A DNA stretch of 64,000 bases, taken from Planctomycetota bacterium (lineage in GTDB: Bacteria > Planctomycetota > UBA1135 > UBA2386). Both the position numbers and the translations under genes were made by a program. Each line of letters opens with the position of its first letter. Position 1 is the stretch's first letter. The stretch spans positions 6,336,001-6,400,000 of the forward strand of contig OZ245838.1 in NCBI GenBank assembly GCA_965228735.1. The letters run 5' to 3'. Under the pieces are notes generated by a model. That model saw only the letters and a list, made by a program, of their open reading frames with translations, was not told the DNA's origin and did not search any database. This document shows positions 1 to 64,000 of the stretch, piece after piece.

Positions 1-798
1 GCGTATCCCGATCGCGACGAACGTGAGCTGCTCGACCTCGGCAGCAAGGCCACGGGCAACCTCTTTCAGGTGCCGCTCGACATGGCGCGCCTCACCCGGT
101 TGCTCGCGCGCGGCGGCAGGCTCGAGGACGTGCTCGACTACACGGCTGCCGAAGCGTCGCTCGTGACCGCGGCACCCTACGTCGCGGTAACGGCGCACCT
201 CGGCAGCTGGGAGATGGCCGCCGCCGGCATGGCCAACCGCGCAGGCGAGGCCCACGGCATCGCGAAGGTGTCGAAGAACCCGCTGCTGCAGCAGTGGATC
301 CTCGACAACCGCCGCCGCGCGGGCCTCTTCATCCACCCGCGCCGCGGCGGGGTGCGCGACCTGAAGCGCGCGCTGCAACGCGGCGCCGTCGGTCTCCAGG
401 TCGTCGATCAGAACCAGCGCCTGCGCGGCGTGTTCGCGCCGTTCTTCGGCAAGGTCGCGAGCTGCGAACGCGCGGCCGTGACGCTGTGCCTGCGCAACGG
501 CTACCCGTTGATCGTCGGCGGCGCGCTGCGCGTCGACGGCCGCTTCCGGTTCCGCCTCGTGCTGCTGCCGCCGATCGTCTTCGAGTCGACGGGCAACAAG
601 GCGAAAGACCTCTACGACGGCGTCTGCGCCGTGAACGAGCGGCTCGAGCAGCTGATCCGCATGGCGCCCGAGCAGTACCTGTGGATCCACGATCGCTATC
701 GCAAGCAGCCGCCCGCGGGCTGGGTGCCCGGCGCCGACTTCGAGGAGGGCGACGGCGAAGAGGGCGACGGCGAACCGGCGGAAGCGAACGCGTCATGA
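1..798 (+). CDS. Lipid A late acyltransferase (LpxL/HtrB family), 5'-truncated by window edge
   Basis: Frame is open from base 1 (AYPDRDE...). Motifs AHLGSWE, VVDQ, PFFG and PEQYLWIHDRY are typical of the family. Confidence 0.85.
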   Translation, partial: AYPDRDERELLDLGSKATGNLFQVPLDMARLTRLLARGGRLEDVLDYTAAEASLVTAAPYVAVTAHLGSWEMAAAGMANRAGEAHGIAKVSKNPLLQQWILDNRRRAGLFIHPRRGGVRDLKRALQRGAVGLQVVDQNQRLRGVFAPFFGKVASCERAAVTLCLRNGYPLIVGGALRVDGRFRFRLVLLPPIVFESTGNKAKDLYDGVCAVNERLEQLIRMAPEQYLWIHDRYRKQPPAGWVPGADFEEGDGEEGDGEPAEANAS

Positions 799-858
799 GC
801 GACGCGTCTTGCTGGCTCTCGGGCTCTGCAAGAACGGGCCGCCGGTGCCCCCGGCCAG

Positions 859-1059
859 TCACGCGCCGGAGCCGTATTGCGCCACGAAGGCCTCGAATCG
901 TTGCTTCAGGTCCAGGTCGCGGTGATATCCGCGCTCGTGGATGAGTCGCACGAGGGCGCCGGCTCGCGCGAGGTCCGCAACGGAAGCAACTCGAATGAGC
1001 GCCTGCAGGTCGGCGCGGTCGTTCGGCCGGATGTCAACAATTCTGCGTGTGCACGCGAG
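859..1059 (-). pseudogene. C-terminal fragment of a nucleotidyltransferase toxin (AbiEii/DUF1814, MenT2/Rv0836c-like)
   Basis: Minus-strand reading ...DIRPNDRADLQALIRVASVADLARAGALVRLIHERGYHRDLDLKQRFEAFVAQYGSGA*. An in-frame TAA lies just upstream and there is no start. The resemblance is recalled from memory, not searched. Confidence 0.5.
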
Positions 1060-1129
1060 TTACGGGGGCGTTTCGACGGATGGTGTGCCACTTGGGGTGG
1101 GCGCAGATCCGGGATGGCTCCGCCCCCGA

Positions 1130-1157
1130 TTGACAGTGTGCGACAATGTCATACAAC
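1130..1157 (+). promoter_or_regulatory. Putative sigma70 promoter and operator of the parDE pair
   Basis: TTGACA at 1130-1135 and TACAAC at 1152-1157. Overlapping inverted repeats TGACA...TGTCA (1131-1151) and GACA-A-TGTC (1142-1150). Confidence 0.5.
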
Positions 1158-1170
1158 GGCCTCGCGTACT

Positions 1171-1464
1171 ATGGCCAAGCGAGAGAACATCAGCGTGTCC
1201 TTCACCTCCAAGCAGGCCGACTTCCTGGCCGAATGCGTCGCGTCCGGCCGCTACCAAACCGTCAGCGAGGTCGTGCGCGAAGGGCTGCGGCTGCTCGAGG
1301 ACCAGCAGCGGCTGCGGGATGCCGAGGTCGAGCGCGCCCGGGCGTTGATCCGAGAGGGTGCCGAACAACTCGATCGTGGTGAGACGGTCGACGCGGACAC
1401 GTTCTTCGCGGACTGGGATCGCGAGCTCGCGGCCCTGGAGGCGCGACGAACGGACGATTCATGA
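1171..1464 (+). CDS. parD: Type II antitoxin, ParD family (ribbon-helix-helix)
   Basis: MAKRENISVSFT...VASGRYQTVSEVVREGLRLLE signature. ATGA overlap with the toxin. True start is the ATG at 1171. Confidence 0.88.
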   Translation: MAKRENISVSFTSKQADFLAECVASGRYQTVSEVVREGLRLLEDQQRLRDAEVERARALIREGAEQLDRGETVDADTFFADWDRELAALEARRTDDS

Positions 1465-1784
1465 GTCGGATCCAGCTCTCGCGCGCGACCGAGCGTGACC
1501 GCCGGGACATCATGGATTTCACGATCGCGCGCTTCGGACCGAGCCAGGCCCGGCGCGTTCGTGATGCGCTCGAGCAGACGCTTCGCCGACTGCTCGAATC
1601 ACCAGGCCTCGGGCGCACCAATCCGGAGCTGGACCCGCCGGGCCACACGCTCCGCTACTACGTCCTGTTGCGGACGTTCGTGATCGTCTACGAATCCGTT
1701 CCCGATGGGATCCGCGTCGCCCGCTTGCTGCACGGCGCGCGCGACGTTGCGAGGGAACTCGGTGGTGACGTCGGGGATGAGTAG
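1461..1784 (+). CDS. parE: Type II toxin, ParE/RelE family
   Basis: 107 aa: LSRATERD...FG..QA...PGLGR...VIVY...IRVARLLHGARD. Confidence 0.88.
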   Translation: MSRIQLSRATERDRRDIMDFTIARFGPSQARRVRDALEQTLRRLLESPGLGRTNPELDPPGHTLRYYVLLRTFVIVYESVPDGIRVARLLHGARDVARELGGDVGDE

Positions 1785-1902
1785 ACGTCCCGGCGCGCAG
1801 CGGTTGCAGTCCGAGTCCCGCGCAGAGTCAGCCACGCCGAGAGGGGCCGTAAGCAACAGCAGACGAGTGCGAATCGCCGCACTGCAGAGTCCAGGGCTGG
1901 AT

Positions 1903-1979
1903 TGGCACGCCCGGCAGGATTCGAACCTGCGACCATCGGCTTAGAAGGCCGGTGCTCTATCCAGCTGAGCTACGGGCGC
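1903..1979 (-). tRNA. tRNA-Arg (anticodon TCT)
   Basis: Reverse complement GCGCCCGTAGCTCAGCTGGATAGAGCACCGGCCTTCTAAGCCGATGGTCGCAGGTTCGAATCCTGCCGGGCGTGCCA: 77 nt cloverleaf, TTCGAAT T-loop, encoded CCA. Confidence 0.97.
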
Positions 1980-2135
1980 CCGCCGGGAGTCTAGCGCGAT
2001 CGATCTGCCCGTGACATGGTCACGATCGAGCGTTCTCACGCGCACCGCCGTGCCGCGCGACGCTTCGCGGTATCGTGTACGGACTACCTATCGTGCCCGT
2101 TCGCCGGGCAACCCCCGTCACCACGAACTCACACC

Positions 2136-3119
2136 ATGCGCGCTACCACCACCGCAACCGCCGTTCTCTTCACTGTCACCATCGCCACCGCCCAGGCCCA
2201 GATCCAGGCGGCGTTCGACCCCTACGGCGAGTCGTGCAACGGCACGAGCGAGTCGGCGTGCCTCACGCAGAACGACGTGGGTCCAAGTCTGTCCGTCGGG
2301 TCGTTGCCCAACGAGTATGCCTACCCCGTCGTGAACACGACGGGCAACCCGATCCAGGTCGTCGGGTTCGAGGTCTTCACGGTGACGAACACCAACCCGG
2401 TCGAGACCGTCAACACGGCGGTCCACCGCGACGCCTCCGGGGCGGGCGCGGTGACGCATACCGCGCCGGACTTCACGGCCGCCGCCGTCGGCACGATCAC
2501 GGTCACCAACGCGCAGGCGTTCTATGCGACGACGGTGTATCCGCCGCTGACGATCGCGCCGGGCGAAGCGTTCTGGATCGCGCACGACTGCTTCAGCATC
2601 GTCTCACCCGCGGAGAACCTCGGTGGTGTCGCCGGGCCGGCCACGGTGCACTGGCGCCGGCCGAGCTACAACGGCAACGCCTGGACGACCTCGTCGTCCG
2701 TGACGAATCCGATCTTCAAGATCCGTTGCCTCGCGAGCAACGTGCCCGCCCCGGGTCTCACGGCGTCGTCGTTGCCCCAGCTCGGCGGCAACTTCGTGCT
2801 GGACGTGGTGGGCGGCGCGCCGAGCCTGTTCGCGTTCGTGATCTACTCGTTCGACAACACCCAGGTGTTCGGGTTGCCGACGCCGGTCGATCTCGCCTTG
2901 TTCAATGCGCCCGGGTGCTTCGGCTACGTGTCGCACGACGTCACCATCACGCTGCAACTCGACACGATGGGCCATGGTTCGACCGCGCCGTTCGCGGTTC
3001 CGAACAACCCGCTGTTCGACGGCCTCGTCTGGTACAACCAGGCCGCGGTCATTGCCCCTGGCGTCAATCCGTTGAGCATGCTCGCGAGCAACGCGGGGCA
3101 GGCCACCGTCGGGATGTGA
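2136..3119 (+). CDS. Secreted protein of unknown function with the shared C-terminal domain
   Basis: Signal peptide MRATTT...ATAQAQ. Collinear with the C-terminal third of the S8 protease at 52404-55220. Confidence 0.75.
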   Translation: MRATTTATAVLFTVTIATAQAQIQAAFDPYGESCNGTSESACLTQNDVGPSLSVGSLPNEYAYPVVNTTGNPIQVVGFEVFTVTNTNPVETVNTAVHRDASGAGAVTHTAPDFTAAAVGTITVTNAQAFYATTVYPPLTIAPGEAFWIAHDCFSIVSPAENLGGVAGPATVHWRRPSYNGNAWTTSSSVTNPIFKIRCLASNVPAPGLTASSLPQLGGNFVLDVVGGAPSLFAFVIYSFDNTQVFGLPTPVDLALFNAPGCFGYVSHDVTITLQLDTMGHGSTAPFAVPNNPLFDGLVWYNQAAVIAPGVNPLSMLASNAGQATVGM

Positions 3120-3201
3120 CGCGGTCTCGAACCCGCGGCCGCATCGGGGGCTCGCCGAGCCTCCGGAGAGGTCGGCATGGGGTACACTTCGGGGTCTGCT
3201 C

Positions 3202-3879
3202 ATGCCCCGTTCCGACTCGAGTGCCCCGCATCGCGACCCGACGTCCTGGGGGCAGCTGATCGACAGCATCGACTCGGCGAACGTGTTCGTGCTGATCGCC
3301 GGTTGGCTCGGGCCGAAGGCGCGGCTGTCGGTCACGGTGGAGGACCTGTGGCAGGAGACCCTCTGGCTCGCCTGGCGCGACCGACAGCAGCACGAATGGG
3401 TCAACCTCCGCAAGTACCGGGCGTGGTTGCTCGGGATCGCGAAGCACCGAATCCGGGAGGTCGTGCGCAACCTCGGCCGGCAGAAGCGCGGGGGCGGCGT
3501 GCGGACGGATTCGCTGTCCGCGTTCGGCGGTGCGGACACGGCCGCTTCCTACCTGCCGCCGCAGTCGACGACGCCGAGTCGCGTCGCGTCCAACATGGAG
3601 CGGGCACGATCGCTCGAACAGGCGCTCGAGGCGCTCGACGAACCGTTGCGCGCGGTCGTGCGGTTGCGGCTGTTCGAGGAGGTGTCGTCGCAAGAGGCGG
3701 CTGACCGGCTCGCGATACCGCTGTCGACGGCGAAGGAGCGGTTCGTGCGCGGGACCAAGCGCTATCGGCTGGAGCTCGAGCGGTTGCTCGGCCGCGGCGG
3801 TGGCGACGGGGATCCGGACGACGGGGATGCCGACGACGGCGGCGCGTCGGCGACGACGACGCCGGGTGGGGCGCCGTGA
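3202..3879 (+). CDS. ECF sigma-70 factor (kinase-associated)
   Basis: EDLWQET...AWLLGIAKH region 2 and region 4 HTH (SSQEAADRLAIPLSTAKERF). GTGA overlap with the kinase. Confidence 0.85.
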   Translation: MPRSDSSAPHRDPTSWGQLIDSIDSANVFVLIAGWLGPKARLSVTVEDLWQETLWLAWRDRQQHEWVNLRKYRAWLLGIAKHRIREVVRNLGRQKRGGGVRTDSLSAFGGADTAASYLPPQSTTPSRVASNMERARSLEQALEALDEPLRAVVRLRLFEEVSSQEAADRLAIPLSTAKERFVRGTKRYRLELERLLGRGGGDGDPDDGDADDGGASATTTPGGAP

Positions 3880-6800
3880 CATCCGCGTCGCGTGACGATG
3901 ATCCCGCGTTCGCCGACCTGCTCGACGAACTGCTCGCGGCGTTGCTCGACGGCGAGGAGCCGGATCTCGTGAGCGTTGCCGAGCGCCACCCGGAGGCCCG
4001 CGAGCGGGTCGACGAGGCCTGGCGGCTGGCGTGTGACGTCGCGGGGCGGCGAGTGACGCCGCGACCGGTGCTCGGCGGCTACGAGGTCGTGCGGGAACTC
4101 GGGCGCGGCGGCATGGGATCGGTCTACCTCGCCAAGAACGAGCAGCTCGGCCGCGAGGTCGCCATCAAGGTGCTGCCGCACTCGTTCGGTCTGTCCGCAG
4201 CCAGCCGGCAGCGCTTCCTCGCCGAGGCGCGCGCGCTCGCGCAGGTGCACCACGAGAACATCGTCGGCATTCATCGCATCGTCGACGATGGTGAGCTGCT
4301 CGCGTTCGAGATGGAGTATGTCGATGGCCCGAGCCTGCAGACGCTCCTGTCGCACCTGCGCGCCGTGCGGGAGCGCACCGGCACCATGCCGACGCTGCGG
4401 GACGTCGCCGAACTGTTGCAGCTCGACGAGCATGCGCTCGGGGCTCGCAGCCTGACGCAGTTCTTCGTGCGGATCGGGCTCGCGGTCGCACGGGCGCTCG
4501 GCGCGGTGCACGACCGTGGGTTCGTGCATCGGGATGTCAAGCCGGCCAACATCCTGCTGCGGTGCGACGGCCAGCCCGTCCTGGCCGACTTCGGCCTCGT
4601 GCGCGACACCTCGCTGCAGCGCACGAGCCGGACCGGTTTCGCGGGGACGCCCGTCTACTCGTCTCCCGAGCAGATGCGTGGGCATTCGCCCGTCGGTTCG
4701 GCGACCGACGTCTACGCCCTCGCGGTGACGCTGTACGAATGCCTGACGCTGACGCCGCCGTTCGCGGGGCGCACGACGACGGACCTGTTGCGCCGGATCG
4801 AGGCTGGGCGGGTGCAGCCGTTGCGGCGACTCGCGCCCGATGCGCCGCGCGACCTCGAGACGATCGTCACGCGGGCGATGGAGCTGGAGCCGCACAACCG
4901 GTATGGCAGCGGTGGCGAACTGGCCGACGATCTCGAGCGGTTGCTCGAGCTGCGGCCGATTCGAGCGCGGCCCGTCGGGCTCGGTCGCCGACTCGGCAAG
5001 TTCTCGCGCCGCAACCGTGTCGCCCTGCTCGCCGGTTGTGCGGGTGCGCTCCTGGTGCTGCTGCTCGTCTGGCCGTTGTTCGCCCACGTGCAGGCCGCCG
5101 CCAGAGCCCAGGACGCGGCGGCGGCGCACGTTCAAAGCGCCCGCCAGCAGCTGCTGGCGCCGGCCTGTCGGGCGTTCGCTGCGGGTCGAACACGATCGTT
5201 CGCGGCGCGCGCTGTCGATCCGTCGGCGGATCCGCTGCAGTCGGCGGTTGCCGACTACGAACGCGCGCTCGCGCTGCAGCCGGCGAATGGCGCGGCGCGC
5301 GCCGAACTCGCGGTCGTGCGGATGGCGCTGTGGCAGCGCGACCTCACCGTGCAGAGTCGTGAGGGGCTCGCGGCGGCGATCGCAACGGCCGAATACGCGA
5401 CGCTCACGCGCGCGCTGCCGCCGCTCGTGCGCGAAGTCGCTCGCGGCATCGCGAGTGGAGCGGCGTTGCCGCCCGACCTGAGTGCGCGGCTGACGCGGGA
5501 CTCCGAGCGCGCGGCGCTCGGGTTGCTCGGCTACCTGCTCGGGGAACCCCGCCTGGTCGAGGTCGCCTGGGGAACGGCGGGCGTGGATGTCGGGAATGCC
5601 AGTCTGCGGGATGCGATCCAGGGTCTGCAGCTCCTGGCCGATGGCGACTCCGAGGCTGCATTCGCGCGGCTGCGCGCGGCCCATCGGTCGTTCCCCGATG
5701 TCGGCCTGGAGCTCGAACTCGCCGAGGCCGCGCTCGCGATGGGCGAGGTGACGCGAGCCGAACAGTGGTTCGGCCGCACGGCCGATTCCGGCGCCCGCGA
5801 TCCGCGGCGGCTGCGCGTGCGGGCGGACCTGCTCGCGGCGCGTGGTGACGATGAAGCGGCCGCCGCGCTGTACGGCGAGCTCGCGGAGGACTTCGTTCAT
5901 GATCCGACGCCGTTCTTCCGGCTCGCGCAGCTCGCCGCGCGCGCCGGCCGGCTCGAAGCCGCGGCGGCGCAACTCGAGGCGATCCTCGCCGCGTGGCCCG
6001 ACGAGCCGCGCTTTCGGCTGGCGCGCGCGCGGATCGCGCTGCAGCAGCGCGACAGCGCGCGCTACCTCTGGCAGGTGCTGGCCGTCCTGCGGCTCGATCC
6101 CGCGCGCCTGACCGCCGGTGGCGTCGCCCGGCGGCGCGAGATCCTGCGTATCGGCGGCCTGCTGCGGTTGCTCGGTGCCGACCTCGATCGGGCGGGCGGC
6201 CGGGTCGGAACCACGTTCCTCGGCGGCGAACAGCCCCTGCGCGCGCTGCTACCGAGCGAGCGGGTCGACCGACTCGAAGATCTCCTGCCGCACCTGGCCA
6301 TCGTGCTGGACTCGATGCCGGTCAGGATTCGCGGCGCGGGCATCGATCCCCTCACCCGTCGGTTGTTCGGCGAGTTGCCGTTGGCACTGGCGAGGCTGCC
6401 GGCCACCGCCGCCTGGCTCGGACCGGCACGGCGCTGGGCGTGCGAGCTGATGCCGACGGCCTTGTGGGCGGCCTATCCGACGCTCCAGCAGCTGCATCGG
6501 CAGCTGATCCTCACGTTGCCGGGTTCGGGCTGGAACTCCGTCGATCTGGTCGCGGTCGCGCCGCCGGTCGCGCTGCACCCCGTCCACGAGTTCGGCTCCG
6601 ACCTGCGCGTGGGCGCGGACTGGAACGGCGACGGCACGCCGGAGGTGCTCGTCGGCTGTCAGGCGAAGGACCCGCGATCGGCGCCGGGCCACGCGTTCGT
6701 CGTCGACGGACGGACGGCTGCCGTTCTCGCGTCGGTGGAACGACCGGCCGGCGACCACCTCTTCGGGTACGCCGTGCAGCTGCTCGGCGATGTCGATGGT

Positions 6801-7718
6801 GACGATGTCTCGGACTGGTGCGTCGGCGCTCCGGGTGGCGTCGCCGACGCGCGCGACGGCTTCGTCGAACTGCTGTCGGGCCGGGATCAGACCGTGATCG
6901 GTCGCGTGCGAGAGCCCGCCGTCGCTTTCGGAGTCGCGCTCGCGGCACTCGGCGATGTCGACGGTGACGGTGTGCCGGACTTCGCGGTCGGGGTGCCCCC
7001 GATCGTGCAGAACGCGACGCCTCAGGGCCACGTCTCGATCTACTCGGGGCGCACGCGGGAACGGCTGCGCGAGCTGCGGAACGACATCCCGGGCGTCTGG
7101 TTCGGGGCCTCCCTGGCAGCGGTCGGCGACGTCGATGACGACGGCTGCGTCGATCTGCTCGTCGGTGGCAACTATGGCGGCGCAGCAGGCCTCGTCCGGC
7201 TGTACTCGGGCCGCGCCGGCGTGCCGCTGCACGAGTGGCGCGACGCCTCGACGGTCAGCGGGTTCGGTGCGTTCGTGTACGGGTTCGGAGACCTGGACGG
7301 CGACGATGTCGGCGACATCGGCGTCGCGTCGGTCAGTGTAGACGGCCATCTGGCCGATCGCCTCGCCGTGTTCTCGGGCGCGGACGGGCGGACGCTCAAT
7401 GTCTTCGAATCCGGTCGACCGGGCTCACGTCTCGGGGTCGCTGCCGTGCGCTATGGCTGTGGCCTCGGGCCTCCGGTGCTCGCGATCGGAGCGCCGCTGG
7501 GTGGGAACGCGCAGACCGGTCTCGTCGAGCTGTGGTCGATCGACGGCCGGCCGCTGTCGTCGCTGCTCGGCGCCGCCCCGGCCGGGTTCTTCGGTGGTCG
7601 CCTGGTCTCCGTCGGCGACACGAACGGCGACGGTCGCGACGAGCTGTTCGTCAGCCGGGGGCGGGGCAACGGCGGGGTCGACCGTGTCGACTCGCGGAGC
7701 CTCACGATCTCCCGGTAG
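3876..7718 (+). CDS. Ser/Thr protein kinase with TM helix, TPR-like region and FG-GAP repeat propeller
   Basis: GRGGMG, VAIK, HRDVKPAN, DFG, GTPVYSSPEQ. TM LLAGCAGALLVLLLVWPLF. Six (G/A)DxxGDxxxD-type FG-GAP motifs. Confidence 0.92.
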   Translation: MTSASRDDDPAFADLLDELLAALLDGEEPDLVSVAERHPEARERVDEAWRLACDVAGRRVTPRPVLGGYEVVRELGRGGMGSVYLAKNEQLGREVAIKVLPHSFGLSAASRQRFLAEARALAQVHHENIVGIHRIVDDGELLAFEMEYVDGPSLQTLLSHLRAVRERTGTMPTLRDVAELLQLDEHALGARSLTQFFVRIGLAVARALGAVHDRGFVHRDVKPANILLRCDGQPVLADFGLVRDTSLQRTSRTGFAGTPVYSSPEQMRGHSPVGSATDVYALAVTLYECLTLTPPFAGRTTTDLLRRIEAGRVQPLRRLAPDAPRDLETIVTRAMELEPHNRYGSGGELADDLERLLELRPIRARPVGLGRRLGKFSRRNRVALLAGCAGALLVLLLVWPLFAHVQAAARAQDAAAAHVQSARQQLLAPACRAFAAGRTRSFAARAVDPSADPLQSAVADYERALALQPANGAARAELAVVRMALWQRDLTVQSREGLAAAIATAEYATLTRALPPLVREVARGIASGAALPPDLSARLTRDSERAALGLLGYLLGEPRLVEVAWGTAGVDVGNASLRDAIQGLQLLADGDSEAAFARLRAAHRSFPDVGLELELAEAALAMGEVTRAEQWFGRTADSGARDPRRLRVRADLLAARGDDEAAAALYGELAEDFVHDPTPFFRLAQLAARAGRLEAAAAQLEAILAAWPDEPRFRLARARIALQQRDSARYLWQVLAVLRLDPARLTAGGVARRREILRIGGLLRLLGADLDRAGGRVGTTFLGGEQPLRALLPSERVDRLEDLLPHLAIVLDSMPVRIRGAGIDPLTRRLFGELPLALARLPATAAWLGPARRWACELMPTALWAAYPTLQQLHRQLILTLPGSGWNSVDLVAVAPPVALHPVHEFGSDLRVGADWNGDGTPEVLVGCQAKDPRSAPGHAFVVDGRTAAVLASVERPAGDHLFGYAVQLLGDVDGDDVSDWCVGAPGGVADARDGFVELLSGRDQTVIGRVREPAVAFGVALAALGDVDGDGVPDFAVGVPPIVQNATPQGHVSIYSGRTRERLRELRNDIPGVWFGASLAAVGDVDDDGCVDLLVGGNYGGAAGLVRLYSGRAGVPLHEWRDASTVSGFGAFVYGFGDLDGDDVGDIGVASVSVDGHLADRLAVFSGADGRTLNVFESGRPGSRLGVAAVRYGCGLGPPVLAIGAPLGGNAQTGLVELWSIDGRPLSSLLGAAPAGFFGGRLVSVGDTNGDGRDELFVSRGRGNGGVDRVDSRSLTISR

Positions 7719-7848
7719 GGCGGCCGCTCTCGCCGGCCCGGGATGCCCCGTGGCCCGGGCGTGACCGGGCCGCGGGAAAATGTGAGATGGACTTGGCCAG
7801 GTCCGGGGAAACGGCACCTCAGCGGCTCCGAAACCCTGGAGTCCCTGA

Positions 7849-9264
7849 ATGACCGACCACCGATTCTCCGTTCGATTCTCGACGTTCGCTCTCGCCCTCG
7901 CGGCGCCCCTTGCCGCCCAGTGGGGTGAGCAGACCCCGGCCAGCGCGCCGTCCGCGCGCTCGGGTCACGGCATGTGCTTCGACGGCAGTCAGGCGCTGCT
8001 CGTTGGCGGCTCCGCCGGCTTCTCGACCAGCAACGAACTCTGGTCCTACGACGGTGCCAACTGGTCGGCCCTCGCCGCGTTGCCGAACGCTGGCGGCGTG
8101 ACCGGTGTCGAGCTGGTCTACGACTCCCTGCGCGGTGTCGCGGTGCTCTACGGCGGTCTCAACACCTCGTTCTTCGGCGGCCCGTCGATCGACGAGACCT
8201 GGGAGTTCGACGGGGTCAACTGGACGCAGAACCTCACCGCGACGACGACGCCCGGCGGCCTCGGCATCTACGGCGCCTGCTTCGACTCGACGCGGAACGT
8301 GATGGTCCTCTACGGCGGCAGCGCCGACTCGTTCTTCCCGATCGCCTCCGCGGCGCACTGGGAGTACGACGGCACGAGCTGGACCCAGGTCAGCGCCGCC
8401 GCGACGCCGGGCCCGCTCGAGCGCCCCGCGATGTGCTACCACGCCGGCGGCGGCGTGACCGTGATGTTCGGCGGCATCGACCCGCAGACCGGCGGGGTCG
8501 ACACGACCTGGCTGTACGACGGGGCGACCTGGCAGGCGGCGGGCGTGGCCGGGGCGCGGCCCGTCGAGCGCACGGGCTGCAAGATGGCCTACGACTCCGT
8601 TCGCGAGGTGTGCGTGCTGAGCGGCGGCATGAACCCGATGAACGGCCAGCCGATCGTCGACACCTGGGAGCTCGCGTTCGACGCGGGGACCACGACCTGG
8701 ACCTGGACGCAGGTGCCGACGAGCACGACGCCGCATCGCGACGGCGCGATGACGTTCCTCCCGGGCATCCGGCAGGTCGTCGAGTTCGGCGGCATCGATC
8801 CCGCGACGTTCTCGGATTCGGGCGCGACCTGGCACTACGGTGCGAAGGTCAGCACGTACGGCGCGGGCTGCGCCGGCACGTTCGGGGTCCCGAGCCTGAC
8901 GGCCGCCGACGCCCCGCGCCTCGGATTCGACTACGCCGTTACCCTCGGCAACCTCGATCCGGCCGCGACCATCGCGGCGTTCGTCATCGGTCTGTCGGAT
9001 CAGACGAGCACGTTCGGGGCGCTGCCGTTCGATCTCAGCGGTGCCGGCATGACGGGCTGCTCCCTGCTCGTGAGCAACGATGTCTCGGTGTTCATCGGCA
9101 CGGATCCTTCGGTGCCGGGCACGGCGACGCTGACGACCGCGCTGCCGAGCGACGTCACGTTCCTCGGGCTGCCGTGGTTCCACCAGGGCCTGTCACTCGA
9201 CTTCGCGGCCAACGCAGCCGGGCTGACGATCTCCAACGCCGTGGCGAGCACGGTCGGCAACTGA
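7849..9264 (+). CDS. Secreted Kelch-like beta-propeller protein with the shared C-terminal domain
   Basis: Signal peptide ending APLAAQ. Repeats of the form (L/M)(Y/F)GG...(D/E)TW.(Y/F)DG..W. Confidence 0.85.
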   Translation: MTDHRFSVRFSTFALALAAPLAAQWGEQTPASAPSARSGHGMCFDGSQALLVGGSAGFSTSNELWSYDGANWSALAALPNAGGVTGVELVYDSLRGVAVLYGGLNTSFFGGPSIDETWEFDGVNWTQNLTATTTPGGLGIYGACFDSTRNVMVLYGGSADSFFPIASAAHWEYDGTSWTQVSAAATPGPLERPAMCYHAGGGVTVMFGGIDPQTGGVDTTWLYDGATWQAAGVAGARPVERTGCKMAYDSVREVCVLSGGMNPMNGQPIVDTWELAFDAGTTTWTWTQVPTSTTPHRDGAMTFLPGIRQVVEFGGIDPATFSDSGATWHYGAKVSTYGAGCAGTFGVPSLTAADAPRLGFDYAVTLGNLDPAATIAAFVIGLSDQTSTFGALPFDLSGAGMTGCSLLVSNDVSVFIGTDPSVPGTATLTTALPSDVTFLGLPWFHQGLSLDFAANAAGLTISNAVASTVGN

Positions 9265-9266
9265 TC

Positions 9267-10640
9267 ATGCGCCGGGCTCTGGTTCTGCTCACGGCATCGC
9301 TCGCGTCGACATCGCTACCAGCCCAATGGGGAGCGGTGTCGACGACGGGCACTCCGGCTCCGCGCTCGGACGCGCTCCTCGCCTACGACCTGCCGAACCA
9401 GCGCATGCTGTTGTTCGGCGGGAACTGGAGCAACGACTTCTACAGCCTGCAGAACGGCGTCTACACCGCGCTGACGCCGGCGTCACTGCCGGGAGCGCGG
9501 ACTCGCGCCGCGATCGCGGTCGACTCCATCCTCGGCACCGTGGTGCTGTACGGCGGCGACGGGGGCGGAAGCCAGCTCGCGCTCGACGAAACGTGGCTCT
9601 GGAACGGGACCGACTGGCAGTTGCTGCAGACGACGGTCTCGCCGGGCGGTCTGGCGCGTCACTGCATGGCGTTCGACGTGGCTCGGCAGGAGACCGTGCT
9701 GTTCGGTGGTCGCCAGAACAGCTGGAACAGCACCCAGGCCTTCGGCGACACGTGGGTGTTCGACGGCACGGACTGGGCGATGGCGACGCCGCTGAACTCG
9801 CCGCCAGCGCGCCTGAACGCCGCGTTGGCGTATCACCCGGCGCTCGGCGGGGTGATGCTCCATGGTGGCGAGGATCCGCAGAGTGGTGCGCTGGGTGACT
9901 CCTGGTGGTTCGATGGCCTCGATTGGACGCAGCTGCCGACGACCGGGAACCAACCCTCACCGCGGAGCAAGGCCAACCTCGTGCCGATCCTCGGGCGCGC
10001 GGTGGTCGTGCTCCACGGCGGTGAAGATCCGACGACCCTCCAGATCCAGAACGACACCTGGGAGCACGACGGTTCGAGTTGGCGTCGCGTCGACAACGTC
10101 TACGGCGGCATCTACCCCGCGCGCCGCGGGGCCGCGGTGGCGCACGACTTCGCGCTGGACCGCCTCGTGGCGGTCGGCGGCAAGCTCGCCAACGGATCGT
10201 TGCGGAACGACACCTGGGAATACGGGGCGCAGTGGCAGCGGTTCGGAACCGGCTGCCCGGGCTCGAACGGCCGGCCGGACCTCGCCGGCGGCTCGCTGCC
10301 GCGGCTGGGGTTCACGTGCACGGCGGCGGTGACCAACCTGCCGCCCAGTGCGGGGGCAGCGATCATGACGGTCGGGCTCTCGCGCCAGCAGTGGGCCTTC
10401 GGTTCGCTGCCGATGCTCCTCGACCCGTTCGGCATGACGGGTTGCCGCGCCTACGCCAGCGCCGAGGTCGCGACTGCGGTCGCGGCGGTGGCCGGGGTCG
10501 CGAACTGGAGCTGGGCCGTGCCGAGCGATCCCGCGTTCGTCGGGCAGCCGTTCCATCTGCAGGCGATCGTCGTCGACCCGGCGGCCAACGCTGCCGGCGC
10601 GACCGTCTCCAACGCCGCCACGATGGTCGTCGGTTGGTAG
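9267..10640 (+). CDS. Secreted Kelch-like beta-propeller protein (tandem paralog) with the shared C-terminal domain
   Basis: ATG 2 nt after the upstream stop. Signal MRRALVLL...LPAQ. LFGG...DTW.(F/H)DG..W repeats. Confidence 0.85.
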   Translation: MRRALVLLTASLASTSLPAQWGAVSTTGTPAPRSDALLAYDLPNQRMLLFGGNWSNDFYSLQNGVYTALTPASLPGARTRAAIAVDSILGTVVLYGGDGGGSQLALDETWLWNGTDWQLLQTTVSPGGLARHCMAFDVARQETVLFGGRQNSWNSTQAFGDTWVFDGTDWAMATPLNSPPARLNAALAYHPALGGVMLHGGEDPQSGALGDSWWFDGLDWTQLPTTGNQPSPRSKANLVPILGRAVVVLHGGEDPTTLQIQNDTWEHDGSSWRRVDNVYGGIYPARRGAAVAHDFALDRLVAVGGKLANGSLRNDTWEYGAQWQRFGTGCPGSNGRPDLAGGSLPRLGFTCTAAVTNLPPSAGAAIMTVGLSRQQWAFGSLPMLLDPFGMTGCRAYASAEVATAVAAVAGVANWSWAVPSDPAFVGQPFHLQAIVVDPAANAAGATVSNAATMVVGW

Positions 10641-10671
10641 GTCGGTGCTCGCTCGCCGAGCGCGGCCGCGC

Positions 10672-11118
10672 TCAGTCGAGCGACGCGAGGAACTGCGCCT
10701 TCCAGTGGTAGCCGTCGAGCAGCGTCTCGTCGTCGTCGCCGAGCAGGCGGCGGGCGAGGTAGAGCGCTTCGACCGATGCGAGGCCGCCGGCCGGGTCCTC
10801 GAAGGTCTGGCTCACGCGTGGATACGCGGTGACGACGTCGCCGGGGATCGAGCGCCGCACGGGTTCGCCATCGAGGCACTCGAACAGCTGCGGCAGCCAG
10901 CGCCACGTCGAGTCGAGCAGGAGCAGCGGGCGGCCCGCGTCCGCGGTCGACAGCGGTGGCGCGTCCACGGCGAGGATCGTGTAGCCCGTCGCGTCGAAGC
11001 GGAACGCCTTCGTCGCCTTGAGGAACGTCATCTCCGGGCGGTCGTGCAGGAAGCGCAGCGAACACTTGCTGATCCGCTCGCGCGGGTGGCGGATGACCGT
11101 CGTCGGGATCGATGTCAC
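10672..11118 (-). CDS. Tsr3/DTW (TDD)-superfamily aminocarboxypropyltransferase-like protein (DUF367-like)
   Basis: [42 protein letters not shown] start overlaps the upstream stop (GTGA). Confidence 0.7.
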
Positions 11119-12191
11119 GACGGCGCCTCCGCGCGCGGCGCTCCGAGCTGGCGCAGGACGGCGGCCTCGACTTTGCCGGTGTCGATGCCGAGAACGCACT
11201 GCGGGCTCACGCAGTCGCGCCGCGTGCACGGGCGGCACGGGACGTCGTGGCAGAGCACTTCGTGCTGAATCGGGCCCTTCGAGTCGCGGCCGTGCGAGCG
11301 CGGACCGTAGCGGGCGGTGTCCTTGGGGCCGAAGAGCGCGACGCAACGCGTCCCGGCGAGGGCTGCGAGGTGCAGCGGGCCGGTGTCGGCCGCGACCATG
11401 ACGTCGCACTCACCGAGCACGCCGGTCAGGCCGCGCAGTCCGAGCGAGGTGCCGTCGACGGCGCGGACGCGGTCGCGCTCGAGGAGCGGTGCCGCGAGCT
11501 CACGTTCGCCGGGGCCGAAACCGACCGCGACACCGAGCCCGCGGTCGAGCAGGCGCCCGGCGAGATCGACGAACTTGTCGATCGGCCAACGCTTGAACGG
11601 CGCGAACGCCGACGTGCCCGGGAACAGCATGACGAGCGGTCGCGTGACGCCGGCCAGCAGGTCGGGCGGCGGCGGGGTCGCGGCGAGCGTCGGCGCGGCT
11701 GGCTGCCCCGACAGTCCGATCGCGGCCAGGAGTCGATGGCCGATGTCGGCGCGATGCTGCGGTGTGCCCGGCATCGGCACGCGGCGAGTGAACACCCGCT
11801 CGGCGCCCTCGCGCGCGGTCGGCGCGTCCGGCCCGATCTTGTGCGTGGCGCGCACGCACCGCACGTGCAGCGCGCTCTTCTGGATCGCGTGCAGGTCGAG
11901 CAGCACGTCGTAGCGCGGGCGGCGGCGCAGACGCAGCAGGCTGCCCGGGATTCGCAGGCGATGGCGCCGCGGGTAGACGAGGACCTCGTCGATCTGCGGA
12001 TGGTCCGCGAGCAGGCTCGCGAAGCGATCCTCGACGAGGAAGTCGATCGTGACATCCGGTCGTTCGCGTCGCAGCGCCGCGACCGTCTCGAGCGCGAACA
12101 GCACGTCGCCGAGCGCCGATAGCCGCACGACGAGCACGCGCCCGCCGGGCGGGAGTATCCGTGCCGCGGGCAATCCGTCGTCGCTGGCCAT
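11115..12191 (-). CDS. Glycosyltransferase family 9 (LPS heptosyltransferase)
   Basis: [29 protein letters not shown]. Start uncertain (12191 or 12212). Confidence 0.9.
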
Positions 12192-12463
12192 GGCGGTGCG
12201 AGCATTGGGCATCGCCGAGGCGTGTTCCAGCCCAATCAGCTGCCGGCAGCGTCGCTCCCACCGCCGGATGTCGACCGCGAGCCGCCTCGTGTTGGTGAAC
12301 TGCGGGTCAGGTCGGCTCCCTGCGCGGTCGCGGTCGAGGTGGCGAGCTTGCGGTGGCGGGGAACCTGACCGAATCCGGGGTGGGAACTCGAGTCGGGAAC
12401 AGGAGGTCGTTCGGAGAAACCCCCGCGCTGTGTTCTGGCCTGGCCTTACGCTGATGGCCACCA

Positions 12464-13276
12464 ATGAGCGCTCCGGACGGATTCATCGAAGTGCGCCAGG
12501 GATCGGCGTTCGGCTGGCTGCGTAGCGACGTGGCGGGCCTCGGGCTCGACCCGTTCTGGGCCACGCCGGAGCCGCTGCCCGGTGCGAAGGGGCGCGGCGG
12601 GGTCGGCGTGCTCGAACTGCCCGAGCACGAGGTCGTCGTGCGGCCGTGCCGGCGTGGCGGCGCGCTCGGGTCGTTGCTCAAGGACCGCTACGCGTCGGCC
12701 AACCGCGTGCGCAGCGAGATCGAGGTCTTGCTCGCTCTGCGAAACGAGGGGGTGCCGACGGTCGCCCCGATCGCCGCGGTGGGCAAGCGGCACGGCGCGT
12801 TCTGGCGGTTGCGCATGTGCACGGAGCGCGTCCCTGACGCCGAGGCGTTGCCCGCGTTCCTCGCGCGCGAACCCGATGCGCGGCGGCGCACGGCGGAAGC
12901 GGTCGGCACGTTGCTCAAGCTCGCGTTCGCCGCGGGATTGCAACACCCGGACCTGCATCTCGACAACATCCTGTGCAGCAGGCGCGGCGAGCGCGTGCGC
13001 GCCGTTCTCGTCGACCTCGACCGCGCGCGCGTCAAGCCGCCGCTCGAGCAGCGGGACACCGACGCGATGCTCGTTCGCATGGCGCGCTACGTCGTGCGCC
13101 ACAAGGGCCGGATGGCCGCGGTGCCGACGCGGGCCGAAGAACTGCGACTGCTGCGTGCGCTCGGCCTCTCGCGTGCCGATCGGAAGACGACCTACGCGCG
13201 CCTGCGCCAGAAGCTGCAGCGGTCGCTGAAGAACCGCAGCTGGCTGCGCTCGAAGACGGCAACGGCGGCAGAGTAG
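12464..13276 (+). CDS. Lipopolysaccharide/Kdo kinase (Kdo/WaaP/InaA family)
   Basis: GRGG, RRGG, HPDLHLDNIL, VDLDRA. Confidence 0.8.
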   Translation: MSAPDGFIEVRQGSAFGWLRSDVAGLGLDPFWATPEPLPGAKGRGGVGVLELPEHEVVVRPCRRGGALGSLLKDRYASANRVRSEIEVLLALRNEGVPTVAPIAAVGKRHGAFWRLRMCTERVPDAEALPAFLAREPDARRRTAEAVGTLLKLAFAAGLQHPDLHLDNILCSRRGERVRAVLVDLDRARVKPPLEQRDTDAMLVRMARYVVRHKGRMAAVPTRAEELRLLRALGLSRADRKTTYARLRQKLQRSLKNRSWLRSKTATAAE

Positions 13277-13289
13277 GCCCGGACGGCGG

Positions 13290-14384
13290 TCAGCTGCCGG
13301 CGGTCTTCAATTCACGGTCGGCGAGTGAGCGCAGGTAGTCGGCGCGGGTGCGCAGGGCTTTGCGTTCGCCTTCGACGACCTCGAGCGAGTTGCGGATCGC
13401 GTCGTCGATCTCGGTCATGAACGTCGCGCGGTCGCCCATCGCCACGAGGCGCTCGCGGAACTTCGGGACGTCGTAGTCGCACTGCATCCAGAGCCAGCGC
13501 GAGCGGCGGATCAGCGGTTCGTATCTCGCGTCGATGATCGGATCGGCCACGACGTAGGTGGCGGCGGCCGCGAGCACCAGCGAGCGGTAGACGCGGTGCT
13601 CCTGGAAGCCCTCGCGGATCTTCTGGTAGAGGCGGGTGCGCCGGCGATCGGGGGGGATCGGTGACCGAAACGAGCGCGTGTGGCGCACGTGCCGCGCGAA
13701 CGCGATCGCGTCGGTGTCCGGGACCTCGACGATCTTGCCGGAGTTCCACGCTGCGAACATCGTGACGCCCTCGTAGACCCCGCCGATCCGGTCGGCGTAG
13801 AGGTGGCCGAAGAACTCGGCGAGCGGGCGCTGGGCGGCGTCGTGGTCCAGATCCCGGACGATCTGGGCGATTGCCTGATCCGCGCCGGGCAGGTAGCCCC
13901 GGACGTAGTTCTCGAACCGCTCCGCGTCGCTGAGGCTGTCCCGCACGCGAACCACCTTGCCGGTGCGCCAGTCGTAGACCACGCGCGCATGCAGGTCGGG
14001 CAGGAACTCGATCTCGGCCATCCCGGCGGTGCCCTGCCGGTGCCTGCTGCTGCCCGCCGTCACGCGCGACCGCTGCTTCGCGACCGGCGCGTAGTCGGCG
14101 GTGTCATAGAACGGGATCTGCTCCTGCTCGGGGTAGCTGCGGATGCCGCGCTCGAACATGAACACGCGGCGCAGGACGGCATCGCTGTGGCGCTGCAGCC
14201 GCCGCTCCATGTTGCGCACGACGGTGTTCTGGCGGTCGCGATCGAGTTGTCCGAAGCGTTGGATCAGGTCCGCGGCCGCGGGCGGCGGCGCGTCCTGGGT
14301 ACGGAGGGCCGCAGGGGCGGCGGTGAGCGCGATGGTGCCCGCGGCGACGATGCGGAGCGCGCGGCCGTTCGTGGTGCCGTTCAT
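13290..14384 (-). CDS. Hypothetical secreted protein
   Basis: Plausible composition, signal-peptide-like N-terminus, ATGA overlap with the deacylase stop. Confidence 0.65.
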   Translation of the reverse strand: MNGTTNGRALRIVAAGTIALTAAPAALRTQDAPPPAAADLIQRFGQLDRDRQNTVVRNMERRLQRHSDAVLRRVFMFERGIRSYPEQEQIPFYDTADYAPVAKQRSRVTAGSSRHRQGTAGMAEIEFLPDLHARVVYDWRTGKVVRVRDSLSDAERFENYVRGYLPGADQAIAQIVRDLDHDAAQRPLAEFFGHLYADRIGGVYEGVTMFAAWNSGKIVEVPDTDAIAFARHVRHTRSFRSPIPPDRRRTRLYQKIREGFQEHRVYRSLVLAAAATYVVADPIIDARYEPLIRRSRWLWMQCDYDVPKFRERLVAMGDRATFMTEIDDAIRNSLEVVEGERKALRTRADYLRSLADRELKTAGS

Positions 14385-16036
14385 CGATCGCTCGATGCCG
14401 TTCCGGGACGACGCAGCACCATGCCGGCGCGTAACCCGGTGAGCTTGCCGTCGCTGACTGCGAGCTGGCCGTTCACGAACACGTGCGCGATGCCGACCGG
14501 CGGTTCGATCGGAGCCTGGAACGTCGCCATGTCGCGCACCTTCTCGGGGTCGAACACGACGAGGTCCGCGAACGCGCCGACCCGCAACGCGCCGCGGTCG
14601 TGCAGCCCGAAGATCGCAGCCGGCAGCGACGACATCTTGTGGACCGCCGTCGCGAGGTCGATCACGCTGCGGTCGCGCACGAAGCGGGCGAGCACCCGCG
14701 CATTGTTGCCGGCGCCGCGCGGGTGGGGGCGCGACGTGCCGGACAGGCTCCGCACCCCGGCGTCGCTCGCGACCGCGATCCAGTCCTGCTGCATGTAGGC
14801 GTCGACGTCCCGGTCCGCCATCACGTGGTAGACCATGCTGACGCGGCTCGGCGCGGCGTCGCAGAACAGCTTGATCGCGAGGTCGGCCTGGCGTTCACGG
14901 CTGCCCTCGCCGAACTCGATCGCAGCGGCCTCGGGGATGAGCTTGCCGTTCAGCTTCGCGTTGCCGCGCGCGGACGCGATGCGGCAGTACGAGAAGTCGC
15001 CGAAACCGACGCGGTCCATCTTCTGCAGCAGGCCGGCGTGGATCCGGGCGCGATACTCCTGGTCCGACGCCAGCTTCCGCGCGAACTCCTCACGGCCGAC
15101 GTCGAGCTCCGCGGTCGGGAACAGCACGTCGAGGCCGGTCGACGACGCCGCGTAGGCGTATTGGTCGGCCGTGACCCGAACGCCCTTGGCGCGGGCTCGG
15201 CGCAGCATCTCGAGCATCTCGGTCGACCGGCCGTGGTTCTTCTTGCCGCTGTTCTTGATGTGCGAGATGTGGACCGCGCAGTCGGCGGCCTCGCCGATCG
15301 CGAGCGCCTCCTCGATCGCCGTCGTCATGTGGTCGTTCTCGTTTCGCATGTGCGAGACGTAGAAGCCGCCGGCTGCGCTGGCGATCTTCGCGAGCGCCGC
15401 GATCTCCTCGGTCTTGGCGTAGGTGCCGGGCACGTAGATCAGGCCCGTCGACAGTCCGAACGCGCCGGCGTCCATGGCGCGCTGCACGAGGCCCTGCATG
15501 CGTTCGAGTTCGGCGGGGTTCGGCGCCCGGTCCGCGGTCCCGAGCACGGCCCGGCGCACGGTGGCGTGGCCCACCAGGCTGCCGTAGTTGATGCCGATGC
15601 CGCCGCGCTCGATGCGATCGTAGTGCTTCGCGAGATCCTGCACGGACGAGCCGCAGTTGCCGGTGATGAGCGTCGTGACGCCCATGAGCAGGAAGTTGCG
15701 GCAATGCGCCCGTCGGATCACCTGCGCGTCGGCGTGGCCGTGCACATCGACGAACCCGGGGGCGACGTGCAAGCCGTTGAGGTGCAGCAGCGGGGTGCCG
15801 GGCGGCACGTCGAACTCGCCGATCGCCGCGATGCGGCCGTCTCGGATCCCCAGGTCGCCGCTTGCGATCGTGCGCGCGATGCCGTCGATCAGCTTGCCGC
15901 CCTTCAGCACCAGGTCGAACCGCAACGGTTCGGCCTGGGCCAGCAGCGGCGCGGCCATCACGGCGAGTGCGACCGCCAGCAGCCGCACGAGCCCGGTCTG
16001 TCGATTGGTGGCGCAGCGCCGCTTCTCGGTGTGCAT
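14381..16036 (-). CDS. N-acyl-D-amino-acid deacylase (amidohydrolase) with signal peptide
   Basis: APGFVDVHGHAD, GNCG, GLSTGLIYVPG, SHMRNE, HISHIK, PHPRG, ADLVVFDP. Confidence 0.9.
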   Translation of the reverse strand: MHTEKRRCATNRQTGLVRLLAVALAVMAAPLLAQAEPLRFDLVLKGGKLIDGIARTIASGDLGIRDGRIAAIGEFDVPPGTPLLHLNGLHVAPGFVDVHGHADAQVIRRAHCRNFLLMGVTTLITGNCGSSVQDLAKHYDRIERGGIGINYGSLVGHATVRRAVLGTADRAPNPAELERMQGLVQRAMDAGAFGLSTGLIYVPGTYAKTEEIAALAKIASAAGGFYVSHMRNENDHMTTAIEEALAIGEAADCAVHISHIKNSGKKNHGRSTEMLEMLRRARAKGVRVTADQYAYAASSTGLDVLFPTAELDVGREEFARKLASDQEYRARIHAGLLQKMDRVGFGDFSYCRIASARGNAKLNGKLIPEAAAIEFGEGSRERQADLAIKLFCDAAPSRVSMVYHVMADRDVDAYMQQDWIAVASDAGVRSLSGTSRPHPRGAGNNARVLARFVRDRSVIDLATAVHKMSSLPAAIFGLHDRGALRVGAFADLVVFDPEKVRDMATFQAPIEPPVGIAHVFVNGQLAVSDGKLTGLRAGMVLRRPGTASSDR

Positions 16037-16123
16037 CGCGGCAGGGTAGCCGGGGCGGGCCTCAAGTCGACACCCCCGCCGCCTCGATAGCCCCGGTGAC
16101 GCCGATGATACGGCGCGCAGTCC

Positions 16124-17353
16124 ATGAGCGATCCCGTCCTCACCGCGATGGTCTCGACCTACGCCAGCGAGCGCTACCTCGCGGGGTGCCTCGACAGTCT
16201 GCTCGAGCAGACGATCGCGGACCGGATCGAGATCGTCGTCGTCGATGCCTGCTCGCCGGAGCGGGAAGGCGAGATCGTGCGTGCCTATCAGCAGCGGCAC
16301 CCCGGCATCCGTTACGTCAGGGCGGCAGAACGCGAGAACACGTCGCGGTCGTTCGACCGAGCCACCGCCATGGCGCGCGGGCGCTACCTCACGACGGCGA
16401 ACGCGGACGATCGCCATCATCCTGATCTCGCGCGCGTCCTGACGACCGCGCTCGACCAGCACGCCGACGTCGGCATCGTCTACGCCGACTCGCTCGTCAC
16501 CCACGGGGACAACGAGACGTTCGCGGTCAACTCGGCGAACAAGCTCTACGCCTGGCCCGACTACACGCCTACGACGGCGCTGTCGTGTTGCCTGTTCGGC
16601 GCGCAGCCGGTCTGGCGGCGGGCCGCCCACGAGCTCGTCGGGGGCTGGAACCCGGACTACCGGTATGCGAACGACCAGGACATGTTCCTGCGCATCGCGT
16701 TCGCCTGTGGCGCGCTGCACGTGCGTGAATCGCTCGGCCTGTTCCTCATGCGGTCCGACAGCGTGAGCGGCAGCGGCAGCCGCGAGCCGACGCTGCAGCA
16801 GGTGCTCGCGATCATGCGGCACTACCGCACCACGACTCCCCTCGAGGTCGTGTTCCCGCGGCTCGCGGAGACCGCGGCCGCGGATCTGCCGATGGCGACC
16901 GCCGCGGCGTTGTTCGAGCTCGGCAACCTCTGCGCGCTCGGGCCGTACACCGACGCTGCGCTGGCGCTGCAGTGCTACGACCGGGCCGCGCGTCTCGCCG
17001 TGCCGAGCGAACTGCTGCCGAGCGTCCGCGCCGGCTTCGCCAACAACAGCGGCGCGCTGCTCGCGTGTGCCGGCCTCGAGGAGCAGGCCGAACGCACGCT
17101 CGCCCTGGCCGGAACGCAACCGGCGGCGCGGCACAACGTCGAACGATTGCGGCAGGGCTCCGCCGCTGCGGCACCACCGCGACCGGGCGAGATGCGGTTC
17201 GTCTCGTTCGACCATCCGGTCGTGCAGGCCAGCCGCACCGCGGTCGGGATCGAACTCGGTCACCACGGTGAACCGGTGGTGGGCGAGCCGGCCGTGCGGT
17301 GCCCGTGGGACGTCTTCGACGGTCCCGCCGGCGTGCTGCGCCCGATCGCGTGA
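16124..17353 (+). CDS. Glycosyltransferase family 2 with TPR-like C-terminus
   Basis: STY...YL..CLDSLLEQT..IEIVVVDACS, ARGRYLTTANADD (DxD-like). Confidence 0.85.
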   Translation: MSDPVLTAMVSTYASERYLAGCLDSLLEQTIADRIEIVVVDACSPEREGEIVRAYQQRHPGIRYVRAAERENTSRSFDRATAMARGRYLTTANADDRHHPDLARVLTTALDQHADVGIVYADSLVTHGDNETFAVNSANKLYAWPDYTPTTALSCCLFGAQPVWRRAAHELVGGWNPDYRYANDQDMFLRIAFACGALHVRESLGLFLMRSDSVSGSGSREPTLQQVLAIMRHYRTTTPLEVVFPRLAETAAADLPMATAAALFELGNLCALGPYTDAALALQCYDRAARLAVPSELLPSVRAGFANNSGALLACAGLEEQAERTLALAGTQPAARHNVERLRQGSAAAAPPRPGEMRFVSFDHPVVQASRTAVGIELGHHGEPVVGEPAVRCPWDVFDGPAGVLRPIA

Positions 17354-17376
17354 GAAATCGGTAGAGTGGCGGCGCC

Positions 17377-19062
17377 ATGCCGACGCTCGCGCCGATGCCA
17401 GAACCGACGAAGTGCGGGATGCGGGGCCTGCTCGCGATCGCGTTGTCGGTCGGCCTGGTGAGCGCCCAGTCGACCTGGCCCGCGCCGCCGACGCCGCCGG
17501 GCAATCCGACGACGACGGCGAAGGTCCTGCTCGGGCAGGCGCTGTTCTGGGACGAACAGCTGTCGTCGACGGGCACGGTCGCGTGCGGCACGTGCCACGT
17601 CTTCTCGCACGGCGGCGCCGATCCGCGCGCGCTGGACGCGGTGCATCCGGGGCCGGACGGGGTCTTCGGTACCCCGGACGATGGCCGTGGTTCGCCGGGC
17701 GTGCCGCCGAGCGACGGCGCCGGCCGCTACGGCTGGGTGCCGGCGACCGGGTCGAGCCCGCAGCTGACGCGGCGCACGTCGCCAACCGTGATCAACGCGG
17801 CGTTCCAGCGGTCGCAGTTCTGGGACGGCGTCGTGGAGAGCGGTGTCTTCCGCGATCCCGTGACCGGCGTGGTCGTGCTGCAGCAGGACGCGTTCCTCGA
17901 GAACCAGATCGCCGTGCCGCCGCTGAGCGCAGCCGAGATGGGGCACCCGGGGCGGGACTGGCAGGACGTCGTGCGCGCCGTGCGGCGCCAGGTGCCGCTC
18001 GCGCTCGCGAGCGGGTTGCCGCCGCGACTCGCGACGTTCGTGCACGGGCGGCGCTACGCCGAGCTCTTCGAGCGCGCGTTCGGTTCGCCCGGCGTCGACG
18101 CGGCGCGCATCGTCATGGCGATCGCGGCCTACATGCGAACGCTCGTGGCCGACCGGTCGCCGATCGACCTGTTCCTCCGCGGGCAGGCGCCGTTCCCGGC
18201 GGGCGCGACCAACGGCTTCGTCGAGTTCGGCGCGCGGTGCTCGCAGTGTCACAAGGACCTGAGCACGGCGTCCGTGCTCGAGGGCCCTGCGAGCATCGAC
18301 TTCCGCAATACCGGTGTGCGGCCACCGGGCGAGGACCGCGGCCGCTTCCTCGTCACGCAGGACCCGGCGGACGACGGGAAGTTCAAGAGCGTCGATCTGC
18401 GGAACGTCGCGTTGCGCGGGCCGTTCTTCCACAACGGCAGCGCGCGGACCCTGACCGAGGTGCTGCAGTTCTACGATCGCGGCGGGGACTTCGCGGCCAA
18501 CCGCGATCCGCTCGTGACCGCGTTGCAGGGGCAGCTGCCGCCGATCACGCGCGCGGAGATCCTCGCGTTCCTGCACGAGCTCACGGACCCGCGGGTCGCG
18601 GCCGAGACGCCGCCGTTCGACCGGCCGCGGCTGTTCCACGAGGGCGTGCGCGCGCCGCGGCTCCTCGGCACGGAGTCGGCGTGCGGGGCGGCGCCAGCCC
18701 CTCGGGTGATCGCCGTCGAGCCGGCGCTGTTGTCGCGCGGCGGCGTGACCGTTGCGGTCGACGGCGCGGACCCGGGCAGCCACGCGTTCCTCGGGCTCGA
18801 CGTCGCGGCCGCCGGAACGCCGCAGCTGCTCGGCGGCGTGGCCGTCTGGCTCGGACTGACGCCGGGAGTCGACGTGGTCTACGCCGGTAGGCTCAGCGCG
18901 CCGGCGGGCCCCGGCAGCGGTCACACCTCCGTGCGAGTGCCATTGCCGCAGCAGCCCGGCGCGGCCGGGCAGTCGCTGTTCGGGCAATGGTTCGTCACGA
19001 GCACGGGTTGCGCGAACGGGCTGGCGGCGTCGCGGGCGTTCGAGCTACGGTTGTTTCGCTGA
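17377..19062 (+). CDS. Di-heme cytochrome c peroxidase/MauG-family protein with the shared C-terminal domain
   Basis: LG.ALFWDEQLS, CGTCH and CSQCH heme motifs, FWDG, LRNVALRGPFFHNG. Start may be the ATG at 17419. Confidence 0.88.
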   Translation: MPTLAPMPEPTKCGMRGLLAIALSVGLVSAQSTWPAPPTPPGNPTTTAKVLLGQALFWDEQLSSTGTVACGTCHVFSHGGADPRALDAVHPGPDGVFGTPDDGRGSPGVPPSDGAGRYGWVPATGSSPQLTRRTSPTVINAAFQRSQFWDGVVESGVFRDPVTGVVVLQQDAFLENQIAVPPLSAAEMGHPGRDWQDVVRAVRRQVPLALASGLPPRLATFVHGRRYAELFERAFGSPGVDAARIVMAIAAYMRTLVADRSPIDLFLRGQAPFPAGATNGFVEFGARCSQCHKDLSTASVLEGPASIDFRNTGVRPPGEDRGRFLVTQDPADDGKFKSVDLRNVALRGPFFHNGSARTLTEVLQFYDRGGDFAANRDPLVTALQGQLPPITRAEILAFLHELTDPRVAAETPPFDRPRLFHEGVRAPRLLGTESACGAAPAPRVIAVEPALLSRGGVTVAVDGADPGSHAFLGLDVAAAGTPQLLGGVAVWLGLTPGVDVVYAGRLSAPAGPGSGHTSVRVPLPQQPGAAGQSLFGQWFVTSTGCANGLAASRAFELRLFR

Positions 19063-19066
19063 CGTC

Positions 19067-20716
19067 ATGCAGCCTCTCGTTCCAGCCATCCTGCTGTTCA
19101 CCGCTCTCGTGGGCGACGCGGCTGCGCAGACCCTTTGGCCGCCACCGCCGACCCCGGCCGGCAATCCCACGACCGCGGCGAAGGTCTTGCTCGGCAAGGC
19201 GCTGTTCTGGGACGAACAGCTGTCGACGACCGGGTCGGTGGCGTGCGGCACGTGCCACATCCTGAGTCACGGCGGCGCCGATCCGCGTTCTCTGACGGCG
19301 TTGCACCCCGGCCCCGACGGCGTGTTCGGCACGCCTGACGACCGCCGGGCGTCTCCCGGTGTGCCGGCGAACGACGGTGGCGGAACCTACACGGGAGCTC
19401 CGGGTTTCGGCGCCGCGCCGCAGGTGACTCCGCGCGCGGCCCCGACGGTCATCAACGCTGCGTATCTCGGCGAACTGTTCTGGGACGGTCGGGTCAGGGA
19501 CGGCGTGTTCCGCGACCCCGTGACGGGCCAGGTAATGCTGAATGGCGATGCCCAACTCGAGAACCTGATCGCCGAGCCGCCGATCGATGCAATCGAAATG
19601 GGGCACCCGGGACGCTCGTGGGCCGACGTCGTCCAGCGGGTGCAGGGCGTCGAGCCGCTCGCGCTCGCCTCGCACCTGCCGGGTCCGCTCGCCACGTTCG
19701 TCTCGGGCCAGACGTATCCGGCGCTCTTCCAGCAGGCGTTCGGTTCCGCCGGCGTCGACGCGAGCCGGATCATCATGGCGATCGCGGCCTACATGCGCAC
19801 CCTCGTGAGCAACGGCTCGCGCGTCGACGCGTTCCTCGCCGGCACCGGTACGCTGACGACCGTCGAACAGAACGGACAGCAGTTCGCCGCGCAAATCTGC
19901 GTGCGCTGTCACGGCGACATCGATGACAACGTGTTCCTGCTGGGGCCGGCTTCGGTGCGATTTCGCAACACGGGTGTCCGGCCCATCGCCGAGGACCCGG
20001 GTCGCAGCGCGGTCACTCAGAGCGCGGCGGACGACGGCATGTTCAAGGCGCCGGACTTGCGCAACGTTGCGTTGCGCCCGCCGTTCTTCCACGACGGGAG
20101 CGCCGCGACGCTGGCCGATGTCGTCGCGTTCTACGCGCGCGGCGGTGACTTCCACGTCAACAAGAACCCGCTGATGAATGCGCTGCCCGGGTTTTTCGCC
20201 GCGTCGCCGCGCCTCGAGGCGGAGCTCGTGGCGTTTCTCGAGGCGTTCACGGATCCGCGCGTCGAACACGAGCTGCCGCCGTTCGATCGCCCGACGTTGT
20301 TCACCGAGGGGCCGAACCGGAACCTGCTGTTCCCCGCGGGCACGCCCGGCACCGGCGGCGTCGTGCCGCGCGCGGTCGCCGTCGAGCCGGCGCGCATCGG
20401 CGGTCGGGTCACGGTCGCGGTCGATCGCGGGCAGCCGGGTGAGTTCGCGCTGCTCTGGTGGGACGTCGCGGTGGCCCCGGGTCCACGTACGATCTTCGGG
20501 TTGTCCGTGCAGCTCGCGCTCACGCCGGCGACGACGCTGGCCGTCGCGGGCGCGCTGCAGGGCGCGCCGGGCGAGGCGTGGTTGTCCTGGTCGCAGCTCC
20601 TGCCGGCCGACCCGGTGTATGCCGGGCAACGGCTCTTCGGGCAGTGGCTCGTGACCGACCCCGCCGGCCCGAACGGGTTCGCGACGTCCGGCGCGTTCGG
20701 TCTGCGGCTGCACTGA
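19067..20716 (+). CDS. Di-heme cytochrome c peroxidase/MauG-family protein (tandem paralog)
   Basis: CGTCH, CVRCH, FWDGR, FKAPDLRNVALRPPFFHDG. Signal ends AAAQ. Confidence 0.88.
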   Translation: MQPLVPAILLFTALVGDAAAQTLWPPPPTPAGNPTTAAKVLLGKALFWDEQLSTTGSVACGTCHILSHGGADPRSLTALHPGPDGVFGTPDDRRASPGVPANDGGGTYTGAPGFGAAPQVTPRAAPTVINAAYLGELFWDGRVRDGVFRDPVTGQVMLNGDAQLENLIAEPPIDAIEMGHPGRSWADVVQRVQGVEPLALASHLPGPLATFVSGQTYPALFQQAFGSAGVDASRIIMAIAAYMRTLVSNGSRVDAFLAGTGTLTTVEQNGQQFAAQICVRCHGDIDDNVFLLGPASVRFRNTGVRPIAEDPGRSAVTQSAADDGMFKAPDLRNVALRPPFFHDGSAATLADVVAFYARGGDFHVNKNPLMNALPGFFAASPRLEAELVAFLEAFTDPRVEHELPPFDRPTLFTEGPNRNLLFPAGTPGTGGVVPRAVAVEPARIGGRVTVAVDRGQPGEFALLWWDVAVAPGPRTIFGLSVQLALTPATTLAVAGALQGAPGEAWLSWSQLLPADPVYAGQRLFGQWLVTDPAGPNGFATSGAFGLRLH

Positions 20717-20879
20717 ACCCGGCTCGGCCATGGCGGGCTGATTGCCCGGGCGGAAACGCCCGATCCACTGCGGCATGCCGCCAAAAAACGTCGCGCCGAA
20801 GCGAAACCACGGCCGGGGGGGCGAGTAGTTGAACGTGTCCGCGCGTTGGTGTGAGCCGCGTGGCGGACGTTCCTGACGA

Positions 20880-20947
20880 GACTCTCCGCCGAGGAGTGAG
20901 GGGCACGTTGCTCCGAGCTCCGGGGGCGAGGCGGAGAGTCTTCTTTT
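20880..20947 (+). terminator. Long-loop hairpin followed by T-tract between convergent genes
   Basis: GACTCTCCGCC ... GGCGGAGAGTC 11-bp inverted repeat, then TTCTTTT. Confidence 0.4.
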
Positions 20948-20983
20948 CCGTACGGGCCGAGTTCCCGTCGGGCGGATCGGCCG

Positions 20984-21622
20984 TCAGAGTGCGGGGGCCG
21001 GGATGCGCTGCACCCAACCGTGAGCGGCGGCGTCCGGGTCGTCGTGGTCGCAGAACACGGTCCGGACGACCTCCTCGATCTCGCGCCGCGTCGCGCCGAG
21101 ATGTTGCGCGCCGCGCGCGTGGCCCGCGAACTGGCGCTTCTGGTCTGCCGCGACGAGAGCGGCGAGTGCGACGAGTTCGCGCACGCGCGGTGCCAATCCG
21201 GAACGGGCGAGGATGCGGCCGTAGGCGGCCTCGAGCACGAACGACTGGAAGTCCGGATGGAAGCGGCCGAGCATCGCGCGCACGGCCTCGGCGTTCTTGC
21301 CGTAGATGCGATCGAACAGCGCGCGGCCGCGCGCGGCCTGCTCGGCCGGCGTCGGCAGTTCGGTCGCTGCCGGCGGGGTCGTGGCGGGCCACGTGGACTC
21401 GAAGTGTTCGAACGCCGTGACGACCCGCGGGAACCCGCAGAACAGGACCGCCTGCAGCAGCATCTCCTCGCAGTCCGCGCGCTCCGATCCGCGCGCCTTC
21501 GCCGTCCCGAACACGGCCGTCAACCGCGGCCAGTCGGCGCGCCAGATCGCGACCTGCCCGAGCACGAGCAGCCGCACCTCGGGGTCGAGGTCGCCACGGG
21601 CGAGCACGCGATCGATCGTCAT
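20984..21622 (-). CDS. Carboxymuconolactone decarboxylase / AhpD-like protein
   Basis: EEMLLQAVLFCGFPR, GRALFDRIYG, AYGRILARSGL..RVRELV, HARGA..LGAT. The track start (21658) lies inside a repeat, so the ATG at 21622 is preferred. Confidence 0.8.
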   Translation of the reverse strand: MTIDRVLARGDLDPEVRLLVLGQVAIWRADWPRLTAVFGTAKARGSERADCEEMLLQAVLFCGFPRVVTAFEHFESTWPATTPPAATELPTPAEQAARGRALFDRIYGKNAEAVRAMLGRFHPDFQSFVLEAAYGRILARSGLAPRVRELVALAALVAADQKRQFAGHARGAQHLGATRREIEEVVRTVFCDHDDPDAAAHGWVQRIPAPAL

Positions 21623-21636
21623 CGGCGGAGGATTAA

Positions 21637-21739
21637 TGCCGTACGGAACCTGGTTCAAACCGCAAGGCTGCCACGCAAGAGCCGCCGAAGGCGGCTCTCG
21701 CGTGGCAGCCTTGCGGATTGAACCAGGTTCCGTACGGCA
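21637..21739. repeat. 103-bp near-perfect hairpin (REPIN/MITE-like)
   Basis: 50-bp arms with 2 mismatches around a GAA loop. Ends TGCCGTACGGAACCTGGTTCAA / TTGAACCAGGTTCCGTACGGCA. Confidence 0.9.
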
Positions 21740-21740
21740 A

Positions 21741-22484
21741 TCACCTGCGGTTGGTGTGCTCGGGGTTGGTGTAGCGCGTTCGGCGCAGTTGCTCGGCGTG
21801 CTGACGTTCTTCGTTGGTCAACTCGCCCGGCTCCGGTGCGAGATCGAGGGCTGCGGCGAGATGGTGGACGAGCCGGTCACCGAGACGGATGGTCAGCGCG
21901 GCGTCGACGGCGACGGTGTCCGCGACGGCCGCGACGAACGGCGTCAGGGTGGGGCGCGACAGCACGAGCGAGCCGTGATGCAGCACGCGTCGAGCCGGCT
22001 GGGCGATGCGGCGTTGGGCCGAGCCGACGAGCTTGCCGGCCGTGGTCACGATGTCGTCGCGGCCCGGTGTGCGGAAGCACCAGCGGTCCTTGGGGCGCGC
22101 CGTCTGCGCGTGCCCGCTGTCGAGTCGGGTGCTGTCGACGCCGACATCGCGGAGCGCCCGCACGACCGCGTCGTGCAGTCCGCGGTAGCTGCCGGCGACG
22201 TCCGTTCCGAGCAGCTCGGCGGGCAGCGCGAGCGCGAACGTGAGCTCGTCGCCGTGGTGGATCGCGCCGCCGCCGGTGAGCCGGCGCACGATCACCGTGT
22301 CGGGCACCAGATCGGCGAAGTCTCTGCGGCGCTGGAAGTAGCCGAGCGAGACCGCGTGCGGCTGCCAGCCATAGAGCCGCAGCGTCGGCTCGGTCGCTCC
22401 GACGAGCAGCGCTTCGTCGACGGCCATGTTCGTGGCCGGATCGCCGGGCGGGTCACGCAGGACCCGGATCGTCGCGGGCGTCAC
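21741..22484 (-). CDS. Lipoate-protein ligase / octanoyltransferase (LplA/LipM family)
   Basis: NMAVDEAL, TLRLYGW, SLGYFQ, VRRLTGGGAIHH, KLVGSAQRR, LHHGS. Confidence 0.9.
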   Translation of the reverse strand: MTPATIRVLRDPPGDPATNMAVDEALLVGATEPTLRLYGWQPHAVSLGYFQRRRDFADLVPDTVIVRRLTGGGAIHHGDELTFALALPAELLGTDVAGSYRGLHDAVVRALRDVGVDSTRLDSGHAQTARPKDRWCFRTPGRDDIVTTAGKLVGSAQRRIAQPARRVLHHGSLVLSRPTLTPFVAAVADTVAVDAALTIRLGDRLVHHLAAALDLAPEPGELTNEERQHAEQLRRTRYTNPEHTNRR

Positions 22485-22499
22485 GAACCCGGCCGGCGG

Positions 22500-22877
22500 T
22501 CAGGACTCGGCCTTGACCGTCTCTTCGTAGGCCGCCGCGTCGAGCAGGTCGTCCGACGTCTCGGTGACCTTGACCTTGATCATCCAGGCCTTCTCGAACG
22601 CGTCCTCCGCCAGCCACTCGAGGTTGTCCGGCAGCTCGGCGTTGACCTCGGTGACCTCACCCGAGACCGCGGCGTAGAGGCTGCTGACGGCCTTGACCGA
22701 CTCGATCTCGCCGAACTGTTCGCCCTTCGTCACGTCGTCGCCGACGTTGGGCAGGTCGAGGAACACGAGGTCGCTGAGCTGTGACACGGCGAAATCGGTG
22801 ATGCCGAGCGTGGCGACGTCGCCGTCGACTTTGCACCACTCGTGGCTCTTCAGATACTTGCGGTCGTCTGGACGCAT
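22500..22877 (-). CDS. gcvH: Glycine cleavage system H protein
   Basis: SHEW, GITDFA, IESVKAVS lipoyl-lysine motif. Confidence 0.97.
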   Translation of the reverse strand: MRPDDRKYLKSHEWCKVDGDVATLGITDFAVSQLSDLVFLDLPNVGDDVTKGEQFGEIESVKAVSSLYAAVSGEVTEVNAELPDNLEWLAEDAFEKAWMIKVKVTETSDDLLDAAAYEETVKAES

Positions 22878-22907
22878 GGGTCGGTGTCGTTTGGGGGTTC
22901 GATCGGA

Positions 22908-23999
22908 TCAGCGTTGCCGCTTGTAGAACGGCATGGGGGCCACGACGCAAGCTTCGAGCTGGTCGCGGACGCGGAATTGGAGTTCGGTGCCGGGCTCGGC
23001 GAGCTCGGTCGGGACGTACGCCGTCGCGATGTTCGTCCCGAGCGTCGGCGAGATGCTGCCGGAGCAGACCGCACCGACGTCCTGGCCAGCGTGCACGATC
23101 GGGTAGCCCTGCCGCGGGCAGCGCTTGCTCGCCGCCGTGAGGCCGACGAGCTTGCGACCGGTGCCGCCCTTCTCCTGCACGGCTTCGAGGGCCGCGCGGC
23201 CGACGAAGTCGTGGGTGAACTTGACGGCGAAGTCGAGTCCGGCCTCGAGCGGGTTGGTCGTCTCGTTCAGCTCGTGGCCATACAGCGGCATGCCGGCCTC
23301 GTGGCGCAGCGTGTCGCGCGCGCCGAGGCCGATCGGCTTCAGCCCGGCGCTCTCGCCGACCTCGAAGAACGCGTTCCACACGTCCGCCTCGTAGCCGCCC
23401 GGGACATAGACCTCGAACCCGTCCTCGCCGGTGTAGCCGGTGCGCGAGATCGTCATCGGTTGGCCGCAGATCTCGGTCGCAGTCCACGCGTAGTACTTGA
23501 GCTCGGCCAGGTCGGTCGCCGTGAGTTGCTGCGTGATCGCTTCTGACTGCGGACCCTGGATCGCGATCATTCCGGTCTCGTCCGTGCGGTCCTGGACCTC
23601 GCATTCGAAGTCCGCCGCGATCTTGCGCATGATCTCGAGGTCGCGCTCCGTGTTGCCCGCGTTGATGACGAGGAAGAAGCCATCGTCCTTCGGGTTGCGG
23701 TAGACGAGGATGTCGTCCTGCGTCAGCCCCTGCTCGTCGAGGATCATCGCATAGCGGATGCGCCCGGGCTGGATCTTGCTGACGTCGTTCGTCTGCAGAC
23801 GCTGCAGGAAGTCCTCGGCCTGCGGACCGTTGACGTTCACGCGGCCCATGTGACCGAGGTCGAACAGGCCGGCGGCGTTGCGCACCGTCTTGGCCTCGTC
23901 GAGGATCGGGCCGTATTGCACCGGCATGCTCCAGCCGGCGAACGGCACGAGTCGGGCACCGTGCTCTTTGTGGATCGATTCGAGGGCGGTCGTGCGCAT
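22908..23999 (-). CDS. gcvT: Glycine cleavage system aminomethyltransferase T
   Basis: FAGWSMPVQY, FDLGHMG, SRTGYTGEDGFE, GLGARDTLR.EAG. Confidence 0.97.
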   Translation of the reverse strand: MRTTALESIHKEHGARLVPFAGWSMPVQYGPILDEAKTVRNAAGLFDLGHMGRVNVNGPQAEDFLQRLQTNDVSKIQPGRIRYAMILDEQGLTQDDILVYRNPKDDGFFLVINAGNTERDLEIMRKIAADFECEVQDRTDETGMIAIQGPQSEAITQQLTATDLAELKYYAWTATEICGQPMTISRTGYTGEDGFEVYVPGGYEADVWNAFFEVGESAGLKPIGLGARDTLRHEAGMPLYGHELNETTNPLEAGLDFAVKFTHDFVGRAALEAVQEKGGTGRKLVGLTAASKRCPRQGYPIVHAGQDVGAVCSGSISPTLGTNIATAYVPTELAEPGTELQFRVRDQLEACVVAPMPFYKRQR

Positions 24000-24087
24000 G
24001 GTCGGGGGGGGGGCTTCTGAGCGGGCCGCGGCGAGCGGCGGGGGCGGGCCGCGACCGGGTTGAGCGGCGGCGAGCGGGCGGCCGAGC

Positions 24088-25908
24088 TTAGCTCTGTGCC
24101 GCAGCCGTTGCTACGGTCTCACGGGCGATGTCGCCCGGGACGAGGCTCACGACGGTGCAGCCGGCCTGCAGCGCCGGGCCCGATTCGGCGGCCACGATCT
24201 TCAGCTTGCCCTCGGGGCTCACGACGAACAGCGGCACGACCCGATCGGCGTTCTCGGCCTCGAACTCCTCGGGGCCGTACTGCTCGGTGAGCCCGGTCGC
24301 CTTGAGCTTGGCGCCGGAGGCGAGCTGGTTGCGCAGCCAGTCCGCCGTCGCGCGTTCGTGGAACAGCAGCCGGCCGTGCTCGGACGCGTCGTGGCCGTCC
24401 TGTTGTTTCTGCTTGCCGCTCGGCGGCACGCGGTAGACGTGCGAGCGGCCGAACGTCGCGACGAACTCGCGGGCGGCGAGTCGGTTGACCTCGTCGCTCG
24501 GCAGCAGCGCGAGCAGGAAGCCGATGCGATGCAGGTCCGCGCTCTCCGCGAAGCGCGTCGACAACACGCTGCCCTGGAACGTCGGCAGGCCGAGAGTGCG
24601 CGCGTTCTGCGTGCTGCGGGCGTTGGTGTCGACGAGCAGCACGTCGAAGCCCTGCTCCTTGAGTGCGGCGCCGATCTCGCGGCCGACGATGTCCGCGCCG
24701 ACGATGAGGCAGCCCTGCGGGTCGCCGCCCGAGAGGCCGATCGCCCGCGCCAGCGGCCGCGCGCCGAGGCCGTAGACGAGAACGGTGAGGACGATCGTCG
24801 GGAAGACGAGTGCGACGACGGTGTTGGCCGCCGCGCGATCGGTCATCTGCAGCGCGAGCTCCGAGCTCACGGCGGCGACGACGATGCCGCGCGGGGCCAT
24901 CGCCATGAGGAACGCGCGATCGCGCCCGCGCAGGTCGCTGCCGAGTGTCGACAACCAGACGGCGACGGGTCGAACGACGAGGATCAGCGCGCCGCCGTAG
25001 AGGAGCGCGCGCCAGCCGAGCTCGGTCAATGGCTTCAGCGGCAGGTGCGCCGCGATCGACACGAAGAGCACCGACAGCAGGATCGTCGACAGGTGCTCCT
25101 TCCACTCCGCGATGTGATCGACGTCGAGCGCGCGCCGGTTGGCCAAAGTGATGCCCATGATCGTCACGGCGAACAGGCCGGCCTCGTGGTGCAGCATGTC
25201 GGCGCCGACGAACGCGACGGCGACGGTCCCGAGCGTGACGGGCACGTGCAGCATGTCGGGCACGAGGAACTTCTCGAGTGCCCGCGCCAGGGTCCAGCCG
25301 GCGACGAGGCCGATCACGCTGCCGAAGCCGGCCGTCTTGGCGATGCCGAGCGCGATCGTGGCCGGCCCGGCGTCGGCGCTGCTGATGGCCTCGAACACGA
25401 CGATGGCGAGCAGCGCACCGATCGGGTCGATGAGGATGCCCTCCCAGCGCAGGATCGCGCCCGTCGGACCGGCCGGGCGCACGTGCCGCACGAGCGGGAT
25501 GACGACGGTCGGGCCGGTGAGCGTGAGCAGCGCGCCGACGAGCAGTGCGACCTTGAAGTCGATGCCGACGAGCCAGACGCCGGCGGCCGTCGACAAGAGC
25601 CACGTGACGAGCGCGCCGACCGACACGAGGTTGCGCACGACGCTGCCGCTGCCGCGCACTTCGGAGAAGCGCAGCGTGAGACCGCCCTCGAACAGGACCA
25701 GACCGACCGCGAGCGAGATGATCGGGCGGAACAACTCGCCGAGCGCACGGTCGGGGTCGAACAGCCCCGTGACCGGGCCGGAGATGAAGCCCGTCAGCAG
25801 CAGCAAGAGGATCGCGGGCACCTTGAGGCGCCACGCGAGCCACTGCGCGAGCGTGCCGGCGCCGAGCACGAAGGCAAGGGCCGACAGGGAGTCGAGGGGC
25901 GCGGGCAC
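24088..25908 (-). CDS. Cation:proton antiporter (CPA1/NhaP) with C-terminal TrkA-N/RCK-like domain
   Basis: Many TM helices, LFEGG, TGPTVV, WEGILIDPIG, APRGIV. GTG start at 25908. Confidence 0.9.
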   Translation of the reverse strand: MPAPLDSLSALAFVLGAGTLAQWLAWRLKVPAILLLLLTGFISGPVTGLFDPDRALGELFRPIISLAVGLVLFEGGLTLRFSEVRGSGSVVRNLVSVGALVTWLLSTAAGVWLVGIDFKVALLVGALLTLTGPTVVIPLVRHVRPAGPTGAILRWEGILIDPIGALLAIVVFEAISSADAGPATIALGIAKTAGFGSVIGLVAGWTLARALEKFLVPDMLHVPVTLGTVAVAFVGADMLHHEAGLFAVTIMGITLANRRALDVDHIAEWKEHLSTILLSVLFVSIAAHLPLKPLTELGWRALLYGGALILVVRPVAVWLSTLGSDLRGRDRAFLMAMAPRGIVVAAVSSELALQMTDRAAANTVVALVFPTIVLTVLVYGLGARPLARAIGLSGGDPQGCLIVGADIVGREIGAALKEQGFDVLLVDTNARSTQNARTLGLPTFQGSVLSTRFAESADLHRIGFLLALLPSDEVNRLAAREFVATFGRSHVYRVPPSGKQKQQDGHDASEHGRLLFHERATADWLRNQLASGAKLKATGLTEQYGPEEFEAENADRVVPLFVVSPEGKLKIVAAESGPALQAGCTVVSLVPGDIARETVATAAAQS

Positions 25909-25927
25909 TGGCGTCGGGTCGGTGGGG

Positions 25928-28159
25928 TCAGGAGACGGCTGCGCGCGTCGACTCGATGCACGCCATGAGCAGGGCGCGGAAACCGGCGGGCGTCGCGATC
26001 GTGCCGGTGGCGTGCACCGACTGGCCACCGATCGCGAGCGCTGCCGCGCCCTCGGGCAGCCGCTGGAACATGTCCTCGTCGGTGCGGTCATCACCCGCGC
26101 AGAGCACGAAGTCGTCGGGGCCGAGTTCCGCGCTGCGGGTCGCGACGTAGCTGCCCTTGTCGATGCCCTGGGCGCGCACCTCGATGACCGCGTGACCCGC
26201 GATCGCCTCGGCCGGCTCACTCGACAGCAGTTCACCGAGGTGATGGTGCAGTTCGCGCGCGCGCCACGGTCCGTAACCCGGATCCGCGATGCGGTAGTGC
26301 CACGCGAGGCCGCCCGGCTTCTTCTCGATGAACGAGCCGGGCAGGTCGTCGCTCGCGCGCTCGAACAGCTCGGTTACGAGTGGCAGCCAGCTCAGGTCCG
26401 CGGTGATCGGTTCGTCCCACTCGCCGCCGGGGCGCTTGTTGGCATAGCCGTGCTCCCCGCAGAGGTGGATCGGCAGGTGGCCGAGCCACGACTCGAGCGT
26501 CCGGCGCGGTCGGCCGCTCACGACGTGCACTTCGGTGTGTGGCAACGCCGCGAGGTCGGTCAGGATCTGCAGGATCTCGTCGGTCGGGTGCGCTTGCTCG
26601 GGCAGCTGCTGCAGCTCGCGGAGCGTGCCGTCGTAGTCGAGGAACAGCGCGCGGTGCGGGGCTCGGGCGAAGCTCTCGGCGATCTCCTGGCGCGCCGCGG
26701 CGTCGAGCCGGGTCGCGTCCGTGTCCGCGTTCTTCAACGCGGCCTTCGCGAGGCGGTCGAGGAACCGCAGGGACCACTTCGCGCTGTCGAGCTCGAGCAC
26801 GCGTTCGTGCATGCCCGCGATCCGGTCGTTGCGCTCGTCGGTCGGCATCCGCAGCGCGTCGGACAACGCTCGCGCGAGACCGTTCTGGTCCCACGGGTTC
26901 ACGAGGATCGCGCGGGTCAGCGACAGCGCGGCGCCCGCGAACTCGCTCAGCACGAGGATGCCCTTGGCTGCGCCGGTGCGCTCGATCTCCTGACCCTGGC
27001 AGAGCACGAACTCGTGGGCCACGAGGTTCATGCCGTCGCGCAGCGGCGCGACGAGGCACGCGTCCGCGAGCTGGTAGAGCGCCGACAGCTCCTGCGTGTC
27101 GATGCCGCGGTGCATGAACTCGAGCGGCATGCGGCCCGGCGCGCCGAAGCGACCGTTGATGCGGCCGACCTCGCGCTGGATCTCACGCAGCAGCGTGCGG
27201 TAGCTCTCGTTCTCCTCGCGCGAGGGCACGAGCACCTGCAGCATCACCGTGTCGTCGATGCGTTCGGGCTCCTGCTCGAGCAGCCGTTCGAACGCGCGCA
27301 GCTTGTGGACGATGCCCTTGGTGTAATCGAGTCGTTCGACCCCGAGCAAGAGCCGGCGGCCGCCCCAGTTCTGCGCGTAGCGCGCCCGATGGGTCTCGAC
27401 CTCGTCGGACTGCAGCGCCTCGAGGAAGTTCTGGACGTCGGGGCCGAGCGCGTTCACGCCGATCGTGACCGTGCGCGTGCCGATCTCGATCGTGTCCGGG
27501 CCGGCCTCGAGGCCGAGGACGCGCAGGCACGAGTTGCGGAAGTGGCGCAGATAGTCCGGCGTGTGGAAGCCGATGTAGTCGGCGCCGAGCATCCCGCGGA
27601 GCAACTCCTCGCGGGCGGGCACGAGGCGCCAGATCTCCGACGACGGGAACGGCACGTGCAGGAAGAACCCGATGTGCAGGTCCGGTCGCTCGGCCCGGAG
27701 CAGCTCGGGCACGAGCATCAGGTGGAAGTCGTGGATCCAGACCTTGTCGCCGGGCTGCGCGCGTTCGAGGATCGCGGCCGCGAACCGCTCGTTGACGCGG
27801 CGGTAGGCTGCCCAGGATTGCTCGGTCGCGTCGACCTTGCTCGGAAAATAGTGCAGCAGCGGCCAGAGCGTGCTGTTGCACATGCCGGCGTAGTAGTGCT
27901 TCTCTTCCTCGGCGGTGAGGAAGACCGGCACGAGCTTCTGCTCGGCGAGCTTGTTCGTGACCTCCTCGCGTCGGCTCTTGGGCACGGGCCCACCCGACCA
28001 GCCGATCCACTCGCGGATCGTCGTGACGGCGCGCAGGGCCGAGGCGAGGCCGCCGGCCGCCGGTGACATCGCGATGCCATCGCGCTCCAGGCGCACCCGC
28101 ACGGGCAGGCGGTTGCTCACGATCAGAACGTCGCTCGTCTTGGCTTCGCCTGGATCCAC
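25928..28159 (-). CDS. Bifunctional trehalose-6-phosphate synthase/phosphatase (OtsA-OtsB fusion)
   Basis: IVSNRLP, GGLA, WIHDFHL, FFLHVPFP, RLDYTKGI, DGMNLVA.E, then HAD motifs FLDYDGTL and GDDRTDEDMF. Confidence 0.95.
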   Translation of the reverse strand: MDPGEAKTSDVLIVSNRLPVRVRLERDGIAMSPAAGGLASALRAVTTIREWIGWSGGPVPKSRREEVTNKLAEQKLVPVFLTAEEEKHYYAGMCNSTLWPLLHYFPSKVDATEQSWAAYRRVNERFAAAILERAQPGDKVWIHDFHLMLVPELLRAERPDLHIGFFLHVPFPSSEIWRLVPAREELLRGMLGADYIGFHTPDYLRHFRNSCLRVLGLEAGPDTIEIGTRTVTIGVNALGPDVQNFLEALQSDEVETHRARYAQNWGGRRLLLGVERLDYTKGIVHKLRAFERLLEQEPERIDDTVMLQVLVPSREENESYRTLLREIQREVGRINGRFGAPGRMPLEFMHRGIDTQELSALYQLADACLVAPLRDGMNLVAHEFVLCQGQEIERTGAAKGILVLSEFAGAALSLTRAILVNPWDQNGLARALSDALRMPTDERNDRIAGMHERVLELDSAKWSLRFLDRLAKAALKNADTDATRLDAAARQEIAESFARAPHRALFLDYDGTLRELQQLPEQAHPTDEILQILTDLAALPHTEVHVVSGRPRRTLESWLGHLPIHLCGEHGYANKRPGGEWDEPITADLSWLPLVTELFERASDDLPGSFIEKKPGGLAWHYRIADPGYGPWRARELHHHLGELLSSEPAEAIAGHAVIEVRAQGIDKGSYVATRSAELGPDDFVLCAGDDRTDEDMFQRLPEGAAALAIGGQSVHATGTIATPAGFRALLMACIESTRAAVS

Positions 28160-28237
28160 GTTCGTCCGATACGTATGGGTTGTTAGCGTCCGGGGTGCAT
28201 CGCCAGTGTGGCGGTCCGTTCCGGACACCGAATCATC

Positions 28238-29998
28238 ATGGTTGCAGCTACCGGCCTCATCGGCAACTGTTCGTTCAATGCCCTGATCCAGGAGGGGCGG
28301 GTGGCCTGGCTGTGCTGGCCGCGACCCGACAGCAGTTTCGTGTTCGGCGAGCTGCTCGACCGCGAGCAGGCGGGGGTCTACGCGATCGAACCGGACGGCG
28401 AGTACACGACGACCGTCGAGTACGTCGAGAACACCAACATCCTGCGGACGGTGTTCCGGAGCAGCAGCGGCGCGTTCGAGGTGCTCGACTTCGCGCCGCG
28501 CTTTCCGCTGTTCAACCGCTGGTATCGCCCCAAGATGCTCGTGCGGATCGTGCGGCCGCTCGAGGGCGAGCCGACGATCCGCGTGCGCTGCGAGCCGGTG
28601 TACGACTACGGCCGGCAGCAGCCGCAGGTCTGGACGTCGAGCAACCACATCCAGTTCGGCGGTTTCCCGGCGCCGCTGCGGCTCACGACGAACGCGCCGC
28701 TGACCTACGTGCGGCGGGCGACGCCGTTCCTGCTCACGCGCGACCTGCACTTCGTGCTGACCTGGGGTGAGCCGCTCGAGGCGCCGCTCGAGGAGACCGC
28801 GGAGTCGTTCTACGTGCAGACTCGGGACGCCTGGCGCCGTTGGGTCAAGAGCGGCCGCATCCCGCGCGAGTGGCAGCCCGAGGTCATTCGTTCGGCGCTG
28901 GCGCTCAAGCTGCACCAGTTCGACGACACCGGGGCGCTGCTCGCCGCGACGACGACGAGCCTGCCCGAGTCCCCGGGTTCGGGCCGGACGTGGGACTACC
29001 GCTACTGCTGGATTCGCGACGCCTACTTCACGATCGACGCGTTCGAACGGCTCGGCTACGCGGAGGAGATGGAGAAGTTCCTGCTCTTCCTGCGCAACCT
29101 GTGCGGTGACGGGCACTGCGAGTTCCAGCCGGTCTACGCGATCGACCTCGAGGCCACGCTCGAGGAGCAGATCCTCGATCACCTGGAGGGCTTCCAGGGG
29201 GACGGCCCCGTGCGCATCGGCAACCAGGCGTACAGCCAGATCCAGCACGACGTCTACGGGGAGCTCATCCTGTCGATGAGCCGGCTGCTGCTGGATTCGC
29301 GCTTCCGCGGCGGCGAAGGCGTCGACGGCGCGGGTCACCTCGTCGAGGGGCTCGTGTCCCAGATCGAGGCCAAGCTCGAAGAGCCGGACGCCGGCCTGTG
29401 GGAGCTGCGCGGCAGCAAGTTCGTGCACACGTTCACGCTGCTCACGCACTGGGCCGGCGCGCGCCGCGCGGTCGACATCGCGCAGGTGCTGCGCGTGCCG
29501 GCGCTCGAGGCGCAGGCGCGCCGCGTCATGGCGCGGGCGTCGGACTACCTGTGGGAGAAGTGCTGGAACGACAAGATCGGCTCGTTCACGCAGGCGGCCG
29601 GGCGTGACAACCTCGACGCGTCGAGCCTGCTCGCGCTGCACTTCGGCTTCGTCCGCGGGGACGATCCGCGGGCCCGCCGCATGGTCGACGCGATCCAGAA
29701 GCAACTCGAACTGCCCAACGGCATGCTGCGGCGCTACGACGTCGAGGACGACTTCGGCGTGCCGGACGCGGCGTTCACGGTCTGCACGTTCTGGCTCGTC
29801 GACGCGCTCGCGATGGTCGGTCGGCAGGAGGACGCGCGCGCGCTGTTCGGTTCGGTGCTGTCGCACCACAACGGCCTCGGCCTGTTCGCCGAGGACCTCC
29901 TGACTGGCGACGGCGCGCAGAGCGGCAACTTCCCGCAGACCTACAGCCACGTCGGCCTGATCAACGCGGCGTTCCGGCTCAGTCGGTCTTGGGACTGA
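28238..29998 (+). CDS. Glycoside hydrolase family 15 (trehalase/glucoamylase-like)
   Basis: GLIGNC, AATTTSLPE..G..RTWDYRYCWIRDA, GLWELRG, GNFPQTYSHVGLIN. Confidence 0.93.
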   Translation: MVAATGLIGNCSFNALIQEGRVAWLCWPRPDSSFVFGELLDREQAGVYAIEPDGEYTTTVEYVENTNILRTVFRSSSGAFEVLDFAPRFPLFNRWYRPKMLVRIVRPLEGEPTIRVRCEPVYDYGRQQPQVWTSSNHIQFGGFPAPLRLTTNAPLTYVRRATPFLLTRDLHFVLTWGEPLEAPLEETAESFYVQTRDAWRRWVKSGRIPREWQPEVIRSALALKLHQFDDTGALLAATTTSLPESPGSGRTWDYRYCWIRDAYFTIDAFERLGYAEEMEKFLLFLRNLCGDGHCEFQPVYAIDLEATLEEQILDHLEGFQGDGPVRIGNQAYSQIQHDVYGELILSMSRLLLDSRFRGGEGVDGAGHLVEGLVSQIEAKLEEPDAGLWELRGSKFVHTFTLLTHWAGARRAVDIAQVLRVPALEAQARRVMARASDYLWEKCWNDKIGSFTQAAGRDNLDASSLLALHFGFVRGDDPRARRMVDAIQKQLELPNGMLRRYDVEDDFGVPDAAFTVCTFWLVDALAMVGRQEDARALFGSVLSHHNGLGLFAEDLLTGDGAQSGNFPQTYSHVGLINAAFRLSRSWD

Positions 29999-30033
29999 TC
30001 GGCCCGTCGCTTCTCAGCCGATCACGCCGTCTG

Positions 30034-30906
30034 CTATTCGCCGTCGCCGAGGCGGCGCGCGAGCTCGTCCAGGTCGCAGGCCGCGATCTCCGCCGCCGCC
30101 ACCGGACCGAGCAGCTCGAAGCGCTCCCGCTCGAGCGGCGTGCGGCAGTCGTCGCGGTCCGGCTCGTCGTCGCGGGGCTGCTTCCTGCTCGCGGGTTCGC
30201 CGAACGCCGCCGTCCAGTCGGCGGCTGGCTCGGCGTCCCAATTGTCGACCGAACCGTAGTCCGCGAACGAACGGTCCTCGACCGATCCGGTCGCATCCTC
30301 CCCGACCGGCGGGTTCTCGTGCAACGATCGCCAGGTCGCGCGGTCGCCGGGGCTGTCGAAGCCGTCGTCGAGGTCGTCGATCCCGAGGTCGTCGTTCTCC
30401 GTGCGGAACCCGGTGGCCGTGGGGCCGAGCGGTTCGGCTCCGACGCCGTCCTCGCGGCGCCCCCGACCGGCGCCGAGCTGCAGCCCGAACGGATCGAACC
30501 CGGACGGATCGCGCTCGCGACTCGGGTTGCCGCGGCTCTGGCCCCCTTCGAACGGATCCCGTCCGAACGGGTCGCCGCCGGCCGCGTCACGACCCCATAC
30601 CGGCTCGTGCGTCGTGCCGGCGAGCCGCGGTTCGAACAACTCGAACGGCTGGCGTAGCCGCGAGAAGCGCCCGGGGTCGGCGCGGCGCGCGTGCGCGAAC
30701 TCCCGGCGCCAGCCGGCGTAGTCGCCGTTGTCGTAGGCGATCCGGCCGAGGTGGATGTAGGCCGCGAAGTCGTCACCCTTGAGCCGCAGCACGCGTTCGT
30801 ACTGCCGCCTGGCGCGTTCGCGCAGCCCGAGCCGGAACGCCACCCAGCCGCACATGGCAGCGAGGCGCGCGGCCGCGGATCGGAGGAGCTGCTCGGCCGG
30901 AATCAT
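30034..30906 (-). CDS. Hypothetical protein: N-terminal TPR plus acidic disordered tail
   Basis: ARRQYERVL..KGDDFAAYIHLGRIAY TPR-like segment. D/G/P-rich region with DPF motifs. Confidence 0.6.
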   Translation of the reverse strand: MIPAEQLLRSAAARLAAMCGWVAFRLGLRERARRQYERVLRLKGDDFAAYIHLGRIAYDNGDYAGWRREFAHARRADPGRFSRLRQPFELFEPRLAGTTHEPVWGRDAAGGDPFGRDPFEGGQSRGNPSRERDPSGFDPFGLQLGAGRGRREDGVGAEPLGPTATGFRTENDDLGIDDLDDGFDSPGDRATWRSLHENPPVGEDATGSVEDRSFADYGSVDNWDAEPAADWTAAFGEPASRKQPRDDEPDRDDCRTPLERERFELLGPVAAAEIAACDLDELARRLGDGE

Positions 30907-31164
30907 CGGGGCCAGAGGGTACGGCGCGGAGTGACGGGGCACAAGCGGTCAAGGGTCCTCTGGGAGCGGCGTTCGTGGCGGCGTCCGCCCGATGGCGTGG
31001 CGGCTGTCGTTGCGCCGCGCAGGATTCGCCCGATCCACGGTCGTGACACCGGGTTCAGGCCGCCAGGACGCGGTGGGGGCAGGCTTTCCCTCAAATGCTC
31101 AGGGCGCCGGGGCCAAACGTCGATAGAGGGCACGATTCGGCATTGACCGAAGGACAGGAAGACC

Positions 31165-34100
31165 ATGGCACTCAGAGGGGATCTAGCAAGCGTCGATCTG
31201 GCACAGGTGTTCCAGATGCTGGCCATGAATCAAAAGGTCGGCCTTCTGAGCATCCAGTCCAAGCGGCTGTGGAAGGTGCTGCACTTCGATCAGCGCGGCG
31301 TCACCATGCATCACAACGAGCATGCCGTGATGGACCGCGTCGTGGCCGGGTTCGTCCGGCTCGGCCGCCTGCGCGAGGACGCGCTCGAAGAGGTGCAGGA
31401 TCATGCGGCGCGCATGGGGCAGCCGCTCGTCGACAGCCTGCTGGCCGGCGGTTATCTCGACGCGGCCGAACTCGAGGAGCGTTATCGCTTCGAGCTCGAG
31501 GAAGAGCTCTACGACCTGTTCTTCTGCCGCGATGCGCGCTTCGAGTTCCACGAGAACGCGGCGACGCTCGAGGGCTTCGACGGCAAGACCGACGACCGCT
31601 TCCTGTTCAACTGCGACAGCATCGTCATGGAGGCCGCGCGCCGCATCGACGAGTGGGCCTACATCGTCGAACGTGTGCCGGCGGACGACGAGGTCTACCT
31701 GGCCCAGGTCGACTCGATCGCGACCGACGAGATCGGTGACGACGGGGCCGCGGTGTTCGAGCTGCTCGATGGTCGGCGCACGATCGCGCGGCTCATCGAG
31801 CTCACGGGCCAGTCGCGCTTCCAGGTCTTCAAGACGCTGAGCATCCTGCTCGACTCGGGCGCGATCGCGCCGGCCCACGAGGACGACCTCGTCGACTTCG
31901 GTGTCGAGTGCCTCGAGGAGGGCCGGCTCGAGGAGGCGGCCAGCCTGTTCGAGCGTGCCGCTGCCCTCGGCGTCGGGCTGCCGGACGTCCACGGGCTGGC
32001 AGCCAACGCGTACACGCAGGCGGAGAAGTTCGGCGACGCCGCGCGCCATCTCGAGGCCGAGGCCGATTGCCTGCTCGATCAGAACGAGCCGAACAAGGCC
32101 GCGCGCAAGCTGCTCGAGCTGCGTCAGATGCTGCCGACGTCGCTGTCGGCGCGCGAGAAGCTCGCCGACATCGCGCTCGACCACAACCTGTCGCTGCCCG
32201 ACTTCGACGCTCTGGCCGAAGGCAAGGAGATCGTCGAACTGCTGCTCGCGTTCGGCGACGTCGAGCGCGTGCGGGCGCTGCTCGAGCGGCTGCTCGTCGT
32301 CGTGCCGGACGACCTCGACCTCAAGAAGGCGCTCATCAGCGTCCACATCAAGGCCGGGGACCAGCAGCGCGTCGCGGAGCTCTACGAGGCGATCGCCGAA
32401 GATCTGGTCGAAGCCGGCCAGCCGCTCGAGGCCGTTGGCTACCTGCAGAAGATCCTGCTCATGGATCGCAGCCGCACCGACATCTCGGCGCGGGTGCGGG
32501 AGCTCTACGAATGCGACGAGCGGGCGCGACGGCGGATGCGCATCCTGGGTGCGCTGGCCTGCCTGTTCTGCGTGCTCGTCATCGGCGGCGCCTTCTACTG
32601 GTTCTACAACGAACGGGCGAAGCAGGAGTTCGAGAAGATCGACGTGCGTGAACTCGTCGCGCACCAGGACTTCGCCGGCGCGGCGATCGCCTACCGGGAC
32701 TTCGTCAATCAGTTCCCGTTCACGTCGGTCGTCGGTCAGGCCGAGAACGAGCTGAAGCGCATCGAGGCCGAGCAGAAGAAGTTCGACGCCAAGCTGGCGG
32801 CCGAGCGCGCCGAGCGGCAGCGCGAGATCGACCGGTTGCGCCGCGAGTACAAGAAGGGCTGGAAGCTCCACCGCGAGCAGTTCCTCGACGGCGCGCCGGC
32901 CGAAGCCATCGAGACCCTGCGCAAGGTGCGCGAGCAGCTCGAGGCCGCGGGCGCGGCGGAGGACGTCGCGTGGGCGCTGGAGAACGAGGTCGAGCGCCAC
33001 TGGCAGCGGCTGCAGGACTACGTGAACAACGCCAACGAGCTCGCCGTGCAGTACAACAAGGCGCTCGAGGGTGGTGACTGGCAGCTGGCGCGCGAGCACG
33101 CGCTGCACCTCAAGGACAAGTACGAGAACACCGAGGCCAACCGCAAGGTGCACGTGCCGGTGATGATCCGCACGCAGCCGCCCGGCGCCAAGCTGATGCA
33201 CCGCGGGAAGCCGCTGACGCAGAACGTCGACGGCGAGACGGAGCCGCTCGTGACCCCGACGCTGATCTACTGCGCCGATGCGCTCACGCCGGTCGAGCTC
33301 ACGACGGAGCTCGAGGGTTTCGAGAGCAGCACGATCACCGTGCAGCCGATCAAGGATGGTGAGGTCGCGGTCGTGCTCACGGTCGTGCCGGCGCGCCGGC
33401 TCGACTTCCCCGTGCCGCTGCAGTCCGGGATCACCTCGGCCGGCGGCTGGCTCGCGGTCGGCCTGCGCAGCGGCAAGCTCGGCATCGCGAGGACCGATGG
33501 CAGCGGCCAGCGGGTGTTCGACCTGCCGGGTCTCAAGGAGCTGAGCTCGGCGCCGCAGATCTCGACCAACCGGCTCTATTTCGTGAGCAACGAGAACACG
33601 ATCGAGTGCCTCTCCCTCACGACCGCGAAGCCGGTGGCCGGCTGGCCCGCCGCGCTGCCGAACGGCGCCGCGACGGAGCTCGTGGTCGGCGGCGGTCGCC
33701 TCGCGGTGATCGACGGCGCCTACGTCGTGCATTGCTGGGAGCAGGGGCGCGGTTCGCACCTCTGGTCCGTGTCGCTCGACAGTGCGCCCGCGGGGCCGCC
33801 GACGATGGCCGGCCGCAACCTGCTCGTCGGGACGAACGACGGGCGCGTGCTGAACATCGATGTCACGAACGGACGGATCCGCAACGTGCTGCGGACGCGC
33901 GAGAGCCTGAGCACGCGGCCGTTGACCGACGGCAAGATCGTCGTGTTCGGCTGCTCGTCGGGCCTCGTTCGCGCGATCGAACTCGAGACCGGCCGGGTGC
34001 TCTGGGATCAGCAGCTGCCCGCGAAGGTCGTCGACGGCACGCTGATGCTCGCGAGCGGCCACGTCGCCTGCGCGCATGGCCGCGAACTCGTCGTTTGGAA

Positions 34101-34371
34101 CCGCGACACCGGCACGGAAGCCGGGCGCCGCGACCTCGGCGCCGAGGTCCAGCCCGGGATGGGGCTGCAGGGCGATCAGCTGCTCGTGCGCGTTCGGCGC
34201 AAGAAGGAGGGCCGACGTCGCACGCGCGACGTGCTCGTCGCCGTCGACGTCGCCAGCGCCAACGTGCTCTGGGAATACGAGAGCGAGACCGTCAGCCCCG
34301 GGGCTTTCGGTGTGGACAGCATGTCGATCGCGTTCCCGGGCGCGGAGAACCAGGTGGTGTTGTTCCGCTAG
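31165..34371 (+). CDS. DUF4388 - TPR - TM - coiled coil - PEGA - PQQ/BamB-like propeller membrane-spanning protein
   Basis: MALRGDLASVDLAQVFQML...GLL (DUF4388), MEAARRIDEW, TPR helices, TM ILGALACLFCVLVIGGAFYWFY, IRTQPPGAKL, G..LW propeller repeats. Confidence 0.85.
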   Translation: MALRGDLASVDLAQVFQMLAMNQKVGLLSIQSKRLWKVLHFDQRGVTMHHNEHAVMDRVVAGFVRLGRLREDALEEVQDHAARMGQPLVDSLLAGGYLDAAELEERYRFELEEELYDLFFCRDARFEFHENAATLEGFDGKTDDRFLFNCDSIVMEAARRIDEWAYIVERVPADDEVYLAQVDSIATDEIGDDGAAVFELLDGRRTIARLIELTGQSRFQVFKTLSILLDSGAIAPAHEDDLVDFGVECLEEGRLEEAASLFERAAALGVGLPDVHGLAANAYTQAEKFGDAARHLEAEADCLLDQNEPNKAARKLLELRQMLPTSLSAREKLADIALDHNLSLPDFDALAEGKEIVELLLAFGDVERVRALLERLLVVVPDDLDLKKALISVHIKAGDQQRVAELYEAIAEDLVEAGQPLEAVGYLQKILLMDRSRTDISARVRELYECDERARRRMRILGALACLFCVLVIGGAFYWFYNERAKQEFEKIDVRELVAHQDFAGAAIAYRDFVNQFPFTSVVGQAENELKRIEAEQKKFDAKLAAERAERQREIDRLRREYKKGWKLHREQFLDGAPAEAIETLRKVREQLEAAGAAEDVAWALENEVERHWQRLQDYVNNANELAVQYNKALEGGDWQLAREHALHLKDKYENTEANRKVHVPVMIRTQPPGAKLMHRGKPLTQNVDGETEPLVTPTLIYCADALTPVELTTELEGFESSTITVQPIKDGEVAVVLTVVPARRLDFPVPLQSGITSAGGWLAVGLRSGKLGIARTDGSGQRVFDLPGLKELSSAPQISTNRLYFVSNENTIECLSLTTAKPVAGWPAALPNGAATELVVGGGRLAVIDGAYVVHCWEQGRGSHLWSVSLDSAPAGPPTMAGRNLLVGTNDGRVLNIDVTNGRIRNVLRTRESLSTRPLTDGKIVVFGCSSGLVRAIELETGRVLWDQQLPAKVVDGTLMLASGHVACAHGRELVVWNRDTGTEAGRRDLGAEVQPGMGLQGDQLLVRVRRKKEGRRRTRDVLVAVDVASANVLWEYESETVSPGAFGVDSMSIAFPGAENQVVLFR

Positions 34372-34405
34372 GCCGCGAGGCTGGGCAGGAGCCTGAGGCA
34401 GATCG

Positions 34406-35506
34406 ATGCAGCTCATTCAACGAATGAAGATCTGGAAGGAGCTCAAGCGGCTCGAGATTCGAGTCCGTGAGGAGCCCTCCCCGACGACGTTCGTCGATCT
34501 GGGCCAGGTCTACATCAACCTCGAGAGTTACGACAAGGCGCTGCGCGTCGCGGAGGACGGGCTCGCGCTCTTCCCGAAGGCGAGCGAGATGAAGAAGCTG
34601 CTCGACACCGCGCGTCGCGGTCTCGGGAAGCAGCGCGCCACCGAGCTCAAGGCCAAACTCATCCGGTCGCCGAGTCCGAAGCTGTTCCGCGAGGTCGCGG
34701 AGCTGCAGATGGACCTCGGGGACGTCGCGGCGCTCAACCAGACCTGCCAGGAGTGGAGCCTGCGCTTCCCGGACGACGCGGGTGCGTGGCTACTGCTGGG
34801 TCAAGCGCGACTGCTCGGCTTCTACCGCGACCTCGCGGCGCGCGAAGGGCGCGAGGCGGTGCGGTGCCTCGACCGCGCGATCGAGATGAAGGGCGACGAC
34901 GAGCAGGCCCACCGGCTGCTCGGCGAGGTCCTCTACCGGGTCGGCGCCGTGAAGCAGTCGATGGAACACCTCGAGGTCGCGAAGGGTCTGCACCGCGGCG
35001 ACTCCGAGCTCGAGCAGCTGCTCAAGTACGTGGCCGGGCTCGAGGACAAGGGCATCGACGTCGAACAGCTGTTCGTCGAGGTCGAGGAGCGCGGCAGCCT
35101 GATGCACCCGCCCGCGGCGGCGGCCGGCGGCGCCGGCGAGATGGGCGTGACGAGCATCCGCGAGGCGCTCGGTCACATCGCGGACATCGAGGGCGTGACC
35201 AAGGCGACCTACATCAAGGGGTCGCGCGCGCTCGTCAAGGGTCAGATCAAGGACGGTCGCGACCCGTTCCTGCGGATCGTGCGCGTCATCGCCAAGGCGG
35301 CGCATCGCTTCGGTCGCCGGCTCGACATCGGCAACGCGTGCAAGAACGTCGTCGACGGCGAGTTCGGGCACATCTGCGTGTGCGTCTACGGCGAGGTCCT
35401 CGCCGGCGTGCAGTGTGAGAAGGGCACCGATCTCGAGCTCGTGCTCGGCGAGCTCCAGGAGATCGTCGCGGGTTCGCTGACGCCGATGGGAGGGACGAAC
35501 TCGTGA
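34406..35506 (+). CDS. TPR protein with C-terminal Roadblock/LC7-like domain
   Basis: FVDLGQVY...YDKAL..AEDGL.LFP TPRs. C-terminal IREALGHIADIEGV...LDIG....VVDGEFGHI matches the Roadblock pattern. Confidence 0.75.
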   Translation: MQLIQRMKIWKELKRLEIRVREEPSPTTFVDLGQVYINLESYDKALRVAEDGLALFPKASEMKKLLDTARRGLGKQRATELKAKLIRSPSPKLFREVAELQMDLGDVAALNQTCQEWSLRFPDDAGAWLLLGQARLLGFYRDLAAREGREAVRCLDRAIEMKGDDEQAHRLLGEVLYRVGAVKQSMEHLEVAKGLHRGDSELEQLLKYVAGLEDKGIDVEQLFVEVEERGSLMHPPAAAAGGAGEMGVTSIREALGHIADIEGVTKATYIKGSRALVKGQIKDGRDPFLRIVRVIAKAAHRFGRRLDIGNACKNVVDGEFGHICVCVYGEVLAGVQCEKGTDLELVLGELQEIVAGSLTPMGGTNS

Positions 35507-35871
35507 AGTCGATCCAGGATGTCCTGAAGGAGCTGTACGGCAGCGGCGGGATCAAGGGGGCGGCGGTCGTCACGCTCGACGGTCTCGTGGCCGCGGGCGA
35601 GCTCGACGAACGCTTCCACTCCGACGTCGTCGGTGGGCTCGCGTCGTTCCTCGTGATGACGATGAACCGGAGCCTGCGCGAGGGTGGGCTCGGCGACTGC
35701 GAACAGTTCCTGCTGCACGCGACCCATGGCAAGGTGGTCCTCGCCGCACTGGGCGAGTCGTACCTCGTCGTGATCTTCGATCAGTTCGCGGACACCCAGA
35801 AGGTGCGCACCGATGTCGATCGGGCCGCCACCCGGCTGCGCGAGCTGTCGCGCCTCGGCTCGGCGAGCTGA
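35503..35871 (+). CDS. Roadblock/LC7 domain protein (MglB/MglC-like)
   Basis: 122 aa: GIKGAAVVTLDGLV...GLGDCEQFLLHATHGKVVL. GTGA overlap with the upstream stop. Confidence 0.88.
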   Translation: MKSIQDVLKELYGSGGIKGAAVVTLDGLVAAGELDERFHSDVVGGLASFLVMTMNRSLREGGLGDCEQFLLHATHGKVVLAALGESYLVVIFDQFADTQKVRTDVDRAATRLRELSRLGSAS

Positions 35872-36111
35872 CGCCGCCCGCCTCGCGGGCCGCCGGGCGC
35901 CTGCGGGCAAACCCGCACCCGGCGCCTCCGGTCCGGCTTCCGGGACGGCTGCGGCGCTGGTGAATCCGGCCGCGATCCGCCCCGCCGGCGTCTCAATCCG
36001 AGCGCACCTGCAACCTTCCTAAAGCGACGTTTCTGCGCGCGTCGATGAGGGATGTGGCGAGACGGTCGGGGGACCGTTCGACCACACCACCAGCTCGCAA
36101 CGGCTACACCA

Positions 36112-37098
36112 ATGGTTCAGATCAACTTCGCACTCAAGGAAGTCAACTGCAAGGTCGTCTTCTATGGCCCCGGGATGAGTGGCAAGACCACGAATCTCGA
36201 GATCGTTCACCAAAAGGCTCCCGAAGAGAACAAGGGCGAGCTCACCTCGATCTCCACGGACGGTGACCGCACGCTGTTCTTCGACTTCATGCCTCTCGAC
36301 CTCGGCAACGTGGCGGGCATGCGGACGAAGTTCCAGCTCTACACGGTGCCGGGTCAGGTCTACTACAACTCGACCCGCAAGCTCGTGCTGCAGGGTGTCG
36401 ACGGCGTCATCTTCGTCGCCGACTCCGATCCGGACAAGGTCGACGAGAACATCGAGTCGTACTCGAACCTGATCGAGAACCTGGCGGAGTACGGCAAGGA
36501 CATCCGCGAGCTGCCGCACGTCATCCAGTACAACAAGCGCGACCTGCCGAATGCACTGCCGGTCGCCGAGCTGGACAAGGCGATGAACAAGTTCGGTGTG
36601 CCGACCTTCGAGGCCGTGGCCTACACGGGCGAGGGCGTCTTCCCGACGCTCAAGACGCTCGCCGCGATGGTCCTCGAGAGCATCGAGAAGGTCGATGGCC
36701 GCAACCCGCGCAAGGCCGCTGGTGGCGGTGCGCGCCAGGCTGCCGCGGCACCCGCCGCGCCCGCAGCTGCCGCCGCGGCCGCGCCGGCCGCTCCGGCTGC
36801 CGCTGCCCCGGCCGCACGGGCGCCCCGCAAGGCGACTGCCGGTGCCGGTGGCCAGCGCAAGGGTGCAGGTCGCCGGTCGGCAGCGGGTGGCCGCGCCGCA
36901 GCGGGCGGTCGCGCCCAGGCCGGTGGTCGCGCTCCCGGTCGCCGCGCCGCGGCCGGCGGCCGCGCTGGCGGCAAACGCGCTGCGGCTGCTGCCCAGAAGA
37001 AGGGTGGCAGCATGGGGCTCGTGGTGGGTCTGACCGTCACGCTGCTGATCGCGGCGGCCGGTGTGGCCTACTTCTTCCTCGGTGACCAGCTGGGCTGA
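36112..37098 (+). CDS. mglA: MglA-family small GTPase with low-complexity linker and C-terminal TM helix
   Basis: KVVFYGPGMSGKTTNL, DRTLFFDF, LYTVPGQV, GVDGVIFVADS, QYNKRDLP, then an A/P/G/R/K-rich linker and MGLVVGLTVTLLIAAAGVAYFFLG. Confidence 0.95.
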   Translation: MVQINFALKEVNCKVVFYGPGMSGKTTNLEIVHQKAPEENKGELTSISTDGDRTLFFDFMPLDLGNVAGMRTKFQLYTVPGQVYYNSTRKLVLQGVDGVIFVADSDPDKVDENIESYSNLIENLAEYGKDIRELPHVIQYNKRDLPNALPVAELDKAMNKFGVPTFEAVAYTGEGVFPTLKTLAAMVLESIEKVDGRNPRKAAGGGARQAAAAPAAPAAAAAAAPAAPAAAAPAARAPRKATAGAGGQRKGAGRRSAAGGRAAAGGRAQAGGRAPGRRAAAGGRAGGKRAAAAAQKKGGSMGLVVGLTVTLLIAAAGVAYFFLGDQLG

Positions 37099-37109
37099 GG
37101 AGGCGACCC

Positions 37110-37622
37110 ATGGGCGACAAACTCTCGAAGAACGAGAAGCTGCGGTACGACCGCCTGACGTTCTACAAGGACGACATCGAGCGCATCGACAAGCTGCTCG
37201 CCGAGTTCTTGCGGTTGTCGGGCGCCAAGTGCGCGCTGCTGATCGACAAGGAAGGTCACCTCGTCACCAAGCGTGGCGAACTCCGCACGATCGACATCGA
37301 TACGATCTCGGCGCTCGTCGCCGGTTCGTTCGCGGCGACGAAGGAGATGGCCAGGCTGCTCGGTGAAGACGAGTTCACCGCGATGTTCCACCAGGGTGAG
37401 CGCGACAACATCCAGCTCTCGCTCGTGGGCGATCGCACTCTGCTGACGATCCTGTTCGACGATCGCACGACCGTCGGCATGGTTCGCCTCTACGCCGGTG
37501 AAACGGCGAAGAAGCTCGCCGAAGTGTACCGCGATGCGATGTCACGCGGTGACGAGACCCCCGATCTCGGTGACGGCTACGGCGAAGCGAGCAAGGGCGC
37601 GCTCGACAAGCTGTTCGACTGA
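37110..37622 (+). CDS. mglB: MglB-family Roadblock protein (putative GAP)
   Basis: ALLIDKEGHLV, ISALVAGSFAATKEMARLLGEDEF..MFHQGERDNI, LFDDRTTVGMVRLY. GAGGAGG Shine-Dalgarno upstream. Confidence 0.93.
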   Translation: MGDKLSKNEKLRYDRLTFYKDDIERIDKLLAEFLRLSGAKCALLIDKEGHLVTKRGELRTIDIDTISALVAGSFAATKEMARLLGEDEFTAMFHQGERDNIQLSLVGDRTLLTILFDDRTTVGMVRLYAGETAKKLAEVYRDAMSRGDETPDLGDGYGEASKGALDKLFD

Positions 37623-37653
37623 GATCGTCGGACGTTCCGACTGACGTTGCACT

Positions 37654-37685
37654 GCGGCCACCGGGACTTCGGTTCCGGTGGCCGC
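37654..37685 (+). terminator. Stem-loop after mglB
   Basis: GCGGCCACCGGGA-CTTCGG-TTCCGGTGGCCGC with a C(UUCG)G tetraloop. Weak T-tract. Confidence 0.6.
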
Positions 37686-37881
37686 GCTGGTTTTGCACTG
37701 CGTGTTCGAAGTTGTTGGCAGCGTCGAGGTGTCGTGCTGTGCGCGGTCCGGATTCGGCTCGAACCGACGCGTTCGAACCCGGTTCCACCGTGATTGGAAA
37801 AGAGTTCACAGGCCGATTTCAGGCGCATTCGTACCAAGCAAAATCAAAAAAAAACTGCCTGGGCCCGAGAACCCGCGAGTT

Positions 37882-37964
37882 CATGCAATGCATGCTGTTT
37901 GTGCTGTAATCGCAATGAATCATAGCGATTCGGATATTGATACGGCGCGGCGTCGCGACACTAT
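37882..37964 (+). promoter_or_regulatory. AT-rich promoter region with two palindromic operators
   Basis: CATGCA-A-TGCATG (37882-37894), AATCGCaATGAaTCATaGCGATT (37908-37930), TTGATA at 37937. Confidence 0.45.
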
Positions 37965-38101
37965 CCCCAGGTGCCATCGCAGGTTCGGGTGAATTCAGCG
38001 ATCTGATCGGTCGATCAGGTGCGTGGCCGGAGTGACCGGTATGCGCCTCATGGTGTGACCAGCCGGCTTTCCCCAAACGAAAACCTAACAAGGATAGAGC
38101 T

Positions 38102-38260
38102 ATGGCTGCCAGAAAGAAGGCCACCAAGAAGAAGGCGACCAAGAAGAAGGCCACCAAGAAGAAGGCCACGCGCAAGAAGGCCACCAAGAAGAAGGCGACC
38201 AAGAAGAAGGCCGCCAAGAAGAAGAAGAAGGCGACCCGCAAGAAGGCCGCCAAGAAGTAG
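38102..38260 (+). CDS. 52-aa Lys-rich histone H1/protamine-like protein
   Basis: MAARKKATKKKATKKKATKKKATRKKATKKKATKKKAAKKKKKATRKKAAKK*. AAGGA 7 nt upstream and a terminator downstream. Not in the ORF track. Confidence 0.85.
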   Translation: MAARKKATKKKATKKKATKKKATRKKATKKKATKKKAAKKKKKATRKKAAKK

Positions 38261-38347
38261 GTCACCTCTTCCGAGGTCGCGACTCGGGAGTGCCTGCGAA
38301 ATGGCGATCGCAAGATCGCCAGTTGGCGCCCACCGAATCGCAGCGAG

Positions 38348-38377
38348 CGGGGCCCGGTTCTGCCGGGCCCCGTTTTT
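38348..38377 (+). terminator. Intrinsic terminator
   Basis: CGGGGCCCGG-TTCTG-CCGGGCCCCG then TTTTT. Confidence 0.8.
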
Positions 38378-38486
38378 CGTGGACGGGGACGTTCGCGAGC
38401 CGCCCGTTGCGGGGCGGGCCCGGCGGGGGTGGGCCCGCGGGTGGGCGCGGCGGGGCCAACGCGGCGGGCGCCGACGAGCGGCGCGA

Positions 38487-40523
38487 TCAGTGCAGCCGCT
38501 GGCCCGGCAGCGCGCCGTCGTCCGGCGAGACGAGGAACACTTCGCCATCGGTTCCGGCCGCGACGACCATGCCTTCGCTGAGGCCGAACTTCATCTTGCG
38601 GGGCGCGAGGTTGGCCACCATGACGACGCGCCGGCCCACGAGCTTCTCGGGCTCGTACTTGCCCTTGATGCCCGCGAACACGGTGCGCGTCTGGCCGCCG
38701 CCGAGGCCGAGCGTCAGGCGCAGCAGCTTGCGCGCCTCGGGCACTTCCGCCGCCGCGAGCACCTCGGCGATGCGCAGATCGACCTTCGTGAAGTCGTCGA
38801 TCGTGATCTCGCCTCTGAGCGGTTCCTGCGCGAGCGTCGGTGACGGCTCGTCGCTGCCGATCGGCGCGGTGTTCGCGTCCGCGGGCGGCTCGTCGACGGT
38901 GAACATCGCGGCGACCTTGTCGGCGTCGACGCGCTGCAGCATGTGTTCGAACTTCGCGATCGCGGCGCCGACCTGCGGCGTCTTCGTCGCCTGCCAGTCG
39001 TCGAGGGTGACGCCGAGCAGCTGACTTGCCTTGCTCGTCAGCTGCGGCGTGACCGGCGCGAGGTAGATCGCGAGCTGGCGGAACAGGTTGAGCACGACCG
39101 TGCACACGTCCTGCAACTCCTGCGCGCGGTCCGGATCCTTCCTGAGCGTCCAGGGCGCCTTCTGTTCGACGAACTCGTTCGCCGCGTCCGCCAGGGTCAT
39201 CGTCAAACGAACGGCCTCACGGAAGTCACAGCGCTCGTAGGCGGCCGCGATCTCGTCACCGCGCGCTGCCGCGGCTTCGAACAGCCCGCCGTCGTCCGGG
39301 TATGCGCTCGACAGACCCGAACTCTTCACGAACTTCGCCGACCGACTCGCGAGGTTGACGACGCGACCGACGAGGTCGCTGTTGCACTTGCCGACGAACT
39401 CCGCGGTGTTGAAGTCGAGGTCGTCGATGCCCGGGCCGAGCTTGCTCGCGTAGTAGTAGCGGATGAACGTCGGGTCGAGCCCCTGCACGAGGTAGGAGCT
39501 CGCGTTCACGAACGTGCCGCGCGCCTTCGACATCTTCTCGCCGTTGACCCGCAGGAAGCCGTGGATCTGCACCTTCTTCGGCAGCTGCAGGCCCGCCGTC
39601 TTCAGCATCGCGGGCCAGAACAGCGTGTGGAAGTAGGTGATGTCTTTGCCGAGGAAGTGGGTGACCTCGCACTCGGGGTTGCGCCACCACGCGTCGAAGT
39701 CCTGCTGCGTCTTCGCGCACCACTCGGCCGTGCTCGACACGTAGCCGATCGGCGCGTCGAACCACACGTACCAGAACTGGCCGGCCTCATCGGGGATCTC
39801 GAACCCGAAGTAGGGCGCCGGTCGCGACACGTCCCAGTCCTGCAGCGGTTTGTTCAGGAAGTGGCCGGCGAGGTAGTTGGCGACTTCTTTCTGCAGCGGC
39901 CCGTTCGCCTGCTGCGTCCACTCCTGCAGGAACGGCTGCACCGACTCGAGCTTGACGAACAGCTGGCGGCTCGGTCGCAGTTCCGGAGTGGCGCCCGAGT
40001 GCACGCTCCTCGGCTCGATGAGGTCGGTCGCCGCGTAGGTCGCGCCGCACTTCTCGCAGTTGTCGCCGTACTGATCCTCGGCGCCGCAGTTGGGGCACTT
40101 GCCCTTCACGAAGCGGTCGGCGAGGAACGTCTGCTGCACCGGGTCGTAGAGCCGCTCGACCTCACGTGCCGTGACCATGTCGGCCTGCTGCAGCGCCGCC
40201 CAGAAGCGCTTGCACTCCTCGTAGTTCGCCGCGCTGTTCGTCGAGCCGTAGTGGTCGAACGAGATCTCGAACGCGGCGAAGTCCCGCTGGTGCGACTCGG
40301 CCATCTCCGCGATGTAGTCCTCGGGCGTGCGGCCTTCCTTCTGCGCCCGGATCATGATCGCCGCGCCGTGCGTGTCGTCGGCGCAGATGTAGGCGACGCG
40401 GTGGCCGCGCAGCCGCTGGAAGCGGGCGTAGATGTCGGTCTGCACGTACTCGACGAGGTGCCCGATGTGGATCGGGCCGTTCGCGTACGGCAGGGCACTG
40501 GTCACGAGGATCTGGCGCGTCAT
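38487..40523 (-). CDS. metG: Methionine--tRNA ligase with C-terminal tRNA-binding domain
   Basis: [15 protein letters not shown], Zn knuckle [39 protein letters not shown]. Confidence 0.98.
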
Positions 40524-40570
40524 GGCGGGTCGGGCAGGCTACGTCGCGCCGCCGCAAAACGCGAAACCGA

Positions 40571-41479
40571 TCACCCCGGCGGCGACGCCGGCGGTCCTTC
40601 TGGCGCCTTGTCGCACCGGATCAGGCAACTCGTCGCGGCGACGGCGGCGACGCTCGGGAGCAGCAGCACGTTGAGGAACGGCACGCCCGCGACCGCGAGC
40701 AGCCCGAGGCCCAGGCCGAGCGCGCGCCAGCGGTTGTGCCAGATCAGCCGAGCCCGCTCGGCGAGCGGGTAGCCGCAGCGCTCTGCGGCGGCGTCGAGCC
40801 AGACGTAGGCCTGCAGCGCCGCGCCGAGCAGAACGGCGAGCGGCAGGCCGGCGTAGGGGATCGTGACGAGCGCCATCGCGACGAGGAGCAGCACGAGGCT
40901 CGCGACGACGGCGGCGAGCCGATGGCTGGCGGACCCGCGAACGCGCGGTGGGGGCGGCAGATCGGGGCCGAGCATGATGCGCTCGGTGAGATCGCGCAGC
41001 GGGTTCTGGCCCGGACCGGCGAGCAGCTCGAGCAACGGCGGGGTCAGGATCAGCAGTGCCGCGAACCCCCAGCGCGCGGGTTCGTTCGTCGCGCTCGAGG
41101 CCGAGCCGAACGCCGGCAGCAGCGCGAACCAGAACAGCGCCGTGATGATCACGACGGCGATCACGTTCCAGCGGACCGGGCCCTTGAGCTGGCCGAAGAA
41201 TCGCTGGCCGAGCAGAATCGTGAAAACCGAGCGCGTCGCATCGATTACCCCGCTGGCGAAGTCCACCGGCGGCAGCCCGCGGCCGGGCTCGACCGGATCG
41301 CTGCCGTGCAGGGAGCGCGCCGACCCGTGGCCGCGCTCGCACGGGCGATTCGGCGGGTCGCTCGCGGGGGCCGTTGCCGGGTCTGCTTCGGCGCCTGGCG
41401 TCGCGTCCGGCAACGGGTCCGGTGGCGCCGCGGCGTGGCCGCAAACCGCACATCGGACCGCGCCGCCTTTCCTTGTCAC
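40571..41479 (-). CDS. EI24/CysZ-like membrane protein (start uncertain)
   Basis: Several TM segments, IPYAG...W.D....R, VPFLNVLLLP.VA.VAAT pattern. Confidence 0.55.
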   Translation of the reverse strand: MTRKGGAVRCAVCGHAAAPPDPLPDATPGAEADPATAPASDPPNRPCERGHGSARSLHGSDPVEPGRGLPPVDFASGVIDATRSVFTILLGQRFFGQLKGPVRWNVIAVVIITALFWFALLPAFGSASSATNEPARWGFAALLILTPPLLELLAGPGQNPLRDLTERIMLGPDLPPPPRVRGSASHRLAAVVASLVLLLVAMALVTIPYAGLPLAVLLGAALQAYVWLDAAAERCGYPLAERARLIWHNRWRALGLGLGLLAVAGVPFLNVLLLPSVAAVAATSCLIRCDKAPEGPPASPPG

Positions 41480-41565
41480 AACGAAGTGTCTATCCTGCTT
41501 CGCCCCCAAATCCCAATGGCTCAATGCCAACGGCCCGCTCCGAACGGGCCCCGCTCCGCTGCCCG

Positions 41566-42735
41566 ATGACCGATCCCTACAAAGCACTCGATTACCTCGC
41601 CGTCGACGAACTCTTCACCGAGGAGGAGCGCATGGTGCGCGACACCATCCGCTCTTGGGTGTCGGAGCGGTTCATGCCGGTGATCGAGGAGCACAACCGC
41701 AACGCGACGTTTCCGAAGGAGCTGATCCCCGAGCTCGGCGAGCTCGGCGTCTTCGGCTCGAGCCTCGAGGGCTACGGCTGCGCCGGGCTGTCGTCGGTCG
41801 CGAGCGGCCTCATCTGCCAGGAGCTCGAGCGCGGTGACTCGGGTCTGCGCTCGTTCGTGTCGGTGCAGGGTTCGCTCTGCATGTATCCGATCCACGCGTT
41901 CGGCACGGAGGAGCAGAAGCAGAAGTATCTGCCCAAGATGGCGACGGGTGAGCTCATCGGCTGCTTCGGTCTCACGGAGGCCGACTTCGGCAGCAACCCG
42001 GGCGGGATGCTGACGAAGGCGGTGAAGGACGGCGACGACTACGTCCTCAACGGCAGCAAGTACTGGATCACGAACGGCAGCTCCGCGCACCTGGCGATCG
42101 TCTGGGCGCAGTGCGAGGGCACGATCAAGGGCTTCGTCGTCGAGACCGACACCAAGGGTTTCCAGGGTCGACCGATCAAGAACAAGTTCTCGCTGCGCGC
42201 GTCCGACACGAGCGAGCTCGTGCTCGAGGACGTGCGCGTGCCGAGTTCGGCGATGCTGCCGGGCGTCGAGGGCCTCAAGGGCCCGCTGTCGTGCCTCACG
42301 CAGGCGCGCTTTGGCATCGCGTTCGGCGCGGTCGGCGCGGCGCAGGCGGCGTTCGACGAGGCCTGTCGCTACAGCAAGATCCGCGTGCAGTTCGACAAGC
42401 CGATCGCGCGGTTCCAGCTCGTGCAGAACAAGCTCGTCTGGATGGCCAACGAGATCACCAAGGCGCAGCTCATGTGCTGGCGCCTCGGCCGCATGAAGGA
42501 GGAAGGCACGATGAAGCACTTCCACGTCTCGATGGCCAAGCGCAACAGCTGTTGGATGGCGCTCGAGTGCTGCCGTCAGGGTCGCGACATCCTCGGCGCG
42601 AACGGCATCACGGACGAGTACCAGATGATGCGTCACATGTGCAACCTCGAGTCGGTCATCACCTACGAGGGCACGCACGACATCCACGGCCTGATCATCG
42701 GCCGCGAGCTGACGGGCGAAGACGCGATCATGTAG
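41566..42735 (+). CDS. Acyl-CoA dehydrogenase (glutaryl-CoA dehydrogenase-like)
   Basis: ELERGDSGLRSFVSVQ, CFGLTE..FGS, GSKYWITNG, GANGI, YEGTHDIH. Confidence 0.93.
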   Translation: MTDPYKALDYLAVDELFTEEERMVRDTIRSWVSERFMPVIEEHNRNATFPKELIPELGELGVFGSSLEGYGCAGLSSVASGLICQELERGDSGLRSFVSVQGSLCMYPIHAFGTEEQKQKYLPKMATGELIGCFGLTEADFGSNPGGMLTKAVKDGDDYVLNGSKYWITNGSSAHLAIVWAQCEGTIKGFVVETDTKGFQGRPIKNKFSLRASDTSELVLEDVRVPSSAMLPGVEGLKGPLSCLTQARFGIAFGAVGAAQAAFDEACRYSKIRVQFDKPIARFQLVQNKLVWMANEITKAQLMCWRLGRMKEEGTMKHFHVSMAKRNSCWMALECCRQGRDILGANGITDEYQMMRHMCNLESVITYEGTHDIHGLIIGRELTGEDAIM

Positions 42736-42785
42736 CGCCCGATCGGGGCGCGCCCGATCTCGTGGTGTCAGGGGGCCGGCCGGGC

Positions 42786-45347
42786 TCAGCGACCGCGCTT
42801 CTTGCCGTGGCCCGTGCCGTGCGCGCCGTCCTTCCCGGGCAGCTTCAGCCCGCGCGCGTTGCGCGGGAAGTCGATGGCCTCGCCGCGCAGGCCCGCCGCA
42901 GCGATGTCGGCGAGGTCCGAGCACGTCTTCGACACGAAGCGGTTCTGCAGCGTGCGCGATCGTTCGAGCAGCGCCTCGGCGGTCTCGAATCCCGCGGTCG
43001 CCACGTCGTGGGCCTCCTGGAAGTGCCGGCGTGCCAGTTCGGCATCCTCGACCTCACCGCCGAGCGCAACGAGGTGCTCCGCGAGCTGCGAGCTGACGAA
43101 CGCGAACGTGCTCTGGACCAGCGCGTTCTGCGGATCCCGGTCGCGCAGGAAGATCAGTTCGTCGCGGCTCGTCCGTAGCAGCCGTTCGCCCTTCTCGAGG
43201 TCGTGGCCGCGGCACAGCGCGAAGCCGTAGACCCCGCGGATCTTCGCGCGCAGATGGCGCGCGACGATGTCGTCGGGATGTCGGTCGGCGAGCTCGAGGA
43301 CCTGCAGCGCGGTGGCGTGGCTCTGGAGCTCGCGTTCGTGGTCGGGCAGCCGCGAGTAGGCCTGACCGAGCCGGTAACAGAGGTTGCCGAGCGCCATCGC
43401 CGTGTCGAGGTCGTCCGGGTGGTCGCTGCGGATCTCCGTGAGGATCGCGCAGCCGTCCTTCAGGTGGGCGACCTCGGCCTCGGTGTCGGCGACCATGATC
43501 GCGACCGACGCGCGGCAGTTCTTCACCCGGGCGCGATCGAGGCGCAGGTCGAGGCCTTCGACGGGCGGCAGCTCGGCGAGGCGGTCGACGGTTGTCGCGG
43601 CGATATCCCAGTAGCGTTCGGCCGTCGGCATGTCGCGCGTGCGGTTGTAGGCCGTCGTGCCGCGTTGGAACGCGAGCTCCTTCCGCAGGTGGAGCACGCG
43701 GGGATCGTCGGGGGCCGCCGCGAGCAGCACATCGATGTGGCGCTCGCACTGGGCGTAGCTGTGGTCGGTGCGCGCGATCGCGTCCTTGTCGCGGCCGTTG
43801 TTGCGCTGGATGCCGCCGAGCTCCAGGTAGGCCCGGGCGAGCTGCCGGCGGCGATCGTCGTCGATCGTCAGCTCGTGCTCGAGGAACTCGAGCTGCGTCG
43901 CGGCCTCGGCGATCAGCGTCCCGCGCAGCTCGGTCGCGTGCGGCACGTCGCGCAGGCGACGCGGCAGGTCGAGCACGGTATGGATCGCCATGTCGAACGT
44001 GCGCTGCAGGGCGTCCTCCTTCGCCGCGGATTCCTCGACGGCCAGGCGTTCGGCGTCGTGGGCGCGGAACGCGTAGACGACGCTCGACGCGCCGCCGATC
44101 GTCGAGATCAGCACGATGGCCAGAGCCGACGCGACGAGCCCACGCCGGCGCCGCGCGAACATCCGGAGCTGATAGCGCAGGCTCGGTGGGCGGGCGGTGA
44201 TCGGCTGGTGGTCGAGGTGGCGCTGCAGGTCCTCGCCGAGGCTGCCGGCCGAGCCGTAGCGCTGCTGCGGGTCCTTGCTGAGGGCCTTCTGCAACACGAC
44301 TTCGAGGTCGACGTCGAGATCGGGTCGCACCGTCCGCAGCGGGGTCGCCTCGCGTTCGGCGAGGATGCGGCCGACCTCCGGCAGGCCGCGGCCAGCGAGG
44401 TCGAACGGCAGGCGCCCGGCGAGCTGTTCGAACAGCATGACGCCGAGGGCGTGCACGTCGCTGCGCGTGTCGAGGATCTCGTCGCCGCGGATCTGCTCCG
44501 GGCTCATGTAATGCAACGTGCCGAGCACGTCGCCCGTGCGCGTGAGCTGCTCCGGCACCGAGTCGGAGATGCTGCGCGCGATGCCGAAGTCGATGACCTT
44601 CACGTTGCCGTCGCCGTCGACGAGCACGTTGTGCGGCTTGAGGTCGCGGTGGACGACGCCGCGTTCGTGCGCGTGCTGAACCGCAGCACAGATCGTCACG
44701 AAGAGCGCGATGATCTCGCGGTCGTCGAGCTCCTGCGAGCGCACCCAGTCGCCGACGACGCGCGCATCCTCGACGTACTCCATCACGAAGAACGGCCACC
44801 GCAGATTGCCCATCGCCGTGGCTTCTTCGTGCACGCCCGCGGCGTGGATCTGCGCGATGCCCGGGTGCTGCAGGCGGGCGAGCAGTTCGCATTCGTTGCG
44901 GAAACGTTGCAGCGACTCGCCCGTGTCCGACAGGGTCGCCGTGAGCAGCTTGAGCGCGACGCGGCGGCGCGGTTGTTCCTGTTCGGCGAGGTAGACCGTG
45001 CTCATGCCGCCCTGGCCGAGCAACTCCAGCACGTGGTAGCCGCCGATCTTGCGGCCCCGCGCGAGCACGCGTTCGGCCGACGCGACGAGCGCCCGGTGCG
45101 AGGAGTCCGGATCGAGCCGGTCCGGCTGGTCCGTGATCTCGCGCAGCAGCGCCTCGACCTCCGCGCGCAACGCGGGCGCGGCGTTCGCGAGAGCCGCCGC
45201 GCGGGCCGGCGCCGCCAGCTCCACGCAACGCTCGAACAGCTCGCGAACCTCGCCCCAGTCGGGCGTCGGGCCCGTGGCGCCGGCGTCGGCGGGCGGGCCA
45301 GAAGCGGGATCACCAGCAGGCGGATCGACGGGCGGCTCGGCGGTCAT
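42786..45347 (-). CDS. Ser/Thr protein kinase with TM helix and TPR-like C-terminus
   Basis: GQGGMSTVY, VALK, HRDLKPHN, DFG, GTLHYMSPEQ. TM LVASALAIVLISTIGG. Confidence 0.93.
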   Translation of the reverse strand: MTAEPPVDPPAGDPASGPPADAGATGPTPDWGEVRELFERCVELAAPARAAALANAAPALRAEVEALLREITDQPDRLDPDSSHRALVASAERVLARGRKIGGYHVLELLGQGGMSTVYLAEQEQPRRRVALKLLTATLSDTGESLQRFRNECELLARLQHPGIAQIHAAGVHEEATAMGNLRWPFFVMEYVEDARVVGDWVRSQELDDREIIALFVTICAAVQHAHERGVVHRDLKPHNVLVDGDGNVKVIDFGIARSISDSVPEQLTRTGDVLGTLHYMSPEQIRGDEILDTRSDVHALGVMLFEQLAGRLPFDLAGRGLPEVGRILAEREATPLRTVRPDLDVDLEVVLQKALSKDPQQRYGSAGSLGEDLQRHLDHQPITARPPSLRYQLRMFARRRRGLVASALAIVLISTIGGASSVVYAFRAHDAERLAVEESAAKEDALQRTFDMAIHTVLDLPRRLRDVPHATELRGTLIAEAATQLEFLEHELTIDDDRRRQLARAYLELGGIQRNNGRDKDAIARTDHSYAQCERHIDVLLAAAPDDPRVLHLRKELAFQRGTTAYNRTRDMPTAERYWDIAATTVDRLAELPPVEGLDLRLDRARVKNCRASVAIMVADTEAEVAHLKDGCAILTEIRSDHPDDLDTAMALGNLCYRLGQAYSRLPDHERELQSHATALQVLELADRHPDDIVARHLRAKIRGVYGFALCRGHDLEKGERLLRTSRDELIFLRDRDPQNALVQSTFAFVSSQLAEHLVALGGEVEDAELARRHFQEAHDVATAGFETAEALLERSRTLQNRFVSKTCSDLADIAAAGLRGEAIDFPRNARGLKLPGKDGAHGTGHGKKRGR

Positions 45348-45437
45348 GGCAGGGGACTCCCCAGGAGAGAGCGTCCGAGCGCCCCGCGTTTTCCGCGCAT
45401 TCGGCGAGGGCCCGGCCGCGCCAAACTCGGCGGCCGG

Positions 45438-46016
45438 TCACTCGCCGGCACCGTTGCCACGGCTCAACTCCCGGAGCAGGAACGCGCGGGCCAGTTCCCA
45501 GGACCGAAATACCGCGGCGCGGCTCCGTTCGAGCGTGTCGGCGGTCTCCTGCAGCGTGAGGCCGCCGAAGAACCGCAGCTCGACGATCTCCTCGAGTTCG
45601 GGGTCGCGTTGCGCGAGGCGTTCGAGCGCGGCCTGCAGGTCGAGCACGGCGATGCGCTCGTCCGGCCCGGGGCCGATGGCGATCGCGACCTCGTCCTCGG
45701 CCGGCAGCGACTCGGTCGGCCGGCGGCGGCGGCGGCGGGCATGATCCACGAGGACGTTGCGCATGACGCGGCCGGCGAGGCGGACGAAATGTCGGCGGTC
45801 GCCGATGCCCTCCGCGGCGGGCTGCAGGCGCATCCAGGCCTCGTGCAGCAGGGCGGTCGGCTGCAGCGTCGAGTTCGCCGGTTCGCGCCGCATCATCGAG
45901 CGGGCGCGGGCGTGCAGGTCCGCGTAGAGCAACGGCATGAGCTCGTCCGCGGCGGTCGATTCGCCGCGCTGCAGCCGCGTCAGGAGCTGCGTGATCTGGG
46001 CCGCGGTGTCGGTCAT
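45438..46016 (-). CDS. ECF sigma factor, ECF43/TIGR02999-like
   Basis: ITQLL...LMPLLY.DL...TLQPTALLHEAWMRL...MRNVLVDHARR...VELRFFGGLT. Confidence 0.9.
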   Translation of the reverse strand: MTDTAAQITQLLTRLQRGESTAADELMPLLYADLHARARSMMRREPANSTLQPTALLHEAWMRLQPAAEGIGDRRHFVRLAGRVMRNVLVDHARRRRRRPTESLPAEDEVAIAIGPGPDERIAVLDLQAALERLAQRDPELEEIVELRFFGGLTLQETADTLERSRAAVFRSWELARAFLLRELSRGNGAGE

Positions 46017-46164
46017 GGGGAGTGGCGGGGGCGCAAGTCTACCCTACGAACGGAGGTCCCGGGCCCGGTGGCGCGACCCGGCAACGGCACGGGCTTCGCC
46101 CGGAAGTCGGCTGTGGGATTCACGGATCTGGACGATCCGGAGCCGGTCGCGCAAACTCCTGCCC

Positions 46165-46992
46165 ATGACACTGGCCCATCACGCAAAGATCGTCTCGCTC
46201 GCGGCGCTGGCCGCCCTCGCCACGGCCCTGCCGGCCCAGGACAAGGATGCCGGCAAGGACAAGAAGCCGACCGCCGATCAGAAGGCGGCGGCGAAGCGCA
46301 CCGCCGGCGACCCCGCGGTCAAGGCGCTCGACTCGTTCATCAAGAAGAAGGTCAACACCAAGGCGAAGGACTGGCGCCTGCGCGCGCCCGAGCCGCCGCG
46401 CGTCGAGTTCGATGCCGAGTCCGCCTACTACTGGATGCTCGACACGGACTGCGGCCTGTTGAAGATCGAACTGTTCCCGACCGAGGCGCCGCGCCACGTC
46501 ACGAGCACGATCTACCTAACGCGCGCGGGCTACTTCGACGGCCTGAAATTCCCGCGCACGATCCGTGGCTTCATGGCGCAGGGCGGCTGCCCGACCAACA
46601 ACACGCGCGGCCGGCCGGGCTACACGCTGACCCACGAGTTCGCGCCGAACCGCCGCCACGACGGTCCCGGCATCCTGAGTGCCGCGAACGCCGGGGCGCC
46701 GAACACGGACGGTTCGCAGTTCTTCCTCACGTTCGTGCCGACGCCGCACCTCAACGACCGCCACACGGTCTACGGCAAGGTCCTGAACGCGAAGGAGTAC
46801 ATGGCGACGCTCGCGGCCATGGAGAAGCGTGGCACGGGTCAGCGTGAGCCGTGGCAGAACATCAAGAACCCGCCGAAGATCGCGAAGGCGTGGATCGTCG
46901 TCGAGTCCAAGAAGGGCGCGGGCGACCAGGGCAAGGGCGACGACGACAAGAAGAAGGGTGACGCCAAGAAGAGCGACCCGAACAAGGGCTAG
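46165..46992 (+). CDS. Secreted cyclophilin-type peptidyl-prolyl isomerase
   Basis: Signal ...ALPAQ. FMAQGG, LSAANAG.PNTDGSQFFLT, HLNDRHTVYG. Confidence 0.9.
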   Translation: MTLAHHAKIVSLAALAALATALPAQDKDAGKDKKPTADQKAAAKRTAGDPAVKALDSFIKKKVNTKAKDWRLRAPEPPRVEFDAESAYYWMLDTDCGLLKIELFPTEAPRHVTSTIYLTRAGYFDGLKFPRTIRGFMAQGGCPTNNTRGRPGYTLTHEFAPNRRHDGPGILSAANAGAPNTDGSQFFLTFVPTPHLNDRHTVYGKVLNAKEYMATLAAMEKRGTGQREPWQNIKNPPKIAKAWIVVESKKGAGDQGKGDDDKKKGDAKKSDPNKG

Positions 46993-47001
46993 GACTGCGC
47001 C

Positions 47002-47781
47002 TCAGGCGTCGTGGTCGTCCGCGATGCCGAGCGTCTCGAAGCCGCTGCGTTCGGCGGCGAGCAGGTCGCGACCCAGCGTCCCGGCCAGTTCTTCGAGTTG
47101 CAGGTCCGTCGTGTCGGCGGCGACCTGCACCGGGTCGGTGAAGCGCAGCACGATCTTCGCGAACGGCTTGGGGACGACGAGGCGGTCCCAGCTCTTCAGC
47201 CGCCAGCATCGGTTCACCGCGATACCGAGGCCGAGCATCGGCACCTGGCTCCCGCGCGCGAGCCAGGCCGGGCCGCTGTTCATCGCGTGCCGCGGGCCGC
47301 GGGGGCCGTCCGGCGTGATGATCACGGGCGTGCCCTCCTGCAGCGCTTCCGACATCTCGCGCAGGGCGCTGGCGCCGCCGCGGCTCGCCGAGCCCAGGAT
47401 GACGCGGTAGCCGAACGAACGCAGCGCGATGCCGGCGAGTTTGCCGTCGTCGCTCGGGGACACGAGGATGCCGAGGCCGCGGTGGGCGTGGCCCTTGATC
47501 GGCAGCGGCGGCACGAGGCGGCCGTGCCACAGCGCGAGGACGAACGGACGATCGCCGTAGGCGACTGCCATGCCGGGCTCACCCTGGCGTTCGACGCGCC
47601 AGGTCCACGCGAGCACGCGGGTGAGCAGCGGGCCGGCCGTATGCAGGACGCCGTTCCAGAACTTGCGCCAGCGGCGCCGGCGACGGCTGCGCTCCGGGCG
47701 ATTCCGGCCCGCGGCCTCGCGCGCGTCGCGTTCGCGGCGGCGTTCGTCGTGTCGTTCACGCCGGATGTCGCGGGCCTGCAT
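47002..47781 (-). CDS. DUF374 lysophospholipid/lipid A acyltransferase family protein
   Basis: ALWHG, LVSPSDDG, GSASRGG, ITPDGPRGP, SWDRLVVPKPF. Confidence 0.85.
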   Translation of the reverse strand: MQARDIRRERHDERRRERDAREAAGRNRPERSRRRRRWRKFWNGVLHTAGPLLTRVLAWTWRVERQGEPGMAVAYGDRPFVLALWHGRLVPPLPIKGHAHRGLGILVSPSDDGKLAGIALRSFGYRVILGSASRGGASALREMSEALQEGTPVIITPDGPRGPRHAMNSGPAWLARGSQVPMLGLGIAVNRCWRLKSWDRLVVPKPFAKIVLRFTDPVQVAADTTDLQLEELAGTLGRDLLAAERSGFETLGIADDHDA

Positions 47782-47840
47782 CGGCAGCAGTGTGCCATTC
47801 CTCGCTCCGTCACGCTCGGATTGCTACAAATACCGCCCCC

Positions 47841-48347
47841 ATGTCTTCCCCTGCTTCCACCGAGGCGGCGACGCCGGAACAGCTGGCCGCGATCGACGAG
47901 GTCATCGAGCAACTGCGCAACGAGCGCGGCGCGACCCTGCCGATCCTGCACGGCATCCAGAACGCGCTCGGCTTCGTGCCGGCCGAGGCCGTGACGCGCA
48001 TCGCCGACGCGCTCAACCTGTCGCGCGCCGATGTCCACGGCGTCCTCACCTACTACCACGACTTCCGGCAGGCGCCCCCCGGCCGCCACGTGCTCAAGGT
48101 CTGTCGCGCGGAAGCGTGCCAGGCGATGGGATGTGACCGCCTCGTCGGGCGGCTCGAGAAGCACCACGGGATCGCGATGCACGGCACGGCTGCCGACGGC
48201 AGCCTCACGGTGGAGCCGGCCTACTGCCTCGGCAACTGCGCGCTCTCGCCGTCGGCCCAGCTCGACGGGCGGGTGATCGGCCGCTTGACCGAGGCGCGTC
48301 TCGACGCGCTCGTGCACGCGCTCGGCGGCGACGGAGCGGCGTCGTGA
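47841..48347 (+). CDS. fdsG: NAD-dependent formate dehydrogenase gamma subunit (NuoE-like)
   Basis: LPILHGIQ, NLSRADVHGV.TYYHDF, CRAEACQ, YCLGNCA. Confidence 0.93.
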   Translation: MSSPASTEAATPEQLAAIDEVIEQLRNERGATLPILHGIQNALGFVPAEAVTRIADALNLSRADVHGVLTYYHDFRQAPPGRHVLKVCRAEACQAMGCDRLVGRLEKHHGIAMHGTAADGSLTVEPAYCLGNCALSPSAQLDGRVIGRLTEARLDALVHALGGDGAAS

Positions 48348-49870
48348 GTGCCGTTCGGGTCTACGTGCCGCGGGACAGCGCGGCGAAGTCGATCGGCGCG
48401 GACGAGGTGGCGCAGGCGATCGCCCAAGCGGCCGGTGACGCCGCGCAGATCGTGCGGAACGGCTCGCGCGGCATGCTGTGGCTCGAACCGCTCGTCGAGG
48501 TCGAGACCAAGGTCGGCCGCGTGGCCTACGGGCCGGTCACCGTCGACGACGTTGCCGGGCTGGTCGATGCCGGGCTGCTGGCGGGCGGTGAGCACGCGCT
48601 GCGACTCGGACGCACGGAAGAACTGCCGTGGCTGCGGCGACAGACCCGGCTCACGTTCGCGCGCGTCGGCGTGACGGACCCGCTCGATGCGGACGCCTAC
48701 GTCGCGCACGGCGGCATCGCGGGCCTGAAGAAGGCGCTGGCGATGTCGCCGGCCGAGATCGTCGAGACCGTCGTCGAGTCGGGGCTGCGCGGTCGCGGCG
48801 GCGCCGGGTTCCCCGCCGGCATCAAGTGGCGCACCGTGCTCGAGGCGGCGGGCGAACCGAAGTACGTGGCGTGCAACGCCGACGAGGGTGACTCGGGCAC
48901 GTTCAGCGACCGCATGATCATGGAGGGCGATCCGTTCCTCCTGCTCGAGGGCATGGCGATCACGGGGCTCGCCACGGGCGCGACCGAGGGCTGGATCTAC
49001 CTGCGGTCGGAGTATCCGGACGCGCTCGAGGTGCTCGAGGCGGCGATCGCGACGGCGCGCGAACGTGGCTGGATCGGCGACGACGTGCTCGGCAGCGGCA
49101 AGCGCTTCGAGATCGTTCTGCGGCTCGGCGCGGGCAGCTACGTCTGCGGCGAGGAGACCGCGATGCTCGAGAGCCTCGAGGGCAAGCGCGGCATCGTGCG
49201 GCAGAAGCCGCCGTTGCCCGCGCACGAGGGGCTCTGGGGCAAGCCGACGGTCGTGAACAACGTGATGACGCTCGCGGCCGTGCCGTGGATCGTCGAGCAC
49301 GGCGGTGCGGCCTACGCGGCGCACGGCGTCGGTCGCAGCACGGGCACGCTGCCGGTGCAGCTCGCCGGCAACATCAAGCAGGGCGGGCTCGTCGAGGTGC
49401 CGTTCGGCATCACGCTCCGTGAGCTCATCGAGGATCTCGGCGGCGGCACCGCGAGCGGCCGGCCGATCCGCACGATCCAGGTCGGCGGCCCGCTCGGCGC
49501 CTACCTGCCCCCGGAGAAGTTCGACACGGCGCTCGACTACGAGGCGCTGACCGCGGCCGGCGGCCTGCTCGGTCACGGCGGTATCGTCGTCTTCGACGAC
49601 ACCGTCGACATGGCCGCGATGGCGCGCTACGCGATGGAGTTCTGCGCGCTCGAATCATGCGGCAAGTGCACCCCGTGTCGCATCGGCAGCACGCGCGGCG
49701 CCGAGGTCATCGACCGCATCGTCCAGAACGTCGACCGCGACCAGAACACCGAACTGCTGCAGGACCTCTGCACGACGATGAAGGACGCCTCGCTGTGCGC
49801 AATGGGCGGGCTCACCCCGCTGCCCGTCCTGAGCGCCCTCGAGCACTTCGGCGAAGACTTCCGACGGTAG
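48344..49870 (+). CDS. fdsB: NAD-dependent formate dehydrogenase beta subunit (NuoF-like)
   Basis: RNGSRGMLWLEPLVEV, GLRGRGGAGFP.G.KW, CNADEGDSGTF, ESCGKCTPCRIG. Confidence 0.95.
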   Translation: MSAVRVYVPRDSAAKSIGADEVAQAIAQAAGDAAQIVRNGSRGMLWLEPLVEVETKVGRVAYGPVTVDDVAGLVDAGLLAGGEHALRLGRTEELPWLRRQTRLTFARVGVTDPLDADAYVAHGGIAGLKKALAMSPAEIVETVVESGLRGRGGAGFPAGIKWRTVLEAAGEPKYVACNADEGDSGTFSDRMIMEGDPFLLLEGMAITGLATGATEGWIYLRSEYPDALEVLEAAIATARERGWIGDDVLGSGKRFEIVLRLGAGSYVCGEETAMLESLEGKRGIVRQKPPLPAHEGLWGKPTVVNNVMTLAAVPWIVEHGGAAYAAHGVGRSTGTLPVQLAGNIKQGGLVEVPFGITLRELIEDLGGGTASGRPIRTIQVGGPLGAYLPPEKFDTALDYEALTAAGGLLGHGGIVVFDDTVDMAAMARYAMEFCALESCGKCTPCRIGSTRGAEVIDRIVQNVDRDQNTELLQDLCTTMKDASLCAMGGLTPLPVLSALEHFGEDFRR

Positions 49871-49872
49871 GG

Positions 49873-50045
49873 ACCCGTACGGAACCAGCACCCGTACGGA
49901 ACCAGGTTCATGCTGCCGGCCGCCGGAACGCTACCCGCGAGGTAAACCGCTCGCGGCCGGCAGCATGAACCTGGTTCCGTACGGGCTCAGCGAGGTAAAC
50001 CGCTCGCGGCCGGCAGCATGAACCTGGTTCCGTACGGGCTCAGCG
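49873..50045. repeat. REPIN/MITE-like hairpin with partial duplications
   Basis: Perfect 33-bp inverted repeat (49891-49923 / 49953-49985). Exact 53-bp tandem duplication (49937-49989, 49990-50042). Extra 16-nt left-end copy at 49873. Confidence 0.9.
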
Positions 50046-52247
50046 GATCGGGCCGAGGAACAGGAAGCCGTTGAGTTCGCCGCCTTCGACTGCGCCGATG
50101 CCGACGTGCAGCGGCGCGATGTTGAGGTCGACGGCGACGAAGCCGCTGCCGCCGACGAGCATGTCCTCGAACTGGTCGTCGCGCTGCGCCCAGGCGCCGC
50201 CGAGCTCGATCGAGGCGCCGACGAAGATCGGGGCGATGCCCTCGTAGATGCGATGCCGGGCCATCACGGTGCCGAACGCGACGTGCTGGCCCGAGATCGA
50301 GCCCGCCGGCAGGCCGGACAGCTGCAGGAAGCCGCCGATCGCCGACCGCGCGTAGCCGGGCCGGGTTTCGCTCAGCGTCGTGTCGTAGGCGGCGATCCCG
50401 GTCAGCGTGAAGTCGGTCCAGGTCGCGGCCTGGAGCCAGGTCAACGCGATCGCCTGGTAGTCCGCGTTGCCGCCCAGGCTTTCGAACCCGGTACTGTAGG
50501 CGAGGGACGCGAGCGTGCCGTCGCTCGGGAACAGGCCCCGGTCGAGCGTGTCGACGACGAGCTCGGCGCGGAACACGCTGTCGTCGAACTCGATCGTCGG
50601 GATCGCGGTTCCCGCGATGTTGAGGCCGACGTCGATGCGGCCGTGGGCCCGGCGCCAGCCGACGCGGAGCTCGGCGCACGAGTTGATCTGCGTGCCGATG
50701 TCGAGCCCACCCGCGAGGTACTCGAACGTCGTCTCGCCGAGCTTCTCGCTGCCGGCGTAGGCATCGGCGGAGGCTTCGATCGCGGCCACGGTCGGCGCGA
50801 CGAACAGTGTCCGGTCCGCGAAGAGCGGCTGGTAGAACTCGAACTCCACGCGCGACTGCAGCCCGATCCCGAGCGACGTGCGAAACTCCGCGCCGAGGGC
50901 GTTGAGGTGTTTCGCCGTGTGCAACGCCTGGATCTGATAGCTCGACGCGTCCTGGAAGTTCGACTGCAGCTGGAGCCCGACCGCGAGCGTGTCGACGCCC
51001 CACTCCTTGTCCTCCGGGCGCACGACGAGATCGGCTTCACCGCCCGCGACGTTCTCGAACGCGAACCCGATGCGCTGCACGTCGTCGGTGCCGTAGAGCG
51101 TGGCGATACCGGCGCGGAGCCGAGTCTCCTCGACTGGTTGCCCCGGCTCGACGCCGAGCCGCGCGCGCAGCACCGGGTCGGGGATGCTGCTCCGGTTGTC
51201 GAGCAGGATCTCGCGAATGCGTGGCAGCGCCCGGTCGGTGCGGCGCTGGCGCTGCAGGAATCGCGCGTATTCCGCCTCGCTGACCGCGAAGCGCCGCAGA
51301 TCGGCGGCAGCCGCCGCCGCCGCGGCCTTGCCGAGGGCGATCAACTCGGCGGCGCGGGCGAACTGTGTCGCGGTGATGTCGCCCAGCTCGGGTTGGATCA
51401 GAAGGTCGCGGTCGGTCAGGCTCGCGAGGCTGCGGTCCACGTTCTGCTGCGTGAGGATCGCGAACATCTGCGTCGTGACGTCGACCAGGTCGGCGACCGC
51501 GTCCTCGTCGGCCAGCGGCGCGCCGATGTCGACGGCGATCACGACGTCGCAGCCGAGCGCGCGCGCGACTTCGATCGGGACGTTGTTCGTGAGGCCGCCG
51601 TCCAGCAGTTCGCGGCCGCCGATTCGCGCGGGGGCGAACACGCCCGGCACCGACATGCTCGCGCGCATCGCCATGGCCAGGTTGCCGTCACCGAGCACGA
51701 CCTGGGCGCCCGTGCCGAGCGCAACCGCGACGCAGCGGAACGGCAGCGGCAGTTCGTCGAAGGTGTCGAGGTCGTGGGCCGCAGTGGTGAGAAAGCGCAG
51801 CTCGGTCTCGAGGTTCTGGCCCTGGATCCAGCCCTTCGGCAGCCCGATCTTCCAGCCGTCGACGCCGAAGCGGTTGGCGCCGACGATGCCGCGCGACTCC
51901 TCCTTGCGGCGGTAGTCGAGCGCCTTGCGCCCGTCGCCGTCGCTCAGCAGGTAGTCCCAGTCGCGGTCGCTGCCCTCGCGCGTGAGCATCCGCTCGAGTT
52001 CGCGCGGCGAGTAGCCGTAGGCGTAGAGGCCGCCGACGATCGACCCCATGCTCGTGCCGACGACGCAGTCGACGGGTACGCGGAGTTCTTCCATGACCTG
52101 CAGGACACCGGCGTGCGCGGCGCCGCGCGCGCCGCCGCCGCTCAGCACGAGGCCGATGCGCGGCCGTTCCTGCGATGCTACCGGCGCCGCGGCAAGGAGC
52201 GCGGCGAGGCCGAGGTGCGAGAGTGGGCGTCGGAGGAACGAGGACAT
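50040..52247 (-). CDS. Patatin-like phospholipase with POTRA and Omp85-type barrel (PlpD/type Vd-like)
   Basis: LSGGGARG, GTSMG, DGG catalytic motifs. Signal peptide. C-terminal amphipathic beta strands. Confidence 0.88.
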   Translation of the reverse strand: MSSFLRRPLSHLGLAALLAAAPVASQERPRIGLVLSGGGARGAAHAGVLQVMEELRVPVDCVVGTSMGSIVGGLYAYGYSPRELERMLTREGSDRDWDYLLSDGDGRKALDYRRKEESRGIVGANRFGVDGWKIGLPKGWIQGQNLETELRFLTTAAHDLDTFDELPLPFRCVAVALGTGAQVVLGDGNLAMAMRASMSVPGVFAPARIGGRELLDGGLTNNVPIEVARALGCDVVIAVDIGAPLADEDAVADLVDVTTQMFAILTQQNVDRSLASLTDRDLLIQPELGDITATQFARAAELIALGKAAAAAAAADLRRFAVSEAEYARFLQRQRRTDRALPRIREILLDNRSSIPDPVLRARLGVEPGQPVEETRLRAGIATLYGTDDVQRIGFAFENVAGGEADLVVRPEDKEWGVDTLAVGLQLQSNFQDASSYQIQALHTAKHLNALGAEFRTSLGIGLQSRVEFEFYQPLFADRTLFVAPTVAAIEASADAYAGSEKLGETTFEYLAGGLDIGTQINSCAELRVGWRRAHGRIDVGLNIAGTAIPTIEFDDSVFRAELVVDTLDRGLFPSDGTLASLAYSTGFESLGGNADYQAIALTWLQAATWTDFTLTGIAAYDTTLSETRPGYARSAIGGFLQLSGLPAGSISGQHVAFGTVMARHRIYEGIAPIFVGASIELGGAWAQRDDQFEDMLVGGSGFVAVDLNIAPLHVGIGAVEGGELNGFLFLGPIR

Positions 52248-52403
52248 GACGTCGCGGCAATCGGGCTGCGGTCGCGGCCCGCGCAGCCTACCTTTCGCCG
52301 GTGCGAACGTCAGCCCTGCTGCGGGTGGTAGCGATCCCATGCGCGGCGCGGAGACGGTAGACTCCTGCGCGTCTGCCCTCGCTTGCCCATCCTTCAGGCT
52401 TTC

Positions 52404-55220
52404 ATGCACCAACTCTCCTCCCTGGGCGCCGTCCTCGCGTGCGCCATCGGCTTCTCCGTCTCGGCTCAGGCCCAGGACGAATCGTCACGCATCCGGCTGC
52501 GCTACGAGTCCTTCGATCCGCTCGCCGGCGAGCCCGCCATGCCGGCGACGCTGCAGAGCCGCGGTGACGAGCGCCTCTTCATCGTCCAGTTCGCCGGCAC
52601 GCCGACGCAGGTCGGTCGCGACGGCATCGACCAGGCCGGTGGTCAGGTCCACGGCTACCTGCCGGACAACGCCTACGTCGTTCGCATGGGCGAACCGAAC
52701 GCCGATGCCGTCCGGTCGCTGCCGACCGTGCGCTGGGTCGGTCGCTACCACGCGGCGTTCCGCCTCGATCCGGCGCTCATCACCGCCATGCAGAACGGTG
52801 ACGTCGAGCGCGCGCGCTACAACATGGTCGTCGTCGACAAGCACAACGACAAGCCGGCGCTCGCGGCCAACATCCGAGCACTCGGTGGCGTGGTCGAGGA
52901 CGAGCACTTCGGCAGCCTGCTGTTCTCGGCGACGCTGACGCAGGATCAGCTCGTGGCGACGGCGCACCTCGACGAGGTGCTCTGGATCGATGCCTGGACG
53001 CCGGACGAGATCGACGTCGACAACGCCCGCATCCAGGGTGGCGCCAACCACGTCGAGTCGCAGGCCGGCTACACGGGTGCCACGATCAACCTGCACATCT
53101 ACGAAGGCATCGACGTCAATCACCCGGCCTACTCGGGGCCGGTCATCAACGTCAACAGCGGCGGTGCGAACTCGGGCCACGGCACGAACACGGCCGGCAT
53201 CGTCTTCGGCAACGGCACGGGCAACCCGCAGTTCCGCGGCTTCGCGCCCGACGCGGGCAAGTTCTACACCAACTACAGCTCGGTCACGACGTCGCGCTGG
53301 CAGGTGTGCAGCGACCTCATCAACGTGCACGACGTGAGTCACACGACCGCGTCATGGGGTGGTGGCCGCACGTTCTTCTACACCTCGGTCTCGGCCGAGA
53401 CGGACGACATCATCTTCGACCACGACATCGCGTGGACGCAGAGCCAGAGCAACGCGGGCAACCAGGACTCGCGGCCGCAGGCCTGGGCGAAGAACATCTT
53501 CTCGATCGGCGGCGTGCGCCACGGCAACAACGCCGATCCGCTCGACGACAGCTGGAGCAACAGCGGCAGCACCGGCCCGGCCCAGGACGGCCGCATCAAG
53601 CCGACGCTCGCCGCCTACTACGATCAGATCGGCACGACCAGCAGCGGCGGTGGCTACACCACGAGCTTCGGCGGCACCTCGGGCGCGACGCCGATCGTGG
53701 CCGGCCACAATGCCCTCGCGATCGAGATGTTCGCCGACGACAGCGGCAGCCCGGGCGTGAACCCGTTCGGCAATCCGCTGCGCGTCCCGGGTGGCACGAC
53801 GCACCAGAACCGGCCGCACTTCACGACGCTGAAGTGCATGCAGGTCGGAAGCGCCGCGCAGTACGCGTTCAATGCGGCCAGCACGGACAACCGTCGCGAG
53901 CACGTGGGCTGGGGCTTCCCCAACCTGCGCAAGCTCTGGGACAACCGCATGAAGACGCTGATCGTCGACGAGACGGACGTCCTGACGCAGGGGCAGAGCA
54001 CCTCGTACACGATCGTCGTGCCGGCGGGTGAGAACAGCTTCCAGGCCGTGCTGCACTACGCCGAGGTCGCCGGCAACCCGTCGGCGCAGAGCCAGCTCGT
54101 CAACAACATGTCGCTGCGCGTCACGTCGCCGAACAACACGGTCTACTGGGGCAACAACGGTCTCGAGCAGGGCAACTGGTCGGTCGCCGGCGGCAGTGAG
54201 GACAACACCAACCCGATCGAGTGCGTCTTCGTGCAGGATCCGGCGCCCGGCAACTGGACCGTCGAGGTCCTCGCGACCGCCATCGTCGTCGACAACCACG
54301 TCGAGACGGCGGCCGTCGATGCCGACTACGGTCTGTTCGTCTCGAGCTCGCGTGACCCGGTGTTCGCGACGTTCGACAAGTACGGTCAGGGCTGCCCCGG
54401 TTCGGTCGTGGAGCCCTATTGCGCCGGACTCAACGAGAACGGTGGTTCGCTCACGAACAACACGAACACCTATGAGTACTGCTTCGTCGTGAGCGGCCTC
54501 GGCAGCGCGCAGGTGCAGAGCTTCGACATCTACACCTACTCCAACTCCGGCACGCTCAACCGTCCGGCCCACATCTACCTGCCGAGCGGCAACGGTCCGA
54601 GCACGACGCCGCTGGCGACGACGACGATCACCGTCGGCTCGACGCCCGGGTTCTACACCGCGACGTTCAACCCGCCGGTCGCCGTGAACGGCACGTTCTA
54701 CATCGGCTACGAGAACTCGCCTGGTGGCATCATCTCGAACCTGAGCTCCGGCGCGACCGGCACGGGCTACTACCGCACCGCGGTGACGGGCTCGTGGAAC
54801 CAATCGAGCCTCGTGCAGCGGCCGTCGTGGCGCGTCAGCTGCAGCAACGGTGGCTTCGCGGCGCCGTCGCTCGGCAACGTCGGGTTGCCGGTGATGGGCA
54901 CGAGCTACGACGTCACGCTCGCCGACGCCGCGGCCTCGGCCGCGACGTTCTCGCTGACCGGGTTCTCGGACACGGTCTACCAGGGCACGGCGCTGCCGGC
55001 GCCGATCCCGGGCGCGCCGGGCTGCGACATCTACGCGGCGCCGGACTTCACGCAGCTGATGTTCACGTCGGCTGCCGGCACCGCGTCGGCGACCTACGCC
55101 GTGCCGACCTCGATGACGTTCCTCGGCTTCGACATCTACCACCAGTGGGCGGTGCTCGACGCGGTCAACTCGATCGGCATCGTGGTGTCCGAGGCCGGCA
55201 AGGCCTCGATCGGGCAGTAG
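52404..55220 (+). CDS. Secreted S8 (subtilase) serine peptidase with prodomain and the shared C-terminal domain
   Basis: GYLPDNAY prodomain, HGTNTAG, STGP.QDGRIKP, FGGTSGATP, GWG.P. Confidence 0.88.
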   Translation: MHQLSSLGAVLACAIGFSVSAQAQDESSRIRLRYESFDPLAGEPAMPATLQSRGDERLFIVQFAGTPTQVGRDGIDQAGGQVHGYLPDNAYVVRMGEPNADAVRSLPTVRWVGRYHAAFRLDPALITAMQNGDVERARYNMVVVDKHNDKPALAANIRALGGVVEDEHFGSLLFSATLTQDQLVATAHLDEVLWIDAWTPDEIDVDNARIQGGANHVESQAGYTGATINLHIYEGIDVNHPAYSGPVINVNSGGANSGHGTNTAGIVFGNGTGNPQFRGFAPDAGKFYTNYSSVTTSRWQVCSDLINVHDVSHTTASWGGGRTFFYTSVSAETDDIIFDHDIAWTQSQSNAGNQDSRPQAWAKNIFSIGGVRHGNNADPLDDSWSNSGSTGPAQDGRIKPTLAAYYDQIGTTSSGGGYTTSFGGTSGATPIVAGHNALAIEMFADDSGSPGVNPFGNPLRVPGGTTHQNRPHFTTLKCMQVGSAAQYAFNAASTDNRREHVGWGFPNLRKLWDNRMKTLIVDETDVLTQGQSTSYTIVVPAGENSFQAVLHYAEVAGNPSAQSQLVNNMSLRVTSPNNTVYWGNNGLEQGNWSVAGGSEDNTNPIECVFVQDPAPGNWTVEVLATAIVVDNHVETAAVDADYGLFVSSSRDPVFATFDKYGQGCPGSVVEPYCAGLNENGGSLTNNTNTYEYCFVVSGLGSAQVQSFDIYTYSNSGTLNRPAHIYLPSGNGPSTTPLATTTITVGSTPGFYTATFNPPVAVNGTFYIGYENSPGGIISNLSSGATGTGYYRTAVTGSWNQSSLVQRPSWRVSCSNGGFAAPSLGNVGLPVMGTSYDVTLADAAASAATFSLTGFSDTVYQGTALPAPIPGAPGCDIYAAPDFTQLMFTSAAGTASATYAVPTSMTFLGFDIYHQWAVLDAVNSIGIVVSEAGKASIGQ

Positions 55221-55335
55221 TCTCGGACTCCCGGGGGCGGGCCGTGCCGGTCCCCGGGTAGGCTGACGATCGCGTTTTCTCGCGATCGGCGTCATACCTC
55301 GGCCCGCCGACCCACTGGCCGGTCGAGGTGACTCG

Positions 55336-58300
55336 ATGACGACCTACGACACTCCCGACGCGCCGCTCGTGGTCGCGGCGTTCCTGGCCCGTTACTTCGC
55401 CGACGCCGAAGCCGGCACGGTTCGCGATCGCAGCGCCTACGAGGCTCTGTTCCCCGGTTTCGCCGCGGTCGTGGCCGCGGAGTACGACCGGCTCGAGCGC
55501 GACCGCGAGGCCGCTGCCAGGCCCGCGGCGCGATCCGACGAGGTCGCGGGCGAACGGCTCGGCGGCTACCGCATCGAGCGTGAGCTCGGACGGGGCGGCC
55601 AGGGGATCGTCTATCTCGCGGTCGACGAACGTCTCGATCGACGCGTCGCGCTCAAGGTTCTGCCGGGCGCATACTCGGCGACCGTGGCGCGGCAGCGGCT
55701 GCTGCGCGAGGCGCAGGCCGCTTCCCGGCTCGACGATCCGGGCATCTGCACCGTCTACGATGCCGGCGAGGAGGACGGGGTCGCGTTCATCGCGATGCAG
55801 CTGGTCGAGGGCGAGAGCTTCGCGGATCGGATCGAACGGGAGCGGCGGGCTGGCAACGCACCGTCGGCCCTGGCGGCGGCGGAGCGTGTGCGCGAGTTGC
55901 TCGCGGCGTTCGAGGCCGTCCTGCGGTCGCTGCACCGGGCGCACGAGAAGGGGCTCGTCCACCGCGACGTCAAGCCGAGCAACCTGATGCTCGCCGCGGA
56001 CGGCACGCCGCGGATCCTCGACTTCGGCCTCGCGTCGTTCGACGATCACCCCGACGGTTCGCTGACGGGCGAGGTCGCGCTCGGCACACCGGCCTACATG
56101 TCGCCGGAACAGCTGACGGCGCGCGAGGGGCGGGTCGACGCGCGCTCCGACGTCTTCTCGCTCGCGGTGACCTTCTACGAGGTGCTGACGCTCGCGCACC
56201 CGTTCGAGGCGCCGACGCGCGAACGGCTCTACCAGCACATTCTCCAGGGCGAGCCGCGCGCGCTGCGCCGTGTGCTCCCGGGCCTGCCGAAGGACCTCGA
56301 CGTCGCGTTGCAGTGTGCGCTCGCGAAGGACCGGACGCGGCGGTACGCGACCGCGCTCGCGTTCGCCGAGGACCTGCGCGCCGTGCGGCTGCGCGAGCCG
56401 ATTGCGGCCCGCCCGGTCGGTTGGCCCGGGCGCACGCTGCGCTGGGCGCAGCGTAATCCGGTCGTGGCCGGGCTCGCCGCGCTGCTGTTCGTCACGCTCA
56501 CGGCGTCGGCGGTGTTCTTCGCGATGCAGAGCGCCCGGCTCGGCGACGCGCTGCGCGCGACGGAGGACTCGCGCGCCACCGCCGCCAGCGCACTCGTCCG
56601 CGAACGCGCTGCCCGCGAACGGGCCGAGGGCCTGCACCTCGTCGGCATGGCGCGGTCGCAGCTCGGCGAGGACCCGGAGCTCGCGCTGCTGCTCGCGCGG
56701 GCGAGTCGGCGACGGCTCGATCATCATCTGACGCGCAGCACGCTGCGCGCAGCTCTCGAACGCTGGCAGCCGCGGCCGTTCGTGCCGGGCGTCGACGCGG
56801 CGAGCTGGGTGCGGCTCGAGCCGGGCGGGCAGCGCGTCGCCATCGGCAACGGCGACGAGGTCGTGCTGTTCGATCGCCGGACGAACGCGGAGATCGCGCG
56901 GCTGCCGTGCCCCGGTGCGTCGTCGAGCCGGCTGTGGTGGTCGGACGACGGCGCGCACTTCGTGCTCGCGCCGGGCAACGACCTCAACCGCTACGTCGAC
57001 GGCACGGTCGCGGACGGACCGTTGACCGTCACGCTGCACGATGGTGCGACGGGTGCGCAGCTCGCCGAGCTCGGTGGCCATCGCGGCCGGCTCACCGCGG
57101 TCGACTTCGAGGCCGGCTGGGTCGCGACCGGCGACAGCGCACCACAGATCGCCGCGCCGCGCGGCGGCACGGTGCGGGTGTTCGAGCTCGCCGCAGCGAC
57201 GGCAGGTCCCGCGTTCGAACTCGACGGTGCGGGCCAGGGCGTCGCGATCGTGCGCTTCTTCGGCCCCGAGCGCGCCGGCCGCTGGCCGGACCTCGAGGTC
57301 GTGAGTCGTGACGGTGAGTTCCGGCGCTTGCAGGGCGGTCGCGGCGTCGTGCTCGAATCGCGTCGGCTCGTCGAGCCTGGCACGAAGCGCCTGCCGGAGC
57401 TCCATCTCGGGAGGTCCGGCGAGGTGTTCGTGCGTGCGGCCGACGAACTCCGGCGGTACGAGGCGCGCACGGACGACGAGCCGACGGTCGGGCCGCGGAC
57501 CGCCGGGGCCCACATGCTCACGCACGCGGGCGGCCTGGTGTGCTGGAGCGACACGGCCGCCGTGCTCGTCGATGCGGGCAGCCTGGAGCGGCTGCGTGAA
57601 TTCGTCATGCCGCCGCGCGAGATCGTGCAGCTCGACATGGGGCGCCAGATCGCCGCGCAGGCGTCGTTCACGAGCACGACGCGCACGACGTTCTACGAGA
57701 CGACCGCGGTCGCGGCGTTCGCCGATGGCTCGTGTCGGGTGTGGTCCCTGCCGACCGGCGAGTTCCGCGACGTCCCGCCGATCGGCGGTGGCATCGTCGC
57801 TGCGGATTTCGCGCAGCAGGGCGCGGTCGCGGCGGTCATCGACCCGACCGGCCGCGTGCGCACGTTCGAGCTGTTCGGCGCCCCGTTGTTGCCGGCGGTG
57901 ACGGGGGTGACCGATCATACGTTCGACGCGCTGCACCCGGATGGCCGGCGGGTGGTGACCTTCCGTGACGGCGACGCTCTCTGCGTCGACCTCGCGACGG
58001 CCGCGGTCCTCTGGGAAGTCGATCCGCGCGCGGGCGCGCAGTTCGAAGTCGCGACCTGGAGTCCGGACGGCGCGGTCTGCGCGATCGGTGCTGACGACGG
58101 GGAAGTTCGCCTCGTTCGGGCCCTCGACGGGTCGGTCGAGCACCGGATCGCAGGTGCGGGCCGTGAGGTGCTCGAGCTGTCGTTCTCTGCGGACGGCCGC
58201 ACCCTCGCACTCTCGCGCCACGGGGTCGAGTTCTGCGACCGCGAGTCCGGTGAGCTACGCCCGGCGCCGGCTGCGATCGGGGAGCATGCGGTCAGCGTCG

Positions 58301-58998
58301 CGCTGAGTTCGGCGAGCGAGAACGTGCTCTACGCGCACACGACGTCGAGTCAGATCCGCTCGCCGGCCGGCGAACTCGTCGGAAGAACGGCGGGTGGGCA
58401 GAGTGACGACCCGTGGTCGCTCGGCGTCCCGGCCGGGGTCGGTGGCCCGTTCGTGCTGCTCTGTCGGCAGCACGTCGGACTGCGGCAGCAGGTCGGCGGC
58501 GACGGCGAGGCCTGGCTGGTCGATCTGCGTGACGGGGCGCGGCACGAGCTTCCAGGGGGGCCGTGGGGGCGTGGCGGTATCGCGCCGGGCGGCGACTACG
58601 TCGTGTTGCCCGACCCGGCCGGCGGCCTCGTCGTCTACGACCCGGAGACGCGGCAGTTCGGCGAGCCGCTGCGCGGCCATGATCGGCCACTGAACCACGT
58701 TCGCTTCTCGGCGGACGGCGCGCTGTTCGCGACGGGCTGGGCGTCACGGGGCTTCGCGAAGAAGCTCGATGGCCGGCGCGTCTGCGTCTGGTCGCGCGCC
58801 GGTGAGCTCGTGCAGCGCTTCGACTTCGACCGTGCGAGCATCAGCTGGTTCGACCTCTCGGCGGACGGCGAGTGGGTCCTGATCAAGACGTCGGACGGCG
58901 AGCTGCGCCGGTATCCGGTGCAGCCCCTGCGCATCGTCGCGGCGCTGCAGCTGCGCGATTTCACCGCGGCCGAACGGGAGCGTTTCGGGCTACGGTGA
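55336..58998 (+). CDS. Ser/Thr protein kinase with TM helix and WD40-like propeller
   Basis: GRGGQG, VALK, HRDVKPSN, DFG, GTPAYMSPEQ. GH...(F/W)S.DG repeats. Confidence 0.93.
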   Translation: MTTYDTPDAPLVVAAFLARYFADAEAGTVRDRSAYEALFPGFAAVVAAEYDRLERDREAAARPAARSDEVAGERLGGYRIERELGRGGQGIVYLAVDERLDRRVALKVLPGAYSATVARQRLLREAQAASRLDDPGICTVYDAGEEDGVAFIAMQLVEGESFADRIERERRAGNAPSALAAAERVRELLAAFEAVLRSLHRAHEKGLVHRDVKPSNLMLAADGTPRILDFGLASFDDHPDGSLTGEVALGTPAYMSPEQLTAREGRVDARSDVFSLAVTFYEVLTLAHPFEAPTRERLYQHILQGEPRALRRVLPGLPKDLDVALQCALAKDRTRRYATALAFAEDLRAVRLREPIAARPVGWPGRTLRWAQRNPVVAGLAALLFVTLTASAVFFAMQSARLGDALRATEDSRATAASALVRERAARERAEGLHLVGMARSQLGEDPELALLLARASRRRLDHHLTRSTLRAALERWQPRPFVPGVDAASWVRLEPGGQRVAIGNGDEVVLFDRRTNAEIARLPCPGASSSRLWWSDDGAHFVLAPGNDLNRYVDGTVADGPLTVTLHDGATGAQLAELGGHRGRLTAVDFEAGWVATGDSAPQIAAPRGGTVRVFELAAATAGPAFELDGAGQGVAIVRFFGPERAGRWPDLEVVSRDGEFRRLQGGRGVVLESRRLVEPGTKRLPELHLGRSGEVFVRAADELRRYEARTDDEPTVGPRTAGAHMLTHAGGLVCWSDTAAVLVDAGSLERLREFVMPPREIVQLDMGRQIAAQASFTSTTRTTFYETTAVAAFADGSCRVWSLPTGEFRDVPPIGGGIVAADFAQQGAVAAVIDPTGRVRTFELFGAPLLPAVTGVTDHTFDALHPDGRRVVTFRDGDALCVDLATAAVLWEVDPRAGAQFEVATWSPDGAVCAIGADDGEVRLVRALDGSVEHRIAGAGREVLELSFSADGRTLALSRHGVEFCDRESGELRPAPAAIGEHAVSVALSSASENVLYAHTTSSQIRSPAGELVGRTAGGQSDDPWSLGVPAGVGGPFVLLCRQHVGLRQQVGGDGEAWLVDLRDGARHELPGGPWGRGGIAPGGDYVVLPDPAGGLVVYDPETRQFGEPLRGHDRPLNHVRFSADGALFATGWASRGFAKKLDGRRVCVWSRAGELVQRFDFDRASISWFDLSADGEWVLIKTSDGELRRYPVQPLRIVAALQLRDFTAAERERFGLR

Positions 58999-59684
58999 TG
59001 ACGATGATCCCGCCCGAGGAGCTCGACACGCGGGCGCACGTCCAGCGCGCCGTCGTCGGGGGCGACGCCGCGAGCCTCGAGATCCTGATCGCACGGCTGT
59101 CGCCGCTGCTGCTCGCGCAGGCGCGGTTGCGGATCGGGCCCGCGCTGCGGCGGGTGATCGAACCCGAGGACCTCGTGCAGGAGGTCTGGGCGATCGCGTT
59201 GCCGCGGCTGCCCGAGCTCGGGCGGCGACCCGGGAGCGCCGGCGAACGTTGCGCATCGGGCGCATTCCGATCGGCCGAACTCGAACCTGCCGAACTCGAA
59301 CCTGGCATCCTGGTGGCGTTCCTCGCCCGCACGCTGACCTATCGCTGCAATGACCTCGTGCGGAAGTACATCGCCGGCAAGCCGCGCGCGCACGGCTCGT
59401 CCGTCGGCATGCTCGCTCGGCTGCCGGGCGACCAGAGCGGGGCCGTGACGCGGGCGGTCCGCCGCGAGACGGACGACATCGTCCGGGCCGCGATCGACCG
59501 GCTCGACGAGTTGGACCGGCAGGTCGTCGTGATGCGTGGCATCGAGCGCCACGCGCACGCCCAGATCGCGGCCGTCACGGGGCTGACCGCGAACACCGTC
59601 GCAGCCCGGTATCGCCGGGCCTTGCACAAGCTGTCGGAGCTGCTGCCAGCCGAGATCGCGGCGCTGTTCGCCGTCGCGACTTGA
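58998..59684 (+). CDS. ECF sigma-70 factor (kinase-associated)
   Basis: GDAASL..L, EPEDLVQEV, region 4 HAQIAAVTGLTANTVAARYRRAL. TGATG overlap with the kinase stop. Confidence 0.85.
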   Translation: MTMIPPEELDTRAHVQRAVVGGDAASLEILIARLSPLLLAQARLRIGPALRRVIEPEDLVQEVWAIALPRLPELGRRPGSAGERCASGAFRSAELEPAELEPGILVAFLARTLTYRCNDLVRKYIAGKPRAHGSSVGMLARLPGDQSGAVTRAVRRETDDIVRAAIDRLDELDRQVVVMRGIERHAHAQIAAVTGLTANTVAARYRRALHKLSELLPAEIAALFAVAT

Positions 59685-59746
59685 CGCCAAAGCCGGTCGT
59701 GGATGCACTATAGGACGCCCGCGCTTTCGCTCGGGCGGGACGCATC

Positions 59747-62602
59747 ATGTACTCCAACAAGGTCCTCGATCACGGCACTCCGGCCAGCAAGGCCACAGAA
59801 CAGGTCACCGTTCACATCGACGGCAAGCCGGTGGTCGTGCCCGCCGGCACGTCCGTCATGCGGGCGGCGGTCGAAGCCGGAGTCAAGGTGCCCAAGCTGT
59901 GCGCGACCGACAGCCTCGAGAGCTTCGGCAGCTGCCGGCTCTGCGTCGTCGAGATCGAGGGGCGGCGCGGCTACCCGGCGTCGTGCACGACGCCGTGCGC
60001 GGACGGGATGAAGGTCACGACCCAGAACGACAAGCTCGCCGACCTGCGGCGTGGGGTGATGGAGCTCTACATCAGCGACCACCCGCTCGACTGCCTGACG
60101 TGCACCGCGAACGGCAACTGCGAGCTGCAGGACATGGCCGGCGCGGTCGGGCTGCGCGAGGTGCGCTACGGCTACGACGGGGCGAACCACCTCGACCAGG
60201 AGAAGGACCGCAGCAACCCGTACTTCACGTTCGACGCGACCAAGTGCATCGTCTGTTCGCGCTGCGTGCGGGCATGCGACGAGATCCAGGGGACGTTCGC
60301 GCTCACGGTCGAGGGCCGCGGGTTCGAGTCCAAGATCGCGGCCGGGCCGACGAACTTCATCGACAGCGAGTGCGTGTCGTGCGGCGCGTGCGTGCAGGCG
60401 TGTCCGACGGCGACGCTCATGGAGAACTCGCTCGAGGACGCGGGTCAGCCCGACCACGCCGTGACGACGACGTGTGCCTACTGCGGCGTGGGGTGCTCGT
60501 TCCGCGCCGAGATGAAGGGCAACGAGGTCGTGCGCATGGTGCCGCACAAGGACGGCAAGGCCAATCACGGGCACAGCTGCGTGAAGGGTCGTTTCGCCTG
60601 GGGCTACGCGACGCATCCCGACCGCGTGAAGGCGCCGATGATCCGCGAGAAGATCACCGACCCGTGGCGCGAGGTGACGTGGGAGGAGGCGTTCGCACAC
60701 ACTGCCCGGGAGGTCAAGCGCATCCAGGCGAAGTACGGCCGCGGCTCGGTCGGCGGCATCACGAGTTCGCGTTGCACGAACGAGGAGACCTACCTCGTGC
60801 AGAAGCTCGTGCGCGCCGCGTTCGGCAACAACAACGTCGACACCTGCGCCCGCGTGTGCCACTCGCCGACGGGCTACGGCCTCAAGCAGACGCTCGGCGA
60901 GTCGGCGGGCACGCAGGATTTCGACAGCGTCGACCACACGGACTGCGTGATCGTGATCGGCGCCAACCCGACGGACGGTCACCCGGTGTTCGCGTCGCGC
61001 ATGAAGCAGCGACTGCGCGAGGGAGCGGGCCTGATCATCATCGATCCGCGCCGGATCGACCTCGTGCGGACGCCGCACGTCGAGGCGGACTACCACCTGC
61101 AGCTGCGACCGGGCACCAACGTCGCCGTGATGAACGCGCTCGCGCACGTCGTCGTGACCGAGGGCCTCGCCGCCGACGACTACATCGCGGAGCGCTGCGA
61201 TCCGGCCGAGTTCGAGAAGTGGAAGGCGTTCATCAGCGACGACAAGAACTCGCCCGAGACGCTCGAAGCGGACACCGGGGTGCCGGCGGATCAGATCCGC
61301 GGCGCGGCGCGGCTGTTCGCGAAGGCGCCCAATGGCGCGATCTACTACGGTCTCGGCGTCACCGAGCACAGCCAGGGCAGCACGGCGGTCATGACGATCG
61401 CCAACCTCGCGATGGTGACTGGCAACATCGGCCGGCCCGGCGTCGGGGTGAACCCGCTGCGCGGCCAGAACAACGTGCAGGGCAGTTGTGACATGGGCAG
61501 CTTCCCGCACGAGCTGCCGGGCTACCGCCACGTCAGCGATCCCGACGTGCGCGCCATGTTCGAGAAGCTCTGGGGTGTTGCGCTCGAGCCGGAACCGGGC
61601 CTGCGCATCCCCAACATGTTCGACGCCGCGCTCGACGGCTCGTTCAAGGGGCTCTACGTCCAGGGTGAGGACATCGCGCAGAGCGATCCCGACACCAAGC
61701 ACGTGCTCAAGGCGCTCGAGTCGCTCGAGCTGCTCATCGTGCAGGACATCTTCATGAACGAGACGGCGAAGTACGCGCACGTCATCCTGCCGGGCAGCTC
61801 GTTCCTCGAGAAGGACGGCACGTTCACCAACGCCGAGCGCCGCATCTCGCGTGTGCGCAAGGTCATGCCGCCGCTCGCCGGCCTCGCCGACTGGCAGGTC
61901 ACGGTCAAGCTCAGCGCGGCGCTCGGCTACGAGATGAAGTACTCGCACCCGAGCGAGATCATGCAGGAGATCGCGGCGCTCACGCCGACGTTCACCGGCG
62001 TGACCTACGAGAAGATCGACGAGCTCGGCAGCGTGCAATGGCCGTGCAACGATCAGGCGCCCGAGGGCACGCCGTACATGCACGAGAAGGAGTTCGTGCG
62101 CGGCAAGGGCCGGTTCTTCGTCACCCAGTACGTAGCGACGCCGGAGCGCACGACGCGTAAGTTCCCGCTCATCCTCACGACGGGGCGCATCCTGAGTCAG
62201 TACAACGTCGGCGCGCAGACCCGCCGCACGGAGAACAAGGTCTGGCACGACGCCGACGTGCTCGAGCTGCATCCGCACGACGCGGAGCACCGCGGCATCA
62301 ACCACGGCGATCTCGTCGCGATGACGAGCCGGCAGGGTGAGACGACCATGCGCGCGGTGCTCACGGAGCGCATGCAGCCGGGCGTCGTCTACACGACGTT
62401 CCACCACCCCGAGTCGGGCGCCAACGTCGTCACGACGGACAACTCGGACTGGGCGACCAACTGCCCCGAGTACAAGGTCACGGCCGTGCAGGTTCAAAAG
62501 GTCGTCGCGGACAAGTCGGAGTGGCAACAGGGCTTCGCCTCGTTCGAGAAGCAGCAGGAATCGCTGCTGCCGCGGCCGGAGCAGCAGGAGGCCGGCAAGT
62601 AA
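59747..62602 (+). CDS. fdsA: NAD-dependent formate dehydrogenase alpha subunit (Mo-bisPGD, Cys ligand)
   Basis: PKLCATDS...GSCRLC, KCIVCSRCVRAC, TCAYCGVGC, DTCARVCH, PLRGQNNVQG. Confidence 0.97.
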   Translation: MYSNKVLDHGTPASKATEQVTVHIDGKPVVVPAGTSVMRAAVEAGVKVPKLCATDSLESFGSCRLCVVEIEGRRGYPASCTTPCADGMKVTTQNDKLADLRRGVMELYISDHPLDCLTCTANGNCELQDMAGAVGLREVRYGYDGANHLDQEKDRSNPYFTFDATKCIVCSRCVRACDEIQGTFALTVEGRGFESKIAAGPTNFIDSECVSCGACVQACPTATLMENSLEDAGQPDHAVTTTCAYCGVGCSFRAEMKGNEVVRMVPHKDGKANHGHSCVKGRFAWGYATHPDRVKAPMIREKITDPWREVTWEEAFAHTAREVKRIQAKYGRGSVGGITSSRCTNEETYLVQKLVRAAFGNNNVDTCARVCHSPTGYGLKQTLGESAGTQDFDSVDHTDCVIVIGANPTDGHPVFASRMKQRLREGAGLIIIDPRRIDLVRTPHVEADYHLQLRPGTNVAVMNALAHVVVTEGLAADDYIAERCDPAEFEKWKAFISDDKNSPETLEADTGVPADQIRGAARLFAKAPNGAIYYGLGVTEHSQGSTAVMTIANLAMVTGNIGRPGVGVNPLRGQNNVQGSCDMGSFPHELPGYRHVSDPDVRAMFEKLWGVALEPEPGLRIPNMFDAALDGSFKGLYVQGEDIAQSDPDTKHVLKALESLELLIVQDIFMNETAKYAHVILPGSSFLEKDGTFTNAERRISRVRKVMPPLAGLADWQVTVKLSAALGYEMKYSHPSEIMQEIAALTPTFTGVTYEKIDELGSVQWPCNDQAPEGTPYMHEKEFVRGKGRFFVTQYVATPERTTRKFPLILTTGRILSQYNVGAQTRRTENKVWHDADVLELHPHDAEHRGINHGDLVAMTSRQGETTMRAVLTERMQPGVVYTTFHHPESGANVVTTDNSDWATNCPEYKVTAVQVQKVVADKSEWQQGFASFEKQQESLLPRPEQQEAGK

Positions 62603-62832
62603 TGGACGGTCCGAAGCTCGTGCGCATGGCGAACCAGATCGCCGACTTCTTCGCGGCCGAGCCCGTGCACGCGGACGCCGTCGCGGGGGTCGCGGGCCAC
62701 CTGCGGAAGTTCTGGGATCCCCGAATGCGACGGCAGATCCTCGAGGTCCTCGACGCGGGTGGTGACGGCATGCGGCCGCTCGTTCGCGAAGCGCTCGAAC
62801 AGCACCGCGGCGACCTCGCGCCGACGAGCTGA
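62602..62832 (+). CDS. fdsD: NAD-dependent formate dehydrogenase delta subunit
   Basis: KLVRMANQIADFF...VAGHLRKFWDPRMR. TAATG overlap with fdsA. Confidence 0.93.
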   Translation: MDGPKLVRMANQIADFFAAEPVHADAVAGVAGHLRKFWDPRMRRQILEVLDAGGDGMRPLVREALEQHRGDLAPTS

Positions 62833-62888
62833 CGTGGTGTGTGGACGTCGACCGGACGCGATCAACATGACGGTCCGACGTGACTGGC

Positions 62889-64000
62889 GTGCATGAGAGG
62901 GAGCCGGGCGGGCGTACCCGACCGGGTCGCCGGCTCTGGCCACGCGTCGGCCTGGCGCTCGTGGTCGCGCTCGTCGGGCTCGAGCTCGCGCTGCAGGTTC
63001 TCGCGTTCGCGGCCTCGCTCCTGGTCGCGCCGGTTCCTGCCACCGCGGTCCCGGATGGAGCGCGCGTCGTCGTGTGCGTCGGCGATTCGTTCACGTTCGG
63101 GCTCGGCGCGACGGCTCCCGACGCCAGCTACCCGGCAGTGCTCGAAGCCCGGCTGCGAAGCGAGCAGGACGCGGCGTGGGTGACCGTCAATCGCGGGTAT
63201 CCCGGGCGCAACTCCCGTGAGGCAGTGATCGCGTTGCAGCGCGCGCTGACGACGATGCAGCCCGAGTTCGTCTGCATCGTCGTCGGGGTGAACGACGCGT
63301 GGTCGCGGCCCGACCGGCTCGATCGCGCTGCCGTCGAGACCGTTGCCGACGCCGCGGCAGAGCCCGGCTTTCGGTGGGAGTGGCGGACCCTCCGGCTGCT
63401 GCGCACGGCGCGCCAGTGGAACCCCTGGGGAGCTGGCGAACCCGCGCCAGAGTCAGGAGTCGTCGAGCCTGGAATCGTCGAGCCTGGGGTCGTCGAGCCG
63501 CCGGCCGAAGACCCGAGTGCGCCGGTCGAGACCCGGCCCGGGGGCGACCGGCCGACCGCGACGGTCAGCGGCCATTGGCGAAGCGTGGATGGCGTCGTCG
63601 ACCTGCACCTGCTGCGCTCGGGTGCGCTCGAGCTCGGCGCGTTGACCGGTCGCTGGCAGCCGGGCGCCCTGGCCGGCCAGCTCGAGCTGCGGTTCGACGG
63701 CATGCCGGCAGTGTTCGTGGTCGACGTCGCGCCGGATGGCAGCACGCTCAGCGGCGTGATTGCCGGCGGCGTGGAGGTCGTACTGAAGCGTGTGCGCGCC
63801 GGCACGTTGGCGGTCGAGGCCGCCCGCGCTCTGCTCAGGCGACGCGAATACGACGAGGCGGAGGTCGCGCTGCGCTCGGTGCTGGCCGGCCACGTGGATG
63901 AACCTCGGATCGAGGCGCTGGCCCGCGCCGGGCTCGCGGAGGTCGCGATGCACCGCGGGAACGTCGATTCTGCAGCTCGCCATGCCGATCGTCTGCGTGA
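62889..64000 (+). CDS. SGNH/GDSL hydrolase with N-terminal membrane anchor, 3'-truncated by window edge
   Basis: Not in the ORF track (no stop in window). GLELALQ anchor, VVCVGDSFTFG, VNRGYPG, VGVND. GTG start at 62880 or 62889. (G[VI]VEP)x3 repeat near 63456. Confidence 0.8.
   Translation, partial: MHEREPGGRTRPGRRLWPRVGLALVVALVGLELALQVLAFAASLLVAPVPATAVPDGARVVVCVGDSFTFGLGATAPDASYPAVLEARLRSEQDAAWVTVNRGYPGRNSREAVIALQRALTTMQPEFVCIVVGVNDAWSRPDRLDRAAVETVADAAAEPGFRWEWRTLRLLRTARQWNPWGAGEPAPESGVVEPGIVEPGVVEPPAEDPSAPVETRPGGDRPTATVSGHWRSVDGVVDLHLLRSGALELGALTGRWQPGALAGQLELRFDGMPAVFVVDVAPDGSTLSGVIAGGVEVVLKRVRAGTLAVEAARALLRRREYDEAEVALRSVLAGHVDEPRIEALARAGLAEVAMHRGNVDSAARHADRLR

Follow-up and report, generated by a model that had tools for sequence, protein, structure and literature searches.

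PEP-CTERM/exosortase and sortase-type tags are short tails in which a motif is followed by a helix and basic residues. Dockerins are calcium-binding helical modules, and a GC-type dockerin exists in other Planctomycetota. The C-terminal domains (CTDs) of T9SS substrates are reported to comprise 67-108 aa and to contain a Lys that is conserved in their last strand (PMC11285876). Type II secretion is reported to handle folded cargo through structural determinants, which in Pel3 include a loop of the Fn3 domain (PMC7949064).

The window analysed here, a 64,000-nucleotide stretch of a Planctomycetota genome, encodes six proteins to which a sequence-only reading had ascribed different cores and a common C-terminal tail. 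All six ORFs were found with the starts and cores claimed for them, and each begins with a signal-peptide-like sequence and carries one copy of the same ~130-aa domain, which is absent from Pfam and NCBIfam. Two cores matched Kelch, two CCP_MauG and one Peptidase_S8, and the protein starting at 2136 matched no family. The genes and domain copies, with E-values of the domain matches, are as follows:

2136..3119, + strand: 327-aa signal-peptide protein; consists of the domain, interrupted by a beta-sandwich insert, and has no further core
2223..2237, + strand: first domain strand of the 2136 protein, YGESC, including the first Cys
2259..2729, + strand: insert in the 2136 protein, ~157 aa, beta-rich, with two bounding Cys, uncatalogued
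2730..3116, + strand: rest of the domain of the 2136 protein, E = 3.4e-28
7849..9264, + strand: 471-aa signal-peptide Kelch propeller protein with a C-terminal domain
8854..9261, + strand: domain copy of the 7849 protein, E = 1.3e-32
9267..10640, + strand: 457-aa signal-peptide Kelch propeller protein with a C-terminal domain
10239..10637, + strand: domain copy of the 9267 protein, E = 9.9e-37, source of the structure model
17377..19062, + strand: 561-aa protein of the di-haem cytochrome c peroxidase/MauG family; two CxxCH, diverged C-terminal domain
18676..19059, + strand: diverged domain copy of the 17377 protein, E = 1.5e-10 with the final model
19067..20716, + strand: 549-aa protein of the di-haem cytochrome c peroxidase/MauG family; two CxxCH, diverged C-terminal domain
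20330..20713, + strand: diverged, Cys-free domain copy of the 19067 protein, E = 1.7e-11 with the final model
52404..55220, + strand: 938-aa signal-peptide S8 subtilase; C-terminal domain split
54381..54395, + strand: first domain strand of the 52404 protein, YGQGC
54420..54842, + strand: insert in the 52404 protein, homologous to the 2136 insert, E = 6.6e-5
54843..55217, + strand: rest of the domain of the 52404 protein, E = 5.9e-28

The tails align significantly, pairwise for the four Cys-type copies (E = 4e-6 to 3e-25) and through a profile for the peroxidases. The two peroxidase tails (17377 and 19067) aligned with each other (E = 9e-22) and gave no pairwise alignment with the other four (best E = 0.009); one profile iteration seeded without them recovered both (E = 5.3e-7 and 1.2e-8), and reversed-sequence decoys produced 0 matches in the profile searches. 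These two tails had been described as diverged and lacking the second Cys. They are diverged, and the 19067 tail has neither Cys, but the 17377 tail has two, the one close to the first Cys position, the other within a late loop. In the 2136 and 52404 proteins, an inserted domain of ~140-160 aa parts the first motif (YGESC and YGQGC, respectively) from the rest.

The final domain model has 133 columns, and family members are ~30% identical. Cys6 and Cys68 are coupled: among 194 sequences with both columns filled, 152 have both, 30 have neither and 12 have a single one. The domain contains 0.2% Lys and 1.7% Glu, and the median GRAVY is +0.41 in the last 125 aa versus -0.08 in the passenger, the tail being higher in 261 of 269 proteins. 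In Pfam and NCBIfam, 0 of 62 members matched any Por_Secre_tail-related, dockerin or cohesin model at E ≤ 1. A PDB sequence search with the domain returned nothing below E = 0.18, a word-indexed homologue search returned 2 matches only, and literature searches, with most subscription papers and all supplements outside their scope, found no paper on it.

A genome-wide HMM count in G000, the genome of this planctomycete with 5,524 called genes (93% complete), placed the domain on 337 genes (~6%). The exported carriers number in the hundreds, and their cores are unrelated. Signal peptides co-occur with it: 260 of 334 carriers show a signal-peptide-plus-Gln pattern. Signal peptides were called not with SignalP but with simple pattern rules, and these rules also pass 703 of 4,372 background genes (16%). 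Six carriers have CxxCH. The domain is present in 150 of 151 genomes of the class and in 26 of 121 genomes of the phylum, and its family comprises 24,201 clusters at 50% identity. Its C-terminal bias is strong in G000 (307 of 337 copies, 91%), but the strictly C-terminal signal implied by the earlier likening to T9SS CTDs and PEP-CTERM tags does not hold; what remains of that pattern is a shared, lineage-restricted domain on unrelated cores. Thirteen of the 337 G000 copies are N-terminal or internal, and 17 are followed by 11-50 aa; in G172, a genome of another class, at least 197 aa follow the domain in 6 of 21 copies. The domain is internal in a propeller-cytochrome protein of L083 and L085 and lies ahead of the MAM domain in four MAM proteins (hhalign 84%, E = 7.5e-6; control 0.11%). 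There are also 22 candidate split copies and at least 10 stand-alone proteins consisting of a signal peptide and the domain, with variable loops. Copy number is strictly one per protein, two copies being found in 0 of 337 and 0 of 150 proteins.

The presence of the domain was then compared with amino-acid composition in proteins that have a Sec-type signal peptide, a length of at least 300 aa and no membrane helix; here, Lys+Glu+Arg below 10% defined the extracellular type and Lys+Glu+Arg of at least 14% the periplasm type. In G000, the domain was detected on 191 of 239 extracellular-type proteins, with 7 more at E < 0.1, versus 0 of 462 periplasm-type proteins. Among the 41 leftover extracellular-type proteins, 27 exceeded the 99th percentile of the scores of 771 controls; the leftovers include the four MAM proteins, whose joint alignment matches the domain internally. 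No copy was seen in the extracellular-type S8-MAM protein 891893. The domain probably covers about 225 of the 239 extracellular-type proteins. The split was repeated in G172, with the domain on 15 of 40 extracellular-type versus 0 of 151 periplasm-type proteins. Periplasmic controls had 13.9-22.3% Lys+Glu+Arg, and in 16 of 19 fold-matched paralogue pairs the domain-free partner was richer in Lys/Glu/Arg. Extracellular proteins have been reported to contain more Asn/Ser/Thr and less Arg (PMC2932507). On the basis of composition, carriers are likely tied to an extracellular location, and since the domain occurs on most extracellular-type and on no periplasm-type proteins, its likely role is to keep proteins at the outer surface of the cell.

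In some paralogues, a lipoprotein anchor replaces the domain. The G000 protein 1245429, which has the domain, is 57% identical over 573 aa to the lipoprotein 2655148, and 2504882, which also has it, is 36% identical over 865 aa to the lipoprotein 3254946. Such swaps are few (these 2 long pairs plus a single short segment in common), and the lipoproteins could reach the surface by a route of their own. A lipobox-like start was found in only 8 of 334 carriers, about 3 of them plausible by eye.

The AlphaFold model of the 9267 domain is an Ig/FnIII-like sandwich with seven main strands (pLDDT 97.4). In this model, the first strand and the LPxxLxxxGxPGC loop are predicted to form a hydrophobic lid, shut by a Cys6-Cys68 disulfide, under which many hydrophobic residues of the domain are probably buried. 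The split form also folded confidently (pLDDT 92.6), and its fold search gave no clear match. The comparison with T9SS CTDs and Ig folds that had been suggested bore out an Ig-like fold, but no T9SS CTD appeared among the best 50 structural matches shown. The structure search returned only generic Ig/FnIII domains (best Z 8.7, rmsd 3.1, 94 aligned; 811 chains at Z ≥ 5), including the Pel3 Fn3 domain (4u49) at Z 7.4, rank 39. The Foldseek rows were likewise generic (TM ≤ 0.53), the weak ones including the HPI S-layer protein (TM 0.47), TapA (TM 0.43) and HBP35 (TM 0.43).

For the search for export machinery, 2.27 Mb of the G172 genome (about 2.7 Mb in all) were compared with the 5,524 G000 genes. 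This comparison matched 1,268 G172 ORFs, of which 292 passed the signal-peptide filter and 173 of these were scanned with Pfam; proteins were dropped if they had two or more membrane helices, an identity of at least 50% or the domain itself, so that inner-membrane enzymes lay outside the comparison. Pfam-negative proteins common to G172 and G000 mostly looked, on reading, like ordinary periplasmic enzymes. Secretin matches were found in all five carrier genomes tested (five to eight per genome), including one of 1.8 Mb. G000 has seven, at the loci 2199409, 3403055, 4032691, 6538780, 6627290 and 6769699/6781951, together with GspD/E/F, G-J and K-like genes (GspC, L and M lay outside the search), identified from G172 orthologues that match T2SSG and Secretin, a weak T2SSK match and gene order. 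Phylogenetic profiling for a cognate translocon or sortase was run on three candidates over 121 phylum genomes, and none was co-distributed with the domain: a long secretin is present in 109 genomes; a 1,735-aa giant pseudopilin is present in 66, of which 41 are non-carriers, although it occurs in 24 of 25 clear carriers; and a Big_5 lipoprotein module is present in only 3. A multicopper oxidase with barrel-ended paralogues, considered as an autotransporter swap, was set aside, as it reads as a fusion that we take to be of the CopA-CopB type. Of the earlier suggestion of an outer-membrane export or surface-anchoring system, the uncatalogued domain and its likely extracellular carriers stand, but no cognate machinery emerged among the profiled candidates.

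We propose, with confidence evenly balanced, that the domain stays folded and uncleaved on the mature protein and anchors it non-covalently to the outer surface, the carriers likely being exported through secretins. Carriers would pass through Sec and lose the signal peptide, then fold and form disulfides in the periplasm, where the peroxidases would also acquire haem. To cross the outer membrane, the folded protein would use one of the type II-like (secretin) systems. The hydrophobic lid would dock in or on that membrane, so that the domain would do the job that the lipid anchor does in lipoproteins. The composition split, the lipoprotein swap, the hydropathy, the free position, the Cys6/Cys68 pairing and the secretins speak for such an anchor. 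Against it, the near-complete coverage and the one copy per protein are explained no less well by an export signal, the latter because low-affinity surface-binding modules are usually repeated, and the 91% C-terminal placement is left unexplained. Anchoring is somewhat favoured over an export signal.

As the main alternative, the domain could be a folded export signal that a secretin (type II-like) machine reads wherever it lies, carrying the protein across the outer membrane, with surface retention secondary or absent; we regard this as possible but doubtful. The detection of the domain on 191 or more (probably about 225) of the 239 extracellular-type proteins and on no periplasm-type ones, the strictly single copy and the secretin and Gsp genes of G000 fit this reading, while the Sec signal peptides, the coupled Cys pair and the CxxCH carriers point to a folded periplasmic intermediate. 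The precedent is the Fn3 domain of Pel3/PelI, which is also FnIII-like and is borne by a Sec-exported enzyme of a cell that has secretins, with a signal that is structural rather than linear. The Pel3 signal, however, is reported to be composite and protein-specific (PMC7949064), whereas here one dedicated domain occurs on about 340 proteins; moreover, the structural match stands among hundreds of generic Ig/FnIII matches and comes with no sequence similarity. An export signal is also difficult to reconcile with secretins that are not co-distributed with the domain, with stand-alone proteins that would carry no cargo and with extracellular-type proteins showing no visible copy, such as 891893. 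A bolder version, which we consider rather unlikely, would have the domain act as a position-independent folded export signal that routes the entire secretome (about 6% of genes) through a secretin machine, possibly a twin-secretin/ExbB-ExbD/giant-pseudopilin locus, and then as a surface tether, combining type IX-like logic with type II-like hardware.

Self-assembly into an S-layer-like surface lattice or fibre displaying the fused passengers is improbable: the high hydrophobicity and few charges, the stand-alone copies with variable loops, the about 340 paralogues and the weak HPI and TapA rows are compatible with it, but no conserved dominant subunit was found, members are only ~30% identical and the fold rows are generic. 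Similarly improbable is a dockerin-like module binding one-to-one to repeated scaffold modules. Dockerin-type modules are likewise single, uncleaved and usually terminal, and place unrelated passengers at the surface, but the domain has an all-beta Ig fold, without Pfam or NCBIfam match, and no cohesin-like scaffold was found. Among 710 G000 proteins of low Lys+Glu+Arg (≥380 aa), no domain-free tandem modules of 130-150 aa shared with G172 were detected, in a search that diverged repeats could escape; five scaffold candidates looked up had no G172 match, and the Big_5 lipoproteins are confined to 3 of 121 genomes. A cleaved T9SS CTD or sortase-type (PEP-CTERM-like) signal, swapped for a covalent anchor, is largely refuted and very improbable. 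The resemblance to the Bacteroidota type A CTD (PF18962, Por_Secre_tail) is considerable, as both are single Ig-like sandwiches, mostly C-terminal on Sec-exported, unrelated cores, that mark the bulk of the secretome; the passengers here are typical of surface proteins, and PEP-CTERM/sortase-type tags are also common C-terminal elements on many unrelated surface proteins. Nevertheless, the domain has ~130 aa with a disulfide-tied lid, is almost Lys-free with no Lys in the last strand, unlike the CTDs described in PMC11285876, and also occurs N-terminal, internal and split. PorV (NF033709) had no match in G000 and was over the cut-off in 0 of 5 genomes, with a positive control; searches for SprA, PorP/SprF and Por_Secre_tail were empty, and their controls were silent too. 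No copy is present on the only C25-like protein. The folded domain also differs from PEP-CTERM tags, a C-terminal membrane helix with a basic tail being found in 0 of 337 carriers.

What is new here is that the domain marks extracellular-type, and not periplasm-type, signal-peptide proteins, and that this is repeated in another class. Despite its great size, the family has no entry in Pfam or NCBIfam, and a single profile would allow annotation and localisation of about 6% of genes in several Planctomycetota lineages that are mostly uncultured. The near-perfect split between the two protein types provides a predictor of the secretome in these bacteria. If export is its role, the domain would be a modular signal shared by the substrates of a secretin system, bearing on how such systems recognise what they export; if anchoring is its role, it would represent a new non-covalent, position-free display of folded enzymes on the Gram-negative surface.

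The sequence-only reading had proposed that six secreted proteins of the window (G000:C1:6336001-6400000) share a C-terminal sorting or anchoring signal resembling T9SS CTDs and PEP-CTERM. In this genome (G000), a single contig of 7.19 Mb with about 70% G+C, ORF calls and family scans confirmed the six ORFs and their cores: no other core in the protein starting at 2136, Kelch repeats at 7849 and 9267, di-haem peroxidases at 17377 and 19067, and an S8 subtilase at 52404. The common tail was likewise borne out. The last 135 residues of 2136, 7849, 9267 and 52404 align pairwise with E values of 4e-6 to 3e-25, and the peroxidase copies are, as described, more diverged, with no significant pairwise alignment to the other four (best E 0.009); a profile seeded without them picked them up after a single iteration, and with the final model they reach about 1e-10. 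The tails and 62 other members gave no family match above noise in Pfam and NCBIfam, neither Pfam-A nor NCBIfam 20.0 contains the domain, a PDB sequence search likewise gave nothing above noise, and no description was found in the portions of the literature consulted. In 2136 and 52404 the domain is split after its first motif by some 140-160 inserted aa, with a Cys at either end. This insert (window 2259-2729 and 54420-54842) is itself an uncatalogued, Cys-bounded beta-sandwich, and its Atlas leads (DUF7901, Lectin_like and DUF4082) all score below 0.9.

An AlphaFold model of the domain from 62 sequences (pLDDT 97.4, pTM 0.89) predicts seven main strands and, behind the third, an insertion of 30 residues. 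Its top structural matches were generic Ig and FnIII domains (Z 8.7, rmsd 3.1, 94/133 residues aligned; 811 chains at Z of at least 5), and Foldseek returned no clear match. Gly and Pro residues, Gln108 and two Cys are almost invariant; because the two Cys occur together (both in 152 copies, neither in 30, one only in 12), a disulfide probably links the first strand to the inserted loop. The split 2136 protein is likewise modelled with confidence (pLDDT 92.6) and keeps the strand order of the unsplit domain. Lys and Glu are nearly missing from the domain, whose median net charge is -3, and the last 125 residues have a median GRAVY of +0.41 versus -0.08 for the passenger; the tail was the more hydrophobic part in 261 of 269 proteins.

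Run against 5,524 genes of our own calling, the final profile identified 337 carriers at E<1e-3 and no reversed decoys. The C-terminal bias seen in the window holds genome-wide, with the domain ending at most 10 aa from the C-terminus in 307 carriers, followed by 11-50 residues in 17, and N-terminal or internal in 13. Clustering by similarity sorts the passengers into 120 groups, 97 with a single member. In public data, 24,201 clusters (50% identity) match at E<=1e-3; placement is C-terminal in 148 of the best 150 matches, and among 65 passengers sampled from the 150 listed, Kelch-type propellers were commonest (41), followed by PKD (8). Among Atlas clusters, those nearest to the domain, like the named cluster members, belong to Planctomycetota. 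The domain occurs in 150/151 genomes of the class and 26/121 of the phylum, with an almost all-or-none spread: 18 genomes from nine families outside the class carry 7-34 matches each, another shows one marginal match, and in 95 there is none. Kin are not independent in these counts, and diverged subtypes are under-represented. One family has its own homologous subtype. The fusion to di-haem peroxidases, which recurs across the order (L064, L075, L079, L080, L082) and in G172, a carrier genome of another class (L171:3969-5666), is among the most conserved carriers.

A strictly C-terminal peptide signal was not supported. Copies occur directly behind the signal peptide, inside a propeller-cytochrome protein (L083, L085), ahead of MAM domains, stand-alone and split (22 candidates); in G172, 6 of 21 copies are followed by 197 aa or more. 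Conservation does not extend to the last residue, and a C-terminal helix with basic tail was found in 0/337 carriers. The domain is thus not a terminal peptide signal. It follows a logic like that of T9SS CTDs and dockerins and belongs to neither: T9SS CTDs, according to PMC11285876, are 67-108 aa long and have a conserved Lys in their last strand, whereas this domain has about 130 aa and is almost Lys-free. PorV was not found in G000 by a search with a working positive control; searches for SprA, PorP and CTD, which had no working control, gave no match. At G000:C1:3598143-3600809 (-) (L001, L002) lies a diverged Peptidase_C25-like protein that lacks the domain and is not clearly a PorU. A T9SS- or sortase-type tag is very improbable.

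By a simple rule, a signal peptide ending before Gln was present in 260/334 carriers versus 703/4,372 other genes; lipobox-like starts occurred in 8/334 and a Tat-like one in 1/334. Such ends are very frequent across the genome as a whole, a pattern that we regard as reminiscent of the Bacteroidota Q-rule. Lys+Glu+Arg was then counted outside the last 140 residues of signal-peptide proteins of at least 300 aa without membrane helix. The domain was found on 191/239 proteins below 10%, 46/63 at 10-12%, 10/47 at 12-14% and 0/462 at 14% or above; periplasmic controls span 13.9-22.3%. Of the six window proteins, the two peroxidases show the low-charge composition least strongly (13.1% and 10.7%). 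Among 41 low-charge proteins without a match, 27 scored above the 99th percentile of 771 controls and a few showed no copy; an alignment of four matches the domain internally, ahead of a MAM domain. With the model trained on G000, G172 gave 15/40 low-charge versus 0/151 periplasm-type proteins. In 16 of 19 fold-matched pairs the domain-free paralogue was higher in Lys+Glu+Arg, with a large gap for the sulfatase, propeller, oxidase and most peroxidase pairs and a small one where the partner was a lipoprotein. PMC2932507 describes extracellular proteins as having a low-cost composition, and from composition we infer that the carriers are extracellular.

Other genes of the window, with our assignments from sequence, are as follows.
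1171-1784 (+), small gene pair, presumably ParD/ParE-like
3202-7718 (+), sigma-like gene and large Ser/Thr kinase
31165-37622 (+), cluster that we take to hold two roadblock/MglB-like genes and an MglA-like GTPase
38102-38260 (+), 52-aa Lys-rich ORF, presumably histone-like
42786-46016 (-), sigma-like gene and large Ser/Thr kinase
50040-52247 (-), 735-aa exported protein with patatin-like N-terminus, divergent from the S8 gene; we take it to be possibly a PlpD-type patatin-barrel fusion
55336-59684 (+), sigma-like gene and large Ser/Thr kinase

Two of the three sigma/kinase pairs, whose sigma-like genes we take to be ECF-sigma-like, adjoin carrier genes, and two sigma-like clusters are enriched at most two genes from carriers genome-wide (39/105 and 10/17 versus a base of 18%). 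LPS/glycan genes lie between carrier genes at 11115-17353, including a GT2 glycosyltransferase (family scan) and, presumably, heptosyltransferase-like and sugar-kinase-like genes.

A cognate machinery was sought by comparing G000 with 84% of G172, using a filter that kept proteins with at most one membrane helix. The shared proteins were for the most part ordinary enzymes of the periplasm, together with BamA, efflux and flagellar proteins and four secretins; five carrier genomes have 5-8 secretin matches each. The loci considered were the following.
G000:C1:1397583-1414788 (L207) and 6769699-6784599 (upper part in L212), pilin gene cluster that includes a pseudopilin-like protein of 1,735 aa, and secretin/ExbBD locus
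L094, L102 and L137, their counterparts in G172
G000:C1:2689303-2703361 (L213), four large proteins related to one another, of which two match Big_5 and one or more carry a lipobox

The pilin cluster and twin-secretin/ExbB/ExbD locus are conserved and adjoin each other in G172. The 1,735-aa protein has no Pfam family, is single-copy and occurs in 66/121 phylum genomes; paired secretins of 840-880 aa flank ExbB, two ExbD and TPR genes, and the long secretin occurs in 109/121. Together they may form a secretin system that is as yet undescribed and has a motor of the ExbBD type. The L213 proteins have the rpoBC region on one side and a prepilin-peptidase-like gene on the other. The phylogenetic profiling envisaged earlier left none of three candidates co-distributed with the domain: the twin-secretin/ExbBD locus and the giant pseudopilin both range well past carriers, and the Big_5 lipoprotein module is family-restricted (3/121 phylum genomes). 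Because the former are too wide and the latter too narrow, no dedicated partner was found among the G172-shared proteins passing the filter.

A folded, uncleaved module that puts proteins on the outer surface best fits the evidence. That it works as a surface anchor, its hydrophobic lid holding carriers at the outer surface, we consider about an even chance; anchoring is favoured by this lid, the free position and stand-alone copies, as well as by swaps with lipoprotein anchors (paralogues at 57% over 573 aa and 36% over 865 aa) and by the failure to find a translocon that is co-distributed with the domain. More doubtful is the proposal that the domain serves a secretin system as a folded export signal. 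Such a signal would account for the near-complete coverage of extracellular-type proteins and for the single copy per protein (two copies in 0/337 G000 carriers and 0/150 best public matches), and it has a precedent in Pel3, whose secretion uses structural signals according to PMC7949064. Anchor and export signal are compatible, not mutually exclusive. Formation of a lattice is improbable and binding to a scaffold slightly more so; both, like a T9SS or sortase tag, are less likely than either.

What is new on this domain comprises the rejection of three machinery candidates, the lipoprotein swaps, the single copy number, the split, internal and N-terminal forms, and the partition of exported proteins by composition.
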